DNA of 64,000 nt, from NCBI GenBank assembly GCA_005400705.1, contig GCA_005400705.1_4079.1. One strand, written 5' to 3'. This DNA comes from Escherichia coli. GTDB taxonomy: Bacteria > Pseudomonadota > Gammaproteobacteria > Enterobacterales > Enterobacteriaceae. The translations under genes and the position numbers were made by a program. This document shows positions 1 to 64,000 of this stretch, piece by piece. Below the pieces are notes generated by a model that had not been told where the DNA came from, did not search any database, and worked only from the letters and a program-made list of their open reading frames with translations. Within the stretch, counting starts at the first letter, position 1, and every line of letters begins with the position of its first letter.

Positions 1-440
1 TTGTTTTCAGTAAAAATGGCAACATAATATGCGTGGTTAATAACTTGCTTCATCCCAGCATCAATAACTTCCTGTGGAATATGATCAGTAACATCCAACC
101 AATCAAGGTTAGATGATGCAATATCTGGAGTACTGAATTTGTCAAATCTAGTTGAGCCACAAACTAGCACTCTATCATCATTTGTCAAAGCCACTGTGCT
201 AGTCTGCATATTAGAACTGAATGATTTAACATTACTAATGTTAGACTTGTACCAACCCTTATCAGCAGCACCCACCGTGAATCCGGTTCCCATTGATCCA
301 CTTGTACTTGTACCATAAGCCCACATCTCACCACTATATGTTAGTGCCATACAGTGGCTTCCATTTGCTTGGAAATCCTTTATACCAGTGGGAGCAACCA
401 CTGTATTCCCATAATCAAACATTCTAACAAAAGGTAACAT
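1..440 (-). CDS. RCC1-like repeat protein paralog (partial, C-terminus beyond left edge)
   Basis: ATG at 438-440 on minus strand encodes MLPFVRMFDYGN, identical to the four paralogs to the right; frame open to position 1. Confidence 0.6.
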   Translation of the reverse strand, partial: MLPFVRMFDYGNTVVAPTGIKDFQANGSHCMALTYSGEMWAYGTSTSGSMGTGFTVGAADKGWYKSNISNVKSFSSNMQTSTVALTNDDRVLVCGSTRFDKFSTPDIASSNLDWLDVTDHIPQEVIDAGMKQVINHAYYVAIFTEN

Positions 441-473
441 AACTAAAATCTCCATATAATAATTATAATGTAT

Positions 474-511
474 TTACAAAAAAATACCAGTACATATTTC
501 AGTACTGGTAT
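474..511 (-). terminator. Rho-independent terminator downstream of CDS 516-1688
   Basis: Inverted repeat ataccagtac/gtactggtat (484-511) followed on minus strand by a T-run (plus A-run 475-483). Confidence 0.5.
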
Positions 512-515
512 AATG

Positions 516-1688
516 TTATGGTAAAATAATAGCTTGTAACGAACTCATACCCAATGTTGGGACACTCGCCTGTGGTGCTGGTGCATTCACTTTTGGTGAT
601 GAAACCGCATAAGTCATTCCTGTACCCAAATCTGGATCAAAAACTACAGAACAATAATCCCCATTGTATATAAGTCCATTAGTATATCCTTGTGCACTTT
701 GAATGCATTTCGTGAACGTACCAATGTCAGTAGTGGCATTTATTAAGTTCCTCCCACGGTAGCCACAGGTGTATATGAAATTATCAACACCTATGTACAT
801 ACTCGCAGAACCAGAAGAACTACATAGATAAGACATATAAGCACGCATGTTTTTAGGAGCAACTGACAATGTACCAGCATAGAATTTATTATTCATACTC
901 GAAATATCACCATCACCCAAAGCACCAAAACTCCCCCAACCAGTACCATAATATCTCTTATCACTCAAGAATATAATACAGTTGTTATTACACATCTTGA
1001 CTTGATATATCAATGAAGGATCAACCCCAGGGAATGATTCAGTGTATGTTAGAACAGCCAGATCAGTACTAGCATTACATTGATGATATGTATTAGTACC
1101 AGCGGACAATATTGTACCATCAACTAATAGAATCCTCGAAGTGCCAGTACCAGCAATACAAGCAACAGCATTACCTGTATATATTTGTCTGAAAGTAAAG
1201 AAACCAACAGTCTTACTCCCCTGTCCACTCCAACCAGTATTATCAACACCACATGCCCATACTGAACCATCTTGCATGATCATCATTACACCATAGCGTT
1301 CTATCGAAATATAGACAATCTTCGTAGTATCAACTGCACTAAATCTAGAAGTTATATCAGTCCAAACCTTTACACTCACCGCCGTCGCACCGAAAGTAGG
1401 ATCTTCCCCTGCTATCATTATCCTACCATTGTTAGTCAGATACATTGTCTGACTATAACCAGTACTACAAAACTTAACACTATCAGTCTCTGGAACTTTT
1501 AACCACTCGTTGTAACGTGTTACGTTAGTGTTATTACCTAACTGATAATAGTTATTCATCCCAGATACATATAACACACCATCCTTTATTAAACTATAAG
1601 TCGCACTATAGTCACTACAGGTATAACGTGTACCCACAGGTCGCTCAACGACGTTCCCATAATCAAACATTCTAACAAAAGGTAACAT
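516..1688 (-). CDS. RCC1-like repeat (beta-propeller) protein paralog
   Basis: 390 aa ORF; N-terminus MLPFVRMFDYGN; repeated G-x-N-x-x-G-x-LG-x-G-like motifs (YVSGMNNYYQLGNN, YYGTGWGSFGALGDGD); SD upstream. Confidence 0.7.
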   Translation of the reverse strand: MLPFVRMFDYGNVVERPVGTRYTCSDYSATYSLIKDGVLYVSGMNNYYQLGNNTNVTRYNEWLKVPETDSVKFCSTGYSQTMYLTNNGRIMIAGEDPTFGATAVSVKVWTDITSRFSAVDTTKIVYISIERYGVMMIMQDGSVWACGVDNTGWSGQGSKTVGFFTFRQIYTGNAVACIAGTGTSRILLVDGTILSAGTNTYHQCNASTDLAVLTYTESFPGVDPSLIYQVKMCNNNCIIFLSDKRYYGTGWGSFGALGDGDISSMNNKFYAGTLSVAPKNMRAYMSYLCSSSGSASMYIGVDNFIYTCGYRGRNLINATTDIGTFTKCIQSAQGYTNGLIYNGDYCSVVFDPDLGTGMTYAVSSPKVNAPAPQASVPTLGMSSLQAIILP

Positions 1689-1724
1689 AATTAAATCTCC
1701 AAAATTAAAATAATTAGATAGTAT

Positions 1725-1761
1725 TTACAAAAAATACCAGTACATATTTCAGTACTGGTAT
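1725..1761 (-). terminator. Rho-independent terminator downstream of CDS 1769-2911
   Basis: Inverted repeat ataccagtac/gtactggtat with 8 nt loop, T-run on minus strand. Confidence 0.5.
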
Positions 1762-1768
1762 CGTAGCG

Positions 1769-2911
1769 TTAAAATGGCATCTTAACCTCTTTATATACTA
1801 ATATATCACCGGATAAACCAGGAAACGCAGAACCATTACCACATGCATATATAGTACTATCATTCCACACTGCTTGATGGTAATTGCCTATAGTACATTT
1901 ATAATTCGATAAATCAGTCACACCAGGTGTTAGTACATAATATACTGGTCCACTAGGTAAATTAAAATCAAATCTACCAAAGTAGTTCAAACCAGATGAA
2001 TAGGACTTGTCATTAGCAAATATTACAGTACCATCTTCTGTAAAAGAACTGTGAGAAATGTCTTTGAGATTGTTCACAACACCAGACGGTATTGATGTAT
2101 TCAACGTAAAGGACGTCAATGGTGCTGCACTTGGTGTGTTGTTCGCCGTGTAACCATAATATGCATAACCAGCTACATATACACTCGAATCTGAACAAAA
2201 TAAAAATGCACTCCTATAACCCAACCTAATACTCTCTATAGTCTTACTAAAAGTAACTTTAGTAAAGGTAGGAACTAAACCACTATATCCTACCCCACAT
2301 GTACCAAAATCATTCTTCCCAGTACTGTACAATTCGTTATTATTTGTAAGGTAAAATGACGCAGCAGCACCGCTATCTAAAGTACTGTAAACGTCTTTTA
2401 CATTACTCGCAATCAATTTAAATGCACTCAATACGGTAGCCGAACCATTGTTAGACAGCGTTGTTGAATCCGTGCCTTGTCCTATTGTATATAAATCTCC
2501 AGTACTAGTCAAAACAAATATACCATTAGTCGCCATAACAATTCTGTCATTCTTTAAATTAAATGAACTAAAAAGTGTACTTATATCAGTAAAGGTAGTA
2601 TAACGCCCACTCTGCCCTATACTCGATAAATTCCCACTCAAATAAACCTTATTATCATTACCAACAGCTACATAACAACCCCACCCAGCATATATCTGAT
2701 CAATGCCTTGTATCGGTATTTGTAACCATTCACTACCAGTTACCGAAGCAGTACTTCCAGTTCCAAGTTCACCAGAGTTATTAGCTCCGAATACATATAA
2801 ATTCCCACTATCCGATAAAACAACTGTATTACCAACTCCAGTTTTTATATCCTTGATACCATTCTTAGGAGCAACATTCCCATAATCAAACATTCTAACA
2901 AAAGGTAACAT
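1769..2911 (-). CDS. RCC1-like repeat protein paralog
   Basis: 380 aa ORF; N-terminus MLPFVRMFDYGN; motifs YVFGANNSGELGTGS, YLSGNLSSIGQSG; conserved 5' UTR tataatgaataaaggagg upstream. Confidence 0.7.
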   Translation of the reverse strand: MLPFVRMFDYGNVAPKNGIKDIKTGVGNTVVLSDSGNLYVFGANNSGELGTGSTASVTGSEWLQIPIQGIDQIYAGWGCYVAVGNDNKVYLSGNLSSIGQSGRYTTFTDISTLFSSFNLKNDRIVMATNGIFVLTSTGDLYTIGQGTDSTTLSNNGSATVLSAFKLIASNVKDVYSTLDSGAAASFYLTNNNELYSTGKNDFGTCGVGYSGLVPTFTKVTFSKTIESIRLGYRSAFLFCSDSSVYVAGYAYYGYTANNTPSAAPLTSFTLNTSIPSGVVNNLKDISHSSFTEDGTVIFANDKSYSSGLNYFGRFDFNLPSGPVYYVLTPGVTDLSNYKCTIGNYHQAVWNDSTIYACGNGSAFPGLSGDILVYKEVKMPF

Positions 2912-2944
2912 ATTTCCCTCCTTTATTCATTATACTATATTTAA

Positions 2945-2976
2945 TCAAAAAGAAAAGCCAGTACTTGAGTACTGGC
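2945..2976 (-). terminator. Rho-independent terminator downstream of CDS 2984-4111
   Basis: Hairpin gccagtact-tga-gtactggc (2957-2976) followed on minus strand by T-rich run. Confidence 0.5.
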
Positions 2977-2983
2977 ATAGTTT

Positions 2984-4111
2984 TCAAAAAGGTAAATCAA
3001 TTTGCTTAGTAATAATAGTATCTAACGGTATTGAACACAATGAGAAATTCTTTCCACCCGTATTTTCAGGATTATATCCATTCATCCATACATTATTACC
3101 TTCGTAAAATGTATTCCAGTATAAAGCCCCACTATATCGTGTATTCGAATTGAACGATGGAAAGTTGAATTCTTGGAATGATGTAAAATATGGAATGGAA
3201 CTTGAACTACTTCCCGTAAATGGGGTATACCCAGTTGCTATTAGTTTGTTTGTATCTGCATTAATTAAAAATACAACACTAGTCGAATAGTCCAACGAAT
3301 CAGGATGATATATATTACTCATATCACCTATAGTAAAACCAACATCAAAAACTTTACTATGTGCACCACTACCAGCAAAAGTAGTTCCAGTTGCATATAT
3401 TTTATTATCAGATGTTATCATTACAAAACCAGCACCAGAAACAAAACTGCATTTTATATCATAAGATATATCATCAAACAACGGAACAAATGTGGTTGCA
3501 TCACCCGATGTTGCTTTAACTTGAAAGCTGTTATTTGAACCTGAACCATATACAGTTCCATCGTTTTTAATCTTAAACAATGTATCGCCAAGGTAACCGC
3601 CAAATATATTATCCACATTAGTGTCAAGTACAGTCCACGCTGAAACATAATTTTTATGTCCTAAACCTAATGCACCACTTCGATTCCATCCTCTTCCATA
3701 AAGTGTTCCGTCTTTCATTAATATAAATGCTGTATAACCACATAACATTTTTTTAATTTGGGTAACATCTATACCAGTGAAATACACACCCCAGTCAGTA
3801 TATCCTTGTTGGAAAGTATCAGAATTCGTGAATGCATATGTTGAACCTGAACCATATATTTTATCACCTTTAATAACAACGGAAAACAATCCTAACCATA
3901 AGTCATCAACTTCAGTTGTGATTTGTTGAACTGCTCCTAACGATACAAACTGTGTACTTAAACCCGCATTATAGTTTGAATCTTCACCGTGTGCATATAC
4001 AGTGCCATCTTGCATTAGAAACATTTCAAGAGTGTAACTAACAACACTTTTCTTTATATTATTAACTTCGATTATATTCCCATAATCAAACATTCTAACA
4101 AAAGGTAACAT
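2984..4111 (-). CDS. RCC1-like repeat protein paralog
   Basis: 375 aa ORF; N-terminus MLPFVRMFDYGN; motifs YGRGWNRSGALGLGHK, YGSGSNNSFQ. Confidence 0.7.
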   Translation of the reverse strand: MLPFVRMFDYGNIIEVNNIKKSVVSYTLEMFLMQDGTVYAHGEDSNYNAGLSTQFVSLGAVQQITTEVDDLWLGLFSVVIKGDKIYGSGSTYAFTNSDTFQQGYTDWGVYFTGIDVTQIKKMLCGYTAFILMKDGTLYGRGWNRSGALGLGHKNYVSAWTVLDTNVDNIFGGYLGDTLFKIKNDGTVYGSGSNNSFQVKATSGDATTFVPLFDDISYDIKCSFVSGAGFVMITSDNKIYATGTTFAGSGAHSKVFDVGFTIGDMSNIYHPDSLDYSTSVVFLINADTNKLIATGYTPFTGSSSSSIPYFTSFQEFNFPSFNSNTRYSGALYWNTFYEGNNVWMNGYNPENTGGKNFSLCSIPLDTIITKQIDLPF

Positions 4112-4149
4112 AATTCCCTCCTTTATTCATTATACTTTATTTAATACAA

Positions 4150-4177
4150 ATAAGAATTCCTGTATCGAGTACTGGCA
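4150..4177 (-). terminator. Possible weak terminator hairpin downstream of CDS 4184-5332
   Basis: Imperfect inverted repeat gaattcc/ggcattc around AGTACT; less convincing than the other three. Confidence 0.25.
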
Positions 4178-4183
4178 TTCAAT

Positions 4184-5332
4184 TTATTGTAAAAAGGACA
4201 TATCTACTTCTGTATAACTAAGAATGTTTTGACCAGCAATTCCACCCATTACTACTATTGCATACCCACAATAATATAATTTCCCAGTGTCCGTAAGTAT
4301 AAGTGAACCAGAAGGTGTTCTTACCAAATTACACGAACTATTAAAAGAAGTATACGAAGGAGTATAGGAGTACTGATCAATATTATTACCAACACCTAAT
4401 TGACCACCCCTATTCGAACCAGATGCATAAAGTACTTCATCTGCTTTGACAATATGTGATGCCATGTTACCAACACATGCATATACACCATATACCCCTG
4501 TACTCAATAATGTAGGAGTCTTGTATTGAATATCAGTACTAGTAGATGTTCCACCTGTGCCAAATTCATTACCATATTGTGCTCCGTACTGCTTCCCACA
4601 TGCGTACAAATTATTATCGGACTTAATAAAAAATGTACTCTGATAACTTACATCAAAATCTATAACATCCGAAGAAATCATCGTTACCCCAGTAATCGAA
4701 GTTTGATTACCAGTACCCAACTGGTAGTAATAGTTAAAACCACAACCCCATAAAGTATTATCTTCTCGCAAATAAATGTTACCAACAGCCTTTTTAACAG
4801 ATGTTATAGTACTGACCTTCTTGAAGGTATTAAATGAATCAATGTTAGTACCATCTCCAAAGGAGGATATGTTCGATGCGTTATTAGCACCACAACAATA
4901 TAATGTCCCATCCTTCAGTACTAAATTTACCTTCATATCATTAAAACTGCTCATATACTCAATATCAGATACACTAATACCACCTGATGTTATCCACGTA
5001 GTACAGTCCGTCCATAACGTCTTCCTATCAGTTACCCCAGTAAATGCCTCCGTGTTACCAGTGATAAACACTTTACCAGTACCCTTTTCTTCATACAATT
5101 GACAATCACTACTGTTATCTTCCAATAAAACCCTCTGTACATTCTCTGCACAAAGAATAAATTTACTCGATGCTACACCTGTTCCAGTACCCCAATTCGT
5201 CGCAGAAGATGCATACAACTTATGTGTTAGTGTATCATGCAAATACATAGAACCACTAGAATATATTTTAAAACGCCCAGAGTTGGTAGGTGCTTCATTC
5301 CCATAATCAAACATTCTAACAAAAGGTAACAT
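4184..5332 (-). CDS. RCC1-like repeat protein paralog
   Basis: 382 aa ORF; N-terminus MLPFVRMFDYGN; motifs YASGSNRGGQLGVGNN, YACGKQYGAQYGNEFGTG. Confidence 0.7.
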   Translation of the reverse strand: MLPFVRMFDYGNEAPTNSGRFKIYSSGSMYLHDTLTHKLYASSATNWGTGTGVASSKFILCAENVQRVLLEDNSSDCQLYEEKGTGKVFITGNTEAFTGVTDRKTLWTDCTTWITSGGISVSDIEYMSSFNDMKVNLVLKDGTLYCCGANNASNISSFGDGTNIDSFNTFKKVSTITSVKKAVGNIYLREDNTLWGCGFNYYYQLGTGNQTSITGVTMISSDVIDFDVSYQSTFFIKSDNNLYACGKQYGAQYGNEFGTGGTSTSTDIQYKTPTLLSTGVYGVYACVGNMASHIVKADEVLYASGSNRGGQLGVGNNIDQYSYTPSYTSFNSSCNLVRTPSGSLILTDTGKLYYCGYAIVVMGGIAGQNILSYTEVDMSFLQ

Positions 5333-5370
5333 AATTCCCTCCTTTATTCATTATATCATATTTACCCCAT
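5333..5370 (-). promoter_or_regulatory. Conserved 5' UTR/promoter of the RCC1-like gene (tataat plus SD aaggaggg)
   Basis: Minus-strand tataatgaataaaggaggg immediately upstream of ATG; same block precedes the genes ending at 2911 and 4111. Confidence 0.4.
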
Positions 5371-5375
5371 AACCC

Positions 5376-5404
5376 TTGACATCCTTTCAGTACTGGTGTA
5401 CTAT
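5376..5404 (+). promoter_or_regulatory. Sigma70-like promoter for the plus-strand small-gene array
   Basis: TTGACA (5376-5381), 17 nt spacer containing AGTACT, TACTAT (5399-5404); ATG at 5430. Confidence 0.45.
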
Positions 5405-5429
5405 AGAAGGAATATAAGGAGAACTACAC

Positions 5430-5657
5430 ATGACAGCTACACTTAAGTACTACATTAATACTCTAAATGAACTAGAGTACGCGAAGTTTCTCGCGGATTG
5501 TTCGTGGCTAATAGAGCTAAAAACACATAACAGTACTGGATGTAACCTTATGCTGAACAGTGCACTTGATACCCTTGTAGTGAGTATTTTACACAGCAAC
5601 ATCTGCGTGGATAGCAATAAACAATTATCAAAAATCTTAGTACTGGTAGCTATATGA
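5430..5657 (+). CDS. Family A small protein
   Basis: 75 aa; KYYIN near N-terminus, hydrophobic tail ILVLVAI. Confidence 0.55.
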   Translation: MTATLKYYINTLNELEYAKFLADCSWLIELKTHNSTGCNLMLNSALDTLVVSILHSNICVDSNKQLSKILVLVAI

Positions 5658-5866
5658 ACACTATGAACATTAAACAGTACTACATCGATGCACTACCAAC
5701 AAAAGGTCTACGAGAAAGCCTACTGTATACACAAAATAATTTTATACACTACAAACGTTATCCTAAACTCCTGAACTCGTACAGGAATAATAACATAAGA
5801 AATGCTTTACAAGGGGTAGAAAGTATGCAATACTATTACATCCTTACCCTTTTAATCGAGTACTAA
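5654..5866 (+). CDS. Family A small protein
   Basis: 70 aa; IKQYYIDALP, tail ILTLLIEY; start overlaps previous stop. Confidence 0.6.
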   Translation: MNTMNIKQYYIDALPTKGLRESLLYTQNNFIHYKRYPKLLNSYRNNNIRNALQGVESMQYYYILTLLIEY

Positions 5867-5867
5867 T

Positions 5868-6053
5868 ATGTATAAAGAATTCTACTGTAGTAAGCTGCAC
5901 AAACAATACAGAGATTCATTTCCCAATGAACCTATGGACATGAATAGTCCCTTTTATAATTTTGACTTCAGACTGGAGACACGTTATGCAATAGAACATC
6001 AATTTCCTGAAACTAAGTACTTAGCTATCATGAACCTCATCTTTAAGTTCTAA
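5868..6053 (+). CDS. Family A small protein
   Basis: 61 aa; MYKEFY, tail IMNLIFKF. Confidence 0.6.
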   Translation: MYKEFYCSKLHKQYRDSFPNEPMDMNSPFYNFDFRLETRYAIEHQFPETKYLAIMNLIFKF

Positions 6054-6065
6054 AAGAGTACTATA

Positions 6066-6277
6066 TGAAAACTATGAACATTCATCAGTACTACTTAGAT
6101 ATTCTCCCTAAAGATGTGCAGAACATCCTTAAACAAGAATTCAGTACTTTAAAAAAACCTTAAAAGATCCGCACCGAATGTACTCATCCTGCACCAAATA
6201 AATGTAGTTGATAATATTCTACAAGGTGTACCAGGAACCGAGTACTTTAATATAGTAAGGCTAATTACATTACAATG
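6066..6277 (+). pseudogene. Family A member disrupted by stop/frameshift
   Basis: ATG 6066 gives MKTMNIHQYYLDILP then stop after about 32 aa; family-like C-terminus (YFNIVRLITLQ) continues in another frame to about 6277. Confidence 0.4.
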
Positions 6278-6460
6278 AATCATATAAGCTACTATTACCA
6301 AAAACTATCCGACCGAGACAAGTACAGCCACAACTCCCATGTATGGTACTACAAACGCGGTAGTATAAGGGACAAACAACATTACTTCTGTACTGCTATA
6401 AAAGAAACACTAACAACTAAGTACACGTACAGAGCAGTACTGAAACTTATTGATATGTAA
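6275..6460 (+). CDS. Family A small protein
   Basis: 61 aa; YYYQKL, tail VLKLIDM. Confidence 0.6.
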   Translation: MNHISYYYQKLSDRDKYSHNSHVWYYKRGSIRDKQHYFCTAIKETLTTKYTYRAVLKLIDM

Positions 6461-6470
6461 AGAGAATACT

Positions 6471-6656
6471 ATGAATACATTTGAGTACTATACAAATAAA
6501 CTATCTATGCCAGAAAGATCTCATCTCTATGTGTGGAGAAATGCGTATAAAAGCGGCAATAAACTTATACAAAGAAATTCCCTTACAGTGTGTACAAATT
6601 TAATTAAAGCAGAGTACCGCACATATATTGAAGTACTGAAACTAATCTCTATCTAA
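6471..6656 (+). CDS. Family A small protein
   Basis: Track ORF 6450-6656 trimmed to ATG 6471 (MNTFEYY); tail VLKLISI. Confidence 0.6.
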   Translation: MNTFEYYTNKLSMPERSHLYVWRNAYKSGNKLIQRNSLTVCTNLIKAEYRTYIEVLKLISI

Positions 6657-6664
6657 GGTACTCT

Positions 6665-6844
6665 ATGCAAGAATTCTATATCTATAAACTTCAGCACAAA
6701 GATAGATACAACTATAATAAATTCCAAAGGTACTACACAGTCGGGAACAAAAGAGATAAAAAACGATACTTTCTATCATGTACAGTAGAAGCACAAAACG
6801 AAAAGTACACGTACAGAGAAGTACTGAAACTCATCTCAATCTAA
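6665..6844 (+). CDS. Family A small protein
   Basis: 59 aa, hand-translated (below track cutoff): MQEFYIYKL...REVLKLISI. Confidence 0.55.
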   Translation: MQEFYIYKLQHKDRYNYNKFQRYYTVGNKRDKKRYFLSCTVEAQNEKYTYREVLKLISI

Positions 6845-6852
6845 GGAATAAT

Positions 6853-7032
6853 ATGCAAGAATACTATATAGAACACATAAGCATTAAAGACCGTTTCATG
6901 TACGACACCTTCGTGAAGTACTACAACCTGGCAACTAACAGTACTAAAAATATTAATCTCAATAGCTGCATTCATCACGCACTAACAAAAGATAATCCCT
7001 TCAGGGAAATCCTCGCACTAGCATCTGTATAA
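6853..7032 (+). CDS. Family A small protein
   Basis: Track ORF 6778-7032 trimmed to ATG 6853 (MQEYYIEH); tail ILALASV. Confidence 0.6.
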   Translation: MQEYYIEHISIKDRFMYDTFVKYYNLATNSTKNINLNSCIHHALTKDNPFREILALASV

Positions 7033-7042
7033 AGGAAACCAA

Positions 7043-7702
7043 ATGAAACTTAATGCACACAGCAAACAATACCTTAAGCACTTTAAGTACCTCAACAGTA
7101 TTCAAGCAGAATCTATTACATCTGCATATACGTATCACCCTAATGTACTAAAGAAACGAAATAAAAAGAAAAAATCCAGAAATGTTCTCGTATCTAAGAA
7201 CCTCAAATCGTACTTGAAGAAAAATAATATAGCTCTTGCTTTTATTAATATCTATAATACTGATTTAAAAGTATTGAGTACTAATACCAGCACAAAAGCA
7301 CTAAAGAATGCATCTATCTATATACACATGGATAATATCCCGTGCACTATAATTCTATCTTTCGGGAATGTATACTTCTTCGGGAATTGTAATAGCACCC
7401 ATGATATCAGTACTGCACAATTCCAAATCGGCGATATGTACTGCATGGGTTCAGAAAAAATACACGATAACATGCACTTCTTCCAAAAGCAACGTACTAA
7501 CGAAACTGATACAGTACTGCAATTCCTCAAAGAATTACAAAACAAAGAATTATCCGAGGAAGAAGAATTCATGTACAGTACTGTAATCGATAATCCAGAA
7601 CTCTATAAAAACGCGTACAATCTAACAAAACATGTACAGGAACTTATCAGTACTGATAAGAAATTTCATCACCTCATTACGTATATTTCAAACTATGTAT
7701 AA
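7043..7702 (+). CDS. Hypothetical protein with family C-like motif (EEEFMYSTVID)
   Basis: 219 aa ORF inside the family A array; lysine-rich N-terminal half; C-terminal half has a variant of the family C core. Confidence 0.55.
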   Translation: MKLNAHSKQYLKHFKYLNSIQAESITSAYTYHPNVLKKRNKKKKSRNVLVSKNLKSYLKKNNIALAFINIYNTDLKVLSTNTSTKALKNASIYIHMDNIPCTIILSFGNVYFFGNCNSTHDISTAQFQIGDMYCMGSEKIHDNMHFFQKQRTNETDTVLQFLKELQNKELSEEEEFMYSTVIDNPELYKNAYNLTKHVQELISTDKKFHHLITYISNYV

Positions 7703-7877
7703 AGAATACTACAAAGATAAAATCCCAATGCATCTACAACACCATATACCAAACGTTGCATTGGGTATCAAAGATCACGCAAAGATAATGTTCCAACAAT
7801 GTACTAAGTACACGCTCATATACGATGATAATCCATATATGCTGTACTACGTAGTAATGCTAACATTCAGGTACTAA
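7695..7877 (+). CDS. Family A small protein
   Basis: Track ORF trimmed to ATG 7695 (MYKEYY); tail VVMLTFRY. Confidence 0.6.
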   Translation: MYKEYYKDKIPMHLQHHIPNVALGIKDHAKIMFQQCTKYTLIYDDNPYMLYYVVMLTFRY

Positions 7878-7878
7878 T

Positions 7879-8058
7879 ATGAATACTTATAAAGAATTCT
7901 ACCTCTCGTACCTTAATTCCGATATAGTAACATCCAATACATTCAGTACTAAAATTATCTATAATGAATTAATGAAAGAATGTATTAAAGGTGCTATTAA
8001 CCCTAAAGATACGTATGACTTGTACTATGCAGTACTAACCCTTGTTTTCACGAAATAA
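7879..8058 (+). CDS. Family A small protein
   Basis: 59 aa hand-translated: MNTYKEFYLSYL...YAVLTLVFTK. Confidence 0.55.
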   Translation: MNTYKEFYLSYLNSDIVTSNTFSTKIIYNELMKECIKGAINPKDTYDLYYAVLTLVFTK

Positions 8059-8066
8059 CACATAAT

Positions 8067-8258
8067 ATGAATAACCACAAAGAATACTACATAGAGAAAC
8101 TCCCAATGTATCTCCAACACCTTGTACCAACAGAACCATTGGGTATAGAAAAAAACTACGAAAAAGACTACTTCATTCAGTGCACTAAATCCTCGATATA
8201 TATTGAAGACTATAATCGAGTACTGTATCACATCCTTTTACTAATATATAGGTACTAA
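8067..8258 (+). CDS. Family A small protein
   Basis: 63 aa; MNNHKEYYIEKLP, tail ILLLIYRY. Confidence 0.65.
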   Translation: MNNHKEYYIEKLPMYLQHLVPTEPLGIEKNYEKDYFIQCTKSSIYIEDYNRVLYHILLLIYRY

Positions 8259-8259
8259 T

Positions 8260-8442
8260 ATGCACAAAGAATACTACACACAATTTCTCCCCAGCATTTT
8301 TGAACACTACGCCAGATACAAAGTCCCTATGGATAACGATTTGGCAGTACTGGGATTCAATAACTGCATAGAACGAAGTATAGAAAATAGTAGTAGTTAT
8401 GACCAGCTATATAACACTATCCTACTTATATTCAGGTACTAA
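8260..8442 (+). CDS. Family A small protein
   Basis: 60 aa; MHKEYYTQFLP, tail ILLIFRY. Confidence 0.65.
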   Translation: MHKEYYTQFLPSIFEHYARYKVPMDNDLAVLGFNNCIERSIENSSSYDQLYNTILLIFRY

Positions 8443-8443
8443 T

Positions 8444-8629
8444 ATGCATAAAGAATACTACACACAATTTGTTAAAGGGAACTACAAACATGCCGTACCC
8501 AGAACCCCTTTAAATTCTCATGACCCAAGTACTATATTCTTGTTTAATGACGCAATACGTACAGTACTCAATACTAAAGATGAAGATGTGCAGTACGTAT
8601 TCTTACTATTACTTATATACAGACACTAA
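8444..8629 (+). CDS. Family A small protein
   Basis: Track ORF trimmed to ATG 8444 (MHKEYYTQF); tail LLLLIYRH. Confidence 0.65.
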   Translation: MHKEYYTQFVKGNYKHAVPRTPLNSHDPSTIFLFNDAIRTVLNTKDEDVQYVFLLLLIYRH

Positions 8630-8634
8630 CTAAT

Positions 8635-8844
8635 ATGAATAAAGAACATAAAGAATTCTACTCCAAATACATAAGCCCCTCAGAACAAATGTTTCTAAGG
8701 ACTACTCCACCTTTAAGTACTAATACATTTTTCGGCAGAGTATGCTACAATAATTGTATTCAAATGACTTTAAACGCAAACGAAGATGGTAACAGTACTA
8801 ACCTGTACTCAGGTATCATAGGTATACTATTCCTGTATGAATAA
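8635..8844 (+). CDS. Family A small protein
   Basis: 69 aa; MNKEHKEFY, tail IGILFLYE. Confidence 0.6.
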   Translation: MNKEHKEFYSKYISPSEQMFLRTTPPLSTNTFFGRVCYNNCIQMTLNANEDGNSTNLYSGIIGILFLYE

Positions 8845-9025
8845 TTACAAAGACTTCTATTTGAATACACTACCTACTGTACTTTCTCTAAGTGCTCAAT
8901 GTAAAATCCCGCTGGATAATGCTTACGCCAGATATAGCTATTCCATAACTGTTAATCGATGTATAGAGAATCATTGCAGTACTAACCAGTACTATAACAT
9001 AATCCTACTTATATTCAGGTACTAA
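8837..9025 (+). CDS. Family A small protein
   Basis: 62 aa; MNNYKDFY, tail IILLIFRY. Confidence 0.65.
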   Translation: MNNYKDFYLNTLPTVLSLSAQCKIPLDNAYARYSYSITVNRCIENHCSTNQYYNIILLIFRY

Positions 9026-9026
9026 T

Positions 9027-9209
9027 ATGAATAAAGAACATAAAGAATTCTATATACGAAAACTAACATTCGTCCCCGTAAGAATATATAAAGAATGCGA
9101 CCCAAGATTATACCTATGGCACTTCAATGAGTGCATAAAAGATTCTATATACCATAAGAACTATAAAGAACAATTGTGCTCAGTACTAACACTAGTACTA
9201 TCATATTAA
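9027..9209 (+). CDS. Family A small protein
   Basis: 60 aa; MNKEHKEFY, tail LTLVLSY. Confidence 0.6.
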   Translation: MNKEHKEFYIRKLTFVPVRIYKECDPRLYLWHFNECIKDSIYHKNYKEQLCSVLTLVLSY

Positions 9210-9224
9210 TTAATAGAGAATACT

Positions 9225-9416
9225 ATGTATAAAAACTTCTATATAAGTAAACTAAAAGAAAATGAACAAGTATGGATTAGATCTATAATTCCACTGGCAT
9301 TTAATAGATATGCATTTAACAGATGTACCGAGATTGCTATAGACCCTTATAATATTAAAGAGAATGTACAGTATAATCAGTACTACTATATCTTAATGCT
9401 TATATATAGAAAGTAA
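9225..9416 (+). CDS. Family A small protein
   Basis: 63 aa; MYKNFYISKL, tail ILMLIYRK. Confidence 0.6.
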   Translation: MYKNFYISKLKENEQVWIRSIIPLAFNRYAFNRCTEIAIDPYNIKENVQYNQYYYILMLIYRK

Positions 9417-9693
9417 TTAAACACAAGTAGACAGGGGAAGCTCCTAGTGAACAACCTTTATGTACAGGCGAATTGTTAAAATTCAGCCTGGACAAATGCG
9501 ATCACTAGGATTCTCCCCAGGCTAAACCCCGTAATCATAGGTAGTCATAAGTAATCATATATAAACATTTATATGAGCACCGTAGAATCACAGAATGATT
9601 ATATATGATTCAGTACTGATTAGTATAGACAAGATTGCTCAAGAATGCACGGAAATGTGTGTGAATGATTCAGTACTGATATCCCACTAAGTA

Positions 9694-9720
9694 GGCAGAG
9701 GAAGTCTGCCGTACTTTTTA
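9694..9720 (+). terminator. Terminator-like hairpin
   Basis: ggcag-aggaagt-ctgcc followed by gtacttttt. Confidence 0.4.
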
Positions 9721-9826
9721 GTTTCCAAGCTCCTTTTCCATTTTTCAAATTACATCAAATGTAATCAAAAGTAATCACGCAATGATTAGTACTGAATTAT
9801 TACTTTCACCTTAATTACAATTACCC

Positions 9827-9846
9827 TTTTACCCTTCGGGGTAAAA
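9827..9846 (+). other. Perfect 8 bp stem with UUCG tetraloop
   Basis: ttttaccc-ttcg-gggtaaaa; no T-run after it. Confidence 0.5.
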
Positions 9847-10054
9847 TTCCATTACCCCTTGAGGCTCCAGCAAAAAGTTGGTTAGTACTCCATCCTAAAT
9901 CTCGATCCTAAAAATTTTGGAGTACCTATGAAATAAAAGTTGGATCTTCGAAAGTTGAAATTTACGTTGGGACGTTTATGATTTGTGGGATATAATGATG
10001 TTTGTAGTCGGGTAGTTCTCAAGAATATCAGTACTGAATGATGAAAGAAAGCTA

Positions 10055-10082
10055 TTGACTTTATGATTCAGTACTGTATAAT
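10055..10082 (+). promoter_or_regulatory. Sigma70-like promoter with no ORF downstream
   Basis: TTGACT (10055-10060), 16 nt spacer containing CAGTACTG, TATAAT (10077-10082), then gttttacat; following 150 bp non-coding and ends in a T-run near 10190. Confidence 0.45.
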
Positions 10083-10420
10083 GTTTTACATAGAGAGATG
10101 AGTTGCCGCAAACAATTCATTCACTCTACTTCCTGTCGTGAGACAGTACAGAAAGATAGTTCCTCCTATGGGTGGTACATCTTTTAGAACCTCTTTTTTC
10201 GTAATATGAACAGTACTGATATTAACAGAATGGTGTCAGTACTGATTTTAATTTAATGCATTATGCCACCAGCACAAGCTGGTGGATTCCCTCTAACAGT
10301 ATTCAGTACTACATGATGGTCTTCATCCTCCTAGGGTAACATAGTGAGGGCTATGATGGCAGTACTGAATACTCCCTTTCAAAAGATAGATCTATGGTAT
10401 AGTACTGACGGATTTTGGGC

Positions 10421-10600
10421 GTAGTTACCCTGGATGGATTTTGGACGTAGATATGTCTAGCCCTCCAGAAGTCTGGAAGTAAAGATGGCTATCCATCTAG
10501 ACGGCTAAACGGCTAGATTTCTGGATGGCTGGATGGCTAGACGTTTGGACGGCTAAACGGCTAGATGGTTACACGTCTGGAAGTATAGACGGCTAAATCA
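10421..10600. repeat. Iteron-like cluster of short direct repeats
   Basis: gacggctaaacggctagat x2, gtctggaagta x2, ggattttggRcgtag x2, ctggatgg x3, ggctag x4 within 180 bp. Confidence 0.6.
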
Positions 10601-11220
10601 AAATTTTATTTTGTTTTTTCCAATAGTTCCCCTACCGCGTGGGGATAGTTTCCCCGCAGTATCTGGAGTTAGATTTTTCTGAATCTGGAATCATTATCTT
10701 ATAAACTGGGGGCAATGTCAACCGCCTGGACGGATATTTTTAAAAATTTTTTCAGTACTGAATTTTGGGCGTAACTATGCACCCGGTGGGCTTGAGTCTT
10801 TCTCGACTTGATGGAACTATTATACAGTACTGGAAAAATAAAGCAATACCCTGGAAGCAAAAAAGTTTTAATTAATTTGCTTGCTATCCTGGGCCGGACT
10901 ATGGTACTATATTTCAGTACTGAGAAAGTGCGTTTACCTGCTAGGGTGCGGGAGTGTATCCTTTTTTTATATCTTGAATTTTGGGCGTAATTCCGCACCC
11001 TCTGGGGTTTCCGCTTTCTCGCGTCTATGTAGTAATTATACGCTTTTTCAGGATCAAGTCAATACCTAAAAACAAAATAATTGAAAATAATTTAACGCGT
11101 TTAAACGGCCCGTAAAGCCCTGGAATGATTGGAATGGTGCAAATGTATAGCTTAGGTGTATTAATGCGTTAGAATGCGTCTGAGGCCGTTTTACGGGGTA
11201 TAGGGATGATTTGGTGGATT

Positions 11221-11310
11221 GATTCAGTACTGAATGATAGTACTACTATATAGAAAGATAGTTCCCCTGAATGGTTGCAGTACTGAATGATAGTTCCCCT
11301 ATATAGAAAG
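11221..11310. repeat. Two direct repeats of about 45 bp (cagtactgaatgatag...tatatagaaag)
   Basis: Near-identical tandem copies immediately upstream of the first PeSL-type promoter. Confidence 0.5.
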
Positions 11311-11340
11311 AAAACTATTTTAAAAGTATTTGTAGAAAGT

Positions 11341-11402
11341 ACTTGCAAACTAAGTTTAACGGCGTATAATGTTTTACATCGAGAGCGGGAACACTTCCCG
11401 CT
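11341..11402 (+). promoter_or_regulatory. PeSL-type cassette: sigma70-like promoter plus 5' stem-loop
   Basis: aAGTACTTGCAaact, TATAAT at 11365-11370, gttttacatc, hairpin agcgggaa-cac-ttcccgct (11384-11402). Confidence 0.6.
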
Positions 11403-11425
11403 ACATATTACGAGAGATTAAAACG

Positions 11426-11788
11426 ATGGCGACTCAAATCACTAAAATTATTGCTAACCTGGTTAACTTTCGCGACGAGATGAAAGATCTTCCGGCAGAA
11501 ACGGTAAAAATTCACATTTCAGCTTATCGGGAACTTATTGCAATGTTACCGCTTAAGCGTGAACAATACGCCGCGACCGTGATGCTTGATGCGATGATCC
11601 ATAAGATGATCGCCAGTGATTTAACGATGGTTTATCAGTATATGGGCGAAAATTTCGCGGTGTATAGTAAACCAGTACCAGGAATGGAAAGTACAGAAGT
11701 ATTACACGGTTTAAATTTAAAACAAGATGCATGGGATAATATGCCTCGTTTCCTGGTATGGGCTGACAGTGGCAAGATTTACGAATAA
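11426..11788 (+). CDS. Hypothetical protein
   Basis: Track ORF 11369-11788 trimmed to first ATG after the hairpin (11426, MATQITK); 120 aa. Confidence 0.65.
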   Translation: MATQITKIIANLVNFRDEMKDLPAETVKIHISAYRELIAMLPLKREQYAATVMLDAMIHKMIASDLTMVYQYMGENFAVYSKPVPGMESTEVLHGLNLKQDAWDNMPRFLVWADSGKIYE

Positions 11789-11799
11789 GTTTTAGAAAG

Positions 11800-11861
11800 T
11801 ACTTGCAAACTAAGTTTAAAAGCGTATAATGTTTTACATCAGGTGGGGAATAGTTCCCCAC
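11800..11861 (+). promoter_or_regulatory. PeSL-type cassette
   Basis: agtacTTGCAAact, TATAAT 11825-11830, hairpin gtggggaa-tag-ttccccac. Confidence 0.6.
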
Positions 11862-11881
11862 TATATAAGAGGATTAAAAAA

Positions 11882-12121
11882 ATGGCTAAATCAAAAATGT
11901 TCTTAGGTCACAAAAACAAAACTCATTGGAATGTAAGCCTTTGGATTAATAACGATGAGTCATTGTACCGGTTGGCCCAGGACTTTATTAACGATAGCAC
12001 TAATCGCAATGATGCGGCCCGTCATATGATGTTATTTTTAGAACAGACTGGACAAGATAAAACACCGGACGGATTCAAATATAGCACTACTGCGATCCGT
12101 GCGGCGATGGTTGGAATGTAA
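11882..12121 (+). CDS. Hypothetical protein
   Basis: ATG 11882 (MAKSKMF) after SD aagagga; 79 aa. Confidence 0.65.
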   Translation: MAKSKMFLGHKNKTHWNVSLWINNDESLYRLAQDFINDSTNRNDAARHMMLFLEQTGQDKTPDGFKYSTTAIRAAMVGM

Positions 12122-12134
12122 TAGAATATATTTA

Positions 12135-12170
12135 AAGTACTATCGCAAAAAATGATAGTACTTTATAATA
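12135..12170 (+). promoter_or_regulatory. Promoter variant with AGTACT in spacer (degenerate -35)
   Basis: aaagtactatcgcaaaaaatgatAGTACTttataatag; homologous to the promoter at 23762-23796, which has a TTGACA -35. Confidence 0.4.
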
Positions 12171-12206
12171 GTGTTTTATTCATACACAAACGATAAGGGC
12201 AACAGC

Positions 12207-12473
12207 ATGAATATTAAGTATTTTGCGACGCGTGAACAAGCTCGGATCGCCGCACGCCAGGACGGGGCAACGTTTAAAGATATGGGCGTACAATCGGAAC
12301 GTGGTAAACGTTGGGCCATTATAAAGCGTAGTACCGCCAGATCATTACAGTACTGGTTAGCGGCGTTAAAAAGTCCTGATAGTGTATCGCGTCGAGTGGT
12401 AGAAATAAAGCTCGACCGAAAGGGCAACCGCGTGACCGTGTACCGTACTAAAAAGATAGCAGTACTTGAATAA
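12207..12473 (+). CDS. Hypothetical protein; paralog of 23839-24234
   Basis: ATG 12207 (MNIKYFATREQARIAARQDGATFKDMG...DRKGNRVTVYRTKK) matches KFYATREAARIVAREEGAAFKDMG...DRKGNSVTVFSKRR. Confidence 0.65.
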   Translation: MNIKYFATREQARIAARQDGATFKDMGVQSERGKRWAIIKRSTARSLQYWLAALKSPDSVSRRVVEIKLDRKGNRVTVYRTKKIAVLE

Positions 12474-12540
12474 AAGTACTTGCATACTATGTTTAAAGGC
12501 GTATAATGTTTTACATCGAGAGCGGGAACACTTCCCGCCT
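12472..12540 (+). promoter_or_regulatory. PeSL-type cassette
   Basis: aaagtacTTGCATact, TATAAT 12502-12507, hairpin gcgggaa-cac-ttcccgc. Confidence 0.6.
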
Positions 12541-12559
12541 ATAACCTGGAGTAATAAAA

Positions 12560-12790
12560 ATGACTAATATGTATATGACTGAAGTTAAAACTGTAAAAGA
12601 TACTACCACGAATAAAACTACTTACTTACAGCGGATCTGTGGTGTCTGGCAACGTATCAGCAAAATAAAGTACTATAAATTGACATCACATGCTAACCGT
12701 TCGGATTCATTCAGTACTGAAATAAAAGGTAATAAAGTACACCAATACGGCACTTATTATTATTATAGCCTGGATGCGATTGCAGTATAA
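12560..12790 (+). CDS. Hypothetical Thr/Tyr-rich protein
   Basis: 76 aa ORF after PeSL and SD ggag. Confidence 0.6.
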   Translation: MTNMYMTEVKTVKDTTTNKTTYLQRICGVWQRISKIKYYKLTSHANRSDSFSTEIKGNKVHQYGTYYYYSLDAIAV

Positions 12791-13034
12791 GCAGTTTACA
12801 AATCTTTACAATTGCCGGTATTGACTTATTTTGTCAGTACTGGCATAATGTATTCATTGGCAGATAAGCCGTAGCCCATAGGGTGCGGGAGTGTATCTAT
12901 AGAAAAAGTAGTTTATTACAGTTACAATTGTGCACCCGGTGGGTTAGCTGTTGTCATGGGGTATATTATACCAGTACTGGATAGTGCTGTCAATACCTTT
13001 TTACTATTCAGTACTGAAAACTATTTTTAAAAAG

Positions 13035-13066
13035 TACTTGCAAACTATGTTTAAAGGCGTATAATG
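13035..13066 (+). promoter_or_regulatory. PeSL-type promoter driving a structured leader
   Basis: aaagtacTTGCAAact, TATAAT 13060-13065. Confidence 0.55.
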
Positions 13067-13070
13067 TTTT

Positions 13071-13150
13071 ACATCAGGACGGGGAACGAAATAAGTAACT
13101 TCCCGTTAAGTAGCCCAGGAGTAAGGCACACGAAAAACTCCCCTGATAAA
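13071..13150 (+). ncRNA. Conserved structured RNA element, copy 1 (candidate cis-regulatory leader or small RNA)
   Basis: caggacggggaacgaaataagtaacttcccgttaagtagcccaggagtaaggcacacgaaaaactcccctg; identical copy at 22916-22990, diverged copy about 16030-16110; two predicted stem-loops. Confidence 0.35.
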
Positions 13151-13155
13151 ATAGT

Positions 13156-13183
13156 TTGACAAATGTTTTTAAAAGCGTATAAT
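13156..13183 (+). promoter_or_regulatory. Second sigma70-like promoter after the structured element
   Basis: TTGACA 13156-13161, 16 nt, TATAAT 13178-13183. Confidence 0.5.
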
Positions 13184-13215
13184 ACTTACATCAACTACTG
13201 AATGAGGGTTACAAA

Positions 13216-13827
13216 ATGAAAACTATCACTACTACTACTTTCGTTATGGCTTTTTCTGAATTGAACGCAGAACAACAAACGTCAGCTATCGAACTGGTTC
13301 GGGATCGGGAACGTTCAAGCGGTGATGATTTCTTTTCTGAGTCAGTGATCGAGTACTATAAAGAAACAGTACTACCAGAATATGGAATTGATGACGCTGA
13401 TTTGCAATTCAGTGGTTTTTGGTCGCAGGGTGACGGTGCATCAATCAGTACTGACCACGTTGACGCTGTGAAGTTTTTACGCAAGATTAAAGCATTAACT
13501 AAGTATCGTTCTATCCGTCACCTGCTGAATGAAGATGATTTGGCGATGAGTGTAAAGCGTTCTCACTCCCACTACTCGCATGAAAACACTGTAAGCGGGT
13601 ACATTGAATCGGGGTACACTGATTTAACCGCAAAACAAGAAACGTTAGTTAATGAGCTTGAGGAACTACTCACTGAAACTATTCGTGAATTATCCCGCAA
13701 GTTGTACCGTGATTTAGAGAATGCATATGAGGATCAATTCACTACTGAAAACATTACGGCACTGATTGAGGGTAACGAATATCAATTCAATGTTATTGAT
13801 GGCGTAGTAGAATCTATCGAATATTAA
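13216..13827 (+). CDS. Hypothetical acidic protein
   Basis: 203 aa ORF; SGFWSQGDGASIS motif; family not recognised. Confidence 0.7.
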   Translation: MKTITTTTFVMAFSELNAEQQTSAIELVRDRERSSGDDFFSESVIEYYKETVLPEYGIDDADLQFSGFWSQGDGASISTDHVDAVKFLRKIKALTKYRSIRHLLNEDDLAMSVKRSHSHYSHENTVSGYIESGYTDLTAKQETLVNELEELLTETIRELSRKLYRDLENAYEDQFTTENITALIEGNEYQFNVIDGVVESIEY

Positions 13828-13844
13828 TTCAGTACTGAATCAAT

Positions 13845-13863
13845 GGCGGGAGTGGTTCCCGCC
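13845..13863 (+). promoter_or_regulatory. 5' stem-loop without adjacent promoter
   Basis: ggcggga-gtgg-ttcccgcc then SD aggag and ATG 13884. Confidence 0.45.
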
Positions 13864-13883
13864 TATAACCAGGAGTAAGCATC

Positions 13884-14117
13884 ATGATCGAACAAATTCA
13901 AACGACCACAAGCCGGAGCGGAACGAAAGTACATTACATCGCTGATACTGATAAAGGTGTACCCTATTGTGCTGTACACGTAAATACTGACGGTGACTAT
14001 TGGTTAACTGTATACGGGCGTTACTCGTTTGCTTTTAGTGCACATTGTAAGATCCTGGAAGTAGTGAAGCCTACCGGTAAGAATATCACGCCGGGAAAAT
14101 GTTTTACTAAGCACTAA
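13884..14117 (+). CDS. Hypothetical protein; paralog of 15039-15275
   Basis: 77 aa; shared GVPYCAVHVNT(D/E)G(D/N)YW(L/F)TVYG...PTGKNIT. Confidence 0.7.
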   Translation: MIEQIQTTTSRSGTKVHYIADTDKGVPYCAVHVNTDGDYWLTVYGRYSFAFSAHCKILEVVKPTGKNITPGKCFTKH

Positions 14118-14118
14118 A

Positions 14119-14185
14119 AAGTACTTGCATACTAAGTTTAAAAGCGTATAATACTTTATATCGAGGCGGGGGAATGGTTCCCGCC
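14119..14185 (+). promoter_or_regulatory. PeSL-type cassette
   Basis: aaagtacTTGCATact, TATAAT 14147-14152, hairpin ggcggggga-atgg-ttcccgcc. Confidence 0.6.
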
Positions 14186-14203
14186 TTTACTGAGGATTAT
14201 CTA

Positions 14204-14491
14204 ATGAGCAAAGTAATTAACTATACAGTACTAAGCAAGTCATTATCTATTAGCCAGTGCACCGATGGTTTTTGGCTGTACGATGAAACGCGTGGCATGA
14301 ATTTAGCTATGCGGGAGAAAACTGCTGAGGCGGCGTATTTACAAGCCCTGGAATACTACCAGGAACGTTTAAAGGAAGTAGAAAACAATTATCAAAATTT
14401 AAAAGAGAAAGTAGATAATTTCGTTTGTCAATTCGTTGACGATGACGAGGAAGACGGGCACTACTGCAACCGTTGCGGATCTTACAATTAA
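14204..14491 (+). CDS. Hypothetical protein with C-terminal Cys pair (HYCNRCGSYN)
   Basis: Track ORF 14174-14491 trimmed to ATG 14204 (MSKVINYTV); 95 aa. Confidence 0.6.
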   Translation: MSKVINYTVLSKSLSISQCTDGFWLYDETRGMNLAMREKTAEAAYLQALEYYQERLKEVENNYQNLKEKVDNFVCQFVDDDEEDGHYCNRCGSYN

Positions 14492-14554
14492 GTACTTGCA
14501 ATTAGTTTTCAGTACTGTATAATGGTTTACATCAAAGGGAGAAATGGTTCTCCC
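14490..14554 (+). promoter_or_regulatory. PeSL-type cassette
   Basis: agtacTTGCAAttagttttcAGTACTgTATAAT, hairpin gggagaa-atgg-ttctccc. Confidence 0.6.
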
Positions 14555-14573
14555 TGGTAATGAGGAAAATAAA

Positions 14574-14795
14574 ATGGCTAATATCACTACTCTTTCCCAA
14601 CTGGAAGCACTGGTTAAATCTATGCGGGAACATGCCGACAAAATCGGCGTACAAGATCCAGCCGTTTGCTTCTGCGACGAATTGAATGATGATACCCTGG
14701 TAATAGCAGAAGTCCAGGACGTTTCTAACTATTCCTCGCGTTACACTGGCGGCGTAGCAAATAAAGGTGACTTCTGTTTATACCTTACAAAATAA
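14574..14795 (+). CDS. Hypothetical protein
   Basis: ATG 14574 (MANITTLSQ) after SD gaggaaa; 73 aa. Confidence 0.65.
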   Translation: MANITTLSQLEALVKSMREHADKIGVQDPAVCFCDELNDDTLVIAEVQDVSNYSSRYTGGVANKGDFCLYLTK

Positions 14796-14796
14796 C

Positions 14797-14830
14797 AACG
14801 CGGGGAGATAATAACTCCCCGTTACTTTTT
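14797..14830 (+). terminator. Rho-independent terminator
   Basis: cggggag-ataataa-ctccccg followed by ttacttttt. Confidence 0.55.
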
Positions 14831-14959
14831 CAGTACTGAATCATTTAATAGACGGATCTCGGCACCCGGTGGGTTAGTGACTGTTTCGTCTTGATGTAGT
14901 AATTATGCCAGTACTGGATGCACTTGTCAACAATTATTTTTCAAATACTTTTTATTAAA

Positions 14960-15018
14960 ATACTTGCAATTAGTTTTTAAACGCGTATAATGTTTTGCAT
15001 AGGGGGAGCGGTTCCCCT
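14960..15018 (+). promoter_or_regulatory. PeSL-type cassette
   Basis: aatacTTGCAAttag, TATAAT 14986-14991, hairpin ggggagcggttcccc. Confidence 0.55.
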
Positions 15019-15038
15019 GGTAACTAAGGAATAATAAA

Positions 15039-15275
15039 ATGCTTGAACAAATCAAATCAACGTCTTCGAATGTAACGGGAACGGTAGCACACTTTACTAG
15101 TGATGAATCGCGGGGCGTTCCCTATTGTGCTGTACATGTAAACACTGAGGGTAACTACTGGTTTACGGTTTACGGTTCATATTCATTTGGACGGCCAGGG
15201 CATCAAAAAATTCTGGATAAAGTACAGCCAACGGGTAAAAATATCACTGCTGAAATGTTTTATAAAAAATCATAA
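15039..15275 (+). CDS. Hypothetical protein; paralog of 13884-14117
   Basis: 78 aa ORF. Confidence 0.7.
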   Translation: MLEQIKSTSSNVTGTVAHFTSDESRGVPYCAVHVNTEGNYWFTVYGSYSFGRPGHQKILDKVQPTGKNITAEMFYKKS

Positions 15276-15340
15276 AGTACTTGCAATTAGTTTTTAGTAC
15301 TGTATAATATTTTACATCGCAAGGGGGAGCGGTTCCCCCT
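15276..15340 (+). promoter_or_regulatory. PeSL-type cassette
   Basis: aagtacTTGCAAttagtttttAGTACTgTATAAT, hairpin gggggagcggttccccc. Confidence 0.6.
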
Positions 15341-15359
15341 GGTAACTAAGGATAATCAA

Positions 15360-15659
15360 ATGAAAATTGCAATCATCGCCCTGGCTTTATCTGTTTCCTC
15401 TTTCGCTGTTAATGCGTCATTAGATGTAAGTAGTGAAAAATTCATTCAGTGCACTGTTGCAATGACCGATGAAAGTACTGGCGAGATTGTTTTAAAGGAT
15501 TTAGAGATCCAGCCCGAAGCATTTAAAAACGGGCCGTTCCATGAAGAAGACGAAAAAGGTAGCACGACAATTTATTACGATGCAAGTACTAAACGCGGTT
15601 CGGTCACTGTTATGGATACTGAGAAAGTAACTCATACTGGCGTTATTAATTGCCGTTGA
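15360..15659 (+). CDS. Small secreted or periplasmic protein (predicted signal peptide)
   Basis: 99 aa; N-terminus MKIAIIALALSVSSFAVNA is signal-peptide-like. Confidence 0.65.
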   Translation: MKIAIIALALSVSSFAVNASLDVSSEKFIQCTVAMTDESTGEIVLKDLEIQPEAFKNGPFHEEDEKGSTTIYYDASTKRGSVTVMDTEKVTHTGVINCR

Positions 15660-15680
15660 TAGATACTACGGGGTAACATC

Positions 15681-15911
15681 ATGACTAAGCGAATTGTTTT
15701 ACTTAACGAAAGCAGTACTACACAACTACTTAACGCCGTGCATTATGATATTGAAACGAGCGTTAATCTTATCAGTACTGTAGTACTGTTGGACACTGGA
15801 AAGGTCGCCAATGATAAAGCGATTGCAGGTATACTAACGGATCTTGAGCCTGGTAGCAGTGCACCAATAACGTTAAATGGTAAAGTGTTTAATATTTTAC
15901 TCACTGATTAA
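15681..15911 (+). CDS. Hypothetical protein
   Basis: 76 aa ORF after short gap, followed by a terminator. Confidence 0.6.
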   Translation: MTKRIVLLNESSTTQLLNAVHYDIETSVNLISTVVLLDTGKVANDKAIAGILTDLEPGSSAPITLNGKVFNILLTD

Positions 15912-15916
15912 GTACA

Positions 15917-15945
15917 TAGCCCACCTGGTGGGCTTTTTTGTTTTT
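15917..15945 (+). terminator. Rho-independent terminator
   Basis: agcccacc-t-ggtgggct then ttttttgtttttg. Confidence 0.6.
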
Positions 15946-15992
15946 GTAGTATCGTAGTACTGAGATACTTTGAAAATAGTTTTAAAAAATAG

Positions 15993-16020
15993 TTGACATT
16001 ACCGCAGAAAAGCGTAGAAT
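15993..16020 (+). promoter_or_regulatory. Sigma70-like promoter
   Basis: TTGACA 15993-15998, 16 nt, TAGAAT 16015-16020. Confidence 0.5.
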
Positions 16021-16029
16021 GTATTACAT

Positions 16030-16110
16030 CAAGACGGGGAGCACTAAGTAGACCGCCAGTAAGTCGAACGAAAAACTGGACACGTCGAGAAAACTTTGAT
16101 ACACTAATAA
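16030..16110 (+). ncRNA. Diverged third copy of the structured leader element
   Basis: agacggggagcactaagtagaccgccagtaagtcgaacgaaaaactggacacg shares gacgggga, agtaag and acgaaaaact with the element at 13071-13150. Confidence 0.25.
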
Positions 16111-16143
16111 ACGTAAACTAAACTTTAATTGAGGATTTATAAA

Positions 16144-16626
16144 ATGGCTAATGTAAAATCATTCATCAAAGCACTGGTAGCAAATGAAACTAACGTCGCG
16201 GCAGAGATCCTGGCTGATCTGGATAACGATACCATGAAAGCGGTACGCAATAATTTTAACATCGCTTATAGTACTGCGAAAGAACTACAAGCAAATAAAG
16301 CGGCAGAAATTGAAGCGGCAAAGGCGGCCCGTGAAGCAGAACTACAAGCAACAATTGAAAGTATCCAGGCGGCAGTAGTTGGATTGGATCTGGAAGTAGT
16401 TACAGAGATGGCACAAAAAGCCCTGGCGGTTAAGTATGGGGAAGATAAGCCGGAATCTAAGCCTAAAAAATGGATTCAAAAACGTGTAGCGGTAGTACTG
16501 GACAACGGGGAAGAATATCTGATTCCGGTGCGTGGTAACTGCATTGCGGTAGTACTGGATGCGATTAACTCCAGTGGTATGACTCGCGAGGAATGGATCG
16601 AAGCTCATCGCAAAGTTGAAGCATAA
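16144..16626 (+). CDS. Hypothetical protein with N-terminal coiled-coil
   Basis: Track ORF trimmed to ATG 16144 (MANVKSF); Ala/Glu-rich heptad-like stretch AAEIEAAKAAREAELQATIESIQAA; C-terminal internal repeat VAVVLDN/IAVVLDA. Confidence 0.65.
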   Translation: MANVKSFIKALVANETNVAAEILADLDNDTMKAVRNNFNIAYSTAKELQANKAAEIEAAKAAREAELQATIESIQAAVVGLDLEVVTEMAQKALAVKYGEDKPESKPKKWIQKRVAVVLDNGEEYLIPVRGNCIAVVLDAINSSGMTREEWIEAHRKVEA

Positions 16627-16645
16627 CAATTAAAGTACTGAATCA

Positions 16646-16678
16646 CTAGCCCACCTTAAACGGTGGGCTTTTTTGTGT
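16646..16678 (+). terminator. Rho-independent terminator
   Basis: agcccacc-ttaaac-ggtgggct then ttttttgtgttt. Confidence 0.65.
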
Positions 16679-16824
16679 TTATCGTTTACCAGGCCACCAG
16701 CACCGCCTAGAAACGATTCTAACGCATTAAACTGATTATCTGATGCATTGCCCTAGCTGGTGGCGTTAAGGCTGTAAGAACGCGATTGAGAGCGTTTAAA
16801 GTATTTTGCAAAAAGTAATAAAAA

Positions 16825-16885
16825 GTACTTGCACGATTAAGAGATTAGCGTATAATGTTTTACATCGAGAGGGGGAAACGGTTCT
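16825..16885 (+). promoter_or_regulatory. PeSL-type cassette (imperfect hairpin)
   Basis: aaaagtacTTGCACgat, TATAAT 16851-16856, GC-rich gggggaaacggttctcc. Confidence 0.5.
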
Positions 16886-16911
16886 CCTTCCAAATCAAAG
16901 GAATTAAAACA

Positions 16912-17139
16912 ATGGCTATCGTAATCACTCGCGTAACTGGTACTACTGGCAATTCTTCTACTGTTGCTGTAATTACTAATAAGAAAGGTGCGGAATTGCA
17001 TTTTGCAATGGATAAATGGGCCGTTAATGAGTTCGGTCAGTGGGCAAGTGTAGCATACATTGAAACCTATCAAGTGCCGTCGATTAGTTTAACTGATTTG
17101 GGCGTTGAGCGTATCCTTTGCCTGGATGAATTAAATTAA
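16912..17139 (+). CDS. Hypothetical protein
   Basis: Track ORF 16855-17139 trimmed to ATG 16912 (MAIVITRV); 75 aa. Confidence 0.65.
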   Translation: MAIVITRVTGTTGNSSTVAVITNKKGAELHFAMDKWAVNEFGQWASVAYIETYQVPSISLTDLGVERILCLDELN

Positions 17140-17142
17140 AAA

Positions 17143-17206
17143 AGTACTTGCAAAGTAAATCAGATAAAGTATAATACATTACATCAAGGGGAGAAATGGT
17201 TCTCCC
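17143..17206 (+). promoter_or_regulatory. PeSL-type cassette
   Basis: aaagtacTTGCAAagt, TATAAT 17170-17175, hairpin gggagaa-atgg-ttctccc. Confidence 0.6.
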
Positions 17207-17225
17207 TGATAATGAGGAAACTAAT

Positions 17226-17369
17226 ATGAAAACTTGTCAATGTGGTAAAAAATCTATTACTGGTTTAAAGCGGGGCGTTGCACTTTGCCAGTACCATTAT
17301 AATTTACAAGTATGGGGTAAAGAATGGGCCGACCAGGTGGAAGCAGCAAAGAAAGCAAAAAGTAAGTAA
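17226..17369 (+). CDS. Small Cys-rich protein (possible zinc ribbon)
   Basis: 47 aa hand-translated (below track cutoff): MKTCQCGKKSITGLKRGVALCQYHYNLQVWGKEWADQVEAAKKAKSK; PeSL and SD upstream. Confidence 0.5.
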   Translation: MKTCQCGKKSITGLKRGVALCQYHYNLQVWGKEWADQVEAAKKAKSK

Positions 17370-17384
17370 AAATATTATCACAGT

Positions 17385-17420
17385 ACTATTGACATAGTTT
17401 GATAGTACTGGCATAATAGA
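17385..17420 (+). promoter_or_regulatory. Sigma70-like promoter with AGTACT flanking -35 and in spacer
   Basis: cAGTACTatTGACAtagtttgatAGTACTggCATAAT (TTGACA 17389-17394, CATAAT 17412-17417). Confidence 0.5.
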
Positions 17421-17450
17421 TTTTATCAAGACAACTAAGAGGAAATTAAA

Positions 17451-17795
17451 ATGGCTAATATCAACACTATCGCAAAACAAAATATCAACCTGTCTTCTGT
17501 TGAAGTTGTACATATTGCCGCTCGGCGTTGGTTCCAGGCTTCATATGGTAACACTTATTTCTCTTTAAGTGTAGACGTAGAAATTGATGGTAATTTTATT
17601 GAAGTAGTAAACGTGCCGTTCCAATATGGATACGGGGATCACTTTGACACTGTAGCAATGGAAGAATTTAGCAAGGTTATTAATATGGAAGATAAGGAGT
17701 TTACACGCGGATCGTACCTTTCACGTTTTTGCCGTGATAATAATATCACTGTTTACAGTTCGGTAACTGATGTTAAACGCAAAAAAGATCTTTAA
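17451..17795 (+). CDS. Hypothetical protein; paralog of 23420-23743
   Basis: 114 aa; shared C-terminus (VTDVKRKKDL vs YYDVKRKKDM) and internal GYG motifs. Confidence 0.7.
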   Translation: MANINTIAKQNINLSSVEVVHIAARRWFQASYGNTYFSLSVDVEIDGNFIEVVNVPFQYGYGDHFDTVAMEEFSKVINMEDKEFTRGSYLSRFCRDNNITVYSSVTDVKRKKDL

Positions 17796-17875
17796 TTCGC
17801 TTTACTTTATGCAGATACTTTGATATAGTGTCTGCATAGGGGAAAGAAATTAAATTAACTTAAGAGGAACGTATA

Positions 17876-18145
17876 ATGAAAAATATCAGTACTTTAATCG
17901 ATGCAGGTACACATGTTCGGCGGTCAATGGTTGCAACCAGTACTACAAAACAAGTAGCGAGCGGTTATCTTGTATTTGTGCACGATGGTAAACTCCTGGA
18001 ACGTTCAATCAATTTTGATGTTAAAAACAATTGCCGTTTTATTATCTTTCGCCGTGAACAATATAAGATCGACATTCCAGCGAAGCCCATTAGCGGTGCG
18101 TACAACGTGCAATCATTGTTTGAGCGTCAACCATACACCTATTAA
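17876..18145 (+). CDS. Hypothetical protein
   Basis: 89 aa ORF after SD aagagga. Confidence 0.6.
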   Translation: MKNISTLIDAGTHVRRSMVATSTTKQVASGYLVFVHDGKLLERSINFDVKNNCRFIIFRREQYKIDIPAKPISGAYNVQSLFERQPYTY

Positions 18146-18196
18146 TCAAAACATCGTTAGCGGTTGATTTAGGCCGCTTATATTGAGGATTATACC

Positions 18197-18469
18197 ATGA
18201 ACGTTAATCAAGTACTGAATGAGATCGAAAGCATCATTAAACCGATGAAGCGTACTGATGCTATGTTAACACCGGAAGAATGCCGCCTATATGAGCGTTA
18301 TAGCGTCGAACAAGTCCAGGCAATGGCTATGGCTACCACAGCCGTTAAACCGCCTGAGAATGCGTTACAGGACGTTACAGGGGATTATATCATCAATCCA
18401 GTACTAGGGAAGATGGCTGCAATCACCGAAGATCAACAAGACTACTTAAGCCAGTACTTAAAAGGTTAA
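18197..18469 (+). CDS. Hypothetical protein
   Basis: 90 aa ORF after SD tgagga. Confidence 0.6.
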   Translation: MNVNQVLNEIESIIKPMKRTDAMLTPEECRLYERYSVEQVQAMAMATTAVKPPENALQDVTGDYIINPVLGKMAAITEDQQDYLSQYLKG

Positions 18470-18474
18470 TTAAT

Positions 18475-18684
18475 ATGCTTACTGTACAGGATAAGATCGA
18501 CATCTTAAAGGTTAATATGTATGTGATTGATGCCGTACCTGGTAAAGTATTTGCATACGATGATAGTACTGTAAGCGATTTCTACTATAGCCAGGACGTG
18601 GGGGATCTTTCTGTACAGTCGGTTATTGAAAACGTAGTTAATGCAGCGTATGAGCATTTACTTTCAAATAGTACTTGCAATTAG
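18475..18684 (+). CDS. Hypothetical protein
   Basis: 69 aa ORF. Confidence 0.55.
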   Translation: MLTVQDKIDILKVNMYVIDAVPGKVFAYDDSTVSDFYYSQDVGDLSVQSVIENVVNAAYEHLLSNSTCN

Positions 18685-18733
18685 TTTTTAAACGCGTATA
18701 ATGTTTTACATGAAGGGGAGAAATGATTCTCCC
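18670..18733 (+). promoter_or_regulatory. PeSL-type cassette
   Basis: agtacTTGCAAttag, TATAAT 18697-18702, hairpin ggggagaa-atga-ttctcccc. Confidence 0.6.
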
Positions 18734-18753
18734 CACTAATTAAGGAATATGAA

Positions 18754-18900
18754 ATGAAAGCATCAAAAAAGAGTAATACCAAGAAAGCATGTTCACCTTT
18801 CGCTGGGGTATTCCCTTTACGTTTCGTTGATGAAGTGGTTTCCTACCCGCCGGGCCTTACTCCTGAGATGGTAGAAAGTTTGCGTAAATCTAAAAAATAG
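18754..18900 (+). CDS. Small basic protein
   Basis: 48 aa hand-translated: MKASKKSNTKKACSPFAGVFPLRFVDEVVSYPPGLTPEMVESLRKSKK; PeSL and SD aaggaa upstream. Confidence 0.5.
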   Translation: MKASKKSNTKKACSPFAGVFPLRFVDEVVSYPPGLTPEMVESLRKSKK

Positions 18901-18963
18901 TACTTGCAATTAGTTTTCAGTACTGTATAATGTTTTACATGAAGGGGAGAAATGATTCTCCCC
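18899..18963 (+). promoter_or_regulatory. PeSL-type cassette
   Basis: tacTTGCAAttagttttcAGTACTgTATAAT, hairpin ggggagaa-atga-ttctcccc. Confidence 0.6.
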
Positions 18964-18981
18964 AATAACAGGAGAAACAAA

Positions 18982-19134
18982 ATGAAACAATACAACGCTC
19001 GGTTTGATGTTACTATCGGTAACGGCAAAGGTCAATTCTCTTTCAGTACTCGCAAAAGTTATACAGAAAACTTCCTGCGTAATTGTGCACTGACCGCCGC
19101 TCAAATTAAACATTACTTTCAGGCTAAAAAATGA
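18982..19134 (+). CDS. Small protein
   Basis: ATG 18982 (MKQYNARFD) after SD caggag; 50 aa. Confidence 0.55.
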   Translation: MKQYNARFDVTIGNGKGQFSFSTRKSYTENFLRNCALTAAQIKHYFQAKK

Positions 19135-19220
19135 AATCATTAGCTTACTATAGTTCGGCCCTGGTCGGTACATTGATCGCGGCATTGTTAGTAACCTATC
19201 TATTCTTTATGGTGATTTAA
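19131..19220 (+). CDS. Small hydrophobic (single transmembrane) peptide
   Basis: 29 aa MKSLAYYSSALVGTLIAALLVTYLFFMVI; ATG overlaps previous stop (ATGA). Confidence 0.4.
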   Translation: MKSLAYYSSALVGTLIAALLVTYLFFMVI

Positions 19221-19364
19221 ATGAATCCAACAGGTTTAAATTATAAAAGTTGTTCGGCGTTTACGAAAGCAAATAAAGCGAATGCACGTAAAGCGAAAGT
19301 ACAGGAATACATCAAGCAAGGCATGACGCGAAAGGCGGCGATTCTAAAAGCTAAAAATAAATGA
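19221..19364 (+). CDS. Small basic peptide
   Basis: 47 aa MNPTGLNYKSCSAFTKANKANARKAKVQEYIKQGMTRKAAILKAKNK; ATG adjacent to previous stop. Confidence 0.4.
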   Translation: MNPTGLNYKSCSAFTKANKANARKAKVQEYIKQGMTRKAAILKAKNK

Positions 19365-19373
19365 AAAAAGTGG

Positions 19374-19401
19374 TTGACTCCGGTCAGCCATTTTGCTATT
19401 A
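19374..19401 (+). promoter_or_regulatory. Promoter inside the repeated 100 bp element (copy 1)
   Basis: TTGACT 19374-19379, 16 nt, TATTAT 19396-19401; followed by agcccacagggtgcataagtgtatc. Confidence 0.45.
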
Positions 19402-19489
19402 TATATTCATTGAGAGATAGCTCACTAGCCCACAGGGTGCATAAGTGTATCTATTATATAAGTATTGAGTACTGAAAACTATTTTTAAA

Positions 19490-19554
19490 AAGTACTTGCA
19501 AACTATCTCAATTGGCGTATAATGTTTTACATCGCAAGGGGAAACGGTTTCCCC
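19490..19554 (+). promoter_or_regulatory. PeSL-type cassette
   Basis: aaagtacTTGCAAact, TATAAT 19518-19523, hairpin ggggaaac-g-gtttcccc. Confidence 0.6.
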
Positions 19555-19574
19555 TGGTAATAAGGAAACGAATC

Positions 19575-19916
19575 ATGACTATCTCAATTGCTCAATCTAA
19601 CTTTGAAAACGAAATCATCGCCCAGGCACTGCGTTTAAATGATGGTCGGGCCGAAATTAATTACGGTTTCAATTCAGGCGGTTGCGAAAAATATCAGTAC
19701 TTTGTAACGGCTGATGGCGGTGTCCTGGGGATCAATACAGTTATTGTAAACATTCAGAAAATTAATTTCAATGATCCAGAAGATAGCCAGTTTTACATCA
19801 CGGGCGTGAACGTGAACTATGAGGATGATTATCTAACTGATGATCACACTGGCGAGAAGTTAGAAAGTGCATACGGTGAAGATGATTATCAGTCCGGTCC
19901 AGAAGATTTTGAATAA
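19575..19916 (+). CDS. Hypothetical protein
   Basis: Track ORF 19512-19916 trimmed to ATG 19575 (MTISIAQ); 113 aa. Confidence 0.65.
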   Translation: MTISIAQSNFENEIIAQALRLNDGRAEINYGFNSGGCEKYQYFVTADGGVLGINTVIVNIQKINFNDPEDSQFYITGVNVNYEDDYLTDDHTGEKLESAYGEDDYQSGPEDFE

Positions 19917-19927
19917 TATTAAAAAAT

Positions 19928-19990
19928 AGTTTGACAATAGATTATAGTACTGTATAATAAGTTACATCAAGGGGAGAAATGATTCTCCCC
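19928..19990 (+). promoter_or_regulatory. PeSL-type cassette with TTGACA -35
   Basis: tagTTTGACAatagattatAGTACTgTATAAT, hairpin ggggagaa-atga-ttctcccc. Confidence 0.6.
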
Positions 19991-20010
19991 ACTAACAAAG
20001 AGAAAACAAA

Positions 20011-20223
20011 ATGGCTAATATCTGCACTGTACTGAAAAATGCAAAACAAGTTTTATTTTCTGATCATGAAAATTTCAACAAGGATATTACGGGCGTTCGG
20101 AATATCAAAGATGTAAAAAGTGTTATGGGTATCTATTGCAATATGAAACGTGTTGGTACGTTCGGCGACAAAGTACTATACCAGGCAGGGGATTATAACT
20201 TTACATTAACCATTATCAATTAA
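20011..20223 (+). CDS. Hypothetical protein
   Basis: 70 aa ORF (MANICTVLKN). Confidence 0.65.
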   Translation: MANICTVLKNAKQVLFSDHENFNKDITGVRNIKDVKSVMGIYCNMKRVGTFGDKVLYQAGDYNFTLTIIN

Positions 20224-20237
20224 AATATATTACCAGT

Positions 20238-20272
20238 ACTATTAACAATGATTGATAGTACTGGCATAATAA
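20238..20272 (+). promoter_or_regulatory. Promoter variant
   Basis: ccAGTACTaTTAACAatgattgatAGTACTggCATAAT. Confidence 0.4.
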
Positions 20273-20314
20273 CTTTTATCAACAGTAGTTAACTTAACAA
20301 AAGAGAGAAACAAA

Positions 20315-20458
20315 ATGATCGCACTAGATTCATTCATCGACGCAGTACTGGCAAAAACTGGCGAGGATCTGACCGCAGAACAATACGCGATGATCGAACA
20401 ATGTCAGCAAAACGGTAAATCGGTGAAAGATACTGTTAAGATTATCCGCAAGATGTAA
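20315..20458 (+). CDS. Small acidic protein
   Basis: 47 aa hand-translated MIALDSFIDAVLAKTGEDLTAEQYAMIEQCQQNGKSVKDTVKIIRKM; SD aagagag. Confidence 0.45.
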   Translation: MIALDSFIDAVLAKTGEDLTAEQYAMIEQCQQNGKSVKDTVKIIRKM

Positions 20459-20461
20459 GAT

Positions 20462-20494
20462 TATAGCCCACTGGTTAACGCTGGTGGGCTATAA
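20462..20494 (+). other. Long hairpin (10 bp stem) without a T-run
   Basis: tatagcccac-tggttaacgctg-gtgggctata; contains GCTGGTGG. Confidence 0.4.
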
Positions 20495-20563
20495 TTCATT
20501 ACCCTATACAATGCCAGTACTCAACCGTTTATCTCGTTAGAATGCGTTACAGGACGTTTACCA

Positions 20564-20761
20564 ATGATTAGCATGAAATCAGTACAAAAACAAATAGAAA
20601 CATTATCAAAAATTAAACGTAAACAGTACTCGTTAGAATATACAATCAATGGTAACTATCATCTAATGAAAGAGAATAATTTTATCGTCATTGATGAATC
20701 ATTGCAAGTTATTAGTATAGTACTGAAAGCATTAATCAATGACAGAAAAAAATTAAAATAA
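20564..20761 (+). CDS. Hypothetical protein
   Basis: 65 aa ORF. Confidence 0.5.
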   Translation: MISMKSVQKQIETLSKIKRKQYSLEYTINGNYHLMKENNFIVIDESLQVISIVLKALINDRKKLK

Positions 20762-20763
20762 TC

Positions 20764-20796
20764 TATTGACAATATCCTCCAGTACTGGCATAATAC
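20764..20796 (+). promoter_or_regulatory. Sigma70-like promoter
   Basis: TTGACA 20766-20771, 17 nt spacer with ccAGTACTgg, CATAAT 20789-20794; followed by about 290 bp of ORF-free leader. Confidence 0.5.
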
Positions 20797-20859
20797 TTAC
20801 ATCAAGACGAGAACGTCACCAACCCATAGGGTGCACAAATGTAACTATATAATATCGAT

Positions 20860-20950
20860 CAATAAATGATCAAAAAAGTACTGGATCAATTTAGCATAAG
20901 GCGTATAATTCTGATCAATTCTTGATCAAAGGCAATATACGCAGTTGAAT
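20860..20950. repeat. GATC / tGATCAa cluster
   Basis: Five GATC sites within about 85 bp (cgatcaataaatgatcaa...ggatcaat...ctgatcaattcttgatcaa). Confidence 0.55.
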
Positions 20951-21090
20951 TTATATAGACAGTACAAAGGCGTTACTATCCGTGGTAATGCTGGTGGATA
21001 TGTAGTATCATATGGTTTGAATAAGATAAACACTAGTAGTATTATTGTAGCATTACAGTACTATAGTATTTTTATAATGAGGTTAAAATA

Positions 21091-21348
21091 ATGGCAGTAG
21101 GATACGCGAAAGACGGGGCCGAACAAGACGAGATTCATGCAGTGATTCAGGCCGCCGTTAACCACGCTAGAAAGCAAATTAACGCACAAAGAGAATCACT
21201 GGTACATTGCCTCGACTGCGGCGATAAAATTCCTGAGAATCGACGCCAGGCCGTTATAGGGTGCATGTATTGTATTACTTGCCAGGAGGATCATGATAGT
21301 ACTTTTAAAAGAGATCCGCGTAATTGTTGGCATAGATCTATGAGATAA
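21091..21348 (+). CDS. TraR/DksA-family C4 zinc-finger protein
   Basis: 85 aa; CLDCGDKIPENRRQAVIGCMYCITC fits CxxCG-x2-IP-x2-R...CxxC of the TraR/DksA zinc finger. Confidence 0.65.
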   Translation: MAVGYAKDGAEQDEIHAVIQAAVNHARKQINAQRESLVHCLDCGDKIPENRRQAVIGCMYCITCQEDHDSTFKRDPRNCWHRSMR

Positions 21349-21352
21349 AAAG

Positions 21353-21386
21353 TAATTGACAGTACTGAAAGATAGTGTATAATGTT
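21353..21386 (+). promoter_or_regulatory. Sigma70-like promoter
   Basis: aaTTGACAgtactgaaagatagtgTATAATgttttatatc. Confidence 0.5.
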
Positions 21387-21412
21387 TTATATCTTAACTG
21401 AGGATAGAAATC

Positions 21413-21769
21413 ATGGGAATACAACATATCACGCGTACTACTGACAATGGCGAGATCACTGGTTATCAAGTACAGGGCAAAGTAGCACAATTGCAGTACT
21501 GGTTTGTTAAACGTGGAATCATTGCACCGGATCTTGATTATGACCGTGTAGCGTTTATTGATTCTCTTTATGTTGATCCTGATAGTCGGGGCAATGGTGA
21601 AGGTAACGAATTAATGAATGCCTTTATCGATGCCGCCGATGATTCAGATTGTATCATCTTAGAATGCGATACGGGAGAAGATAACGCCTTTAATCTTAAA
21701 GAATGGTACGAAGGTTTCGGATTCGAGGTATTGATAGATAGTGAATATCCTATCATGATTTTATCATAG
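21413..21769 (+). CDS. Small GNAT-like acetyltransferase (putative)
   Basis: 118 aa; LYVDPDSRGNGEGNELMNAF resembles GNAT motif A (V-x-P-x2-RG-x-G-x-G). Confidence 0.45.
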   Translation: MGIQHITRTTDNGEITGYQVQGKVAQLQYWFVKRGIIAPDLDYDRVAFIDSLYVDPDSRGNGEGNELMNAFIDAADDSDCIILECDTGEDNAFNLKEWYEGFGFEVLIDSEYPIMILS

Positions 21770-21830
21770 TACTTGCATTTAGTTTTCAGTACTGTTATAG
21801 TACTTGCATCAAGGGGAAACATCTTCCCCT
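21768..21830 (+). promoter_or_regulatory. PeSL-type cassette with weak -10
   Basis: tagtacTTGCATttagttttcAGTACTgttatag, hairpin ggggaaac-atc-ttcccc. Confidence 0.45.
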
Positions 21831-21847
21831 ACTAAGAGGAAATAAAA

Positions 21848-22036
21848 ATGGAAAACTTATCAAGTATTTTAGTACAAGATGATTTCGGTAATCCTGGAAG
21901 TGCTATCATTGTTCGGGGTAATAAAGCAACGTTTGTTATTGCTGGTGGACCCGTACAGCGTAGCATTAAAAATAATGCTGTTACCATTAATAATGTACGC
22001 TATCGCTTAGATAAAGAATTGATTCATAAACTGTAA
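21848..22036 (+). CDS. Hypothetical protein
   Basis: 62 aa ORF after SD agagga. Confidence 0.6.
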   Translation: MENLSSILVQDDFGNPGSAIIVRGNKATFVIAGGPVQRSIKNNAVTINNVRYRLDKELIHKL

Positions 22037-22039
22037 AAA

Positions 22040-22104
22040 AGTACTGGACAATAGATTATAGTACTGTATAATAAGTTACATGAAGGGGAGAAATGATTCT
22101 CCCC
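22040..22104 (+). promoter_or_regulatory. PeSL-type cassette
   Basis: agtacTGGACAatagattatAGTACTgTATAAT, hairpin ggggagaa-atga-ttctcccc. Confidence 0.55.
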
Positions 22105-22122
22105 AGTACTGAGGAAAGAAAA

Positions 22123-22335
22123 ATGCAAGGTCAACTAATCGTTCGTAAATGGTCTGATACTAACGCTAAACCGTGGGATGTACAATACATCGGCCCCAAT
22201 GGTGAATCCAGATATCAACCAGGTGTAACGCATAGTACTGAGCAATTCGCCGCCGCTCATCGTGAACGTCTGTTACAATCAATGCAGCAAGGTTCCGGTG
22301 AAAAATTCATTCAGGATCATTGGCTGAAAGATTAA
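22123..22335 (+). CDS. Hypothetical protein
   Basis: ATG 22123 (MQGQLIVRK) after SD gaggaaag; 70 aa. Confidence 0.65.
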   Translation: MQGQLIVRKWSDTNAKPWDVQYIGPNGESRYQPGVTHSTEQFAAAHRERLLQSMQQGSGEKFIQDHWLKD

Positions 22336-22337
22336 AA

Positions 22338-22401
22338 AGTACTTGCACAGTACTGAATAAAGTGTATAATGTTTTATATCGAGAGGGGAATAGTTCCCCT
22401 C
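22338..22401 (+). promoter_or_regulatory. PeSL-type cassette
   Basis: aagtacTTGCACAGTACTGaataaagtgTATAAT, hairpin gaggggaa-tag-ttcccctc. Confidence 0.6.
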
Positions 22402-22421
22402 CTAACAAAAAGGAAAGTATA

Positions 22422-22595
22422 ATGATCCAAGTAGAATTATCAGTACTGAAAGATCTATTTTATCGGTTAGGTACTAATGGCGAGTATCCTAAAAGTGATA
22501 CCGCAAAACTTTTTGTATCACTCGACTTATGGCAACGCGAACAATTAGTAATGTCGTGGCGTAAAGGTAAAGCAGATCGCGAGGTGAAAGCATGA
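22422..22595 (+). CDS. Small protein
   Basis: ATG 22422 (MIQVELSVL) after SD aaggaa; 57 aa. Confidence 0.55.
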   Translation: MIQVELSVLKDLFYRLGTNGEYPKSDTAKLFVSLDLWQREQLVMSWRKGKADREVKA

Positions 22596-22741
22596 AAGAA
22601 TTCTTATTTGAAGTAGTGTTTCAAGGTGTCGGTAATAACCAACTGATTCGATCAAGTGGTTATAATGTTAACCAGGCATGGAATAACATTAAACAAATGT
22701 ACCCTAACGCTATCACCTATCGCAACCCGAAAGAAGTTTAA
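22592..22741 (+). CDS. Small protein
   Basis: 49 aa hand-translated MKEFLFEVVFQGVGNNQLIRSSGYNVNQAWNNIKQMYPNAITYRNPKEV; ATGA overlap with previous stop. Confidence 0.45.
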   Translation: MKEFLFEVVFQGVGNNQLIRSSGYNVNQAWNNIKQMYPNAITYRNPKEV

Positions 22742-22758
22742 AAATAATTGAAAAAGGG

Positions 22759-22787
22759 ATTGACTCCGGTCAGTCCCTTTGCTATTA
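22759..22787 (+). promoter_or_regulatory. Promoter inside the repeated 100 bp element (copy 2)
   Basis: gggaTTGACTccggtcagtccctttgcTATTAT; -35 sits in near-palindrome gggattgac/gtcagtccc. Confidence 0.5.
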
Positions 22788-22874
22788 TATACGCATAGAA
22801 ACAAATCAGCCCACCGGGTGCATAAATGTATCTATTGTTTGCTGGTGGCTAGTACTGAAAACTATTTTTAAAAA

Positions 22875-22906
22875 GTACTTGCATTGTACTTAGAATCAAG
22901 TATAAT
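22875..22906 (+). promoter_or_regulatory. PeSL-type promoter driving structured leader (copy 2)
   Basis: aaagtacTTGCATtgtacttagaatcaagTATAAT. Confidence 0.55.
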
Positions 22907-22915
22907 GTTTTACAT

Positions 22916-22990
22916 CAGGACGGGGAACGAAATAAGTAACTTCCCGTTAAGTAGCCCAGGAGTAAGGCACACGAAAAACTCCCCTGATAA
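22916..22990 (+). ncRNA. Conserved structured RNA element, copy 2
   Basis: Identical over about 90 bp to 13071-13160. Confidence 0.35.
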
Positions 22991-22996
22991 AATAGT

Positions 22997-23024
22997 TTGA
23001 CAATAGAAAGTAAACGAGTATAAT
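22997..23024 (+). promoter_or_regulatory. Second promoter after the structured element
   Basis: TTGACA 22997-23002, 16 nt, TATAAT 23019-23024. Confidence 0.5.
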
Positions 23025-23057
23025 ACTTACATCAACCACTGATAAGGAAACATTAAA

Positions 23058-23333
23058 ATGCGGATTCTACTGACAGCTAACGAAATCGAACAAGTACTGA
23101 CTACTAACCTGGAACAATGGAAACGTGATGCAGATATCCAGGCGGTTCAATGGCTTAACGATAAGTTAACGCCGGATGACTTAAGCAAGATTGTAGATCC
23201 TCAATTCTACGAAGATATCCACGACACCGCGTTAAGCGTCGAGGATGTACTTGATAAGCACTACATTGATACTGATTTACAGGTTTACGGTCGTAAAAAC
23301 TTTATCACTATCCACGACATTTACAATAATTAA
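23058..23333 (+). CDS. Hypothetical acidic protein
   Basis: 91 aa ORF after SD aaggaaa. Confidence 0.65.
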   Translation: MRILLTANEIEQVLTTNLEQWKRDADIQAVQWLNDKLTPDDLSKIVDPQFYEDIHDTALSVEDVLDKHYIDTDLQVYGRKNFITIHDIYNN

Positions 23334-23398
23334 GTATTGACAAAGTATCTTAGTACTGTATAATAGTTTACATCAAGTGAGGGGAAACGGTTCCCCTC
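23334..23398 (+). promoter_or_regulatory. PeSL-type cassette (tattgacaaagta class)
   Basis: gTATTGACAAAGTAtcttAGTACTgTATAAT, hairpin gaggggaaac-g-gttcccctc. Confidence 0.6.
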
Positions 23399-23419
23399 CT
23401 AACAAAGAGAGAAATAAAA

Positions 23420-23743
23420 ATGGCTATGATCCTTACCCAGAAAGTAGAACTGAAAATTGTAACCTCCTTTGACATTAAAGTTAATCGCTGGACTGATCGG
23501 AACGGCAATACTTACCACTCTTGCTACGTGTCTGCATTGATTGGTGATCGTTGGGAAGACCTGGGACACGAAACTTTTACATACGGTTACGGTACGCAAG
23601 GCGAATACACGGGCTTGGAGATCATTAAAGAAACCGTTATAGGTTTCAACCCGAAAGAAAAAGTTATTCACCGCATCGAAAAAGAGATTAACAAAGAAAT
23701 AACAGTTCGCTACTACGATGTAAAACGTAAGAAAGACATGTAA
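23420..23743 (+). CDS. Hypothetical protein; paralog of 17451-17795
   Basis: 107 aa ORF. Confidence 0.7.
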   Translation: MAMILTQKVELKIVTSFDIKVNRWTDRNGNTYHSCYVSALIGDRWEDLGHETFTYGYGTQGEYTGLEIIKETVIGFNPKEKVIHRIEKEINKEITVRYYDVKRKKDM

Positions 23744-23761
23744 TAGAATCCATTTAAAGTA

Positions 23762-23796
23762 CTATTTGACATTACACAGATAGTACTTTATAATAG
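23762..23796 (+). promoter_or_regulatory. Sigma70-like promoter (homolog of 12135-12170)
   Basis: aaAGTACTaTTTGACAttacacagatAGTACTtTATAAT. Confidence 0.55.
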
Positions 23797-23838
23797 ACTC
23801 TAGCTTGTAGTACTAACTTAACTAATAGGATGTATACC

Positions 23839-24234
23839 ATGATTACTAAATTCTACGCTACCCGTGAAGCTGCCCGTATTGTTGCACGCGAGGAAGGAGC
23901 AGCATTTAAAGACATGGGCAAAGATGCACCGAAAGGCCAACGCTGGGCCGTACAGTTCAAAGAGATCTCTGATATTGTGAATTCACCGGAGCCAGTACTG
24001 ACAGCAGCAGAACAGAAGAAAGCTGATGAACTGTCAGCAGTTCTTAACGCTCAAGATGACTTTATCGCGGGTTCTGATATTAAAGTTTCCGTAAATTCGA
24101 ATGCATGGACTCACGCGGATCATCTGGCTAACTTGAAGCGTCCAAGTGTACTGATTCGCAACCAACGAGAGATCCGCCACGACCGCAAGGGAAACAGTGT
24201 TACTGTATTCAGTAAACGCCGCCAGGTTATCTAA
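23839..24234 (+). CDS. Hypothetical protein; paralog of 12207-12473 with central insertion
   Basis: ATG 23839 (MITKFYATREAARIV...); 131 aa. Confidence 0.65.
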   Translation: MITKFYATREAARIVAREEGAAFKDMGKDAPKGQRWAVQFKEISDIVNSPEPVLTAAEQKKADELSAVLNAQDDFIAGSDIKVSVNSNAWTHADHLANLKRPSVLIRNQREIRHDRKGNSVTVFSKRRQVI

Positions 24235-24256
24235 TAACTTGCAGTACTAACAACAC

Positions 24257-24284
24257 GGCGGGTTCAGTTCCCGCCTTTTTTTTA
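24257..24284 (+). terminator. Rho-independent terminator
   Basis: ggcggg-ttcagtt-cccgcc then tttttttt. Confidence 0.7.
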
Positions 24285-24298
24285 TAGGATAAACTAAA

Positions 24299-24553
24299 AT
24301 GATGAAGGTACAACTATCTAAAGATAATATCTTGCGGGTACACTATAAAGCACCACAGAGAATCATCACAAAGGCCGTACAGCTTGCTAATGAGTTTATT
24401 AATGGTAGTCTATTACCCAGGAAGTTAAGCAACGGGAAACTACGTGTTATCGATGTAGACACTAACAATAGAATAGTAATTGAGAGTACTGGAAAAATTA
24501 ATCTATATGAACACCAACAATACAATAAAAAAATAAAACTAATATCACGTTGA
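24299..24553 (+). CDS. Hypothetical protein
   Basis: 84 aa ORF. Confidence 0.5.
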   Translation: MMKVQLSKDNILRVHYKAPQRIITKAVQLANEFINGSLLPRKLSNGKLRVIDVDTNNRIVIESTGKINLYEHQQYNKKIKLISR

Positions 24554-24580
24554 CAGTACTCAATTGTTTTAGTATTATGT
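24548..24580 (+). promoter_or_regulatory. Sigma70-like promoter (duplicate module A)
   Basis: TTGACAgtactcaattgttttagTATTAT; near-identical to 24824-24856. Confidence 0.5.
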
Positions 24581-24606
24581 ACACATACCAACACGGGAGA
24601 AACAAA

Positions 24607-24825
24607 ATGAAATTATCTAAAATCGAAAAGAAAACTATTGATGAAGCAGTTAAGCACGGTTATACCTTTCGTAATGATTCACATTTTACCAATTTTCAAC
24701 AAGGGTATCGTACTATTAAAAAACTAATTGACAAAGGTTTATTAGTTGAAGTCAATAACGGCAATGGCATTGAGTATCAACCAACACAGGACGCATTTTA
24801 TTTTAAGAAATATAATATTATCTAA
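24607..24825 (+). CDS. Hypothetical protein
   Basis: Track ORF 24550-24825 trimmed to ATG 24607 (MKLSKIEKK); 72 aa. Confidence 0.6.
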   Translation: MKLSKIEKKTIDEAVKHGYTFRNDSHFTNFQQGYRTIKKLIDKGLLVEVNNGNGIEYQPTQDAFYFKKYNII

Positions 24826-24856
24826 TTGACAGTACTCAAATGTTTTAGTACTATAT
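24824..24856 (+). promoter_or_regulatory. Sigma70-like promoter (duplicate module B)
   Basis: TTGACAgtactcaaatgttttagTACTAT; same leader accaacacggg(g/a)a(a/g)aaacaaaATG as at 24580-24606. Confidence 0.5.
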
Positions 24857-24883
24857 GTACATACCAACACGGGGAAAAACAAA

Positions 24884-25126
24884 ATGATTACTTTAGAAAA
24901 ACGTATCAAAGAAACTACATCGCTGGTGGAACTGTTAACAGTACTGAAATGTAAAACAACACCATTCAGCACGCCGGACTTTATTAATATGGTTGATGTT
25001 AATGGTCGCTATCGCATCACGGTCGAACAAGGAGCGGCGAAAGTATTCAGTACTAAAAACACCAAGGAAGTGATCCACGCCGTTAATGTTAAAAAAGTAG
25101 TTGCCATTGATAGTAAAGTACTGTAA
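24884..25126 (+). CDS. Hypothetical protein
   Basis: 80 aa ORF. Confidence 0.6.
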   Translation: MITLEKRIKETTSLVELLTVLKCKTTPFSTPDFINMVDVNGRYRITVEQGAAKVFSTKNTKEVIHAVNVKKVVAIDSKVL

Positions 25127-25157
25127 TATAGTTTCATTAACTCAAGGAGAACATGCA

Positions 25158-25742
25158 ATGCGTAATTATACTAAATTCATCCGTACACTGTCAGAAATGG
25201 AAACCAACAAAGAGATCCTTTCAGCTTGTCGGTTAGCTGGCCTGGAGATCATCGGTGCTGGTTCTTCCCGTATAGTATTCGCTTTAAATGATCGGTTAGT
25301 GATTAAGGTCGCGAATTGTGATGCGGGTGTAGAACAAAATGAAACTGAATGTAAGGTATGGAATTTTTTAGACTATGACCGCCCTCAGTTGAAACAGTAC
25401 TTTGCAAAGGTGCATATGCATTTATGCGATCCTGATAATATGTTTATCGTTATGGATCGGTTGAGTACTGCAAGCAAAGGCAGTGTGAAGCACGTTAACG
25501 CGTGCAATGAATTAAAGTACAATATTAAACGTAATGCCATTGAACGCCAGCACCGCTTTGCTGATGCACTACAACACGTTGATGATACCTTATCAACACT
25601 AACTATAAGAGATATCAGAAAACAGAATATCGGCCAGGATCGCAACGGCTTGATTAAAGTACTTGATTACGGTTTAACCCGCAATATCTGGAATCAGTAC
25701 TATAAAAAGCGTGATGTAAAAGCCGTAACTATAACACGATAA
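25158..25742 (+). CDS. Putative minimal protein-kinase-like protein
   Basis: Track ORF trimmed to ATG 25158 after SD aaggaga; 194 aa with kinase-like motifs in canonical order: IGAGSSRIVF, VIKV, FIVMDRL, RDIRKQN, VLDYG. Confidence 0.45.
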   Translation: MRNYTKFIRTLSEMETNKEILSACRLAGLEIIGAGSSRIVFALNDRLVIKVANCDAGVEQNETECKVWNFLDYDRPQLKQYFAKVHMHLCDPDNMFIVMDRLSTASKGSVKHVNACNELKYNIKRNAIERQHRFADALQHVDDTLSTLTIRDIRKQNIGQDRNGLIKVLDYGLTRNIWNQYYKKRDVKAVTITR

Positions 25743-25760
25743 AAAAGATTAAAAAAGGGA

Positions 25761-25789
25761 TTGACTCCGGTCAGTCCCTTTGCTATTAT
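25761..25789 (+). promoter_or_regulatory. Promoter inside the repeated 100 bp element (copy 3)
   Basis: gggaTTGACTccggtcagtccctttgcTATTAT. Confidence 0.5.
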
Positions 25790-25872
25790 ATATGCATGAA
25801 AACAATCTAACCCACCGGGTGCATAAATGTATCTATTATATAAGTATTCAGTACTGAAAACTATTTTTAAAA

Positions 25873-25937
25873 AGTACTTGCATACTATCTCAATTCGCGT
25901 ATAATGTTTTATATCGAGAGGGGGAAATGGTTCTCCC
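25873..25937 (+). promoter_or_regulatory. PeSL-type cassette
   Basis: aaagtacTTGCATact, TATAAT 25900-25905, GC-rich hairpin agggggaa-atgg-ttctccct. Confidence 0.6.
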
Positions 25938-25959
25938 TGGTACATTAAGGAATAAAATC

Positions 25960-26367
25960 ATGACTACTACCAATCAAGCTCGGAACATCACCAACGATAA
26001 AAATCATGCTGCAATGGTCGCTGGATACATTGAAGCTATGCAATTCAGTACTGTATACAATGAGAACGGCGATTACCTGGAAGATTATGAATTATCAGAG
26101 CAAGCCCATCAAGCGGCAGTGATTGCATGTTCACGTTTCCTTGCTGTACATGGTGAAGATATGGAAACAGTACAAAAACACCATAATCCTGATTATACTT
26201 ATAATCATGCAGGTCATGATCTCTTTCTTACTCGCGAAGGTCACGGCACTGGCTTTTGGGATCGTGATATCGGTCACTATGACGATGTATTCACTAAGTA
26301 CTGCGAAGAAATCAACGTTTGCGATCCCTATGTAGGCGATGATAATCTAATCTATATGGGCGAATAA
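25960..26367 (+). CDS. Hypothetical protein (His/Asp-rich)
   Basis: Track ORF 25927-26367 trimmed to ATG 25960 (MTTTNQARN); 135 aa. Confidence 0.65.
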   Translation: MTTTNQARNITNDKNHAAMVAGYIEAMQFSTVYNENGDYLEDYELSEQAHQAAVIACSRFLAVHGEDMETVQKHHNPDYTYNHAGHDLFLTREGHGTGFWDRDIGHYDDVFTKYCEEINVCDPYVGDDNLIYMGE

Positions 26368-26369
26368 AA

Positions 26370-26432
26370 GTATTTGACAAAGTATATCAGTACTGTATAA
26401 TAGTTTACATCAAGGGGAGAATAGTTCTCCCC
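26370..26432 (+). promoter_or_regulatory. PeSL-type cassette (tattgacaaagta class)
   Basis: TATTTGACAAAGTAtatcAGTACTgTATAAT, hairpin ggggagaa-tag-ttctcccc. Confidence 0.6.
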
Positions 26433-26456
26433 ACACCAATAAAAGGAAACAAAATT

Positions 26457-26729
26457 ATGTCCAGCTACTCCGCTACTATGATCATTAAAGATATGAACGG
26501 TAATCCTACTTCTGCTGGTGGATCATTTGGAAATATTAACTTAGATGGGCGGTTATCCATGCAATCAGCCATTGATGCAGCGAAAGAAGTTTTTAAGAAT
26601 GAATGTACTGTAAGTAAGCTGGATTATATGGGATTCGCTATCGAGAAAACTAATCGTTTTGTGAACTACAAAAATCCACTGATGATCGATACTAACCTGA
26701 AAGCAAACGAAGTGGAATACTTATTATGA
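26457..26729 (+). CDS. Hypothetical protein
   Basis: 90 aa ORF after SD aaaggaaa. Confidence 0.65.
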   Translation: MSSYSATMIIKDMNGNPTSAGGSFGNINLDGRLSMQSAIDAAKEVFKNECTVSKLDYMGFAIEKTNRFVNYKNPLMIDTNLKANEVEYLL

Positions 26730-26917
26730 CAGTTGAAGAAGTTAAAAAAGTACTGGCAGTACTACGCTATCATAATCATTGTAAGGTGAAGAATGATCCT
26801 GATTATGTTGATTCATCCCTGGAGGAAGACACCTTAAACGCGATAAGCCATATGCAAACATTAGCAAAGCGTATGACCGAAAAGAATAGGCCGGACTATA
26901 TCGGAAATAAAATTTAA
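26726..26917 (+). CDS. Hypothetical protein
   Basis: 63 aa ORF; ATGA overlap with previous stop. Confidence 0.55.
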   Translation: MTVEEVKKVLAVLRYHNHCKVKNDPDYVDSSLEEDTLNAISHMQTLAKRMTEKNRPDYIGNKI

Positions 26918-26918
26918 A

Positions 26919-26986
26919 AAGTACTTGCATTGTAGTTAGATTAACGTATAATGTTTTATATCGAGAGGGGGAAATGGTTTCCCCTC
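26919..26986 (+). promoter_or_regulatory. PeSL-type cassette
   Basis: aaagtacTTGCATtgtag, TATAAT 26947-26952, hairpin gagggggaaa-tg-gtttcccctc. Confidence 0.6.
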
Positions 26987-27004
26987 AAGTCCAGGAGATA
27001 CACC

Positions 27005-27268
27005 ATGAACGCTATTGAAATCACTATCAATGCACACGTATACGACAACGTAGTACTGCAAACTACTATGACCGCTAACGATACCAGTACTTTGCGGAAT
27101 ACTGTTATTAGTGCTGTATGTGCCGCTATCGGTGATGTCGCCCTGGAAAATGCAAAACACGTAAACGATGGTTTCACTATGTGCAAACGTGATAACGCAA
27201 AACATATCATCGTAGAAGGTTACGGCGGTGTAGAATATAATGTTTATATGAAAAAAGTACTTGCATAG
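27005..27268 (+). CDS. Hypothetical protein
   Basis: Track ORF 26951-27268 trimmed to ATG 27005 (MNAIEITINA); 87 aa; 3' end overlaps next promoter. Confidence 0.65.
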   Translation: MNAIEITINAHVYDNVVLQTTMTANDTSTLRNTVISAVCAAIGDVALENAKHVNDGFTMCKRDNAKHIIVEGYGGVEYNVYMKKVLA

Positions 27269-27317
27269 TACTGAATAAAGCGTATAATGTTTTGCATAGG
27301 GGGAGATATCCTCCCCC
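27255..27317 (+). promoter_or_regulatory. PeSL-type cassette
   Basis: aaagtacTTGCATAGTACTGaataaagcgTATAAT, hairpin gggggag-atatc-ctccccc. Confidence 0.6.
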
Positions 27318-27335
27318 ACTAAAAGGAGTATTAAA

Positions 27336-27560
27336 ATGGCTAACTTTGATGAACTGATGCGGGAAGTAGCTAACCTGGCAGAAGAGAAGAAATCATTCGA
27401 TTCTATCTATAACACCGCTCACCGTGATTCAGTACTGGCATGTAACCAGGATCAAAAAGATGAACTAATCGCCACATATCATGAAGCATGGAAGTACTAC
27501 CGACAATGGGAGAAAGAAGAAAGCGAGTCTACCATCGAAGGTATCAATAATCTAATCTAA
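27336..27560 (+). CDS. Hypothetical acidic protein
   Basis: 74 aa ORF after SD aaaggag. Confidence 0.65.
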   Translation: MANFDELMREVANLAEEKKSFDSIYNTAHRDSVLACNQDQKDELIATYHEAWKYYRQWEKEESESTIEGINNLI

Positions 27561-27577
27561 AAGTTTTATTTCAGTAC

Positions 27578-27612
27578 TATTGACATAGCTTGATAGTACT
27601 GATATGATAACT
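27578..27612 (+). promoter_or_regulatory. Sigma70-like promoter (same class as 17385-17420)
   Basis: cAGTACTaTTGACAtagcttgatAGTACTgaTATGAT. Confidence 0.5.
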
Positions 27613-27635
27613 TTACTAACTAAAGGGGAAACATA

Positions 27636-27893
27636 ATGGAACAGTTCACACAATATCGGGTAAATCCAATTGCTACAGCCTACGTAGAAGACCATAAAAC
27701 GTTACCAGTACTGCAACCAGTTAAAGGCCGTATCTATCGTGGCCTTGCCTGGGATACGGCCCAGGATGGATATAAAACCGTCGCCGTGGGGATGTATTGC
27801 GGGAATGGTGAATGGTTTGATCCTAACAATCCGATTGCACTTGACAGTACTGAAAAAATGAAATGGTCCGACTACATCGAAGATATTTCATAA
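27636..27893 (+). CDS. Hypothetical protein
   Basis: 85 aa ORF after SD aagggga. Confidence 0.65.
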   Translation: MEQFTQYRVNPIATAYVEDHKTLPVLQPVKGRIYRGLAWDTAQDGYKTVAVGMYCGNGEWFDPNNPIALDSTEKMKWSDYIEDIS

Positions 27894-27897
27894 AAAC

Positions 27898-27962
27898 TAT
27901 TTGACAGTACTAACCAGTAATGTATAATGTTTTACATAGAGCGGGGGAATAGTTCTCCCGCC
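27898..27962 (+). promoter_or_regulatory. PeSL-type cassette
   Basis: TTGACAgtactaaccagtaatgTATAAT, hairpin gcggggga-atag-ttctcccgc. Confidence 0.6.
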
Positions 27963-27983
27963 AATAGTTTGGAGTAAAACATT

Positions 27984-28184
27984 ATGTCTATCGCTATCGC
28001 CCTGGTTGAAGTACTGAAAGAAGCTAAAGCCAACCTTATCGATGTACAGATTAAGGAATTGCAAAACGGCTTAATCGGCTGTACTTGTACCGCTGGTGGA
28101 GCGGCAGACTATCGAGAACACGAATCACTCGAATCACTGGTTCGGTATCTTACCATGATCGTTGATGATTGGAGAATCATCTAA
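27984..28184 (+). CDS. Hypothetical protein
   Basis: 66 aa ORF after SD ggag. Confidence 0.6.
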   Translation: MSIAIALVEVLKEAKANLIDVQIKELQNGLIGCTCTAGGAADYREHESLESLVRYLTMIVDDWRII

Positions 28185-28205
28185 CAAAAAAGAATAAAAA
28201 AGGGA

Positions 28206-28234
28206 TTGACTCAGGTCAGTCCCTTTGCTATTAT
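28206..28234 (+). promoter_or_regulatory. Promoter inside the repeated 100 bp element (copy 4)
   Basis: gggaTTGACTcaggtcagtccctttgcTATTAT. Confidence 0.5.
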
Positions 28235-28343
28235 ATACGCATAGACAAAAACTAGCCCACAGGGTGCATAAGTGTATCCAAAATATATAGTTAATAACGG
28301 TGAGTAACTATCTGCTGGTGGAGTGAAAACTATTAATAAAAAA

Positions 28344-28378
28344 AGTATTGACAAAGTATATCAGTACTGCGATAATGT
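28344..28378 (+). promoter_or_regulatory. Sigma70-like promoter (tattgacaaagta class)
   Basis: gTATTGACAAAGTAtatcAGTACTgcGATAAT. Confidence 0.5.
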
Positions 28379-28429
28379 ATCTCGTAGGGCGGCAATGGTG
28401 CGACGGCCCACAAAGTTAGGAGATTCAAA

Positions 28430-28762
28430 ATGACTACTTCAATCGCTATCGTTAAAGCTTTCATCCGTACTAATGTTTCCTCTGTATTCATCGACGGCCT
28501 CGACCGTAACGTAGAATACTCAATCATTATCGCACAAACGGCAAACGGTTCTCGGTACATCCTGAATGATAGTGAAGCAAATCACTACTACTTCACTAAA
28601 GCCACTGGCTTTAAACGCATCGATGCTGATGTAGTATACGCTAAGATGAATAAGCTGGTAGACAAGATTAACGCGAAAGGTACTATCGATTTACAGTACT
28701 GGACCGAAACCGATCCAGAATATGGATCACACCGCTACCTGAATCCAGGTATCAAAATGTAA
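28430..28762 (+). CDS. Hypothetical protein
   Basis: 110 aa ORF after SD aggag. Confidence 0.65.
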   Translation: MTTSIAIVKAFIRTNVSSVFIDGLDRNVEYSIIIAQTANGSRYILNDSEANHYYFTKATGFKRIDADVVYAKMNKLVDKINAKGTIDLQYWTETDPEYGSHRYLNPGIKM

Positions 28763-28763
28763 A

Positions 28764-28831
28764 AAGTACTTGCATAGTACTTAGATTCATGTATAATGTT
28801 TTACATAGAGAGGGGGAAATGGTTCTCCCTC
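28764..28831 (+). promoter_or_regulatory. PeSL-type cassette
   Basis: aaaagtacTTGCATAGTACTtagattcatgTATAAT, hairpin gagggggaa-atgg-ttctccctc. Confidence 0.6.
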
Positions 28832-28851
28832 CTAAATTAAGGAGTTTTATC

Positions 28852-29253
28852 ATGACCTTCTCAATCACTTCCTTCGCTGACGTTTTAGTACTGGCTCGGA
28901 CTTTTGGTAAAGATGCACTGGAGTACGCTGTAAGTAATGGCACTATCCAACCGGAACAGTGCCGCATCATTGGAAACTGCAAACGTTGGGCGGTATCCAA
29001 TACTATTGCACTGGAAAACTTCAACGATGGCAACAATGAATATTCTGTTGATGCAGTATTCGAAGCCGTAGACCTGGGCGGTATCTATAACACTAACCTG
29101 AATGATGTGCGTATCGTTCGCACTGGCTTCGGTGCTTATGATGTATCTATCCGTGAAGCTATGGACAAGGGATACATTAGCAAGGACCAGTTAGCTTACA
29201 TCATGCAGCAAACTAAGGAGCGTAACGAAGCCCGTACTATCTTAGGGTTGTAA
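28852..29253 (+). CDS. Hypothetical protein
   Basis: Track ORF 28789-29253 trimmed to ATG 28852 (MTFSITSF); 133 aa. Confidence 0.65.
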   Translation: MTFSITSFADVLVLARTFGKDALEYAVSNGTIQPEQCRIIGNCKRWAVSNTIALENFNDGNNEYSVDAVFEAVDLGGIYNTNLNDVRIVRTGFGAYDVSIREAMDKGYISKDQLAYIMQQTKERNEARTILGL

Positions 29254-29277
29254 GCGTTACACATCACCAAACATCAT

Positions 29278-29297
29278 AGGCCGCCTTGTAGCGGCCT
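29278..29297 (+). terminator. Hairpin, possible weak terminator
   Basis: aggccgc-cttgta-gcggcct; no clear T-run. Confidence 0.3.
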
Positions 29298-29321
29298 TAA
29301 CTATATCAGGAGTACATACAC

Positions 29322-29531
29322 ATGATCTATACAGTATATAGCGTTCTAGGTACTATTGCAGGCGTACACGATAACGTCGATAGTGCTATGCGTACAGTAC
29401 TGCAACAGGTTCCACTAAAGCCTAAGACCATTAAGCAGATGACAGCACGACTAACCAGGGCGACGGCTGGCGTGGAAGTATGGCAGGACTATGGGGATAC
29501 ACAGATAATCGTAAGCGTAACGAAGGATTAA
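29322..29531 (+). CDS. Hypothetical protein
   Basis: 69 aa ORF after SD caggag. Confidence 0.6.
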   Translation: MIYTVYSVLGTIAGVHDNVDSAMRTVLQQVPLKPKTIKQMTARLTRATAGVEVWQDYGDTQIIVSVTKD

Positions 29532-29566
29532 TGCGTAAAAGGATTTAGTACTGATTCAGAAAAAAG

Positions 29567-29628
29567 TCAAGGCGTTTTTAAAATTATGCGTTAAAAAAAT
29601 GCATAGGTAATCCCTTGACTTTTTTGAA
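29567..29628. other. 14 bp inverted repeat flanking a 30 nt loop
   Basis: gaaaaaagtcaagg ... ccttgacttttttg. Confidence 0.4.
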
Positions 29629-29722
29629 ATAAAAGGGATTGGACTATGGCAAAATGCGTAGGGGGGCTAAAGTGCGGGTAACTTAGCGACTTCGATAAAA
29701 GGGTATTACGAATAAAATGTTA

Positions 29723-29750
29723 TTGACTTTTTATATAAATCGTATAAAAT
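29723..29750 (+). promoter_or_regulatory. Candidate promoter at head of family B array
   Basis: TTGACT 29723-29728 then tataaaat; spacer 14-16 nt depending on which -10 hexamer is used. Confidence 0.35.
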
Positions 29751-29780
29751 ATGATTGATAATAATTTTAAGGGAGTCCCT

Positions 29781-29978
29781 GTGCGTATTTTAACTCAAGC
29801 AGAACACCACGAAAGACTTATCAATAACATGGCTATGATAATGTATAAGTCCCATGAACGTGGTATTGCCTATAAGCGTGAATTAGTACTGGAACTATTC
29901 ATTGGAACTAACTTTCAGGAAAGGTATGTCAACGATTGGATTTGGTATTTAATTGAAGATATAACGAGTAAACTATGA
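29781..29978 (+). CDS. Family B small protein
   Basis: Track ORF 29751-29978; start moved to GTG 29781 after SD aagggag because ATG 29751 abuts the -10; core IGTNFQERYV. Confidence 0.5.
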   Translation: MRILTQAEHHERLINNMAMIMYKSHERGIAYKRELVLELFIGTNFQERYVNDWIWYLIEDITSKL

Positions 29979-30169
29979 TAATTTTAACTAAAAAAGAATA
30001 TCAAGAACTGTTACGTAAAAACTACGTAAAGATTTACAATACAGACACACACGTAGAACGAATGGAGTTATACCTTTTGATTACATTGGGAACTAACTAT
30101 CAGGAAAGATGGGTGATTCAATATATGGATACATTGAAAAATAAAATATTGTCCACGAGGAAACAATGA
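29975..30169 (+). CDS. Family B small protein
   Basis: 64 aa; core LGTNYQERWV. Confidence 0.65.
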   Translation: MIILTKKEYQELLRKNYVKIYNTDTHVERMELYLLITLGTNYQERWVIQYMDTLKNKILSTRKQ

Positions 30170-30375
30170 AAATCATAACACACAGACAAGCATTGGGTCG
30201 TATGGTGAAGTATCTTGAATTGATGGTGTCTATACCAAAGAGCTTACCAAAAACTGAAAGAGCGATACATTCAGCAGAGTATCGTCTGTTAGCAGTACTG
30301 AATACTAACTACCAAGATGAATATGTTGACGATTGGATTCTATCATTAATAGAAGATATAAAGAGTAAACTATGA
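30166..30375 (+). CDS. Family B small protein
   Basis: 69 aa; core LNTNYQDEYV. Confidence 0.65.
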   Translation: MKIITHRQALGRMVKYLELMVSIPKSLPKTERAIHSAEYRLLAVLNTNYQDEYVDDWILSLIEDIKSKL

Positions 30376-30584
30376 TTTTTTTAACACCAGAAGAATATAA
30401 GATACGTTTTGTTTCTGTCCAGAATAAAATCTTAATTATATACAATTCAAATGCAGACCTTAACTTATCAAGGGTATTAGAAAAAGATTTACTTATGGGT
30501 GCATTTTTGGATACAGACTTTCAGGAGTATTATGTAGGGGAATACTTAATTGCACTCAAGAATTATATTAAGAGTAAACTATGA
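30372..30584 (+). CDS. Family B small protein
   Basis: 70 aa; core LDTDFQEYYV. Confidence 0.65.
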   Translation: MIFLTPEEYKIRFVSVQNKILIIYNSNADLNLSRVLEKDLLMGAFLDTDFQEYYVGEYLIALKNYIKSKL

Positions 30585-30796
30585 ATATCATTGCAAACTC
30601 AAATCAATATACCGAACGCGTCGCTGCAAGACAACTTGAAATTCTCATAGTATACGAAGAGACTTCTGATTTAAACTTAGCCGAGGTATTGGAAAATGAT
30701 ATACTATTGGGTGCATTCCTCGGCACAGACTATCAGGAGCACTTCTTGAATGAGTATATAATTGCACTCCAGAAATACATTAAGAGCAAACTATGA
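30581..30796 (+). CDS. Family B small protein
   Basis: 71 aa; core LGTDYQEHFL. Confidence 0.65.
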   Translation: MNIIANSNQYTERVAARQLEILIVYEETSDLNLAEVLENDILLGAFLGTDYQEHFLNEYIIALQKYIKSKL

Positions 30797-31029
30797 AACA
30801 TTTAAGTAATTCCGAGAAGAATAAAATTATCGTTGCTGCAATAAACAAATATTTTACACTTCCTCACACAGAAGGTTTATGTGTAAGAGAACACAGGATA
30901 AACACCACCGATATACGCATGATGGCTGTACTGGGGACTAACTTTCAGAAGGAGTATGTTGATGCACACATTACCGCACTGATGAACTTTATAATGGGAA
31001 AGGTAAATGAAACACTTAACACTAGATGA
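30793..31029 (+). CDS. Family B small protein
   Basis: 78 aa; core LGTNFQKEYV. Confidence 0.65.
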   Translation: MKHLSNSEKNKIIVAAINKYFTLPHTEGLCVREHRINTTDIRMMAVLGTNFQKEYVDAHITALMNFIMGKVNETLNTR

Positions 31030-31264
31030 ATATGAAACTATAGTCCGTAAACTAACCCCTATAGCAAGGATAGTCTACGATGACCCCAGCCTTACATGGA
31101 ACCAAATGCGAGCTAAAGTTAATGAGCTATGGTTGCTGTACTTTATGGGAACGCAATATCAAGATAAGTTTTGCACAGAATATGTCGAACAATTAATGAA
31201 TGTTATACAGGATAAACTAGATGATTATTGGCTCGCAAAACATGAAGACTTTATCAGGAGTTGA
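31007..31264 (+). CDS. Family B small protein
   Basis: 85 aa; core MGTQYQDKFC. Confidence 0.6.
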   Translation: MKHLTLDEYETIVRKLTPIARIVYDDPSLTWNQMRAKVNELWLLYFMGTQYQDKFCTEYVEQLMNVIQDKLDDYWLAKHEDFIRS

Positions 31265-31493
31265 GTATCAAACTGCCCTATTCTCTTTAATCCATACCCT
31301 TAGAAAAAACAATGCCTTACATGGTGCACCTGAAGTGGATGTTATCAACGGTGAACTTTATCTGATGAAATTCATTGGAACAAACTATCAAGATCTGTTC
31401 ATTCAACGATACCTATCAGCATTAAGAAACCAAATCCAATATAAAACCATCAAGGCCAAAAAAGAATGGAATAAACAATGCGACACAGACTAA
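31221..31493 (+). CDS. Family B small protein (start uncertain, 31221 or 31242)
   Basis: core IGTNYQDLFI. Confidence 0.55.
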   Translation: MIIGSQNMKTLSGVEYQTALFSLIHTLRKNNALHGAPEVDVINGELYLMKFIGTNYQDLFIQRYLSALRNQIQYKTIKAKKEWNKQCDTD

Positions 31494-31729
31494 ATCACAA
31501 AATGTATTGTAAACTATTGCAGACACTGGCACAGAAACACTATGACACGGTATCTGAAATATTACCCTATGATATCATGCGTTTACTTCACTGTGAGGCC
31601 GAGATGCTTGTACTGATGACAGGCACAGATAAAAAAGCAATTGCCAAATCAATAGATATGTTCATCGAAGCACAATGTCAACACATTAGAACCGAGATAT
31701 GGAGGCGAGAGAATGATAACCCTAAATGA
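31478..31729 (+). CDS. Family B-like small protein (degenerate core)
   Basis: 83 aa; core TGTDKKAIAK. Confidence 0.5.
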   Translation: MRHRLNHKMYCKLLQTLAQKHYDTVSEILPYDIMRLLHCEAEMLVLMTGTDKKAIAKSIDMFIEAQCQHIRTEIWRRENDNPK

Positions 31730-31928
31730 GTATCAGTATCATTGGAGGTTACAAGCTATAAGAAGGAAAGTTGTTAGTATTTCTTTAGACAAGTCTATTG
31801 CACAAGAGGACAAATGTGTTATAATAGCTGAAATGAAGTTGGGTGTTTTCGTAGGGACAAACTATCAAAACATCTACACTGACGTATTGTTAAGTGTCTT
31901 ACGTAACAAGGTGATATCAAAAGAATGA
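31713..31928 (+). CDS. Family B small protein
   Basis: 71 aa; core VGTNYQNIYT. Confidence 0.65.
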   Translation: MITLNEYQYHWRLQAIRRKVVSISLDKSIAQEDKCVIIAEMKLGVFVGTNYQNIYTDVLLSVLRNKVISKE

Positions 31929-32143
31929 GAAAATTACAAGGCTTTGAATACATCAGGCTCCTGAAAACATGTGGCAGCAGAAGGAGAATGATATCAAGCG
32001 ATAAGAGCATCTCTATTGACCTGAAGCACGCAATGAAAGCTGAACTCTATGTAGGAGCACTATTGGGGACAAACTATCAACAAATGTATGTAGACCTATG
32101 GATTGATGCATTAGTCAAGGAGGTCCAAAGTAAATGCAAATGA
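31925..32143 (+). CDS. Family B small protein
   Basis: 72 aa; core LGTNYQQMYV. Confidence 0.65.
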   Translation: MRKLQGFEYIRLLKTCGSRRRMISSDKSISIDLKHAMKAELYVGALLGTNYQQMYVDLWIDALVKEVQSKCK

Positions 32144-32352
32144 TTAATTTAAGTAAAGATGAATTTTATGTTCTACTGGCGAAAACTTATTCATTACGCA
32201 AGGCCGTTTATGATAGTCACATTATTGAACCAACAAAGAAGTTGATTTTAGTATCTGAGATAAAGATGCTTTCAGTCTTAGGAACAAACTACCAAGAGAA
32301 TGCTGTACTGTTGTTAATTGATGCCCTCAAGAGAGAGATACAAAGTAAATGA
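32134..32352 (+). CDS. Family B small protein
   Basis: 72 aa; core LGTNYQENAV. Confidence 0.65.
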   Translation: MQMINLSKDEFYVLLAKTYSLRKAVYDSHIIEPTKKLILVSEIKMLSVLGTNYQENAVLLLIDALKREIQSK

Positions 32353-32588
32353 TTCATTTATCTTACCATGATTATCAAAAACGTTTAAATGCATCAAGGG
32401 ATATAAGAATTCAAATCTTCAATAACAAAAAATTGAAACCTGACACCAGAAGAATCAAAATAATCGAAGCAGAGTTATGCAACTTCCTGGGGACGAACTA
32501 TCAGGCAGGTAAGGTAAAAAACTATCTTAGAGAACTCATGAATTGTATCGAAAATAAATGCGATGCTTTGGAGGATAAAAATGATTAA
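32349..32588 (+). CDS. Family B small protein
   Basis: 79 aa; core LGTNYQAGKV. Confidence 0.65.
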   Translation: MIHLSYHDYQKRLNASRDIRIQIFNNKKLKPDTRRIKIIEAELCNFLGTNYQAGKVKNYLRELMNCIENKCDALEDKND

Positions 32589-32838
32589 TTTAAATTCTGA
32601 TGAATATCATGAACGCATGGCTAAAATCTCAACTAAACGAAATGAAATCTATCACAACCCAGAAATTCAACACAGTAAGAAAATGATTATGATGCGTGAG
32701 TTAAAGTTGGGTGTATTCTTAGGAACAAACTATCAAGAACCAGAGGTCCAACGCGTATTAAATGAATTACTAATGGAAATCAGAGGTAAGCTTTACTTTC
32801 ATCAAATGACCCAACCACTGAGGTGTACTGTGAAATGA
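32581..32838 (+). CDS. Family B small protein
   Basis: Track ORF trimmed to ATG 32581 after SD ggagga; core LGTNYQEPEV. Confidence 0.65.
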   Translation: MINLNSDEYHERMAKISTKRNEIYHNPEIQHSKKMIMMRELKLGVFLGTNYQEPEVQRVLNELLMEIRGKLYFHQMTQPLRCTVK

Positions 32839-33050
32839 TCAACATCACATTACAAGAAAGATTCATCCGAATCAACTATGCAATTTCCAAATTAGATGCT
32901 ACAATAGGATTTCAAAGTCTACCGTTCAAAACCAGAATGATATTAGAGTGCGAAGCCAGGTTAGGTGTACTGTTAGGGACGCAACACCAACAACGATATG
33001 TGGAAATCTGGATTGATCTTTTAACCCAAAATGCACATGAGAGAATGTAA
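32835..33050 (+). CDS. Family B small protein
   Basis: Track start 32823 is GTG; ATG 32835 overlaps previous stop; core LGTQHQQRYV. Confidence 0.6.
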   Translation: MINITLQERFIRINYAISKLDATIGFQSLPFKTRMILECEARLGVLLGTQHQQRYVEIWIDLLTQNAHERM

Positions 33051-33281
33051 ATGCAAAATGAAATGATATACTTAACACATGATGAATTTCAAGAGAAGAT
33101 GTTAAAAGCCAATAACATTACTCTTAAGTTCGTTCCAAATCAATCAATATATGAAATGTCTGCGAATGTATTGTTTGAGAAGCTACCATACGTTCTTGGA
33201 ACTGATAAACAAGAATTTATGGTTCAAAATATGATTGAGCATCTTGCAATGAGTATTATGGAAAAAGTAAATGCAAAATGA
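33051..33281 (+). CDS. Family B small protein
   Basis: 76 aa; core LGTDKQEFMV. Confidence 0.6.
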   Translation: MQNEMIYLTHDEFQEKMLKANNITLKFVPNQSIYEMSANVLFEKLPYVLGTDKQEFMVQNMIEHLAMSIMEKVNAK

Positions 33282-33531
33282 AATGAAATACTTAACATAT
33301 AATGAATACGTCGAGAGATTAGTTAGTGCCAAGAGATATGCCAATCAACTTCCTAATGATCCAAACCAAACCCCAGAGGAAAAGAATGCGGAAGCTCTAT
33401 TCCAAGCACTACCATACCTTCTTGGAACTGATAGGCAGGAGTATCACGTTGAACGTATAATTAAATCTCTTAAAATCACTATTAAGGAAAAAGTAAATGC
33501 AAAAGGAAATGATATACTTAACAGACGATGA
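33271..33531 (+). CDS. Family B small protein
   Basis: 86 aa; core LGTDRQEYHV. Confidence 0.6.
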   Translation: MQNEMKYLTYNEYVERLVSAKRYANQLPNDPNQTPEEKNAEALFQALPYLLGTDRQEYHVERIIKSLKITIKEKVNAKGNDILNRR

Positions 33532-33754
33532 GTTAAAAGAACGATTAATTAAATCCAGAAAACTTACAAATCAACTTCCAAACGACACAAACAAGTCACC
33601 TGCCGAAAGGAGTGCAGAAGTTTTATACATTCAACTCATGTACTTTCTTGGAACTGACAGACAAGAGTATTACATTGAAAGTATGCTTCGATATCTTAAA
33701 TTCTCTATAAAGGAAAAGATACATGCTCAAGAATTTAAAAATCCTAACAGCTAA
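33497..33754 (+). CDS. Family B small protein
   Basis: 85 aa; core LGTDRQEYYI. Confidence 0.6.
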   Translation: MQKEMIYLTDDELKERLIKSRKLTNQLPNDTNKSPAERSAEVLYIQLMYFLGTDRQEYYIESMLRYLKFSIKEKIHAQEFKNPNS

Positions 33755-33980
33755 TGAATATCATAAGATTGTAATGGAAACTAATAGTGCTTACGCTAAA
33801 AAATCAAACCCAAAGTATATACTGGAACACACATTTGAAGAACGTCAATTAGCTCTAGTTGAAGCAAAACTTCTTGCACTATTAGGAACAAACTATCAGG
33901 AAGAATACAATAGAAAACTAATATACCTTTTAACTAAACACATCAGGAAAAGAAAAAAGCATGAAACACTTGACAGATGA
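33723..33980 (+). CDS. Family B small protein
   Basis: 85 aa; core LGTNYQEEYN. Confidence 0.6.
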   Translation: MLKNLKILTANEYHKIVMETNSAYAKKSNPKYILEHTFEERQLALVEAKLLALLGTNYQEEYNRKLIYLLTKHIRKRKKHETLDR

Positions 33981-34191
33981 TGAACATGGGCTTATAGTAA
34001 TGGATGTAATCAACATCGAATTCAAAAAGTTGATACGCTACCGTTGTTATGAAGATAAGCAACTCGTTCTAGCAGAACAGAAGTTGTTTCGACTCTTAAA
34101 CACAAACTACCAAGCACAATACGAAGAATCGTATATGTACCTTTTGGCGAGGAAAGCAAAAAGAGATTATGAAAATTTTAAGCCACGATAA
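33961..34191 (+). CDS. Family B small protein
   Basis: 76 aa; core LNTNYQAQYE. Confidence 0.6.
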   Translation: MKHLTDDEHGLIVMDVINIEFKKLIRYRCYEDKQLVLAEQKLFRLLNTNYQAQYEESYMYLLARKAKRDYENFKPR

Positions 34192-34384
34192 ACAAACAGA
34201 ATTGTTAATCTTTAATACAAGTAAATTCTTAAACATAACATTGTCTGATATAGATGAGGATGAAAAAGAGTTACTTAGAGCAGATTTAAGAGTTCTTTTA
34301 TATATTGGAACTAACTTCCAAGAGCAATTCGTTGAGGACTACATCGATGAACTTAAAGAATCTGTACTGAGAACATGCAAATGA
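34169..34384 (+). CDS. Family B small protein
   Basis: 71 aa; core IGTNFQEQFV. Confidence 0.65.
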   Translation: MKILSHDKQTELLIFNTSKFLNITLSDIDEDEKELLRADLRVLLYIGTNFQEQFVEDYIDELKESVLRTCK

Positions 34385-34626
34385 AAATCCTTTCACCAAG
34401 TGAATACCACGAACTATTAAGTAGTTTAATTCTAAAATTGTATATAGCAAAGACCACAGATTTACCAGATGAAGAAAAAAATATTCTAATGAGTGAAATC
34501 TATGTTAATTCTACCCTAGGGACTAACTATCAAGAATGTAATATTAATGATTACATCAAAGAACTAAAAAGGTTTATCCAATGCAAATGCGAATCATTAC
34601 CGGAGAAGAATACCGAACAATCATAA
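34375..34626 (+). CDS. Family B small protein
   Basis: 83 aa; core LGTNYQECNI. Confidence 0.65.
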   Translation: MQMKILSPSEYHELLSSLILKLYIAKTTDLPDEEKNILMSEIYVNSTLGTNYQECNINDYIKELKRFIQCKCESLPEKNTEQS

Positions 34627-34823
34627 ATGGACTGTTTTTGAAGTTATTTGCCATTAACACATCAAAACTACCAGATACGGATAAAATTATTAAGTTAAAT
34701 GAAATCTACGTTCAAGCAACTCTAGGAACTAACTATCAAGAAGCCAATGTTTATAATTACATTAATACACTTAAAAGGGTAATACAATTAAAATGCACAG
34801 ACAGCACATACACAAACCCCTAG
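34581..34823 (+). CDS. Family B small protein
   Basis: 80 aa; core LGTNYQEANV. Confidence 0.65.
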   Translation: MQMRIITGEEYRTIINGLFLKLFAINTSKLPDTDKIIKLNEIYVQATLGTNYQEANVYNYINTLKRVIQLKCTDSTYTNP

Positions 34824-35023
34824 GAACAGCAGAATACATTGAACTAATGGCAGCAAACTTCTCATCCTTTCAGAAACTGATGCAAGAATCAAATAATGAT
34901 TTAGAATATCATATCAAAAGTTCAGATTTAAGATTGTTACTCACTCTAGGAACAGACAGTCAGTACAAATTCGTACAGGAGCATATTAGAGCACTTTTAA
35001 ATGGCATCAGGAATAAACTATGA
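34793..35023 (+). CDS. Family B small protein
   Basis: 76 aa; core LGTDSQYKFV. Confidence 0.6.
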   Translation: MHRQHIHKPLGTAEYIELMAANFSSFQKLMQESNNDLEYHIKSSDLRLLLTLGTDSQYKFVQEHIRALLNGIRNKL

Positions 35024-35235
35024 AGGTAATATCAAACCAAGAGTACTTGGCACTATTCAGAAAAAATAGTCAAGAATTTCTGAATCTTGATACAAGAACT
35101 GATATAAGTGAACTTGAAAAAAATCTTTTGCGTTCAGAGATGATAGTACTGACACTCTTAGGAACACAGCACCAAGAGAGAACTGTTAATTCACACATAG
35201 GGATTCTTATACAGATAGTACAGGAAAAGATATGA
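35020..35235 (+). CDS. Family B small protein
   Basis: 71 aa; core LGTQHQERTV. Confidence 0.65.
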   Translation: MKVISNQEYLALFRKNSQEFLNLDTRTDISELEKNLLRSEMIVLTLLGTQHQERTVNSHIGILIQIVQEKI

Positions 35236-35453
35236 GAATCATAACACAACAAGATATTCTTAAGTTCACAAGGGTTCATGCATCTGAATTTGATGCTATA
35301 TTATCAAAAAGTTACAACAACCCTTATACAGAAGATGTACACTACAGTGAATTATGGGTGTATATACTTTTAGGTACAGATCATCAAGAGCAAGCAGTAC
35401 AGAAGTATTTGTTAGCGTTAAGTACTGCTACTGCTAATGGAGTATGTGTTTAA
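35232..35453 (+). CDS. Family B small protein
   Basis: 73 aa; core LGTDHQEQAV. Confidence 0.65.
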   Translation: MRIITQQDILKFTRVHASEFDAILSKSYNNPYTEDVHYSELWVYILLGTDHQEQAVQKYLLALSTATANGVCV

Positions 35454-35697
35454 TATGAAAGTACTGACAGAATTAGAAATGTATCATAGATTTAATAAGT
35501 ACTATCATTTACTTAAACCTATACAGAGGATTAAGTGTCCCTTTGTAGTGAAACAGGTATTAATTTATGAGCATAAGTTATTTGTATCATTAGGTACGAA
35601 TGAACAAGAGTATTATTTGAAGTTGTACTTAATTACTTTAATTGAATTGATTAATTACAAAACTCAGAAAGCGAAGAAATCTAAAAATGAAAACTAA
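35437..35697 (+). CDS. Family B small protein
   Basis: 86 aa; core LGTNEQEYYL. Confidence 0.6.
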   Translation: MEYVFNMKVLTELEMYHRFNKYYHLLKPIQRIKCPFVVKQVLIYEHKLFVSLGTNEQEYYLKLYLITLIELINYKTQKAKKSKNEN

Positions 35698-36028
35698 AAT
35701 TCAACTCAGGGTATACATATCGTATGAAAATATATACGTTAAAAGTAGTCTATGTAAAGATGTAATGGACTACAAAGGTAAACCATTCACAGTTACTTAC
35801 AGTTTAACAGGAGGTTTATATATCTCTTTTGCTAATTACGAAAATAATATGTACGAACACATTGACATTGAAGATTTAAGTACTTTATCACCAGAGGAAT
35901 ACTTCCAGGAATCATTAGTATGGGATTTAGAGTTCCCTATGCCATTAGTACATAAGATGATAGTACTAATGAAAGAATCTAAACAGGAGCCTAATAGTGC
36001 TTATGAAGAACACATTATTGAGTATTAA
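35687..36028 (+). CDS. Family C protein (embedded in family B array)
   Basis: 113 aa; core EEYFQESLVWD. Confidence 0.65.
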   Translation: MKTKIQLRVYISYENIYVKSSLCKDVMDYKGKPFTVTYSLTGGLYISFANYENNMYEHIDIEDLSTLSPEEYFQESLVWDLEFPMPLVHKMIVLMKESKQEPNSAYEEHIIEY

Positions 36029-36040
36029 GAGTACTGATAT

Positions 36041-36256
36041 ATGAAAAGATTATCATACAAAGATTACAGTAAACTTATCAGTACTTTACAACCAGAAATT
36101 AGAAGAATTAATTATCTTCCTATATCTAACGAAGAACGTGTAGTACTGAAAAATGAGTTAATCTTAAAACGCACAGTAGGTACTAACTATCAAGATAATA
36201 GTGTTCGCGATTTAATTAGAGGGTTAATGATCACAATAAAGGCCAAGTGCTATTGA
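36041..36256 (+). CDS. Family B small protein
   Basis: 71 aa; core VGTNYQDNSV. Confidence 0.65.
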   Translation: MKRLSYKDYSKLISTLQPEIRRINYLPISNEERVVLKNELILKRTVGTNYQDNSVRDLIRGLMITIKAKCY

Positions 36257-36262
36257 CAGTAC

Positions 36263-36291
36263 TTGACGGAGCTTTTCATTACTGATATAGT
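36263..36291 (+). promoter_or_regulatory. Internal sigma70-like promoter
   Basis: TTGACG 36263-36268, 17 nt, TATAGT 36286-36291. Confidence 0.4.
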
Positions 36292-36320
36292 GCATCAACG
36301 TTAATCATAGGGTACAGATT

Positions 36321-36566
36321 ATGTTAAAATTTTTAAATTTCCTTATCGTCTTGTGTATTGTTCTTGGAATTGCACCGTTTGTATTAGCGTATCTGGATTC
36401 AGATGAAATGCAGAAGATGAATTGCACAAAGACAGGACAGAGTAGAGAAGAGACGGTTATGATGCCTGTAACGGTTATTGTGAATAACATACCAATTACG
36501 AACATGATTCCTACCCTAACGACAACGTACCAGTACTCTTGTGCTGACGGAGAGAGGTGGAGATGA
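36321..36566 (+). CDS. Small membrane protein
   Basis: 81 aa; hydrophobic N-terminus MLKFLNFLIVLCIVLGIAPFVLAYL. Confidence 0.55.
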   Translation: MLKFLNFLIVLCIVLGIAPFVLAYLDSDEMQKMNCTKTGQSREETVMMPVTVIVNNIPITNMIPTLTTTYQYSCADGERWR

Positions 36567-36874
36567 AATTTAATATAGCAAAAACATCGAGTATATGTAT
36601 TTTTGGTTATTCCTATGAATTGGGTGATATTGACATTCTATTGTACAAAACGAATGGTGTTATGCATTTCAAGTACCAGGATGAAGAGGCAGACAATTAT
36701 CTTTTACCTAATTTAGTACAAATGCAGGAAGAGGAATTATTCCAGTACAGCTTAATATACGACATTGATATTTGCACGATGCCAGTATTAATTAGTATTC
36801 AAAAAGTGATGCTCGATATGTATGATAAGCTAATACAAGGTATGTCAGGGAGGATCATTGAAATCGATATATAA
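36557..36874 (+). CDS. Family C protein
   Basis: 105 aa; core EELFQYSLIYD. Confidence 0.65.
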   Translation: MEMKFNIAKTSSICIFGYSYELGDIDILLYKTNGVMHFKYQDEEADNYLLPNLVQMQEEELFQYSLIYDIDICTMPVLISIQKVMLDMYDKLIQGMSGRIIEIDI

Positions 36875-37070
36875 GAATTTACCTAATGAATATTTGTTGA
36901 AGTACAAAGAGTTTATTAAAGATGTATATGTAGATCCTTTTAATATCAAATTTGCAGAGTTCGAAGTATCATTTTATCTAGGGACAATAGTACAGGACCA
37001 ATACGTTGATAATCTAATAAGGTGTTTGAAAAAGGAGATACAATGCAGACCCAAATGTACAAAAAAATAA
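36858..37070 (+). CDS. Family B small protein
   Basis: 70 aa; core LGTIVQDQYV. Confidence 0.6.
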   Translation: MKSIYKNLPNEYLLKYKEFIKDVYVDPFNIKFAEFEVSFYLGTIVQDQYVDNLIRCLKKEIQCRPKCTKK

Positions 37071-37306
37071 ACTGTTATTTGTATGCATCAAAGTACAGGG
37101 ATTTTTGTTTACGAGGGGGAGAGGAAGATTTTGCTCTGAGATTATCGGAATTTAATATGTTATTTTATCTTGGTACATCAGTACAAGAAGAAATGGTACA
37201 GAAATTTATCAATCACCTTGTACAAAAAATTAATATGCAAATTTTGATGCTTGAGTTACAGAATGAGATAAACAAATATGAACCCAACAATAGTACAGGA
37301 TCTTAA
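37043..37306 (+). CDS. Family B small protein
   Basis: Track ORF trimmed to ATG 37043 after SD aaaggag; core LGTSVQEEMV. Confidence 0.6.
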   Translation: MQTQMYKKINCYLYASKYRDFCLRGGEEDFALRLSEFNMLFYLGTSVQEEMVQKFINHLVQKINMQILMLELQNEINKYEPNNSTGS

Positions 37307-37667
37307 ACAAGTAATATTCCTTTTGAATACAAGAAGTGAAATGTATACAGAGTTTAAAGAGATTAATGCATTTTATCAGAATTTTGTAATTCAAGAGTTC
37401 AGTGATTTAATTACAGATGCATTATTTGAATTATCGGAAAAATACAAAGGAACAGAGTTCAGTGTTAAAAATGTATTACGTTCTTTATCAACGCGTATAA
37501 TAAAATTAGATCATTTCAAATTTGAAAATAAAGATTTATTCAGTCACAATCCAAGTACAGCTTTATATTTTATTCCTGATTCAGACAAAAATCATCCTAT
37601 TCATTACGGATGGATTTTGTCGTACATAGTACAAGGAAAGGAGTATCCTATTAAATGGAACGATTAG
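37278..37667 (+). CDS. Hypothetical protein
   Basis: 129 aa ORF, no family motif. Confidence 0.5.
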   Translation: MNPTIVQDLKQVIFLLNTRSEMYTEFKEINAFYQNFVIQEFSDLITDALFELSEKYKGTEFSVKNVLRSLSTRIIKLDHFKFENKDLFSHNPSTALYFIPDSDKNHPIHYGWILSYIVQGKEYPIKWND

Positions 37668-37815
37668 GGCGATTAGATTATTACACAATTAATACAAATT
37701 ATTTGTTGCGTAATATAAAATCCGATTACAAAATATGGATAAAGAACAGAGATAGTATGTGTTATGAATTTTATTTAGATTATGCCATCAAACGCTTTTT
37801 AAGAGAAGAACATTA

Positions 37816-38007
37816 ATGCACACACCGCACAAAGAGCACAAAAATACAAAAACGATAAATGTTTTAAATGATTCTTTATTGGTGAGTATAAATTTATATT
37901 ATAAAATTCATTTAAATGGTGGTATTGAAAATTTTAGTTATTATTTGAGTGCAATATCGCAAGAGCATTTAATATACCAAGATCATTTATTGCACCCGAA
38001 TCCATAA
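37816..38007 (+). CDS. Hypothetical small protein
   Basis: 63 aa ORF, low complexity. Confidence 0.3.
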   Translation: MHTPHKEHKNTKTINVLNDSLLVSINLYYKIHLNGGIENFSYYLSAISQEHLIYQDHLLHPNP

Positions 38008-38015
38008 GGCGAATT

Positions 38016-38561
38016 ATGAATGAGATAGAATTATTAGCACACAAGATTAGTACAATAATGCTTATCCTAAATAACAACCATCCTATATCGCAGATAGATG
38101 GAATCCTGAGTCAGAGGACAGGTGGTAGTTTATATTTGACATTAACAGAGGTTATCGCAAGGAATTACATTGATATTGAAATCGAGAACAGTGATGCATC
38201 AGGAAAGGTTGATGTAGGTGCATTAATCAGTTCAAATCCAGTATCAGCATCCCCATTGACCAAAGGTGTTAGTACAGGATTCGAAGGGTATTTGTGGTAC
38301 AATACCAATGATGATTATTTTATATATCAGCATTCCAATACAAATTATGATGAAGACAAATTTCAGTTCATAGACCCTTATGATGAAGCTGAAGTATTTC
38401 AAAAATCATTAATCACAAAACCGCATGAGATGATGTATCTAATGTTATTCAGTACAATGCATTTGAATCCATTAATTAAAGGTTTAAAATTTTATATTCA
38501 ATTAAATTTAGTCCATGTAGTTTATGATTTATTAATGCAAGGATATAGTTATGAAGTATAA
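38016..38561 (+). CDS. Family C protein
   Basis: 181 aa; core EAEVFQKSLITK. Confidence 0.65.
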   Translation: MNEIELLAHKISTIMLILNNNHPISQIDGILSQRTGGSLYLTLTEVIARNYIDIEIENSDASGKVDVGALISSNPVSASPLTKGVSTGFEGYLWYNTNDDYFIYQHSNTNYDEDKFQFIDPYDEAEVFQKSLITKPHEMMYLMLFSTMHLNPLIKGLKFYIQLNLVHVVYDLLMQGYSYEV

Positions 38562-38862
38562 AATGATGTATACCCCAGATATGATTTATGTTGAATTAGA
38601 AGATGATGACGATGGGTGGAATTTGATTTATTCAAGAAGTTCAGGTTGGTACATGGCACATTTAAATGATTCGATAGTTACAGATTATTTTGTAGATTTC
38701 AATACATTATCCGATGAAGAATTGTTCCAACAGCAATTAGTGATTGACACGGGTGGTTATGATGTCTTATTATTAAAAAAGATACAAAAAGCTGTTATTG
38801 ATTTTAAGCCCATGATATGGCAAAGGAAATATTATGACCTCGAAGTACCATACCAGCAATGA
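38551..38862 (+). CDS. Family C protein
   Basis: 103 aa; core EELFQQQLVID. Confidence 0.65.
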   Translation: MKYKMMYTPDMIYVELEDDDDGWNLIYSRSSGWYMAHLNDSIVTDYFVDFNTLSDEELFQQQLVIDTGGYDVLLLKKIQKAVIDFKPMIWQRKYYDLEVPYQQ

Positions 38863-39400
38863 AATTCAGTACACCTACGCTAATGCAATCCTTATGGGAC
38901 AAAAGTTAGCTTGTATTGTTGCAGCCTTATATAATGCCCAGAAATATCACAAGCGTCATTTCCACAAATGTATTGGTATTATTCCATCGAAGTACAATAC
39001 ATATATTGCGTGCACGAGTCATTTTGATAAACGATTCAATACACCTGATACCCCAAATGCCAGTAGTGTTATTGGTCTTTTGGATTTCGCACCTGGTGCT
39101 GTTATTGGAAAGAATGATTTAGAGTACACATGGTATAATAAAAATGCCCCGTTAGTAATGGGAAAATATGATACAGAAACGAATAAAACAATAGAGTACA
39201 ATACATATAAATCAGAGGAAGAATTTTTCCAAGGTTCATTGCTTGTACCAGTGCGTTTGTTGTTTTATAATGTCCTTATTAGTACAGTACACAATAGTCC
39301 ATTACACAAGAATCACAAAATTAATTTCAATTTTTGTGCTTATGCGATTGATGGTGTGTATGAGTGTTTAATGGAGGTATTGAGCTATGAAGCTGAATAA
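38834..39400 (+). CDS. Family C protein
   Basis: 188 aa; core EEFFQGSLLVP. Confidence 0.65.
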   Translation: MTSKYHTSNEIQYTYANAILMGQKLACIVAALYNAQKYHKRHFHKCIGIIPSKYNTYIACTSHFDKRFNTPDTPNASSVIGLLDFAPGAVIGKNDLEYTWYNKNAPLVMGKYDTETNKTIEYNTYKSEEEFFQGSLLVPVRLLFYNVLISTVHNSPLHKNHKINFNFCAYAIDGVYECLMEVLSYEAE

Positions 39401-39728
39401 TACATTTGATATTAATAAGTTAAGAGAATGGTTTTATAGTATTGAAATTGAAGCCATCCCGTATCATAGATATGAACAATATAATTTAACCAGTATTGAT
39501 ATCCGTGAGTTGTACGCGTATTATCAAAGTGCATTAGAGATGCATAAGTTATTTTTGAGTACAGATTTTGTTATAAATTACAATTTTGAGGAATTTAATA
39601 ATTATAATTTAGTACAGAAATATGTAGTAGCAAAGTACATGTACCTTCAAGGAATTACAAGTAATTTGGAATTCAATACAGTCCTGGCTTTAGTTGAGGT
39701 AATTTTATGCAGTACATGTATGATTTAG
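39387..39728 (+). CDS. Hypothetical protein
   Basis: 113 aa ORF; no clear family core. Confidence 0.5.
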   Translation: MKLNNTFDINKLREWFYSIEIEAIPYHRYEQYNLTSIDIRELYAYYQSALEMHKLFLSTDFVINYNFEEFNNYNLVQKYVVAKYMYLQGITSNLEFNTVLALVEVILCSTCMI

Positions 39729-40213
39729 AGTTTAGTTTAGATGCTGCCTTTAAATTTGTTCACAAGATAGAAACAATATACAGTACATTATGTGCAATAC
39801 AATCAGTATCATCTGAGTTTGATGTTGGTGAAAAATATCAGGTATGGAATAATACATTTCTAAACAAAGAACGTTGCTCTACGGGGTTTAATATTTTAAC
39901 ATTTAACCCCAGCAATTGTTACCCAGAGAAGCATGAACGTTATCCGAATGACGACATGTGGTTTGATTACACAAAAGATGGTGATATGTCATCCCTTGTA
40001 GTTCCTGATGATTTTAATGCCGAAGATTTAACGAAAGAGTGGTGGTTTCAACAGAATTTAGTACACGATGATATTGATTTATTTTTTTATGTAGTATTTA
40101 AAATGCTTTACCACAACAATATATTAAAAGATAGTGTGTTTTTTTCATGTCTATATATTGATGATTTGTACAATGAAATCCAAATCAACATGCCCAGAAC
40201 GCCTGTATCGTAA
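39707..40213 (+). CDS. Family C protein
   Basis: 168 aa; core KEWWFQQNLVHDD. Confidence 0.65.
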   Translation: MQYMYDLEFSLDAAFKFVHKIETIYSTLCAIQSVSSEFDVGEKYQVWNNTFLNKERCSTGFNILTFNPSNCYPEKHERYPNDDMWFDYTKDGDMSSLVVPDDFNAEDLTKEWWFQQNLVHDDIDLFFYVVFKMLYHNNILKDSVFFSCLYIDDLYNEIQINMPRTPVS

Positions 40214-40239
40214 GATATGGGCTTTTTTCGTTTTGGTAT

Positions 40240-40268
40240 TGACAAAGAAGTGCAAAGCTGTTATCATG
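40240..40268 (+). promoter_or_regulatory. Internal sigma70-like promoter (tattgacaaag class)
   Basis: gTATTGACAAAGaagtgcaaagctgtTATCAT; preceded by gggcttttttcg. Confidence 0.5.
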
Positions 40269-40295
40269 TGTAATCATTTTAAAGGAGAACATATA

Positions 40296-40817
40296 GTGAG
40301 TTTCATAATCCCAAGTACATACGAAGATGCATCAAGTGCAGTGTATAAGGTTCATTATATTTTTAATTTAATTATTAGTGCATCAAAAAATAAAATGTAT
40401 GCACCTCTTGTGAAATATGATAAAAATGAGGAAATTTTTGTTAGCACAGAACAAACGATTTTTCCATATTTCAAAGAAGATAGATTGTGGTTCATGCATT
40501 CAGTCGCATTACAAAGATATAATATAACAAGGTCCAATGAGCATGATTATTTGGATATACAATTAGATCAACCCGATATTGGAGAGGATGAATATTTTCA
40601 GTACAGCACAGTACACCACCATGAAGATATCTTTGCTGCTATGCTTATTGCTAAATTGAACACCGTTGATTTGGAGCAGCACAAATACAATAATAAATCA
40701 TGTAAGATCATAATCCCTGCATTCATTGCTCTTTATGATTACATTGTGCATAACAAAAAAGATGATACATATGCTTTCAATGAAGAGTATTTGAATTTTT
40801 TTAAGGAGAACATATGA
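40296..40817 (+). CDS. Family C protein (probable GTG start)
   Basis: Track ORF 40134-40817; ATG 40266 lies in the -10; in-frame GTG 40296 follows SD aaaggag; core DEYFQYSTVHHHE. Confidence 0.5.
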   Translation: MSFIIPSTYEDASSAVYKVHYIFNLIISASKNKMYAPLVKYDKNEEIFVSTEQTIFPYFKEDRLWFMHSVALQRYNITRSNEHDYLDIQLDQPDIGEDEYFQYSTVHHHEDIFAAMLIAKLNTVDLEQHKYNNKSCKIIIPAFIALYDYIVHNKKDDTYAFNEEYLNFFKENI

Positions 40818-41341
40818 GCAGTGAAGTGCTGAAATCAATGACATTCAATGAAATTGGTGCATTTAAAGATAAGATCATTGATTGCATTGAATACATGATT
40901 TGTAGTAATATCGAAAGTATTGAGATATTTAACAAGACAAATCGCTCTTACCATATGATGTACATTGCAAACAATAATGGTATCATTCCATTTATTTCGG
41001 ATAGTACAATATGGTACGCATGTGATACGAAAAAAACCACAATAGGTTTACATTCATTTGAGACACATTATGATCTAATTATTCCTGAACATTGTATGCA
41101 AGAAGAAGAATATTTTCAAATGCAATGTATACATTCACCATTAGTGTTGTTTAGTTTATATATTATACCTTATATCACCAAATGTGTTCATGAGAATAAA
41201 GCTCCGTGGAATCATGAATTTGTATCGTTGAAGTTATTGTATAATGTATTAGTAGAATATTATGATTACAGGCACAATGGTACAATCAGTGATGTATGGG
41301 ATTTTGAATCGCTAAGGGTGAAAACATACACAGGTGAATGA
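40814..41341 (+). CDS. Family C protein
   Basis: 175 aa; core EEEYFQMQCIHS. Confidence 0.65.
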   Translation: MSSEVLKSMTFNEIGAFKDKIIDCIEYMICSNIESIEIFNKTNRSYHMMYIANNNGIIPFISDSTIWYACDTKKTTIGLHSFETHYDLIIPEHCMQEEEYFQMQCIHSPLVLFSLYIIPYITKCVHENKAPWNHEFVSLKLLYNVLVEYYDYRHNGTISDVWDFESLRVKTYTGE

Positions 41342-41957
41342 TATGACCAGAATTAAAATGTATGATTTGATGCAGTACAGTAAAATTGCCATTCCAGTGC
41401 TTAATAAAGTGCTGGATGCATTCATTGCCAAATACCCTGAGAATTCAGTGTTATGTATTCCATTTAGTGTTCCAGATAAAGATGATATATTCCAAGTGAA
41501 TGTCAGTACACGTGGTATTACATTGCAGCAGAAATACATGGATACGGAATATTATGGAATAAAGTTGGATTCAGTACAGGGTTCAAAATCAGCCTATGAT
41601 TTTTTTGTTCCTAATAATATAGAGTCATGGGAAACAAACATTTCAAAGAAAGATGAAAATGATGTTCCTATTAGTGGTGTGTTCAACAATAAAGTTTTTT
41701 ATTATTACGAAACCGACAAATTCCCTGAAGAGTTATATTACAATTCAGAAATGAATGAAGATGTAGATGCATTCATGTTTCAATTATCGTTAGTACATGA
41801 TATCATTGATGTTCAAGAGTTAAGAGCAGAAATCAATTTAGCTAAAGAGTTATCGGACATGCTGCCACCGTTTAGTATGCTTTTTTGTGAAGGAGGTTAT
41901 TTTTCAAAAGAAGTGTTTGAACATTTCGTAGATGTTGTAAAAGGGTTGGATATATAG
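41334..41957 (+). CDS. Family C protein
   Basis: 207 aa; core DAFMFQLSLVHD. Confidence 0.65.
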   Translation: MNDMTRIKMYDLMQYSKIAIPVLNKVLDAFIAKYPENSVLCIPFSVPDKDDIFQVNVSTRGITLQQKYMDTEYYGIKLDSVQGSKSAYDFFVPNNIESWETNISKKDENDVPISGVFNNKVFYYYETDKFPEELYYNSEMNEDVDAFMFQLSLVHDIIDVQELRAEINLAKELSDMLPPFSMLFCEGGYFSKEVFEHFVDVVKGLDI

Positions 41958-41958
41958 T

Positions 41959-42153
41959 ATGCTTACAGTTGATGTTAAACAAAAATACCGTAAGTTTGAT
42001 TGGTTCACCGACAGTTTCCAGCTTGAATTATTACATTTGAATATCTGTGAAACATTATGTGCAGAAACACAAGATGAATTTGATGATAGAGTGCTTCACA
42101 TCGTAGTTCTTTCTTGCTTTAAACATTTTGGTTATTTTTTCGGACAGAATTGA
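41959..42153 (+). CDS. Hypothetical small protein (possible truncated family C)
   Basis: 64 aa; DSFQLELLHLN. Confidence 0.4.
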   Translation: MLTVDVKQKYRKFDWFTDSFQLELLHLNICETLCAETQDEFDDRVLHIVVLSCFKHFGYFFGQN

Positions 42154-42161
42154 GGTAAAAA

Positions 42162-42680
42162 ATGCATCAACACAAGCATCATTCATATGATTTTGCAATT
42201 AACATTATGAAGTTCATTCGAGCGTTGGAGGATGGGAAGCTTAGTCATAAGTACACCAAAGTGGGTGACAATTGGTTCAGAAATGATGATGATGAGTTCA
42301 GAAGTCATAAGATTGTTTACAGCAATAATTACAGTGCCAATTACCTACAAGATGTAGTGATGTGTTTTGAATACGTGTTACAGTTCAGGGGTTCCATCAG
42401 TCCTGAGCTAAGAGAACACATGTACATTCGATACCTACCAATGCTTAAGGATGAGAAATCAATATTCAATTCAGTACACCACAGAGTACGAGAGAGAACA
42501 TTCAGAGATATTTTGGAAGATGAAGCTGCCTATTTTCAGCAATCATTGATTGATGCTCCTGATGTGTTACAGATGCAGAATTTGTATAATGTATTAGATG
42601 CGAACATCGATACGGATATCTTTTTTTCCTTAAGTGATTATGAAACATTTTTGGAAGATTTAAAGGAAATAGGATTATGA
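42162..42680 (+). CDS. Family C protein
   Basis: 172 aa; core EAAYFQQSLIDA. Confidence 0.65.
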   Translation: MHQHKHHSYDFAINIMKFIRALEDGKLSHKYTKVGDNWFRNDDDEFRSHKIVYSNNYSANYLQDVVMCFEYVLQFRGSISPELREHMYIRYLPMLKDEKSIFNSVHHRVRERTFRDILEDEAAYFQQSLIDAPDVLQMQNLYNVLDANIDTDIFFSLSDYETFLEDLKEIGL

Positions 42681-43021
42681 GTAGATTTTCAGTTTATATA
42701 GTAAACGTCAGTAAAGATGGTAGTTTAATTGAATTTGATGTAGTTGATAACAATGATAATTCATATGGTATTAAGGTACAGGACAATGATGTACAGTTCA
42801 GTACAAGGACAAATTTTGAGAATCCAGTCCAAGTTCCGAATTTCATAGAAGATGAAGCTGCACGATTCCAATACGAAACGGCCTTTGATAATTTAGCGAT
42901 GCATATTATTATGCAAGAAAGTTTAGTTCAATTGCTTCAGGTATTCAGACAAAATATATATGTACATGAAGTGTCGATTAATGGCATTCAAAGTTCCGTT
43001 TTGTTCGGTACAAATATGTAA
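42677..43021 (+). CDS. Family C protein
   Basis: 114 aa; core EAARFQYETAFD. Confidence 0.6.
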   Translation: MSRFSVYIVNVSKDGSLIEFDVVDNNDNSYGIKVQDNDVQFSTRTNFENPVQVPNFIEDEAARFQYETAFDNLAMHIIMQESLVQLLQVFRQNIYVHEVSINGIQSSVLFGTNM

Positions 43022-43031
43022 GGAAAGTACA

Positions 43032-43586
43032 ATGAGTTCAATGAGTTTATTAGATACATTAGAAAAAGACAGAAGTGCCATTAAGAGATTAAAAAATCTT
43101 GTCCAGAGCATTGCGAACAACGCTGAGAAGTTCAGTGACAATCTTAGTATAGGTGATATAACCAGTACAGGAATAAAATCCCTGAAGTCAGATTTATTAA
43201 TTCATAAGGAAGATAAATTATTATTTGTATTGAGTTCAGATTTAATGGTTGCAAGTAATGGTTTCAATTCGATATCAACACAAGATGGTAGCACAGGATT
43301 ATATCTATCACAGGGTGTCCAGACGAACGAACAGAAGTGTTTTAGTTCAGGAGTACAGAATCCCTTTAAGTTCAGTACAGAACAAGCTACAGAGCTTTTA
43401 GAGGCTTCAGAAGAGATGTTATTTCAGTACAAAACGGTTCATACAGATTTTGAATTACGATGCATGTACGCTGTTAAGCATTATGTTCAGGAGTTCGAGG
43501 ATTTAAGTTATCTTTTAGTTCGAACGAATACAAAGAACATTGGTGCATTAGAAGATTACATTTCAAAAGTTGTTAAAGGTTGTTAA
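43032..43586 (+). CDS. Family C protein
   Basis: Track ORF 42960-43586 trimmed to ATG 43032 after SD aaggaaag; core EEMLFQYKTVHTD. Confidence 0.6.
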   Translation: MSSMSLLDTLEKDRSAIKRLKNLVQSIANNAEKFSDNLSIGDITSTGIKSLKSDLLIHKEDKLLFVLSSDLMVASNGFNSISTQDGSTGLYLSQGVQTNEQKCFSSGVQNPFKFSTEQATELLEASEEMLFQYKTVHTDFELRCMYAVKHYVQEFEDLSYLLVRTNTKNIGALEDYISKVVKGC

Positions 43587-43749
43587 AGGGTGCTGATGAA
43601 AGAGTTATTTGAAGAACAGTTCGATACATATGTGGATAATATTCTTTATTCTAGCCGTGCTAGTCAACGAGGAAATCGTGCTTACAACATAGATTACCTA
43701 TTAACGGTGCTGAGTTCACAGTACACCTACGCTGTACAGAGGACATATT

Positions 43750-43953
43750 ATGAATAATTTTAGAGATGTTGCAAAGGAGAAGTTCAAGTGCAGTTTAGAT
43801 TACGGTTTAAATGATTTTCTTACATGCACAATGTACAGGAATGATGATTATGAGCAATCCGTAATTTCGTTGCACAGATATTTCGAAATAATTTACGCAA
43901 GATATCTTAGAAGGTTAGATGGGATAGGGGATTGGAATTATGATTACGTTTGA
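43750..43953 (+). CDS. Hypothetical small protein
   Basis: 67 aa ORF. Confidence 0.45.
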   Translation: MNNFRDVAKEKFKCSLDYGLNDFLTCTMYRNDDYEQSVISLHRYFEIIYARYLRRLDGIGDWNYDYV

Positions 43954-44164
43954 AGAGCCGGAAGTGGTATATTGCTTTAGTGTGAAAGGTTTTGAATACA
44001 TGATGGATTCGATTTTGAAGGATACATATTTGGTTCAGATTGCAGTTACAGATAATACAGATAATGCATTACAGCGTGTAATGAATATGTACGAGAAGAC
44101 AAGTCGAAGGCTTTGTGCAATGAAAAGGATTGAAGAAATCAAGGTTTCTAGGCTGAATAAATAG
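43940..44164 (+). CDS. Hypothetical small protein
   Basis: 74 aa ORF. Confidence 0.45.
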   Translation: MITFEEPEVVYCFSVKGFEYMMDSILKDTYLVQIAVTDNTDNALQRVMNMYEKTSRRLCAMKRIEEIKVSRLNK

Positions 44165-44364
44165 AGACGTTTCATTTTGACAGGCCGCAGGGGGGTCAAA
44201 AAAATTTCCGCTGAAAAACATGCTAAGGTATATGTTTAATATAAAGTTTTATATTGTGTTTTTCAGAGTACAGTTTATGTTTCCTGAAACAAAAAAAAAA
44301 TACCCCGCCACCGAACGTGCTCCTTATATTGGAGTTTACCTTATTAATTATAGTAGAGATTAAG

Positions 44365-44742
44365 ATGGAAATAAAATATAATGAATTTTGTGCAAGGACA
44401 TGGATGTACACTGGTGAGTTAGTTACGCACTCTAACTTATACAAGGGTGATTTAAACTACGCTAGGGACAAGATTTTAAAGTACTGGAATGCTGACTTTT
44501 ATTTGATGGATTTTAGTACTGGGTTTAGGGGTAAAGCAACCGAGATGTTGGACTATACAGTACTTGATGATGCTGCACTGTTTCAGGAGGCATTAGTATT
44601 TGATAAGAAGTACATCTGTACATTAGAAGAGATGATTGAATTACAGCGTAGAATTAAATGTATTCACAGGGAATGTATAGATATCTGGTGCAGTACTGGT
44701 GAAGTTGATTTTTGTAATCATTTCAATCTAGGGGAAGTGTGA
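44365..44742 (+). CDS. Family C protein
   Basis: Track ORF 44254-44742 trimmed to ATG 44365 (MEIKYNEF); core DAALFQEALVFDKKYICT. Confidence 0.6.
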   Translation: MEIKYNEFCARTWMYTGELVTHSNLYKGDLNYARDKILKYWNADFYLMDFSTGFRGKATEMLDYTVLDDAALFQEALVFDKKYICTLEEMIELQRRIKCIHRECIDIWCSTGEVDFCNHFNLGEV

Positions 44743-45098
44743 TGGAATTTGATTTTTTAATATCAGTACATTCTTTTAAGCACAGTTTTCAGTACTTTTG
44801 TAATTTAAACAAAGGTGATTTAATGCACAGTGCGAATGAGTATATTCATTTTACTGATGGTAAATTCTCATTTATTGATTACAGTTCATTAGATTTTCCA
44901 TACACTGATATGCCGGACTATACATTGATGGATGCTGGTGAACTATTTCAAGCTGCATTAGTATTTGACAAGAAGTACATCTGTACATTTGAAGAAGTAA
45001 TTACTATACAAAATGAAATGAAGGTGTATGCATCGTTGAATAAACCTAATGAATGTATTAATCAAGAATACAAATTCAATATAGGAATTCCAAAATGA
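44739..45098 (+). CDS. Family C protein
   Basis: 119 aa; core GELFQAALVFDKKYICT. Confidence 0.7.
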   Translation: MMEFDFLISVHSFKHSFQYFCNLNKGDLMHSANEYIHFTDGKFSFIDYSSLDFPYTDMPDYTLMDAGELFQAALVFDKKYICTFEEVITIQNEMKVYASLNKPNECINQEYKFNIGIPK

Positions 45099-45454
45099 CA
45101 TATGATTATTCTATGTACTATTATAAGTTACCTAAAGGATGGGACTTGTGCTGTAATCTTATTAAGGGAGACTCGGAACATGAGTTGAGTTTATATATGC
45201 ACTACAAAGATTCTTGTTTTAAATTTATTCATGTATTACATGATGGCTATGACTATGAATCTGAGAGTCTTATAGATTATACAGTACTGGACGATGGTGA
45301 ACTATTTCAGGAAGCATTAGTGTTTGATAAGAATAAGTACTCCTGTACATTTGAAGAAATGGTTTCTTTGCAAAATGAAATGAAGAGATTTGAAAAAGAA
45401 AACGTATTTAATCCATCCCCATCAAGAACGAATAATTATTATTTCAATATATGA
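45095..45454 (+). CDS. Family C protein
   Basis: 119 aa; core GELFQEALVFDKNKYSCT. Confidence 0.7.
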   Translation: MTYDYSMYYYKLPKGWDLCCNLIKGDSEHELSLYMHYKDSCFKFIHVLHDGYDYESESLIDYTVLDDGELFQEALVFDKNKYSCTFEEMVSLQNEMKRFEKENVFNPSPSRTNNYYFNI

Positions 45455-45463
45455 GATTATAAA

Positions 45464-45958
45464 ATGACATTACAGAGTTCATTGGAAAAAGCAAAGAAGA
45501 TTCATGAGTACATGAATATGGCAAAAGAAGGTTCAGTTTACGGTGTTTTCAAAGACACAAGTACTCAATATTATGTGCCGGATAACCTCCTTTATAATGA
45601 CTGCTCAGATACAGAAACGTGCGTACTGGATACAGAAACGTGCATACTAGATACCGACCCTAATGATTATGAATGTTTCATTGATATGCATAATGAGTAC
45701 ATGGTCTATATTAATGATGCAGATATTACCATATACAGTACTGACTGCGATTCCGATGACATTATAATTCCGAGTGAAGTACTAGAAGGTCAGTGGGATA
45801 GTGAAGAGTATTACTTCCAACAAAGTACTGTTTACGATGATGAAGTACTTGAAGTATTAGTTATTATGTGGTACTTTAAAAGTATTGGTTCTGGGAACTT
45901 CTATTTCGATTACAGATACGTAACGAAAACTGTAGATAACGGTATTAACAGGGGTTGA
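45464..45958 (+). CDS. Family C protein
   Basis: 164 aa; core EEYYFQQSTVYDDEVLEVLVIMWYFK. Confidence 0.7.
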   Translation: MTLQSSLEKAKKIHEYMNMAKEGSVYGVFKDTSTQYYVPDNLLYNDCSDTETCVLDTETCILDTDPNDYECFIDMHNEYMVYINDADITIYSTDCDSDDIIIPSEVLEGQWDSEEYYFQQSTVYDDEVLEVLVIMWYFKSIGSGNFYFDYRYVTKTVDNGINRG

Positions 45959-45959
45959 A

Positions 45960-46430
45960 ATGAGTTTAGAAAGAGCATTAGAGATTGCGAAGTTAATTGA
46001 TTTATGCAGCAAAGAAATTGTATCAAATTGTCTCAATGGATATCTATTCAAGGAAGGTAAATCATATTGTCGAATGATATACGATGACAGTAGTGAATAT
46101 ATCCATATGTATGAAGAAAACTTAGATGATTCTGACATAGTACTCACAGGATGTGATGTTAATTTGGAAGATAATTACATGTACTTCTGCCGTGATGCTG
46201 ATATTTTAATCCAAGATTCATTAATTCAAACAGGTGCACCAGAGGTATATCTTCCGTATTCAGTACTGGATAATAACTGGGGTAGTGAAGATTACTATTT
46301 CCAGCAGAGTACTATATATAATGAAGATATACTTGACAAACTTGTTATTTCTTGGTACTTTCATAACACGGATTATAGTAGCTTCTACATAGACTTGGAT
46401 CTACTAAGAGTACTTAAAGAGGATATATGA
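45960..46430 (+). CDS. Family C protein
   Basis: 156 aa; core EDYYFQQSTIYNEDILDKLVISWYF. Confidence 0.7.
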   Translation: MSLERALEIAKLIDLCSKEIVSNCLNGYLFKEGKSYCRMIYDDSSEYIHMYEENLDDSDIVLTGCDVNLEDNYMYFCRDADILIQDSLIQTGAPEVYLPYSVLDNNWGSEDYYFQQSTIYNEDILDKLVISWYFHNTDYSSFYIDLDLLRVLKEDI

Positions 46431-46867
46431 GTTTAGAAAAAGCACTAGAACTAGCCAACAAAATACATCAGTACCATGATAAAATAAAAAGTGGGTTCTA
46501 TGCTGATAAAGTACATGCATATGGGAATGAATATTACCTCACTGGAGTAAAGAGATACTCTAATGATATTTTACTTATGGGTCATGATAAAGACAATAAT
46601 ATACAGTACTCTTCATGTAGTCAATATACTAGTTTTATGGTATATATTCCTGGTACTAAGATTACTTTTGACACATCAAATACACCTGTTGACTTCGGAG
46701 TACTTGATGGCCCGTGGGGTACTGAAGAGTATTACTTCCAACAGAGTCTCATTTTTAACCAAGAAATGCTTGATTCCTTGGTTGTGTTGTGGTACTTTAA
46801 GGAATTGAATTTTGAACCATTCTTTCTTGACTGGGGATCATGTGAGTATTTAATTTCAGGGGAATAA
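46427..46867 (+). CDS. Family C protein
   Basis: 146 aa; core EEYYFQQSLIFNQEMLDSLVVLWYFK. Confidence 0.7.
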   Translation: MSLEKALELANKIHQYHDKIKSGFYADKVHAYGNEYYLTGVKRYSNDILLMGHDKDNNIQYSSCSQYTSFMVYIPGTKITFDTSNTPVDFGVLDGPWGTEEYYFQQSLIFNQEMLDSLVVLWYFKELNFEPFFLDWGSCEYLISGE

Positions 46868-46869
46868 TA

Positions 46870-47358
46870 ATGTCATTACAAAGTGCATTGAAAGAAGCAA
46901 AGAAAATTCATGAGTACATGATTATGGTACAGGAAGGTTCAGTACCAGGTGTATACAAAACATCAGATACGGAATTCTTCGTTAAGGATAGAGATGATTA
47001 TGACGAATCAGAGGTATGTGCAGAAACATTAGTACTGCACACTGATACTGGTGACAGTGATAACTGTGAATATCATATGTACAACCAGTACATTAGTTAT
47101 TGCCGTAATGAAGATATTACCATCTACAACACAGATAGTGATGCTGATGACACTATCATTCCTTATTCAGTACTGGAAGGTCAGTGGGATAGTGAAGAAT
47201 ATTACTTCCAGAATAGTACTATCTACAATGAAGAAGAACTGGATGTTATTGTGATTATGTGGTATTTCAAAAGTATTGACTCCAGTAGTTTCTATTTTGA
47301 TTATGAATATGTAGAGAATACAGTAGGAGAAGGTAATGTCATTACAAAGTGCTCTTGA
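46870..47358 (+). CDS. Family C protein
   Basis: 162 aa; core EEYYFQNSTIYNEEELDVIVIMWYFK. Confidence 0.7.
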   Translation: MSLQSALKEAKKIHEYMIMVQEGSVPGVYKTSDTEFFVKDRDDYDESEVCAETLVLHTDTGDSDNCEYHMYNQYISYCRNEDITIYNTDSDADDTIIPYSVLEGQWDSEEYYFQNSTIYNEEELDVIVIMWYFKSIDSSSFYFDYEYVENTVGEGNVITKCS

Positions 47359-47788
47359 AAAAGCAAAAGAACTACATGGATACTTTGAAGATATAAAGGC
47401 CGGAAAGTTCAAAGAAGTGTACAAAGCCGAGAACGGTAACTACTACAAAGATGAAATGTATAATAACTCCGTTAGTGTAAGGGTTATTCTTGGGTTGAAT
47501 TCCAATAGTCCTATATCGTTTTCTGAATACAATAGAGATGCAGAATTTATTAGTTATGTTGAAAATGGTAGCATTCGTTTTATTAATAGACAAAAACCAT
47601 TAATTTTGAATTATGAAGTACTGAATGGTCCGTGGAATAGTGAAGAGTATTACTTCCAAAACAGTACTGTATATGATGATGAAGTACTTGAAGCATTAGT
47701 TATTATGTGGTACTTCAAGAGTGTTAGCTGTCCTCGATTTTATTTGGATTTCGAAGATCTTCGTAAAGATCCAGAAGGTATAGAATGA
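47336..47788 (+). CDS. Family C protein
   Basis: 150 aa; core EEYYFQNSTVYDDEVLEALVIMWYFK. Confidence 0.7.
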   Translation: MSLQSALEKAKELHGYFEDIKAGKFKEVYKAENGNYYKDEMYNNSVSVRVILGLNSNSPISFSEYNRDAEFISYVENGSIRFINRQKPLILNYEVLNGPWNSEEYYFQNSTVYDDEVLEALVIMWYFKSVSCPRFYLDFEDLRKDPEGIE

Positions 47789-48099
47789 AAAACTTATTCA
47801 GTGTTCAGTACGTTCCTGGTGAAATTGGTTTATTGTATCTATTTGACCATGATAATTCATTATTACTAGTAGTGAAGAAATGCCAAGCTAGTTCGTTTGT
47901 TGAATACATTCACGATAGTGAATACATTCCTGATTTCCTAGAGTGTGATTATCACGATGAACATGAATCATTTATTTTTCAGGAATCACTCGTTTGGAAT
48001 AAGTCTATTAACTTCTTTACGTTAATTGAATTACAAAAGCAGGTGAAGTATCATTGGGATTACTTAATTACACAGGATTACATTGAGATAGAAATATAA
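47785..48099 (+). CDS. Family C protein
   Basis: 104 aa; core ESFIFQESLVWN. Confidence 0.65.
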   Translation: MKNLFSVQYVPGEIGLLYLFDHDNSLLLVVKKCQASSFVEYIHDSEYIPDFLECDYHDEHESFIFQESLVWNKSINFFTLIELQKQVKYHWDYLITQDYIEIEI

Positions 48100-48407
48100 T
48101 GACTAAAAATGAATTTGATTCACTTTGTACGGTTTATAATTCATTGACAGAAATACCTGACTTTATTAATTACATTTCAGCTTTAAATCAAATTATGCAT
48201 AGTTTTGAACAATCGTTTGAAGAGAAATATGCAGGTAGAAAAGTTCTATGTCATATGTCAATGTACTTGGGAGATGGTGAGCCTTACACTACCAGTACTA
48301 CATGTGAAATAAAAAAATATAATATATTATTGGGGACAATAGAATTCAAGGTATCCAATGGTGGTAGTTATATGTACTTTAGAGATGGAGTGGTTGAATT
48401 ATTATGA
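48099..48407 (+). CDS. Hypothetical protein
   Basis: 102 aa ORF without family core. Confidence 0.5.
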   Translation: MTKNEFDSLCTVYNSLTEIPDFINYISALNQIMHSFEQSFEEKYAGRKVLCHMSMYLGDGEPYTTSTTCEIKKYNILLGTIEFKVSNGGSYMYFRDGVVELL

Positions 48408-48853
48408 GTTACGAAAGTGCAATCAAGAAAGCAAATGATATTCTAAAAGTTGTTAAGTTCTTCAAAGAAAATCCTGAATACTTAGCTGATGAAAACCATG
48501 ATCACGATGAGAGATTGAGACGAAAAATTGTTTCTTTATTTGACACTAATGCAGATAATTATAGTCTAATTGAGTTAGCATACGATTATATTTCATTGAA
48601 CCGAAACGGAAATTTAGTTAATATAGAAAGACATGAGAGTGAAGAATCTTTTAAAATTTCAGACATTTTATCCCTGAGTACTGAAGAAGGGTACTTCCAG
48701 GGTAGTACTGTTTATGAACAAGGAACACTTGACAATCTATGCACATTCAGTGTAATATATCAGAAATCAGTACTGGATGTATTTTATCTTGACACTGCTG
48801 AACTGGATACACTAACCAATTTTGTTACTACTGAAGAGGCCACATTCGAGTGA
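48404..48853 (+). CDS. Family C protein
   Basis: 149 aa; core EEGYFQGSTVYE. Confidence 0.65.
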   Translation: MSYESAIKKANDILKVVKFFKENPEYLADENHDHDERLRRKIVSLFDTNADNYSLIELAYDYISLNRNGNLVNIERHESEESFKISDILSLSTEEGYFQGSTVYEQGTLDNLCTFSVIYQKSVLDVFYLDTAELDTLTNFVTTEEATFE

Positions 48854-49386
48854 TGAAAGTTAACATCAATGACTTTGATGCATTACAAGATTTATCAAAA
48901 AAGATTCGTATCATCGTACCAGTACTAAAAAAATGCAGTACTGGTTTAATTGATCCTAGTACTGTTGTTAATGAGAAGTACAATTTTCATCGTGTATTAC
49001 AGGGTACAGGTGCATTTCAGAAGTGTGATGTACGTGAGAAACACGTAATTGATACATCATTGTTTTCTATTGGTGCACCTGTGTCGAATAATTCTATTTT
49101 CTTGGATAACGCAGGAAATATTCAACAATTAACATTTAAGAAAAGGAAAAAGAACAATAACATTGGTGTGTACGCGATGAAGTGGGGGCAACCTGATTTG
49201 AAGCGTGAAATTCACATCCCTAAGTACAATTACAATGCATTTGACGAACAGTGTTTTCAACTATCGTGTACTGACCCTGACTATGCAATCATTCAGTTCT
49301 ATATGGAATTGCAGATAGCATTTAATAGTAATTTGTATATTAACTTATTGGCGATGAACATCGATGAAGTATTCAAAAACATTTAA
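48850..49386 (+). CDS. Family C-like protein
   Basis: 178 aa; core DEQCFQLSCTD. Confidence 0.55.
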   Translation: MMKVNINDFDALQDLSKKIRIIVPVLKKCSTGLIDPSTVVNEKYNFHRVLQGTGAFQKCDVREKHVIDTSLFSIGAPVSNNSIFLDNAGNIQQLTFKKRKKNNNIGVYAMKWGQPDLKREIHIPKYNYNAFDEQCFQLSCTDPDYAIIQFYMELQIAFNSNLYINLLAMNIDEVFKNI

Positions 49387-49582
49387 TCGAATTGAATACA
49401 TGAGAACTGTGAGTGCAGTGTGGGATATATGGTTCACTACTAAACCAAAAATGGATTACCATGACTTTAAGCTATTGTTCTTCATTGGCTCTAACAAACA
49501 GGATGTTGCAATGAAGGGTTATATTCAGCACTTACAGGAACTAATACAGAAGAGGGTTAATGAAAATAATAGACCAAGATGA
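49364..49582 (+). CDS. Family B small protein (embedded in family C array)
   Basis: 72 aa; core IGSNKQDVAM. Confidence 0.55.
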   Translation: MKYSKTFNRIEYMRTVSAVWDIWFTTKPKMDYHDFKLLFFIGSNKQDVAMKGYIQHLQELIQKRVNENNRPR

Positions 49583-49751
49583 TATTGCTAAACTATTCAA
49601 TATATATTCTACTAGAATGATGCAAACAGACTCATATAGTACTGAATTCAAAGAGTTGAAAGTACTGATGTACTTGGGAACCCAATATCAGGAACAAGTT
49701 ATTTTGGAATATATTAATTCGTTGAAGAAGGATATCCGTTATGTACGATGA
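49560..49751 (+). CDS. Family B small protein (embedded in family C array)
   Basis: 63 aa; core LGTQYQEQVI. Confidence 0.6.
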   Translation: MKIIDQDDIAKLFNIYSTRMMQTDSYSTEFKELKVLMYLGTQYQEQVILEYINSLKKDIRYVR

Positions 49752-50301
49752 TTTAGATCTTGCGTTTGAACGTATGGTAATTTTAATGCAATGTGCAGAA
49801 ATGCATGAAACAATCCGTCGCACCAAAGGGATTGAATATACAAGTAAACTATTCTCATACGAAAGTCGTCGAGGGATGGATCATTTTTACTGCACTGATT
49901 GTTCAAAGTTTTCAGTACTGAAATATTATCATCCTACTGTTTCCAATAATAGTTTAATATCCACATATGATGGTGATCTGTTTAGTGTAATGTATGACAC
50001 ATTACATCCATCAATTTCAATCTATAAAGATTGCGATAGTAGTTTATCGTATATAATTGAAGATTACTTATCTCCTAATACTGAAGAGAATATTTTTCAG
50101 AACAGTGTGTTGCATGATGAATTAAGTATAAAATGCATCTATATGTTCAATAAGTTAAAAGAGTACGCCGATAATAATTACTTCATTGATGATTTAGCGG
50201 TATTGTCTGTTTCCGTTTTTAATACAAATGATATTGATATGAAATACTATAATGAGATTTGTAAAGTACATCATATGTATAAGGAACTATTATGTCAATA
50301 A
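49741..50301 (+). CDS. Family C protein
   Basis: 186 aa; core EENIFQNSVLHD. Confidence 0.65.
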   Translation: MYDDLDLAFERMVILMQCAEMHETIRRTKGIEYTSKLFSYESRRGMDHFYCTDCSKFSVLKYYHPTVSNNSLISTYDGDLFSVMYDTLHPSISIYKDCDSSLSYIIEDYLSPNTEENIFQNSVLHDELSIKCIYMFNKLKEYADNNYFIDDLAVLSVSVFNTNDIDMKYYNEICKVHHMYKELLCQ

Positions 50302-50894
50302 ATGCAAATAAATGTTGTAGTGCAAATGTGCATTTGTTTTTTAAGAAATTAGCAAATGATATTATATATATGCAGGAAATGATTTATCACAAACGAGCGG
50401 ATTTAGAAAAAGCATTAGTACAGTTCTCATTTATGCTTGATGGTGATATATTTCTAGAGAGTGATGCATTGCGAATAGTATTAGACAAAAATGCTAAAAG
50501 ATTTTTATTTCATATAGATAATAAATTATGTTCCTCCGTATGTCGTACTTTTTATAATCGTGATTCGGACTTATATCAATTCCTTTATTCCAAAGGTGCA
50601 GTAGAAGCATCATATGGTGATGGTTATGCCCTAGGAAAGAGTATTCCATTTATGAAATCATTTAAAATAGAACACATCAGTACTGATGAAGATGCAATGT
50701 TCACAAATGATATAACTATGGGACGTGAAGATGCAATGCGATATATTACAAATTCTATGCATACATTCTTTCAACGAACAGAATTTGATAATGTATATAT
50801 ATCAAATGTAAATATTTTCAATGACCTGTGTCAGTACTTGAGAAGTGTTTGTGACTTCGATGAAAGTTATTGTAAGCTATACACTGAGGTATAA
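50292..50894 (+). CDS. Hypothetical protein (degenerate family C core)
   Basis: 200 aa; DEDAMFTNDITMG at the expected position. Confidence 0.5.
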   Translation: MSINANKCCSANVHLFFKKLANDIIYMQEMIYHKRADLEKALVQFSFMLDGDIFLESDALRIVLDKNAKRFLFHIDNKLCSSVCRTFYNRDSDLYQFLYSKGAVEASYGDGYALGKSIPFMKSFKIEHISTDEDAMFTNDITMGREDAMRYITNSMHTFFQRTEFDNVYISNVNIFNDLCQYLRSVCDFDESYCKLYTEV

Positions 50895-50899
50895 AACAA

Positions 50900-51262
50900 A
50901 TGAACACATTAAGTATTACATACTATACAACTAAAAAATTAGTTACTTGTTTAATATCTTTGAAGACAAACCATGATGATATGTTTGATATGGCTGCATA
51001 TGAATTAGAATTATCAGAAGATGGCTTCAAGAGCTATGAATTATATAGCTATGTCCGTGAAGATGTAATTGACACTACACTAATGCAAGAGGATGAGTTA
51101 TTCCAAGAAAGTTTAGTATGGGATAATAAGTACGATTGTAACTTTGATTTCTTATGTTTAATCCAGAAAGAAATGAAAAGAATCTTTGATAATTATCCAA
51201 TCAAACGTTTCAGTACTGCACCTGAGCAATATAAAAGGATTATATTCACCTATGAAGATTGA
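50900..51262 (+). CDS. Family C protein
   Basis: 120 aa; core DELFQESLVWDNKYDCNF. Confidence 0.65.
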   Translation: MNTLSITYYTTKKLVTCLISLKTNHDDMFDMAAYELELSEDGFKSYELYSYVREDVIDTTLMQEDELFQESLVWDNKYDCNFDFLCLIQKEMKRIFDNYPIKRFSTAPEQYKRIIFTYED

Positions 51263-51629
51263 ATTTGAAGTTATTACATATAGTATAGGTGATGGTATCC
51301 GTTGCTATGTACAAGCAAGGCATATGGTTCCTGATGATAAACTGTCACCCAAAAGCTTCTGTATCACACAAGATCTCTTAGATATCAACGGAGAGTACAA
51401 GTACATATATTATCTTACTAAGGGTTATTGTAGTACACGTGGTTTTAATATTGTAGCTGTTTCTAGAGATGAAATTGATGATTTAACTGAGTACGGGGAA
51501 GAAGAGATGTTCCAGTACAGTACTGTTTTTAATGAACTGGATGTGTTTCTGTTACGAAAAATACAACACATTATGCAAAAATGTTTGCATCATAAGAGAG
51601 GTATTGTATGCGACGTGAATCTGAATTAG
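51252..51629 (+). CDS. Family C protein
   Basis: Track ORF 51186-51629 trimmed to ATG 51252 (MKIEFEV); core EEMFQYSTVFNE. Confidence 0.6.
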   Translation: MKIEFEVITYSIGDGIRCYVQARHMVPDDKLSPKSFCITQDLLDINGEYKYIYYLTKGYCSTRGFNIVAVSRDEIDDLTEYGEEEMFQYSTVFNELDVFLLRKIQHIMQKCLHHKRGIVCDVNLN

Positions 51630-51949
51630 TTAAAGTAATGTACGCTACTCATATTAAACTACTACTTGTTAAATTTGATTATAATAAAAAACATAATGAT
51701 TTCTATACTTTAATTCGTGATGAAAATACATTCTCCTTGCGATGCAACAATATACCCTTGAAGATAAATGATTTTACTTCACTTGACGAGGGGGAATTAT
51801 TTCAAGAATCATTAGTTTTTAATAGTAATATAAAAATTGATATAGAAGTTATTAAAAAATACCAGATTCTATTGAACAAAATTATGAATTGTTATCCATG
51901 TGAAATAGGTGGTCATATGCAGTTCAAATCAAAAATGTATGAATTATGA
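51608..51949 (+). CDS. Family C protein
   Basis: 113 aa; core GELFQESLVFNS. Confidence 0.65.
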   Translation: MRRESELVKVMYATHIKLLLVKFDYNKKHNDFYTLIRDENTFSLRCNNIPLKINDFTSLDEGELFQESLVFNSNIKIDIEVIKKYQILLNKIMNCYPCEIGGHMQFKSKMYEL

Positions 51950-52493
51950 GGTTTATATGTTAGATAAAAAAATGAACTCTGGAACCCAATATAATCATCT
52001 TAAGTTGGATACATTCGAATCAGCTATCAGTACAGCACAAGATATAATTGATATTATCAAGTTCATTAAAGAAGATAAGTTCAAATGTTTGAAAATACTA
52101 AATCGTTCAATGTACCGTGATAAAAATATTCATGTATCAGTACGTAGACCGAAAGATCAAGAAAGTGGGAGAGATTTCTATAACAACAGTGAGCAGTTCG
52201 AATGTGAATATGATCCAGAATTTAGAGGTGGTTTCATGTGTTACTGTATGAAGGATACCTCACACATTGAGATACGTTCATCGAAAGGTGGCATACGTAC
52301 ATTAGAGTTTATTGATATAGTTTTAAATCAGGAATACTACTTTCAACTATCATTATTGTTTCCTGCATACGATTTAGGAGTTCTATTCATGTATAAGTAC
52401 TTTTATGAGCACTGGAATGAAGACTTCTATCTGGACTTAGAAGATTACCAATTAGTTTGGAAAGAAATGGTAAAACTTCGCAACCCATCTTGA
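51909..52493 (+). CDS. Family C protein
   Basis: 194 aa; core QEYYFQLSLLFP. Confidence 0.6.
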   Translation: MVICSSNQKCMNYEVYMLDKKMNSGTQYNHLKLDTFESAISTAQDIIDIIKFIKEDKFKCLKILNRSMYRDKNIHVSVRRPKDQESGRDFYNNSEQFECEYDPEFRGGFMCYCMKDTSHIEIRSSKGGIRTLEFIDIVLNQEYYFQLSLLFPAYDLGVLFMYKYFYEHWNEDFYLDLEDYQLVWKEMVKLRNPS

Positions 52494-52519
52494 CACCCTC
52501 CGATTCTTTGTGATATAAT
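52490..52519 (+). promoter_or_regulatory. Internal sigma70-like promoter within an inverted repeat
   Basis: TTGACA 52490-52495, 18 nt, TATAAT 52514-52519; tgtgatataa (52508-52517) pairs with ttatatcaca (52541-52550). Confidence 0.45.
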
Positions 52520-52552
52520 CTCTTTATATTAATTGTAAAGGGTTATATCACA

Positions 52553-53035
52553 ATGTCCAAAGACCTATCATTTAGCAATGCACAAAAAATCGCACAAAAT
52601 ATCATTAAACTTCATAAGTTCCTTTTAACAGTTAAAGAGAATATAATTCTCCCACGATGCACACTTTATGCGTACAAAAATTATTTGTCAATGAATAGCA
52701 ATTTGTTGCATACTACAGATGAGAATTTCTGTGGTATTCGTGTACTTGACGATGCACCAACAGGGGATTTTATCTCATATTGTTTCCATACATCTGATAG
52801 TTTTAAGTACTATCATCCTAGATTTAATGATGATGAATATGAATATGACACATTTAATGTTAGATCAGAAGAAGAATTCTTCCAGTACAGTACTTTGTAC
52901 AATGAGAGAATCGTGTTTAGTTCTACAATTTTTACAGTACTTAAAGATGAACTCAATGACGCAGATGATAGATTCTATATGGATTTAAACTTCGTAGATG
53001 AAATCATTGAGTACATGGAGAAAAATGGTCTATGA
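52553..53035 (+). CDS. Family C protein
   Basis: 160 aa; core EEEFFQYSTLYNE. Confidence 0.65.
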   Translation: MSKDLSFSNAQKIAQNIIKLHKFLLTVKENIILPRCTLYAYKNYLSMNSNLLHTTDENFCGIRVLDDAPTGDFISYCFHTSDSFKYYHPRFNDDEYEYDTFNVRSEEEFFQYSTLYNERIVFSSTIFTVLKDELNDADDRFYMDLNFVDEIIEYMEKNGL

Positions 53036-53514
53036 TTACAACAGAATATGATTACGATGGTGTTTTAGAATTTGCATCTAACATTCATCGCATTGCAAAG
53101 GAGTTCAGAAGTCCCCAACCTTTCGGTGGAATGCCTTTTGGTGGAATGTTCCAATATGACCAATTCAGTTCAACCAAAGGAAGACTTGCCTTTAAAAATA
53201 ATAAGGGCAATCAAGTATATGCTGAGTTCTTTGACGATAATGACTTTCACTACAGAGCTGAATATATTTCATATTGTCAAGGGTCTGATTTGAAGATTAA
53301 CATTGATACATTTAGAGATTCAGTGTTTATCCCTTATAGTGAGTTAGTTTTCATGACAGAAGAAATGTACTTCCAAGGGTCTTGTATTCATGATGCAAAA
53401 GTACTTAATGCTATATTACTTTATGGTGCACTACTTCATCATTACAAATACAAACAACGATTCTTTATAGATTTAGTTGTATACCATCAATGCGTGGATT
53501 ATTTGAATGCATAA
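53032..53514 (+). CDS. Family C protein
   Basis: 160 aa; core EEMYFQGSCIHD. Confidence 0.65.
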   Translation: MITTEYDYDGVLEFASNIHRIAKEFRSPQPFGGMPFGGMFQYDQFSSTKGRLAFKNNKGNQVYAEFFDDNDFHYRAEYISYCQGSDLKINIDTFRDSVFIPYSELVFMTEEMYFQGSCIHDAKVLNAILLYGALLHHYKYKQRFFIDLVVYHQCVDYLNA

Positions 53515-53869
53515 TACAACAACAATTCAGTACATGACGGATGGCAATGATTGCTTTGCTTCAAGATATGAATTCATCAAGAACCATTTCGTAACCTATA
53601 TCCCTGAATATAATCAGTTTTATCTACAGATTTACCAAAATGATTCATATATGAATGAGATATATTCTGAAATAAAAATCCCTGATTATAGTACTTTATC
53701 AGAAGAGGAATTGTTTCAGGAGAGCACTGTCAATACTGAAGATGTGTACGAACTAATGGAATACCAGAAGGTACTTAAATATTTCCATGAAGTTCAGGAT
53801 ATACAAATGGATAGTGTTAAAACGTGGAATTATAACACATACGAGGTAAATTATGTTCGAAATGATTAA
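53507..53869 (+). CDS. Family C protein
   Basis: 120 aa; core EELFQESTVNTE. Confidence 0.65.
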   Translation: MHNTTTIQYMTDGNDCFASRYEFIKNHFVTYIPEYNQFYLQIYQNDSYMNEIYSEIKIPDYSTLSEEELFQESTVNTEDVYELMEYQKVLKYFHEVQDIQMDSVKTWNYNTYEVNYVRND

Positions 53870-54266
53870 AATTATGCAACGATGCATTGTTGACCAACAT
53901 GGAATATATGGATATAGTTTAAGTGCAGCTATTGACAAAAACAAAACAACCTATGTAAGATATAATGCAGTACTTGGATTTGATATATTCATTGATGCTA
54001 ACAATAAAATCAAACAAGCTAAGGATGTGTCTATAATGACCCCTGACGAGTTATTTCAGTACAGCTTAGTTCTGCCCACCTGTATTGATTTACAACGCCT
54101 AGGAGCTATACAGAAGGTTTTACGCGAACATAAAGTACAACCAAATAAAATTACACACATCCCAGAAACATTCTACAAACCAATAGAAGTAGAAACACCT
54201 GATTATATGTTAAGTGATGATGAGTTCTACAAGAAACACTTCCCTGGTAAAGTTTGGAGAGAATAA
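53853..54266 (+). CDS. Family C protein
   Basis: 137 aa; core DELFQYSLVLP. Confidence 0.65.
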   Translation: MFEMIKIMQRCIVDQHGIYGYSLSAAIDKNKTTYVRYNAVLGFDIFIDANNKIKQAKDVSIMTPDELFQYSLVLPTCIDLQRLGAIQKVLREHKVQPNKITHIPETFYKPIEVETPDYMLSDDEFYKKHFPGKVWRE

Positions 54267-54748
54267 TGAACAGAAAGTACAGAGAAACTATGAAGTTCGC
54301 TAAGGAGTGTTTAGAGACAGTTGATTTCATTTTCGATAACAAAGACTCATTGGGTCGCCACTTCGTAATTACAAAGAAAGAAGATAAGAGATACAAATGT
54401 CAACGATTAGGATACAGTATTGAGTTCTCCTTAATGATTGACGGAATGATAAACTCCTTATATGAATGTGGTAAGACTGATTACATTTCATTTAGATCAT
54501 GGAGTGAAGGTATCATGTTCTTGAGAACAAATGGAGTTATATATCCTTTTATTGATGATTTATCAGAAGAAAGTTACTTTCAAAATACTTTAATTTACAC
54601 AGAAAAAGAACTCAAGATGCTATTCATTATGTCGTACTTTAAAAAGTACTGCAAATTTAAATCATTAGCTTTTGAGATTTCTGCAATGAAAGTATTCATT
54701 AAAAATGTAAAAGAATTAAAGAGGATTTACGATGTACATAGAAAATGA
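54254..54748 (+). CDS. Family C protein
   Basis: 164 aa; core EESYFQNTLIYTE. Confidence 0.65.
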   Translation: MERIMNRKYRETMKFAKECLETVDFIFDNKDSLGRHFVITKKEDKRYKCQRLGYSIEFSLMIDGMINSLYECGKTDYISFRSWSEGIMFLRTNGVIYPFIDDLSEESYFQNTLIYTEKELKMLFIMSYFKKYCKFKSLAFEISAMKVFIKNVKELKRIYDVHRK

Positions 54749-55274
54749 TAATGTAAAATGCATTACTGACATTTGTATAAAATTAATGAAAATTTTCATT
54801 AACCCAAAATACAAGACTCGTTCTTTACGTCATAACATTGATGATCATTGTGTAATTACTATTCTAGGTAGTATGCTTGATGTAAAATACGATGGTAAAT
54901 TGTTATTCGGTGTCCGAGAAGAGAAGATAGATGATGCATTCTTTTCCTGTAAAGATAAATTTGAACCTTCTGATTATAAAGTAATTATTCGTGATGATAG
55001 CATCTACATTAGTAGTGATTATTCAAATTACTTCGATAAAATATACACTGAAAACGTTGACTACCATTATGAAATGATAGATTTACCAGTAACAGACATT
55101 GATATGGAGAGAATCAAATTTTCATTATCAGATAATGAGTACTTAGGTATACAAACATATTATTCACTACAAGGAAAGATTCCACCTGCTATGTATATAA
55201 GGATTGAGATTGGTAATGTATTCAATGATAAGGTTATATCAATTGCTGATAAAATATTGAGGGTTGAATTATGA
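54732..55274 (+). CDS. Hypothetical protein (degenerate family C)
   Basis: 180 aa ORF in array, no FQ core. Confidence 0.5.
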   Translation: MYIENDNVKCITDICIKLMKIFINPKYKTRSLRHNIDDHCVITILGSMLDVKYDGKLLFGVREEKIDDAFFSCKDKFEPSDYKVIIRDDSIYISSDYSNYFDKIYTENVDYHYEMIDLPVTDIDMERIKFSLSDNEYLGIQTYYSLQGKIPPAMYIRIEIGNVFNDKVISIADKILRVEL

Positions 55275-55834
55275 ATATCAATGATTACCAATTTCATAGG
55301 CTTGAATTTCGTCATTGTGTTGCATTTGCAAAAACATTGATGTGCATCATTGACACTCTTTCATCCAAACAATTTCGTAAGGATAATGATTTATTTCTGA
55401 AAAAAGGTCGTGTAACATCAACTGATATCGGTATTGAACTATTTGTTGATATCAGTGTTGATACCGGAGACAGTACAAGGGTTGGTTGTATAGGTCATAT
55501 TGGTACACATTGCTTCACATGGAATCCAAATACAAGTCAAGTGCGAATTGATTATAGAAATTCACGTTGGGTTGATCTTAGTACTGAATCAGATTTAGAA
55601 TCAGCTATGTTCCAGCTAAGTTTAATTCATAATCCTAATGAACTTCTTTACATTATTACTTTCAGTTATCTGTTACAAAACTACGATAATCCATCAGGGT
55701 TTTTCATGGAATCGGATATAGAAGAAATTATGGCAGTGTTTCCTAGTTTAAAGGATATTCTGGAAGAAAAAGATTTCTATGAAGACTTCAGAGATTTATA
55801 CGACATGCACTTGGAGTTATTTAAGAATGGATAA
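55271..55834 (+). CDS. Family C protein
   Basis: 187 aa; core ESAMFQLSLIHN. Confidence 0.65.
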   Translation: MNINDYQFHRLEFRHCVAFAKTLMCIIDTLSSKQFRKDNDLFLKKGRVTSTDIGIELFVDISVDTGDSTRVGCIGHIGTHCFTWNPNTSQVRIDYRNSRWVDLSTESDLESAMFQLSLIHNPNELLYIITFSYLLQNYDNPSGFFMESDIEEIMAVFPSLKDILEEKDFYEDFRDLYDMHLELFKNG

Positions 55835-56345
55835 AGATGATATTCTAATTAGACTAATTAATAGTTTAATAAAGTTCTCAAATAATGATGTCGATACATA
55901 CAAAGTAGGGGATATTGAATTTAAATCATTTGGTATGTACGGTGAGGATAAAACATATTATGCGTCAATGAAATTTCAAGATTTTCACGAGATGTTAATA
56001 TCGTTATCATATGAAGATGTTGATCCAAGATGGAGTTCCAGTATTTCACTATCGAGAATGGTAATTCGTAGTAAGCATCGTTATATTTCGTCAAAGAATA
56101 CTCCTAACTTGATTAATATTGTGTTGAATGAAAATACAAATCCCCTATCTAAACATGATATCGTACCGTTAACCGATGAAGTTCTTTTTCAATTGAGTAC
56201 CATTTGTGATGAAGATGTGATATCATGTATGAAAATTTATGAGAAGGTTGGGAGTGATATTCCCATGAACTATTACCTAACTATAGATGGAACGTACCTT
56301 CGAGATGAGGTTCTAGCGTACATTGACAGTGTTTTACCAAAATAA
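55827..56345 (+). CDS. Family C protein
   Basis: Track ORF 55779-56345 trimmed to ATG 55827 (MDKDDILIRL); core DEVLFQLSTICDE. Confidence 0.6.
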   Translation: MDKDDILIRLINSLIKFSNNDVDTYKVGDIEFKSFGMYGEDKTYYASMKFQDFHEMLISLSYEDVDPRWSSSISLSRMVIRSKHRYISSKNTPNLINIVLNENTNPLSKHDIVPLTDEVLFQLSTICDEDVISCMKIYEKVGSDIPMNYYLTIDGTYLRDEVLAYIDSVLPK

Positions 56346-56368
56346 AGACCCGTATGGGTCTTTTTGTG
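56346..56368 (+). terminator. Rho-independent terminator inside the family C array
   Basis: agaccc-gtat-gggtct then ttttgtgttt. Confidence 0.6.
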
Positions 56369-56375
56369 TTTATGG

Positions 56376-56404
56376 CTTTACAAGAGCATTCAGGTGTGTT
56401 ATAC
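56376..56404 (+). promoter_or_regulatory. Internal sigma70-like promoter
   Basis: TTTACA 56376-56381, 17 nt, TATACT 56399-56404; SD ggagg before ATG 56433. Confidence 0.4.
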
Positions 56405-56432
56405 TTGATTTTAAATAGAGTTGGAGGAATCT

Positions 56433-56999
56433 ATGAGTACTGAATTAATTAAAGAAGTCACATTACTTCTGAAGCATTGTTTTAAGTTCATTCCTGATAC
56501 TGGTTCCCGCCAGTACATTAAAGTCAATGAGAAATATAACATCAATATCCTTGCATCCGAAACTGCAAGCAGTTATGCTAACATTGAGTTGGATTCTGAA
56601 GAAAAATATACAGTATTACAAATCATATCAGATGTACAACGTAAACAAGATTATCGTTCTTCATTTTACAACGATCATCTGTGTGTTTGCTCAAACTTCA
56701 GTGAGAATAAAATTGTGTATACGAATTTATACACACATGAAGTGATTGATACATATAATTATAAAATTTCATCTGATGAATACAATGTTCTAATGTTCAA
56801 CGCAAACCTTTTGTATGATGCCAGTACTGTACGCTGTTTAGAGTTAGCATATAAAATTCCAAAGATCATGGAAAGAAAAGATTTGATTCACTTTAAAACT
56901 ATTTTAAAATACAGTACAAAAGAATTAGAGGATTTAGTACAGGCTCTTAAGAATTTCATTAATGAACATGTACCTGTTAAATTCGAGGATGCACAATGA
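56433..56999 (+). CDS. Family C-like protein (degenerate core)
   Basis: Track ORF trimmed to ATG 56433 (MSTELIKE) after SD ggagg; DEYNVLMFNANLLYD. Confidence 0.55.
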   Translation: MSTELIKEVTLLLKHCFKFIPDTGSRQYIKVNEKYNINILASETASSYANIELDSEEKYTVLQIISDVQRKQDYRSSFYNDHLCVCSNFSENKIVYTNLYTHEVIDTYNYKISSDEYNVLMFNANLLYDASTVRCLELAYKIPKIMERKDLIHFKTILKYSTKELEDLVQALKNFINEHVPVKFEDAQ

Positions 57000-57580
57000 A
57001 CCATATCAGAACTAAAATTTTGAGACTCATGCATGACATTGCAGAACTTTCAGAGATTCATGACATTACGGAAATTGTTGAATTTGATAATTATCGACTG
57101 AAAATTGAAAACAAATCCAAACATCGTTTTGGTTCAGTTCAGTTGGATGTATATAAAACTTATGAATTTTCTAAAAAAATTAAAAGTTCATGGGATACGA
57201 TTACTATGTACATTCGCACATCCAGAAATCGTGAACGTATTGGTTCTATTTCTTATAATATGGTATTTGCGAATGCATTACATGAAAAAATGAATAAAAT
57301 TGTAGAATCTAATTTCAGTGAAGATGATGGTTTTATTGGTTTGGAAGTTCCACCAGAATTAGACCAAAGTGAAGATATTCGAGATGCATTCATTTTCCAG
57401 AAATCATTGTTGGACAATTACAAAGAATTCGAGTACTTAATGCTTTGTTACGATACTGCAAAAGTTCTTGATTGTGGTGAACTAGTTATGTACAATGATT
57501 TTATCAATTGCAAGACTGATGTTCTGAATACACTACTTCAAAATATAGAATCTGTTAAGGAAAAATATGAACGCTTATAG
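56996..57580 (+). CDS. Family C protein
   Basis: 194 aa; core RDAFIFQKSLLDN. Confidence 0.65.
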   Translation: MNHIRTKILRLMHDIAELSEIHDITEIVEFDNYRLKIENKSKHRFGSVQLDVYKTYEFSKKIKSSWDTITMYIRTSRNRERIGSISYNMVFANALHEKMNKIVESNFSEDDGFIGLEVPPELDQSEDIRDAFIFQKSLLDNYKEFEYLMLCYDTAKVLDCGELVMYNDFINCKTDVLNTLLQNIESVKEKYERL

Positions 57581-58145
57581 TTATATGACAGAACGCCATC
57601 AGTTATTATATGATATCAGTAAAAAAATGCTATCAATTGTTGGTAGTGCGAAAGAAATTGAAAAACAATCTCTCATCCGTGATGTAGCAATTTCATCTAA
57701 ATGTTGGTCAAATGAATATTACGACCACGGTATTCTTACTATTTCTGGGGCCAGAAATATTTGTATTGTAAAAAATAAAAGTAAAAGTAATGAAGAGTGT
57801 GAGATTAGAACCGATATACAAATTAAGGATGATGGAAGTTTTTCACATCACCCATTCCATATTAGTACTGTTGGTGTTTTATATAATATTAAAGTTCTAT
57901 TCGGTGATGAAGAGTATGTGTTAAAAGCTATCAATCCAGATTCAAGTACAGTTGAAGAAGAACTGTTCCAGATGAGCACTGTTATACCTGAAGAGGTTCT
58001 TAGTACTGTTATTTTTTGTAGTTTAATTTATCATGAATACAAAAAGAACCAGTTCGATTTCCACATGTTAGGAACGTACATCTTCAATAATTTGAATGTA
58101 GATCGTTTAAAAGCATTAAATTCAGCAATGGATAAGGTGCTATAA
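57567..58145 (+). CDS. Family C protein
   Basis: 192 aa; core EEELFQMSTVIPE. Confidence 0.65.
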   Translation: MNAYSYMTERHQLLYDISKKMLSIVGSAKEIEKQSLIRDVAISSKCWSNEYYDHGILTISGARNICIVKNKSKSNEECEIRTDIQIKDDGSFSHHPFHISTVGVLYNIKVLFGDEEYVLKAINPDSSTVEEELFQMSTVIPEEVLSTVIFCSLIYHEYKKNQFDFHMLGTYIFNNLNVDRLKALNSAMDKVL

Positions 58146-58573
58146 TGACAAGAGATGATTGTTTGTACATATGGGATATAATTGAAACTACACTTTCAAA
58201 TCCAGAAAATTATAAAACACAAAAAAGACAACGACACAAAACATGGATAGATTTGTTCGTTGAGGACATACACGCAGTGACTATTTGGGATTCACCGAGG
58301 ACATCAGCATCTACTCTGTTGGACAATGAATGCATTGATTGTATTAATTCCACTTTTCATCTCCACGGTACTACAATTTTTGGTACATTTCTGGATATTG
58401 AAAGTAAAGATGATATTGATTCACTTGCGTTACAATACCAAGTACTGTATAATACTAAATTAATTTACGATTTAGTACTAGCTTCTTATGTGTATAAATT
58501 AATGATGAAATATAATCATATTTCTGTTTCAGTTTATACTAAGGATATTCTTTCATTAAGAGACAAAACATGA
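58145..58573 (+). CDS. Family C-like protein (degenerate core)
   Basis: 142 aa; SLALQYQVLYN. Confidence 0.5.
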   Translation: MTRDDCLYIWDIIETTLSNPENYKTQKRQRHKTWIDLFVEDIHAVTIWDSPRTSASTLLDNECIDCINSTFHLHGTTIFGTFLDIESKDDIDSLALQYQVLYNTKLIYDLVLASYVYKLMMKYNHISVSVYTKDILSLRDKT

Positions 58574-59079
58574 GTTTATTAAATGCACGCGAATTGGTTG
58601 AGATGTATGAGATTTTGTCTTCATATAAAAATTCTCATGGAGATGTGATTCTCGACAAAAAGTTCCATGTCAGTGTTGAAAATATATCAAATATAGATAT
58701 GATTTCTTTGGTGGAAAGTAATAAGTCAGGTCTTGAACGCGATATCATGCGTTTGATTTATATTCCCAAACCATCATATACTAATGATAGTTCAATTAGT
58801 AATGAGACATTCATGTATAGTCCTGGTACGGATTCTACTATAGTATCGCTGTCCAATAAATCAATGGGTACTTTCCAATTCATCTATACCAGTACTGATA
58901 ACATTGAAGAAATTGAATTTCAAAACAATACATTAAGTCCATGTAGTAGTGTTATAACCTTTATGTCATATCTATGGTCAACTAAAACAAGTGCTGTTGT
59001 ATATAGTTCAAATTATACACAAGATAGTATTGTTGAATCATATAAAGTTCTAAAGGAATACTATGAAAATAACAAATGA
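58570..59079 (+). CDS. Family C protein
   Basis: 169 aa; core EEIEFQNNTLSP. Confidence 0.6.
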   Translation: MSLLNARELVEMYEILSSYKNSHGDVILDKKFHVSVENISNIDMISLVESNKSGLERDIMRLIYIPKPSYTNDSSISNETFMYSPGTDSTIVSLSNKSMGTFQFIYTSTDNIEEIEFQNNTLSPCSSVITFMSYLWSTKTSAVVYSSNYTQDSIVESYKVLKEYYENNK

Positions 59080-59644
59080 TTTTATTAAAAGTGTAGTACA
59101 CCCTATGCTTAGTATTATGAAAAAAATACAGAATCTACCGGAAGATAACGATTACAAGTTTAATCGTTTTGATTCAGATGTGTTTTGTATTGAAATTGAA
59201 ATTAATAACAATCGCAATTTACATTTAAAATTCAAAGAATCGTCAAGTCCGTACTACAACTTTGATATGAATTTTAAAATAGATACTGACATTGAAGAAA
59301 ACGTAATATCAAATCATACTAGCAAAAATGGTTTTATGCATAGAACTACTATGTACAATAATAAAAATAGTATTATATCTAAATGGAATCATCAATTCAC
59401 TAAAATTTGTGAAATTGTATATAGTGATTTTGGTGAAGAGAATTACTTTCAGTTAAGTACAATTCATGAACTTCCACCGTATGATTATGTTAAAACATGG
59501 TTTGATATTCATAATATAATTGATGATGCAATCAAACTTCCATTTGGTGTGTCAATATCATATACTGCTCCTAAAACATTTGTTTTTACTGAAGATATGA
59601 TTATGAAAAAGATATGGGCAATTATCCCACTTATGATGGATTAA
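59063..59644 (+). CDS. Family C protein
   Basis: 193 aa; core EENYFQLSTIHE. Confidence 0.65.
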   Translation: MKITNDFIKSVVHPMLSIMKKIQNLPEDNDYKFNRFDSDVFCIEIEINNNRNLHLKFKESSSPYYNFDMNFKIDTDIEENVISNHTSKNGFMHRTTMYNNKNSIISKWNHQFTKICEIVYSDFGEENYFQLSTIHELPPYDYVKTWFDIHNIIDDAIKLPFGVSISYTAPKTFVFTEDMIMKKIWAIIPLMMD

Positions 59645-59658
59645 ATTCGTACCAGGGG

Positions 59659-59687
59659 TTGACTCTGGTATTTTTGTATGATACATT
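59659..59687 (+). promoter_or_regulatory. Candidate internal promoter
   Basis: TTGACT 59659-59664, 17 nt, TACATT 59682-59687; overlapping inverted repeat accag/ctggt. Confidence 0.3.
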
Positions 59688-59705
59688 GTCCTAAAGGAGA
59701 ATTTT

Positions 59706-60257
59706 ATGAACTACAATCATGATCTTTTTACATTATGTGCATCCAAATGTGTTGATGGATGGACAGATAAAATCAATACCATAATTCATCGATATCTGGT
59801 CTTTAGTTCTCGTGCACGAAGTGAGGGGGCTATGGATTTCAAATATACACTATCTATTGATGGTGTAACTATCCATGCAGACGAAGAACGTCTGAGCATT
59901 AATTTGTATGATTCCTGTGTATTTGCTATTCACCAAAAGATGGGGAAAGGATGGGGTTGTAATAACATTAACTCAAAAGCTATCTTTTGGGTTGGTCACC
60001 ACCAGACAGTACTTGATCCTTCAATCAAATCTAATCTTTTATCCGATAATATGGTTTATGATTTATTGTACTCCGAAGAACAACATTTTCAGTTAAGTAC
60101 ATTACATGATCTGGCACAGTACGAGGATTGTTACAAAACATTAGAACTATGCCATTCCCTTGAACTTAAAGATAAATTGATACAAGTTTACCCTTCATTC
60201 TTTCATGAAGAAGTACAAAGTACACTAGATCATATTTTATATGGATACGATAAATGA
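59706..60257 (+). CDS. Family C protein
   Basis: 183 aa; core EEQHFQLSTLHD. Confidence 0.65.
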   Translation: MNYNHDLFTLCASKCVDGWTDKINTIIHRYLVFSSRARSEGAMDFKYTLSIDGVTIHADEERLSINLYDSCVFAIHQKMGKGWGCNNINSKAIFWVGHHQTVLDPSIKSNLLSDNMVYDLLYSEEQHFQLSTLHDLAQYEDCYKTLELCHSLELKDKLIQVYPSFFHEEVQSTLDHILYGYDK

Positions 60258-60856
60258 GAAAAAGTTATCAAGAAGCTATTGACTTAATTCGTGAAGTTAT
60301 CAAGGTGGCTCCTGCTGCTATTGAGTTCAAGAAGTCCATATACAAGAAGTATGGTTCAATGTCGAGTATGTGCTTTCAAAAGAAACGTAGAGCATTCACT
60401 ACCCAGTACTGGAATGATTCTATCATCCTGAGCAATGAGACTCAGCGTATTTTAACACTAGAATCTGAACCTAATGAGTACGGGGAAGGGAACATTTGTG
60501 TACCTGATTATGATGAAATTAACTTCAACTGCGGTGATTTTGAAACAACATTATTACTTCATGAGGGTTATCCAGAAGGTGATGTATTAGCTGAGTACAA
60601 TCCAAAAACTAAAATTCTCAAAAGAGGAATCCAGTTCACTATTAATAACAAAGATGATGTTCAAGCAGCACTGATGCAACTGAGTACAAGTGAACCTATC
60701 ACTATTAGTGTAGAAGAGTTATGGGGAATTATTTCAGTACTCAATGAGTGCTATAAAGTAAAATCATTGCGTAAACACAGCATTATATTACATACCAATA
60801 TGGCAAATATAAAATGTAAGCACATTCAAGAAATGGTGGTTCCAGATGGACTTTAA
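60254..60856 (+). CDS. Family C-like protein
   Basis: 200 aa; core QAALMQLSTSEP. Confidence 0.55.
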   Translation: MRKSYQEAIDLIREVIKVAPAAIEFKKSIYKKYGSMSSMCFQKKRRAFTTQYWNDSIILSNETQRILTLESEPNEYGEGNICVPDYDEINFNCGDFETTLLLHEGYPEGDVLAEYNPKTKILKRGIQFTINNKDDVQAALMQLSTSEPITISVEELWGIISVLNECYKVKSLRKHSIILHTNMANIKCKHIQEMVVPDGL

Positions 60857-61430
60857 AGAAATTGAAAGTAAATTAAAGTACTTCAAAGATATCAAACTTC
60901 TTTGGGAAAAGTATAAAGTTGATTACAATTTCAGTGATGATGACACTGTAAAAACAATTGAGATTAATATCAAAATCAAGTTCAAGAATAATAATTATGG
61001 TGAAGTAACCTTAAATCATACTGGTATATCACTCAAGGACTATGATGGTTCAACACTCGCATATTTTGACTTCACACCAGAACCAGGTGAAACACTACTT
61101 AGTGAGATAAATTCCTATGACATGGAAGTGTTCGGCGGGAATCCGTTACTGTTCCGACTTTCTGAAGATTGGAGTGAAGAATACTACACTTACAAAGATG
61201 GTGTAGTACTTGACATTAATGGTGAAGTTGTGAATGACTTGGAAGAACGCTTGTTCCAAGAATTGTGTGTTTCAAATACTTCATATGCATACAATCATAT
61301 CCTTGACATGTTTGATTTATATAGTAAAATAGATGCTGAAATGAATGCACATGGTATTCATTATCTTACAATCAACGACTATGCTCAACTTGAAACTGTA
61401 GTGAAAGCATTGACTAAAGTACTGAAATAG
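60846..61430 (+). CDS. Family C protein
   Basis: 194 aa; core EERLFQELCVSN. Confidence 0.6.
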   Translation: MDFKEIESKLKYFKDIKLLWEKYKVDYNFSDDDTVKTIEINIKIKFKNNNYGEVTLNHTGISLKDYDGSTLAYFDFTPEPGETLLSEINSYDMEVFGGNPLLFRLSEDWSEEYYTYKDGVVLDINGEVVNDLEERLFQELCVSNTSYAYNHILDMFDLYSKIDAEMNAHGIHYLTINDYAQLETVVKALTKVLK

Positions 61431-61439
61431 GAATGAAAT

Positions 61440-61853
61440 ATGAAACTGTATCATGCGAGTACTGTAAAAATTGATAACTTTTATATCCCGTATGGTGGTC
61501 TTCATATGGGAGGTAAACACAGTGCTTTGGAAGCTGCATTACGCAAGCTCAGAAGTCCACTGAACGTAGTAGACGCATGTACAGTATACTTGCATACCTT
61601 AGAAGTTGATGTTGATAACGTGCTTCTGTGTGAAGATTTAGGCAGTGATGATGAGTGGCGTTCACTTATTGAGAATTGCACTGCTCAAGGTTATGATGCT
61701 GTTCAGTACAAAAATGATTACGAGCCAGACAATGTTCCTAGTTTTATGATTTGGGATGCATCTAAAGTTCGCATCATTGAAGTTGATGCTATGCATATGG
61801 ATGAAGCTGAAATGATTATCGAAGATTTTCTTGATGAATATGAAGGTGTATAA
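61440..61853 (+). CDS. Hypothetical protein
   Basis: 137 aa ORF without family core. Confidence 0.5.
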   Translation: MKLYHASTVKIDNFYIPYGGLHMGGKHSALEAALRKLRSPLNVVDACTVYLHTLEVDVDNVLLCEDLGSDDEWRSLIENCTAQGYDAVQYKNDYEPDNVPSFMIWDASKVRIIEVDAMHMDEAEMIIEDFLDEYEGV

Positions 61854-62371
61854 TGATTGAACCTATGACAGTACTAGCACGTACTAAATTATTATTGAGG
61901 ATTGGTGAGATATTCACTGATATTTTGTACAGTGGGATTGATATACTTGAATTAGGCATTAAGCAACCGTGGGAATTAACCAAGTTCTCTGCGTTCCATC
62001 GTTTATCCTATAAAGGGGAAACGGTTCTTGACTTGAACCCCAAAGCCAGATTCATGGACTATGCAGCTTTATATGGAACATGTGGAGGAATAACAAATGA
62101 TTTCAAAGAAATTAAAGTTCAAACAGCGTCACATGAATTTAATGATTTATTATATCCAGAATTTAAGTTAACAGAAGAATCATTCTTCCAGTACTCATTG
62201 ATTTTAAAAGATCTTAATGATTTAGAGTACTACAAAGAGTTAGTAGATATTTTTATTAATACACGACTTTCAAAAGATATTGTGATATTCTGGTATACAG
62301 AGCATGTTACGGAGGAATTGCTTACTGAATTTCTTCTAAATATGACAGCTATAAAGGAGAAGTTATGTTAG
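61853..62371 (+). CDS. Family C protein
   Basis: 172 aa; core EESFFQYSLILKD. Confidence 0.65.
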   Translation: MIEPMTVLARTKLLLRIGEIFTDILYSGIDILELGIKQPWELTKFSAFHRLSYKGETVLDLNPKARFMDYAALYGTCGGITNDFKEIKVQTASHEFNDLLYPEFKLTEESFFQYSLILKDLNDLEYYKELVDIFINTRLSKDIVIFWYTEHVTEELLTEFLLNMTAIKEKLC

Positions 62372-62838
62372 ATATTTTAGGAAACATCGACACTGCAAAT
62401 TATTTTATTCAAGATGCATTGTTTAATACAGTACAACAAGGTTTAGAAGTTCACCACAATGTTTATCAGGGTGATGGATATTTTGTTGATATTATCGAGA
62501 CACGTAAAAATACATTTAATGTTAACATTACGACGCTTGGAAGACAGAACATTGCACGAATTTTAGTAAGTAAAGATGAAATAGTACTGAGATACAGTGC
62601 TAAGTTTATGTTGACTTATAAGAAAAAAACTGATATGTTCAGTACTAATTTATTTGATGAGCCATTTGACCTTGAAGATATTGAAGCTACTTTCTTTACT
62701 CAAAGTACTATGGTAAAATACACTGATGTTCAATTTTCTGCTGATGTAATGTCAGAAACATTACAAATGATCAAGGTATTATTTTATGCATTTGAGCAAT
62801 TTAGAGAAGAAAGAAACAAGGTTAACAACCACAGATGA
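62365..62838 (+). CDS. Family C-like protein
   Basis: 157 aa; core EATFFTQSTMVKY. Confidence 0.55.
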   Translation: MLDILGNIDTANYFIQDALFNTVQQGLEVHHNVYQGDGYFVDIIETRKNTFNVNITTLGRQNIARILVSKDEIVLRYSAKFMLTYKKKTDMFSTNLFDEPFDLEDIEATFFTQSTMVKYTDVQFSADVMSETLQMIKVLFYAFEQFREERNKVNNHR

Positions 62839-63199
62839 ACTAATAGAGGCGATCACTAAGGAGTCAAAATACCATAAAGGTATTCGTCTATACTTTATAG
62901 ATACTGGTTCGATGGAAGGTACATACATTTATGGTTCACAATCGTTGTCTTATGATGCAATGCCAAATAAACATGTTAAAATCTTTTTAGGTTCAAGTAA
63001 TAAAACTTTCTTGACAATTAATGATAGCAGTGTTATTATGAATTCGTTGGGTCATGATAAGGTGGAAATTGATCTAAACACGCTGGAGGATATTGATTTT
63101 TTTCAATACGAGTGTTTAGGTGTTGACTTACATGGCATTAGTAGCGATATGATAAAATCATTAATCAAATATTTCGAAGGTGTTCATAAATGTATCTAA
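62786..63199 (+). CDS. Family C-like protein (start uncertain)
   Basis: 137 aa; core DIDFFQYECLGVD; 52 nt overlap with previous ORF. Confidence 0.5.
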   Translation: MHLSNLEKKETRLTTTDELIEAITKESKYHKGIRLYFIDTGSMEGTYIYGSQSLSYDAMPNKHVKIFLGSSNKTFLTINDSSVIMNSLGHDKVEIDLNTLEDIDFFQYECLGVDLHGISSDMIKSLIKYFEGVHKCI

Positions 63200-63687
63200 C
63201 TAAATCAATGAAAAATTCATTTGATAAAATCAAGAGTTGTCTTGATGGAGAAAATATTACAAGTGTTACACAAACTGCTGACCAAATTCAAAGCAGTTCA
63301 AGTGATTGCACTGTTATTTTTGGTTTACATAGTCTGCGTTTATCAATAGTAAATAATATTGACAACACTGCTATTGTAATCACACCATGCAATATTCAAA
63401 ATGAGAATGGTGTATATCTTCATCACATGGGAACAGTATTTCACATTTTCAATTCAAACGAAAACATTGTTAAGGAATACAATACTCTTAATATTGATTC
63501 AGGTGAATTATTTCAAATGAGTACTTTGTACTCATGTAATTTTACAGATACTTCATGTATTTTGCCATTTTTCTTGGAAATTATTAAGAAAATGGAAAAT
63601 TTAAAACGTGAATACAATAAAGAAATGGTTCCTGAAGCTATATTAAATATTACTAATGCTATAGAGAAGTATAATGCAGTGACTTAA
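63190..63687 (+). CDS. Family C protein
   Basis: 165 aa; core GELFQMSTLYS. Confidence 0.65.
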   Translation: MYLTKSMKNSFDKIKSCLDGENITSVTQTADQIQSSSSDCTVIFGLHSLRLSIVNNIDNTAIVITPCNIQNENGVYLHHMGTVFHIFNSNENIVKEYNTLNIDSGELFQMSTLYSCNFTDTSCILPFFLEIIKKMENLKREYNKEMVPEAILNITNAIEKYNAVT

Positions 63688-63729
63688 TAAAAACGCACAT
63701 GGAGTGCATTAGAAGATCAAGGATAGATC

Positions 63730-64000
63730 ATGGAGATTAAAACTGTTGAAAATGGGAAAATTGATGACATTTTAGAGTTGGACGCATTCAAAGTTCATGA
63801 TATAATGTTTAATGTGAAGGACATTATTCAATGTCTATTTTTGTGTAGCAAGACAATGCATGATTTTTTTCACAACCCAAATACTAACGTTTTTATACTA
63901 ACAATCAGTACTGAAAACTCGTTTATCATGGGTATGCCTATGAGTACAAATGAACAATATATTGATTGTGTTATTCGTAATAACGATAGTATTACGCCAC
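63730..64000 (+). CDS. Hypothetical protein (partial, continues beyond right edge)
   Basis: ATG 63730 (MEIKTVENGKIDD...) open to end of window, hand-translated with no stop. Confidence 0.5.
   Translation, partial: MEIKTVENGKIDDILELDAFKVHDIMFNVKDIIQCLFLCSKTMHDFFHNPNTNVFILTISTENSFIMGMPMSTNEQYIDCVIRNNDSITP

Follow-up and report, generated by a model that had tools for sequence, protein, structure and literature searches.

Distinctive gene groups in or beside long terminal repeats are known from several viruses. Phage T5, in the pre-early region of its terminal repeat, and SPO1, in the host-takeover module of its terminal redundancy, both have small, inward-oriented early genes with strong host-type promoters in a long direct repeat. 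At poxvirus genome ends and among the MGF genes of ASFV, lineage-specific tandem families lie beside terminal repeats and away from the central core genes. The 64,000-nucleotide stretch of DNA analysed here (the window) appears to resemble T5 and SPO1 in having small early-type genes and host-type promoters inside a long direct terminal repeat (DTR), but it continues into 34+ kb of paralogue operons that those phages lack, and we found no sequence relationship between the window and either phage. The likeness to poxviruses and ASFV is likewise one of analogy, in that tandem gene families adjoin terminal repeats; the repeats of those viruses are inverted whereas that of the window is direct, there is no homology, and the window gives no sign of rapid copy-number change.

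The Pseudomonas phage PA5oct (Rak2-like group) also has a long DTR, whose many small and uncharacterised genes lie on a single strand. Its 39-kb repeat holds 105 genes that are highly transcribed at 5 min, almost from one strand only, and growth of the phage requires the host RNA polymerase, with promoters of the form TTGAC/TATAATA (PMC7318152). Expression was measured in PA5oct, whereas the DTR of the window (~20 kb and 49 genes, from a phage of a different host) is read from sequence. In phage CBB, RpoD-like promoters lie among short hypothetical ORFs in a region that was proposed to serve early host takeover (PMC5259590).

As judged by nucleotide identity, the source of the window is an Asteriusvirus (121Q/PBECO4 group), an Escherichia coli jumbo phage of ~350 kb. 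Megablast shows the window to be 89-96% identical to 121Q, PBECO4, G17, fEgEco12 and phAPEC6 (348-386 kb genomes), with which it is collinear; this placement bears out the proposal of the initial annotation that the window is part of a much larger genome. Its counterparts are genes ~248-409 of 121Q and genes g588-g670 and g01-g140 of fEgEco12, and Asteriusvirus records label nearly all such genes (for example, ~248-409 of 121Q) as 'hypothetical'. We consider it probable that the window is an Asteriusvirus segment that runs across the joined genome ends and comprises an early host-takeover and accessory region, with a role for Chi sites in relation to RecBCD.

Genome ends and mosaic structure

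Both ends of two independent linear genome records fall inside the window. The first base of fEgEco12 maps to 9690 and the final one to 29682, and the G17 record starts at 29682 and ends at 9690; because the ends of both records map there, we interpret 9690-29682 (19,993 bp, plus-strand genes) as a single collapsed copy of a DTR of ~20 kb. The repeat is not directly visible, because only one copy is contained in the window. For fEgEco12, PhageTerm and restriction digests located the termini and gave a DTR of 20,993 bp (PMC13070987), and 121Q packages ~8% terminal redundancy (PMC5646251); for the phage of the window itself, the termini are predicted through homology. The window would thus begin in the right-hand part of the unique region, continue through the collapsed DTR and close with the initial 34 kb of the left arm. 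Intrinsic signals share the limits of the DTR: GC content is 0.36-0.40 inside and 0.29-0.35 in the flanks, with steps at ~10 and ~30 kb, and promoters, Chi sites and coding density follow the same boundaries.

The mapped terminus at 9690 lies in an ORF-poor leader (9417-11340), where GTAATCA-type 10-bp repeats flank it at 9531-9559 and 9745-9777. The leader also contains an array of 8-bp units (RGAYGGCT) at ~10435-10595, an inverted pair of Chi sites at 10266-10285 and numerous ATGATTCAGTACTGA palindromes, and both the sign change in GC skew and the minimum of cumulative skew fall within it. The most intriguing by-product of the analysis is a palindrome, CAGTACTG, which is over-represented ~80-fold and occurs clade-wide.

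Asteriusvirus phages and the window have in common the RCC1 array, the limits of the terminal repeat, a tandem array of ~30 genes and a block of genes encoding 100-227 aa, but the window differs from every Asteriusvirus record and none is identical to it. Megablast coverage and identity were 71% and 94.9% for 1-25000 against fEgEco12, 74-75% and 89-90% for 20001-45000 against G17 and phAPEC6, and 98% and 95.5% for 39001-64000 against 121Q. From 9.7 to 45 kb the window is a mosaic, with best single-record coverage of 49-75% and some segments at 72-80% identity, and single DTR genes are 80-87% identical in nucleotide sequence to those of rV5-like and phAPEC8-like phages. The mosaic coverage among close relatives and the DTR genes common to rV5-like and phAPEC8-like phages suggest an accessory, mobile character. 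The region is ordinary for its phage group and of a kind already known; the window also carries several sequence features that have no earlier description.

Gene content

We called 164 genes in the window. Five occupy the minus strand within 1-5332, and the remaining 159 follow one another without interruption on the plus strand (5430-64000), where the median product is 90 aa, the longest is 227 aa and none reaches 250 aa. This agrees with the initial annotation, which had described five minus-strand RCC1-like genes and otherwise small plus-strand genes. Searches of Pfam-A and PHROGs with all 168 candidate products found no polymerase, terminase, capsid, portal or tail families and ARAGORN found no tRNA in the window, so the reported lack of recognisable core structural and replication genes also held when all products were searched with profiles. 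Rfam gave no match at the gathering threshold in the window. Pfam matches above the curated cut-off and confirmed per protein were limited to RCC1_2, DUF7249 and a ParE-like domain; those to RCC1 in the other four array genes, DksA/TraR and GNAT come from an aggregate scan that gives E-values only. None of the 94 products of 29.7-64 kb had a Pfam match better than E ~0.008.

The near-complete coding claimed for the whole window is found at 29.7-64 kb (97-98%) but does not extend to 9.7-29.7 kb, where 69% is coding, the median intergenic gap is 68 nt and the leader is poor in ORFs. The ORFs are real genes, because pN/pS against orthologues in 121Q and fEgEco12 is 0.15-0.42 across all sub-regions; this mark of purifying selection is missing from the three additional ORFs on the minus strand. 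A very large accessory compartment, as had been proposed, is supported by the 'hypothetical' labels in 121Q and by gene density in fEgEco12, in which the first 50 kb hold 140 genes and 50 kb of the mid-genome hold 30, mostly structural. More than half of the genes fall into four tandemly duplicated families. These families, the genome ends and DTR within the window and a possible virion role of the RCC1-like proteins were not visible to the initial annotation.

Promoters and proposed early expression

The DTR carries ~40 near-consensus, intergenic sigma-70 promoter cassettes on the plus strand (10055-28797). Typically, an A-rich stretch precedes AGTAC-TTGCAA or TTGACA, a 16-nt spacer, TATAAT and GTTTTACATC, and ~24 cassettes continue with a 7-10 bp GGGGAGAA/TTCTCCCC hairpin and a ribosome-binding site. 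In five to six double promoter units, the opening -35 box sits inside the stem-loop AAAGGGATTGACTCCGGTCAGTCCCTTT. The strict pattern TTGMMW-N16-TATAAT occurs 26 times in the window against an expectation of 0.57, always within 10055-28797 and in 25 of 26 cases on the plus strand. Hairpins were present in all 20 cassettes tested (-10 to -16 kcal/mol, z -1.1 to -4.7). Promoter-like sites are few in the left arm (36263, 40239 and 52490).

We propose that, after injection, host sigma-70 RNA polymerase would fire at the ~40 promoters of the DTR, which is present twice per genome, with most promoters serving one or two small genes. The ~24 promoter-linked hairpins would lie at the 5' ends of transcripts, where they probably stabilise the mRNA or act as a regulatory mark. 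Transcription may then proceed in the same direction from the DTR into the long operons of two expanded families, such that the DTR and left-arm genes would form an early host-takeover and accessory compartment rather than replication or virion modules. The early timing is suggested by the promoter consensus and by the distant relative PA5oct, and the 30-64 kb arm might be middle rather than early because promoter-like sites are rare there. For this timing, we found in the literature no transcript, protein or phenotype data on any Asteriusvirus.

Chi sites in the terminal repeat

Chi octamers (GCTGGTGG) occur 12 times in the window, against 0.51 expected, and all lie inside the DTR (10266-28321). 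The plus strand carries ten of them (10278, 16756, 20480, 20990, 21941, 22841, 24922, 26514, 28092 and 28314), the minus strand the other two (10266 and 16694). The DTR of fEgEco12 carries the same 12; the 29 kb that follow it contain none, and the structural region of that genome has a density of 2 per 50 kb. These sites may tame RecBCD that enters at free ends, ten of them facing an enzyme that comes in from the right end and two facing one from the left, and may also load RecA for recombination between DTR copies, which would form circles or concatemers. The strongly asymmetric orientation, 10 versus 2, counts against a simple Chi reading; because the GC skew of the DTR is positive, the G-rich octamer is slightly favoured on the plus strand. 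It may also be that these phages have another way of blocking RecBCD, in which case Chi would not matter.

P1 has Chi clusters at its packaged ends, and RecBCD-dependent circularisation through its terminal repeats has been proposed (bioRxiv 10.1101/2021.07.08.451572); Chi concentration in phage DNA with repeated ends and the proposal of RecBCD/RecA recombination in P1 also appear in a further source (PMC12315714). P1 and Chi-rich lambdoid phages likewise concentrate Chi where linear DNA has terminally repeated ends, but P1 is temperate and packages headfuls from a pac site, whereas the phage of the window would be virulent with fixed ends.

Expanded gene families

The left arm consists of operons that are 97-98% coding and chiefly encode two paralogue families, which we suppose to have expanded through tandem duplication. 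The first, a four-helix family with the motif LGTNYQE (phrog_4148; AlphaFold pLDDT 94), forms a tandem array of ~30 overlapping plus-strand genes of 64-94 aa at 29751-37306, with two further copies at 49364-49751. Clustering by blastp and HMM, with alignment, gives a total of ~31-34 members, and PHROG 4148 was found in 29+2 products. The second is an acidic 'EExxFQxS' superfamily of at least 41 plus-strand genes (100-227 aa; 35687-63687) in operons with 4-nt overlaps; its predicted fold has no match in the PDB. None of the ~90 family members has a functional homologue.

It is conceivable, although we think it doubtful, that the families are a diversified arsenal for counter-defence or superinfection exclusion, with each paralogue binding its own protein target in the host or in a rival phage; on this reading, the arrays should evolve quickly and be dispensable under some conditions. 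The paralogues are many and divergent (12-25% mean column identity), acidic and soluble (median pI 4.8) and confined to one phage clade, pN/pS reaches 0.39 in the four-helix array as against 0.15 for genes of the DTR, the region is mosaic between close relatives, and neighbouring genes encode a kinase-like protein, a protein with a ParE-like toxin domain and, in the fEgEco12 genome, a product annotated as 'spackle'. However, the Pfam and PHROGs scan returned no known anti-defence protein, copy numbers are alike in 121Q, fEgEco12 and the window, and the 39-64 kb block is well conserved (98% coverage at 94-95.5% identity to 121Q and PBECO4), unlike an arms-race hotspot. Such a role would refine the proposed early host-takeover and accessory region more than contradict it.

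RCC1-like genes and the virion

The five minus-strand genes of the window (1-5332) encode RCC1-like proteins with beta-propeller repeats. One is partial at the window edge (1-455), and the four complete genes (516-1688, 1769-2911, 2984-4111 and 4184-5332) encode 375-390 aa. PHROG 4219 ('regulator of chromosome condensation') matches all five (E 1e-106), as does Pfam RCC1_2, which scores 31.6 bits (cut-off, 22) in the partial gene; RCC1 repeats were found in the other four (E down to 3e-12). Upstream of every gene, on its own strand, are a terminator hairpin and a -10-like TATAAT box near the ribosome-binding site, and the array has a pN/pS of 0.18. Beyond a divergent promoter-like site (5376-5404), the unique right end continues with sixteen small plus-strand genes (5430-9416; median 65 aa; pN/pS 0.42), including a 10-member family of ~60 aa (5868-9416; phrog_11711).

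Mass spectrometry of phAPEC6 virions found eight RCC1-like proteins, with 1-5 peptides each (PMC7247149). Because these orthologues were detected in virions, the array may by analogy be virion-associated rather than 'non-structural', and the genes are probably late, virion-associated ones. To extend this to the plus-strand genes, as parts of an inner body or of capsid or tail 'hairs' that profiles missed, seems to us unlikely. It would fit the inner body and many unassigned fibres of 121Q and phAPEC6 (PMC7247149; PMC5646251), the RCC1-like proteins in phAPEC6 virions and three structural proteins encoded in the PA5oct DTR (PMC7318152), but the products are short, soluble proteins of great diversity, the promoters are of host sigma-70 rather than late type, and the late box TATAAATA is absent from the window. 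The phAPEC6 virion proteome table contains no product between gp347 and gp549 (PMC7247149), the interval that megablast coordinates indicate for the plus-strand counterparts; this gap suggests, by analogy, that the plus-strand genes are non-structural.

Equally improbable is that the arrays are neutral 'stuffer' DNA, kept under a ratchet model to fill a larger capsid, with ORFs of little function of their own. Genome expansion by tandem duplication was proposed by Hua et al., who cited the 121Q array (PMC5646251), and our searches detected a function for no member. Purifying selection in all blocks, an F-Q motif that is invariant across 36 EExxFQxS paralogues, tight and translationally coupled gene packing and the confident, compact folds predicted for both families all argue against it, as does conservation of the EExxFQxS fold in other genera (RaK2, GAP32 and Yersinia and Serratia phages). 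We give almost no credence to a plasmid, bacterial island or eukaryotic giant-virus fragment, hinted at by RCC1 repeats, known chiefly from eukaryotes, and by the many homologues labelled 'Escherichia coli' in public assemblies: those homologues lie on contigs as long as the phage genome (~350 kb), the window has promoters, ribosome-binding sites and Chi of enterobacterial type, and its collinearity (89-96% identity) with E. coli phages that have been cultured and imaged refutes a non-phage origin.

Individual genes of the repeat

Within the proposed DTR, a few plus-strand genes have recognisable domains. A DUF7249 gene (11843-12121; 44.4 bits, cut-off 27) is 81-87% identical in nucleotide sequence to those of rV5-like and phAPEC8-like coliphages (megablast). 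Matches to a DksA/TraR C4 zinc finger (21091-21348; E 3.7e-9) and a GNAT acetyltransferase (21413-21769; E 4.1e-9) were assigned to their ORFs through the annotation of fEgEco12 (g030 and g031) and coordinate mapping. A ParE-like toxin-domain gene (24299-24553; PF24732, 40.4 bits, cut-off 24.4) is overlapped by 4 nt by the downstream gene (24550-24825), whose product has no family match. The 213-aa product of 25101-25742 has a weak protein-kinase match (Pkinase, E 0.0026; 17.6 bits, below the cut-off of 31.7), and its counterparts in fEgEco12, Turkey3 and K64-1 are annotated as kinases.

The window as a mosaic jumbo-phage region

Megablast searches against phage records aligned 39001–64000 to 121Q (98% coverage, 95.5% identity), 1–25000 to fEgEco12 (71% coverage, 94.9% identity) and 20001–45000 to G17 and phAPEC6 (74–75% coverage, 89–90% identity), in collinear blocks. 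On the basis of this nucleotide similarity and the shared gene order, the window is assigned as Escherichia coli jumbo phage DNA of the genus Asteriusvirus (the 121Q- and PBECO4-like phages, with genomes of 348–386 kb). The initial annotation had proposed that it belongs to a much larger genome with a very large accessory compartment, and the relatives bear out both points. The matching genes of 121Q are nearly all annotated as ‘hypothetical’, and the first 50 kb of fEgEco12 hold 140 genes versus 30 in a mid-genome 50 kb, where most encode tail, baseplate and portal proteins.

Close Asteriusvirus relatives cover at most 49% of the mapped direct terminal repeat of approximately 20 kb (9690–29682) in one collinear place. 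Several of its plus-strand genes (11818–12121, 17508–17789, 20011–20216 and 26723–26917) share 80–87% nucleotide identity with genes of the rV5-like and phAPEC8-like groups, which are unrelated coliphages of ~135–150 kb. Judged from the sequence, this single-gene similarity indicates recent horizontal exchange; together with the patchy coverage, it is consistent with a pool of accessory genes that phages exchange horizontally. Records that share genes with the repeat include some labelled as Campylobacter or Acinetobacter phages.

The window represents, in a new mosaic form, the terminal, early and accessory region already described for 121Q-like phages; it does not constitute a novel type of element. 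Specialists are aware that the long terminal repeats of Rak2/121Q-like phages are surrounded by a ~65-kb block of small uncharacterized genes, and that this block has grown partly by tandem duplication. What is newly attached to it here is its anatomy: exact repeat limits, ~40 promoter cassettes of which most have a 5′ hairpin, Chi sites that are found only in the repeat, a genome-wide, promoter-associated palindrome under selection, and gene families of at least 41 and ~31–34 members. These features bear on how 350-kb linear DNA survives entry, how the early programme is wired and what role the ‘dark’ third of jumbo-phage genes plays.

Terminal repeat and genome ends mapped by homology

The physical ends of fEgEco12, which has a direct terminal repeat of 20,993 bp, were determined with PhageTerm and confirmed with 10 restriction enzymes (PMC13070987). 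By blastn of both ends, position 1 of that record aligns to window position 9690 and its last base to 29682, and both end alignments extend unbroken past 9690 and 29682 from the other side. The independent linear record of G17 has the opposite orientation, starting at 29682 and ending at 9690. Because the record ends of both phages, including the experimental termini of fEgEco12, fall at these positions, 9690–29682 (19,993 bp) is, as mapped by homology, a single collapsed copy of the terminal repeat. On the same mapping, the unique sequence has its right end in 1–9689, and the left arm begins with 29683–64000. A repeat in the middle is the layout expected of a concatemer, or of an assembly in which both copies of the repeat were merged, and the gene order around it is identical in the 121Q record.

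Four signals intrinsic to the window (GC content, coding density with gene spacing, promoters and Chi sites) break at these two positions. Within the repeat, GC content is 0.36–0.40 versus 0.29–0.35 outside, and coding density is 0.69 in the repeat (median gap of 68 nt) versus 0.97–0.98 to its right, where genes overlap. The near-complete coding described in the initial annotation thus holds for 29.7–64 kb and fails inside the repeat.

The terminus at 9690 falls in an ORF-poor leader (9417–11340) with GTAATCA-type 10-bp repeats on either side of 9690, 8-bp units (RGAYGGCT) arrayed at ~10435–10595 and many copies of the palindrome ATGATTCAGTACTGA. The GC skew changes sign and the cumulative skew reaches its minimum within the same leader. 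These features may be candidate packaging or replication/origin signals. The plus-strand genes at 5430–9416 have a negative GC skew, unlike every other plus-strand gene. The record of Sharanji (350,079 bp, with a reported direct terminal repeat of 20,668 bp) begins at ~44.8 kb of the window, which differs from the termini mapped with fEgEco12 and G17; its origin is probably arbitrary.

Chi sites within the repeat

The Chi octamer GCTGGTGG occurs as 12 exact copies versus 0.51 expected, all inside the repeat (10266–28321) and oriented for RecBCD entry. Ten are on the plus strand and two on the minus strand, with inverted pairs at 10266/10278 and 16694/16756; the first minus-strand site, paired with a plus-strand one, lies 576 bp inside the left terminus. 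The fEgEco12 repeat has the same 12 sites, followed by none in the next 29 kb; the density in the structural region of fEgEco12 is 2 per 50 kb. In Klebsiella phage K64-1, 30 kb of the analogous region contain 10 Chi sites, 9 of them on the coding strand.

Recognition of Chi by RecBCD requires an approach from the 3′ side of the site. RecBCD that enters at the right physical end would be subject to the ten plus-strand sites, and RecBCD that enters at the left to the two minus-strand sites. A similar clustering of Chi where packaged ends fall has been described in P1, for which RecBCD/RecA-dependent circularization via terminal repeats was proposed (bioRxiv 10.1101/2021.07.08.451572). By analogy with P1, we suggest that the Chi sites of the repeat may help to protect the linear ends and to recombine the repeat copies.

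Promoter cassettes and a probable early programme

Searches for TTGMMW-N16-TATAAT returned 26 sites versus 0.57 expected, 25 of them on the plus strand and all inside 10055–28797; a looser plus-strand scan gave 42 sites in the repeat versus 15 in the remaining 44 kb. As consensus matches, these are predicted host sigma-70-type promoters ahead of small genes. Most of the sites are intergenic and belong to a cassette of ~90 nt that runs from an A-rich stretch through AGTAC-TTGCAA (or TTGACA), a 16-nt spacer and TATAAT to GTTTTACATC. In ~24 cassettes there follow a hairpin of 7–10 bp of the type GGGGAGAA/TTCTCCCC and then a ribosome-binding site and start codon. Individually folded, all 20 hairpins tested form (−10 to −16 kcal/mol; z of −1.1 to −4.7), and their stems, read from individual sequences, vary by paired changes (for example, GCGGGAA/TTCCCGC versus GGGAGAA/TTCTCCC).

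Five or six units have two promoters (12790–13070, 19340–19530, 20735–20950, 22725–22915, 25727–25915 and 28172–28385). In these, a second promoter type with its −35 box inside the stem-loop AAAGGGATTGACTCCGGTCAGTCCCTTT is followed by a conserved GCCCACMGGGTGC box (also AGCCCACMGGGTGCATAARTGTATC) and then by a standard cassette ~117 nt downstream. The double-promoter units had no match in Rfam; the short interval within them could be a small RNA or a regulatory leader. At 11369, 16855 and 26951, the start codon of the longest ORF overlaps the TATAAT of its own predicted promoter, and fEgEco12 g01 is annotated likewise; the true starts of the three window genes are probably downstream, past the hairpin and ribosome-binding site.

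The region at 29.7–64 kb has few strong promoter sites (29723, 36263, 40239 and 52490), and the 4-nt overlaps between its genes indicate long operons.

Searches of the literature found no Asteriusvirus transcriptome, and the timing of expression is suggested by other phages. In the related Pseudomonas jumbo phage PA5oct, a 39-kb terminal repeat of 105 genes is highly transcribed 5 min post infection, almost exclusively from one strand, and growth needs the host RNA polymerase (PMC7318152). In phage CBB, a block of short hypothetical ORFs contains RpoD-like promoters, which were proposed to mark early host-takeover genes (PMC5259590). In the table of the phAPEC6 virion proteome, product numbers between gp347 and gp549 are missing (PMC7247149), which is the interval, inferred from megablast coordinates, of the counterparts of the plus-strand genes of the window. 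Given the PA5oct and CBB precedents and the gap in the virion table, 9.7–64 kb probably forms an early and accessory compartment, which the host polymerase would transcribe inward from the left end. Its early timing and host-directed products are inferred from PA5oct. With the PA5oct terminal repeat, the T5 pre-early region and the SPO1 host-takeover module, this region shares small genes preceded by promoters of the host sigma-70 type, here predicted from the consensus.

Gene content

A six-frame ORF listing and a curated gene set gave 164 genes, with the arrangement seen by the initial annotation: five RCC1-like genes on the minus strand (1–5332; four complete, of 375–390 amino acids, and one truncated by the left edge) and small genes on the plus strand everywhere else. 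The latter number 159 and run continuously from 5430 to the right edge, with a median length of 90 amino acids, a maximum of 227 and none of 250 or more. The initial annotation had also recognized no core phage gene and no tRNA gene, and had proposed a profile search of all products. Scanned individually against Pfam-A and PHROGs, none of 168 candidate products matched a polymerase, terminase, capsid, portal or tail family. By profile or fold, the window holds no core module (DNA polymerase, terminase, major capsid, portal or tail); ARAGORN found no tRNA in it, and Rfam returned no match across it at the gathering threshold.

Pfam matches in the window are limited to RCC1, DUF7249 (11843–12121, plus strand), DksA/TraR zinc-finger and GNAT acetyltransferase genes (21091–21769, plus strand), a ParE-like gene and a sub-threshold kinase. 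The best Pfam E value among the 94 products of 29.7–64 kb is ~0.008, and the PHROG families matched by the small genes are all of unknown function. The plus-strand gene at 24299–24553 encodes a ParE/RelE-type toxin domain (PF24732) that scores above the family threshold (40.4 bits versus a cut-off of 24.4). The gene directly downstream (24550–24825, overlapping by 4 nt) has no Pfam match, and no upstream partner was found. Because no adjacent antitoxin is recognizable, we do not class 24299–24825 as a toxin–antitoxin system. In K64-1, the analogous region has a YafQ-like toxin, a YeeU-like antitoxin and a kinase. The plus-strand gene at 25101–25742 matches the Pfam protein-kinase family at 17.6 bits, below the gathering threshold of 31.7, and is labelled a kinase only in the annotations of relatives.

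Despite the few family matches, the ORFs of the window are genuine genes, as established by pN/pS against 121Q and fEgEco12 orthologues: 0.18 for the RCC1-like genes, 0.42 for 5.4–9.4 kb, 0.15 for 9.7–29.7 kb, 0.39 for 29.7–37.4 kb and 0.23 for 37.4–64 kb. Extra minus-strand ORFs at 10699–10998, 18910–19185 and 26936–27319 have no signal of purifying selection and were rejected as genes. A counterpart of the first (10699–10998) is annotated in fEgEco12, in one repeat copy only.

Paralogous gene families

Clustering by blastp and iterative HMM searches within the window resolved four families: the 5 RCC1-like genes (1–5332); 10 genes for proteins of ~60 amino acids (phrog_11711; 5868–9416); a four-helix family of 64–94 amino acids with an LGTNYQE motif (phrog_4148); and a family of 100–227 amino acids with an EExxFQxS motif (35687–63687), in which the F–Q pair is invariant. 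The four-helix family has 34 members by HMM, or 31 without three outliers in the terminal repeat, with ~30 in tandem at 29751–37306. The EExxFQxS family has 36 members plus 5 assigned by motif. A single-sequence hhalign comparison of 26 unassigned products of 35–64 kb with the family profiles yielded no more than weak local similarity around the motif; these five were assigned from the motif itself, and the other products stayed unassigned. From the membership of the four families, ~90 of the 164 genes therefore arose by duplication.

A comparison of the two large families with hhalign gave a probability of 0.1%, so they share no relationship. AlphaFold models built from the paralogue alignments were confident for both, and one of the two confident models had no fold match in the PDB; the four-helix model (pLDDT of 94) returned generic helical matches only. 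The most likely role of both families, which we favour with low confidence, is diversified binding of proteins of the host or of rival phages.

The four-helix profile found 98 proteins, of which the named ones are all from Asteriusvirus-type phage records of E. coli or Salmonella, or from E. coli assemblies. Many homologues of the array at 29751–37306 were deposited as ‘Escherichia coli’ on contigs of ~343–360 kb, which are therefore whole Asteriusvirus genomes within bacterial assemblies, by contamination or a carrier state.

A palindrome associated with promoters

The most over-represented hexamers of the window are CAGTAC and AGTACT. The latter is the core of a palindrome with the extended form tCAGTACTGa; AGTACT occurs 278 times versus 19 expected, and CAGTACTG 71 times versus 0.85 expected. 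In many cassettes, one AGTACT copy abuts the −35 box and another lies just ahead of the −10 box. The density is ~7–8 per kb in 5.4–29.7 kb and 3.5 per kb in 44–64 kb, and the hexamer is absent from 30300–35040 and 38000–44000. It is also enriched ~6-fold in the structural region of fEgEco12. K64-1, which belongs to another genus and infects another host, has 190 AGTACT and 82 CAGTACTG in 30 kb, at a higher density and with the same promoter layout.

A peptide-level cause is ruled out: the 189 copies inside genes occupy all three reading frames, and selection therefore acts on the nucleic acid. AGTACT is also better conserved with three relatives than hexamers of the same composition (0.86 versus 0.75, 0.86 versus 0.65 and 0.93 versus 0.80). 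We considered sites for SlmA, which binds GTGAGTACTCAC, and rejected them as an explanation: the flanks differ, as the core is preceded by C instead of G and the GT/AC ends are lacking. A literature search for AGTACT or CAGTACTG in phages returned nothing relevant.

A possible reading, which we put forward tentatively, is that CAGTACTG functions as a DNA signal throughout the clade of Rak2-like jumbo phages and is bound or modified by a dedicated phage or host protein. Such a signal might mark, compact or protect the genome, or switch its transcription; natural candidates for its reader would be a DNA-binding protein that acts as a dimer, or a modification enzyme. If that reading is true, then CAGTACTG, the Chi-armoured repeats and the two unmatched-fold families would make the genome end an undescribed control region rather than ‘hypothetical’ filler.

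The RCC1-like array

All five RCC1-like products match PF13540 and four match PF00415 (PHROG 4219, E = 1e-106). Their multiple repeats place them among RCC1-like (beta-propeller) proteins, a membership that implies no role in chromosome condensation. Eight RCC1-like paralogues were detected in phAPEC6 virions, with 1–5 peptides each (PMC7247149); this evidence for virion proteins is weak because the same list also holds obvious non-structural proteins.

The intervals upstream of the five minus-strand genes (456–515, 1689–1768, 2912–2983, 4112–4183 and 5333–5429) have an organization of their own. Four contain a terminator-like hairpin with CCAGTACTG in its stem; the divergent interval (5333–5429) has the CCAGTACTG word and no clear hairpin. 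The window contains no T4-type late box (TATAAATA). In all five intervals, TATAAT lies 10–15 nt ahead of the ribosome-binding site and is not accompanied by a −35 box, and these sites may represent a distinct, perhaps late, type of promoter.

Follow-up and report, generated by a model that had tools for sequence, protein, structure and literature searches.

Why should a jumbo coliphage keep a tandem run of about 17 small genes close to the end of its genome, and what might the products do? The question is raised by a stretch of 64,000 nucleotides from an Escherichia coli assembly (GCA_005400705.1), hereafter the window. The DNA is that of an Asteriusvirus, a 121Q/PBECO4-like jumbo coliphage, with 90-97% identity to 34 Asteriusvirus records over the array region. 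Position 1 of the fEgEco12 genome aligns at window position 9690, the approximate start of the direct terminal repeat (DTR), which is 20,993 bp long in fEgEco12 (PMC13070987). The array, referred to here as family A, lies where the genome's unique segment ends, and 274 bp separate it from the DTR. It is co-located and co-oriented with the terminal-repeat genes and two other large phage-specific families (B and C).

Positions 5376-9720 make up a single, closely packed operon whose genes all read along the plus strand. Its 18 genes are 16 intact small ORFs (59-75 aa), one frameshifted copy and one 219-aa gene; the small genes amount to 15 clear paralogues, one possible paralogue (A1) and the frameshifted copy (A4). 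The tandem family of about 18 small genes given in a preliminary description of this DNA is confirmed, both in its ORFs and in a resemblance beyond chance. The features are as follows.

5376-5404, plus strand: candidate sigma70-type promoter, TTGACA-17-TACTAT, with CAGTACTG in the spacer; 10/12 matches in a consensus scan
5430-5657, plus strand: A1, 75 aa, possible distant member; hhalign against the core P = 1.5e-3, 62 columns
5654-5866, plus strand: A2, 70 aa, A2/A4 subfamily; subfamily against the core by hhalign P = 1.6e-5, 61 columns
5868-6053, plus strand: A3, 61 aa, core; phrog_11711 E = 6.6e-15, leave-one-out HMM E = 4.3e-9
6065-6278, plus strand: A4, broken paralogue of A2 with an extra A in an A-run near 6150, from alignment with intact orthologues
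6275-6460, plus strand: A5, 61 aa, subfamily s2; leave-one-out HMM E = 2.4e-13
6471-6656, plus strand: A6, 61 aa, subfamily s2; leave-one-out HMM E = 8.5e-8
6665-6844, plus strand: A7, 59 aa, subfamily s2; leave-one-out HMM E = 1.9e-20
6853-7032, plus strand: A8, 59 aa, subfamily s2; leave-one-out HMM E = 5.7e-11
7043-7702, plus strand: single-copy gene of 219 aa with a lysine-rich stretch and the motif EEEEFMYSTVID; phrog_29152 E = 3.8e-116
7695-7877, plus strand: A9, 60 aa, core, starting 8 nt inside the 219-aa gene; phrog_11711 E = 3.1e-22
7879-8058, plus strand: A10, 59 aa, core; phrog_11711 E = 4.5e-6, leave-one-out HMM E = 2.2e-9
8067-8258, plus strand: A11, 63 aa, core, the modelled sequence (AlphaFold pLDDT 89.5); phrog_11711 E = 6e-28
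8260-8442, plus strand: A12, 60 aa, core; phrog_11711 E = 2e-24
8444-8629, plus strand: A13, 61 aa, core; phrog_11711 E = 5.1e-10
8635-8844, plus strand: A14, 69 aa, core; phrog_11711 E = 4.9e-9
8837-9025, plus strand: A15, 62 aa, core; phrog_11711 E = 2.5e-14
9027-9209, plus strand: A16, 60 aa, core; phrog_11711 E = 1.5e-6
9225-9416, plus strand: A17, 63 aa, core, last gene of the operon; phrog_11711 E = 7.1e-24
9417-9720, plus strand: structured 3′ region, with a long hairpin at about 9434-9518 and a terminator-like hairpin plus U-run at 9691-9720

The candidate promoter, assigned by consensus match only, is kept in nine lineages and is followed by AAGGAG and the start codon of A1. The A-operon and the terminal-repeat genes have this promoter class with its CAGTACTG spacer element in common, and the palindrome, as yet unexplained, saturates the phage genome; a literature search on CAGTACTG/AGTACT returned nothing relevant. 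Genes within the array are spaced by -8 to +15 nt, the start of A2 overlaps the stop of A1 (ATGA), and five junctions read ...TAC TAA T ATG, an arrangement consistent with translational coupling. The codons of the C-terminal R-Y (E-Y in A2) provide the next cistron with an AGG/GAG Shine-Dalgarno-like element. Downstream, the 3′ region folds with z = -5.1 relative to shuffles, its terminator-like site coming from a consensus scan; an Rfam search of 5200-11500 gave no match. Internal promoters were rejected, as weak consensus matches in the array were fewer than in shuffles (20 versus 28.8 ± 5.4). Minus-strand ORFs overlapping the array were likewise rejected as genes because the selection signal sits in the plus-strand frames.

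The small genes consist of a core of 10 (A3, A9-A17) and two divergent subfamilies, A5-A8 (s2) and A2/A4. All ten core members match PHROG 11711 over their full length (E = 1.5e-6 to 6e-28). This group has no assigned function and covers the core only; A1, A2, A4 and A5-A8 match neither it nor any other PHROG at E ≤ 0.01. In leave-one-out HMM searches against 551 decoys, six-frame ORFs from the same AT-rich window, every core and A5-A8 member ranked first, at E of about 1e-8 to 1e-20 as against at least 0.024 for the best decoy; the members do align beyond chance, as had been proposed. Profile-profile comparison by hhalign joined the core end to end to s2 (P = 3.3e-6, 51-56 columns) and to A2/A4 (P = 1.6e-5, 61 columns), while controls with family B and reversed profiles gave P of at least 0.017 over short stretches. 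Judged by sequence, the core, A5-A8 and A2/A4 can be grouped as one superfamily, whose subfamily links are of the profile-profile kind only. A1 is a possible member, its alignment with the core shrinking to the 14 N-terminal columns unless an extra divergent orthologue is included.

A conserved N-terminal helix (KEYY..L) and a C-terminal helix (Y..ILxLIYRY) make up the family signature. The motifs originally ascribed to all members, KE(F/Y)Y and ILLLI(F/Y)RY, hold for the core of 10 but not for the subfamilies, which carry variants: (E/Q)(F/Y)Y and VLKLISI in A5-A8, QYY and ILTLLIEY in A2/A4. Between these ends, the loop and helix 3 are strongly divergent among paralogues, and pairwise identity among members is 17-45%. 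An exhaustive profile search retrieved 27 clusters only, all of them stand-alone proteins of 59-69 aa. Searches of Pfam, NCBIfam, PADLOC and PDB sequences gave nothing significant for any array member or the 219-aa gene, and no similarity was found between family A and known anti-defence or takeover proteins. In its AlphaFold model A11 has four helices, with confidence highest in helices 3 and 4, and a structure search with the family A model found no PDB or BFVD analogue outside the family. Family A proteins, tyrosine-rich and about 60 aa long, are predicted to be soluble and to fold as four short helices.

Are the individual copies maintained? Orthologues compared with seven phages give omega of 0.21-0.41, which indicates purifying selection, and the values are similar along the protein (N-terminal 0.32, middle 0.29, C-terminal 0.24). 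Between orthologues the middle is no less conserved than the ends, and thus each copy keeps its own specific sequence. Gene lengths and reading frames have been retained over ∼30% protein divergence. At the same time, the array turns over. Nine related genomes, otherwise 90-99% identical, carry 16-22 small genes, and in six close relatives a 232-bp deletion has destroyed both A9 and A10. For A4, some relatives have an intact copy, this genome a frameshifted one, and others only a 74-nt 3′ remnant left by a deletion. The copy number range, deletions and remnant, together with mosaic paralogues, bear out the birth-and-death evolution suggested earlier. That single copies are dispensable in relatives fits redundancy, and equally low functional importance.

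A4 had been described as broken by a stop and a frameshift. The frameshift stands: compared with the intact 70-aa orthologues in fEgEco12 and BF17, to which A4 is otherwise ∼93% identical, it has a run of seven A where they have six, and the repaired product is 70 aa. The stop codon is a mere consequence of this one-A shift and no separate lesion. The break could be either a pseudogene or a homopolymer sequencing error; independent assemblies with the same frameshift were sought, and the closest relatives all lack A4.

The 219-aa gene had been taken for an insertion that carries a family C-like motif. In every relative it has the same site, with the A5-A8 block on one side and the core block on the other, even in a lineage where its identity is only 68%, and it is thus long established there and not newly inserted. 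Its orthologues occur only in Asteriusvirus-type genomes, and its AlphaFold model (pLDDT 38) is unusable. The gene does carry the short motif EEEEFMYSTVID, and its profile aligns with the family C signature (EExxFQxS) at P = 3.3e-5 and a probability of 72%, in a match spanning just 18-22 columns; across 60 column shuffles P stayed at 0.05 or above. Full membership does not follow: the family C HMM left the gene below its reporting range, and jackhmmer searches started from 51 family C seeds, or from the 219-aa gene itself, never linked the two. All 37 aligned members of family C (38-64 kb) keep the F and Q of the signature, whereas the 219-aa gene and all 14 orthologues have F-M in place of F-Q. 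The family B array does contain two clear family C members, so the families intersperse. The proposed exchange between arrays is weakly supported, the 219-aa gene having only a short motif in common with family C, in which the invariant Q is replaced by M.

How might units be gained and lost? The paralogues are mosaics, and the junction DNA is the best conserved DNA of the array. Synonymous-codon identity exceeds expectation at the termini only (N-terminus 0.72 versus 0.56; C-terminus 0.53 versus 0.39; middle 0.44 versus 0.45). Within genes, AGTACT occurs 30 times as against 8.2 ± 2.4 in synonymous shuffles, overlapping (K/Q/E)YY and (E/A)VL codons. Terminal conservation therefore lies partly at the DNA level, and the conservation of the 'protein motifs' does not all stem from protein function. 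The junctions and short (A/G)TACTA words could supply the homology for unequal recombination, by which units would be added, removed and shuffled. In a bolder version, which we regard as distinctly unlikely, the array would be a device for cassette-style diversification that shuffles mini-binders against variable host defence proteins. Its recombination substrate would be the C-terminal helix codons, stop, start and N-terminal helix codons, kept similar between units, and the phage population would shuffle, gain and drop hypervariable middles to yield a fast-evolving repertoire. Such an array would be a bacteriophage counterpart to the terminal multigene families of large eukaryotic DNA viruses.

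The best explanation of the locus, to which we give an even chance, is an early operon of small soluble host-protein binders whose units are turned over by recombination. The proteins would be made early by host RNA polymerase and would together form a repertoire of small proteins that bind host targets, in host takeover or anti-defence; the two end helices may act as a scaffold and the variable middle may set target specificity. Two marks of an early module are present, a sigma70-type promoter (by consensus match only) and a position beside the terminal repeat. In CBB, a related phage, a block of short ORFs with RpoD-like promoters adjoins the terminal repeat and is suspected to hold early host-takeover genes (PMC5259590). 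Family A proteins are absent from the virion proteome table of phAPEC6 (PMC7247149), and a literature search found no Asteriusvirus transcriptome.

Among the competing accounts, tail-anchored or membrane-associated proteins, such as superinfection-exclusion or lysis-timing factors, would explain C-termini rich in I, L, F and Y. The hydrophobic tail is no artefact of AT-rich codons: its position is conserved, and the leave-one-out HMM scores depend in part on it. The membrane-anchor reading nonetheless fails because no copy has a hydrophobic segment of transmembrane length, taken as about 18 residues or more: the maximal 19-residue Kyte-Doolittle mean is 0.17-1.28 across members (-0.37 in A7) against a usual threshold of ∼1.6, and the longest apolar run is 2-8 residues. 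The tails moreover finish in charged or polar residues (R-Y, K, E), AlphaFold packs them as helix 4 of a compact small domain, and there is no signal peptide-like N-terminus, which leaves a membrane role highly improbable. It is quite improbable, too, that the shared termini reflect chiefly signals in the nucleic acid, namely AGTACT sites and junctions for translational re-initiation, and not features of the protein. The conserved junctions, the synonymous excess at the termini and the abundance of AGTACT all favour such signals, but many copies keep the protein motifs with different codons (F/Y and I/L/V swaps), subfamilies with other junction DNA share the helix pattern in end-to-end profile alignments, and model confidence peaks in helices 3 and 4. 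A nucleic-acid signal probably adds to protein-level constraint without replacing it.

The two remaining accounts concern what the proteins are for. Tandem duplication was proposed by Hua et al. as a route to jumbo-genome expansion (PMC5646251), and the array could be near-neutral filler that enlarged the genome to fit a larger capsid, with copies of little individual function. Copies frameshifted or deleted in near-identical genomes would suit this, as would the absence of functional homology; we still think it unlikely, given omega of 0.2-0.4 that includes the paralogue-specific middle, the retained lengths and frames, the confident fold prediction and the conserved promoter. A phage-internal role, in which the mini-proteins bind phage components or DNA as small regulators, chaperone-like adaptors or partners of the multigene families, seems a shade less likely again. 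The shared location and orientation with phage-specific families and terminal-repeat genes speak for it, as do several basic members (pI 9.2-9.6) and a genome-wide palindrome that would need a reader protein. Against it are the spread of pI from 5.5 to 9.6, the lack of a recognisable DNA-binding motif and a copy turnover more rapid than is usual for core regulatory parts.

SPO1 and T5 have early host-takeover modules next to their terminal repeats, which we take to be comparable to the proposed operon of host-protein binders. The suspected takeover module of CBB (PMC5259590) resembles it in its many short ORFs without known function, host-type promoters and placement in or next to a long direct terminal repeat. 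These modules hold mostly unrelated single genes, whereas family A is a paralogous family whose early timing is inferred only. Paralogues near genome ends, gain and loss of copies between close isolates, and individually dispensable copies also characterize the MGF families of ASFV and the terminal host-range genes and 'gene accordions' of poxviruses. The likeness is an analogy only, with no sequence or structural relationship, a bacterial host and much smaller proteins; that family A may counter host immunity is a proposal. Novelty is modest, as tandem arrays in 121Q have been reported, including one of more than 30 genes (Hua et al. 2017, PMC5646251). Lineage-specific tandem expansion of small genes is shared with the 121Q/G arrays (PMC5646251) and the zinc-ribbon expansion of phage G (Iyer et al. 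2021, PMC7824862). The family A array of ∼17 genes is not among the systems described there, and its members are far more diverged (17-45% identity) and without a zinc ribbon or known domain.

Three tandem families of small genes without known function occupy ∼58 kb of the window around the terminal repeat, and a sizeable share of a 350-kb phage genome is thus unexplained. Of these families, A lends itself best to study, with products of 60 aa, a confidently predicted fold without known relative, a conserved middle segment specific to each paralogue and natural knock-outs among relatives. Should the proteins not target the host, the membrane-anchor idea is still corrected and the genes are shown to be under-annotated in many GenBank records. 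If they are host-targeting effectors, the array would yield, in compact form, new inhibitors directed at E. coli proteins or at defence systems, and would be a clear bacterial-virus case of arms-race copy-number evolution.

The stretch at 5400–9500 matches 34 phage records at 80–97% identity, all of them 121Q/PBECO4-type jumbo phages of Escherichia or Salmonella (genus Asteriusvirus); the window is therefore part of a ~350 kb Asteriusvirus genome. In 121Q, the counterpart of the family A array appears in the annotation as 17 'hypothetical proteins' and lies downstream of a divergent RCC1-like gene set. The window likewise carries four tandem paralogous RCC1-like/WD40_RLD genes (516–5332, minus strand, 375–390 aa). 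They are oriented away from the family A operon, and their phAPEC6 homologues are virion proteins (PMC7247149). The genome termini of the related phage fEgEco12 were determined experimentally and include a direct terminal repeat of 20,993 bp (PMC13070987). Position 1 of that genome aligns to window position 9690 and the end of its repeat to ~29,680; thus, no gene block separates family A from the right-hand terminal repeat. Higher G+C in 10–30 kb of the window agrees with this layout, and family B begins ~70 bp past the repeat. The features discussed below are as follows.

5376–5404, plus strand: sigma70-type site matching consensus (TTGACA, 17 nt, TACTAT), then AAGGAG and the A1 start
5430–9416, plus strand: family A, with 16 intact small ORFs (59–75 aa), one broken copy (A4) and a 219-aa gene
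9691–9720, plus strand: hairpin and U-run at the end of the structured region downstream of A17
10467–10594: 8-bp-periodic repeat block (GGATGGCT / AGACGGCT / AAACGGCT)
29751–37306: family B, ~30 tandem genes of 64–94 aa; (L)GTNYQ motif; phrog_4148 (no assigned function)
38016–63687, 35687–36028 and 36557–36874: family C, ~37–50 tandem genes of 100–230 aa; E-E-x-(Y/F/L)-F-Q-x-S with F-Q invariant

The ORFs are found as the preliminary description had them, namely a tandem family of ~18 small genes with a decayed copy and a larger gene. The KE(F/Y)Y starts and ILL(L)I(F/Y)RY-like tails that it ascribed to the family hold for a core of ten ORFs (A3, A9–A17), which share N-terminal KE(F/Y)Y, a central F-x-x-C-(T/I) and the tail Y-x-I-L-x-L-I-(F/Y)-R-Y. 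All ten match PHROG 11711 (no assigned function). In leave-one-out tests against 551 decoy ORFs drawn from all six reading frames of this AT-rich window, each core member and each of A5–A8, scored within their own subfamily, ranked first (E from 1e-8 to 1e-20; best decoy at least 0.024). Because members outrank all decoys, their resemblance is not an artefact of composition. The three subfamilies (core, A5–A8 and A2/A4) are too diverged to detect each other by HMM-to-sequence search. Once orthologues from one metagenomic lineage and eight phages had been added to the profiles, hhalign aligned the core end to end with A5–A8 (P=3.3e-6) and with A2/A4 (P=1.6e-5); controls (family B, reversed profiles) gave P of at least 0.017 over short stretches. 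Family B itself is unrelated to family A by hhalign (P of at least 0.02). A1, at only P=1.5e-3, is possibly a further member.

Searched exhaustively with the family profile, 1.84 billion representative proteins yielded only 27 clusters, all stand-alone proteins of 59–69 aa. By tblastn, the family occurs in 36 phage records, all from Escherichia or Salmonella phages, with Asteriusvirus records ranking top. Clear family A genes lack an annotated CDS in many GenBank Asteriusvirus records (SP27, Sharanji, slurp01, PBECO4, EC.P1 and others; tblastn), so public annotation under-counts the family.

AlphaFold2, given a 63-sequence alignment, produced a confident model (mean pLDDT 89.5) whose four helices span residues 3–9, 14–17, 30–45 and 49–62. 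The C-terminal tail had been suggested as a possible membrane anchor, a reading that weak hydrophobicity in all members speaks against: none has a window near transmembrane strength (maximum 19-residue Kyte-Doolittle mean 1.28; longest apolar run 8 residues). The 'hydrophobic tail' therefore forms the last of the helices in a small, soluble domain. Tyr is unusually frequent in these proteins (11.4%), whose pI spans 5.5 to 9.6.

The promoter candidate at 5376–5404 contains CAGTACTG in its spacer, as does a promoter class scattered across 10–29 kb, and is kept in nine lineages, one of them with a different first gene. Neighbouring family A genes are spaced −8 to +15 nt apart. At five junctions the sequence is TAC-TAA-T-ATG, which places AGG/GAG, from the R-Y codons of the preceding gene (E-Y in A2), 9–11 nt upstream of the next start. 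Signal for internal promoters in the array is no higher than chance, and 3′ of A17 the RNA shows strong structure (z=-5.1).

AGTACT, a palindrome, is found 278 times in the whole window, where base composition predicts ~21.5, and CAGTACTG is found 71 times against ~0.6 expected, for example at 5388, 9611, 9671, 10029, 10069, 10211, 10237, 14510, 18918 and 26388. Many sigma70-like promoters have it in their spacer, directly 5′ of the -10, and it also lies within genes in all three frames. Family A genes contain 30 copies against 8.2 ± 2.4 in synonymous-codon shuffles; 36–44 kb has nearly none. The literature searched offered no explanation. The ~1.95 kb at 9417–11368, which include the start of the terminal repeat (~9690), hold no convincing ORF and no Rfam match. 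They contain 12 copies of CAGTACTG, the majority in the form (A)TGATTCAGTACTGA, and the 8-bp-periodic block at 10467–10594; these are candidate terminus, packaging or origin elements. Promoter-plus-leader modules recur before many terminal-repeat-region genes (10055–28400, e.g. 14496, 18904, 21773, 26374): TTG(A/C)xx, 8–9 nt, CAGTACTG, (T)ATAAT, then a conserved 'catcaaggggagaa...ttctcccc' hairpin. In ORF lists they surface as the recurring pseudo-peptides MFYIERGK and MVLPGNEE.

Nine related genomes carry 16–22 small genes each in a common overall order (A1, A2/A4 type, core, A5–A8 block, 219-aa gene, core block), with some units absent from the window and some window units absent from relatives. 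A4, a paralogue of A2 starting at 6065, is absent from the closest relatives and deleted from 121Q, JP4 and SP27, where a 74-nt 3′ remnant stays. In the window it differs from the intact fEgEco12 and BF17 genes (70 aa) by an additional A in a homopolymer (seven against six) and is ~93% identical elsewhere; of the stop and frameshift reported at 6066–6277, only the frameshift is a separate lesion, as the stop follows from it. The break could be an inactivating mutation that arose very recently, or a sequencing error in the homopolymer. Six independent assemblies, 97–99% identical to the window, share a 232-bp deletion equivalent to 7715–7947, which fuses A9 codon 6 to mid-A10 at ATACTA/GTACTA microhomology and destroys both genes (product MYKEY-stop); a sister assembly retains both.

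Paralogues are also mosaic. A12 is nearest A13 in the first block (63%) and A15 in the last (82%), identity between A9 and A11 drops from 81% in the first block to 56% in the final one, and A14 and A16 share an identical 32-nt start. DNA conservation peaks across gene junctions, and synonymous codon identity between paralogues exceeds expectation at the termini only (N-terminus 0.72 vs 0.56; C-terminus 0.53 vs 0.39; middle 0.44 vs 0.45). Together, copy gain and loss, the remnant, the deletion, mosaicism and junction conservation provide good support for birth-and-death evolution, as first proposed, with recombination among units.

The 219-aa gene (7043–7702) had been taken for an insertion. 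A recent insertion is not borne out: this single-copy gene, restricted to this phage group, keeps its position in all genomes examined, even where its identity falls to 68%. It has no match in Pfam, NCBIfam or PADLOC, and its structure model reaches pLDDT 38. A family C-like motif had been ascribed to it. In profile-profile comparison, its EEEEFMYSTVID segment does align with the family C signature (P=3.3e-5; shuffles at least 0.05) over ~20 columns only, but M stands where the family has its invariant Q, and the two are left unconnected both by jackhmmer and by the family C HMM; the gene is possibly a highly diverged family C relative. Two family C members sit within the family B array, and the copies EEMYFQGS, EEGYFQGS and EENYFQLS strikingly resemble a TEV/NIa-type protease site (ENLYFQ-G/S); the motif may be a site of cleavage or a structural element. 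A 200-aa gene in the family C array (50292–50894) is clearly related to a 105-aa gene of the terminal-repeat region (14174–14491; jackhmmer E=3.4e-44), so the two blocks have genes in common.

Tandem arrays in 121Q had already been noted (PMC5646251), and the core family was known as a PHROG. The advances made here are modest: three subfamilies united into one family, a predicted fold without known relative, the rejected membrane anchor, placement relative to the terminal repeat, conservation centred on junctions, and documented gain and loss.

A near-neutral 'filler' reading of the array (PMC5646251) seems unlikely to us. Pooled dN/dS against seven phages is 0.21–0.41, with omega of 0.32 in the first 12 codons, 0.29 in the middle and 0.24 in the last 14. 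The middle segment is the most divergent part between paralogues, yet is constrained between orthologues like the conserved ends; each copy thus retains its own specific sequence. Family A proteins are absent from the published phAPEC6 virion proteome table (PMC7247149). In the related phage CBB, a block of short ORFs that carries RpoD-like promoters and adjoins the terminal repeat is suspected to hold early host-takeover genes (PMC5259590). Family A combines a conserved, predicted host-type promoter, a location next to the terminal repeat, tightly coupled genes, mini-proteins that are soluble, middles that are specific to each paralogue and conserved, and rapid turnover of units. We infer that its genes would be expressed early and that their products would form a set of small proteins that each bind host targets.
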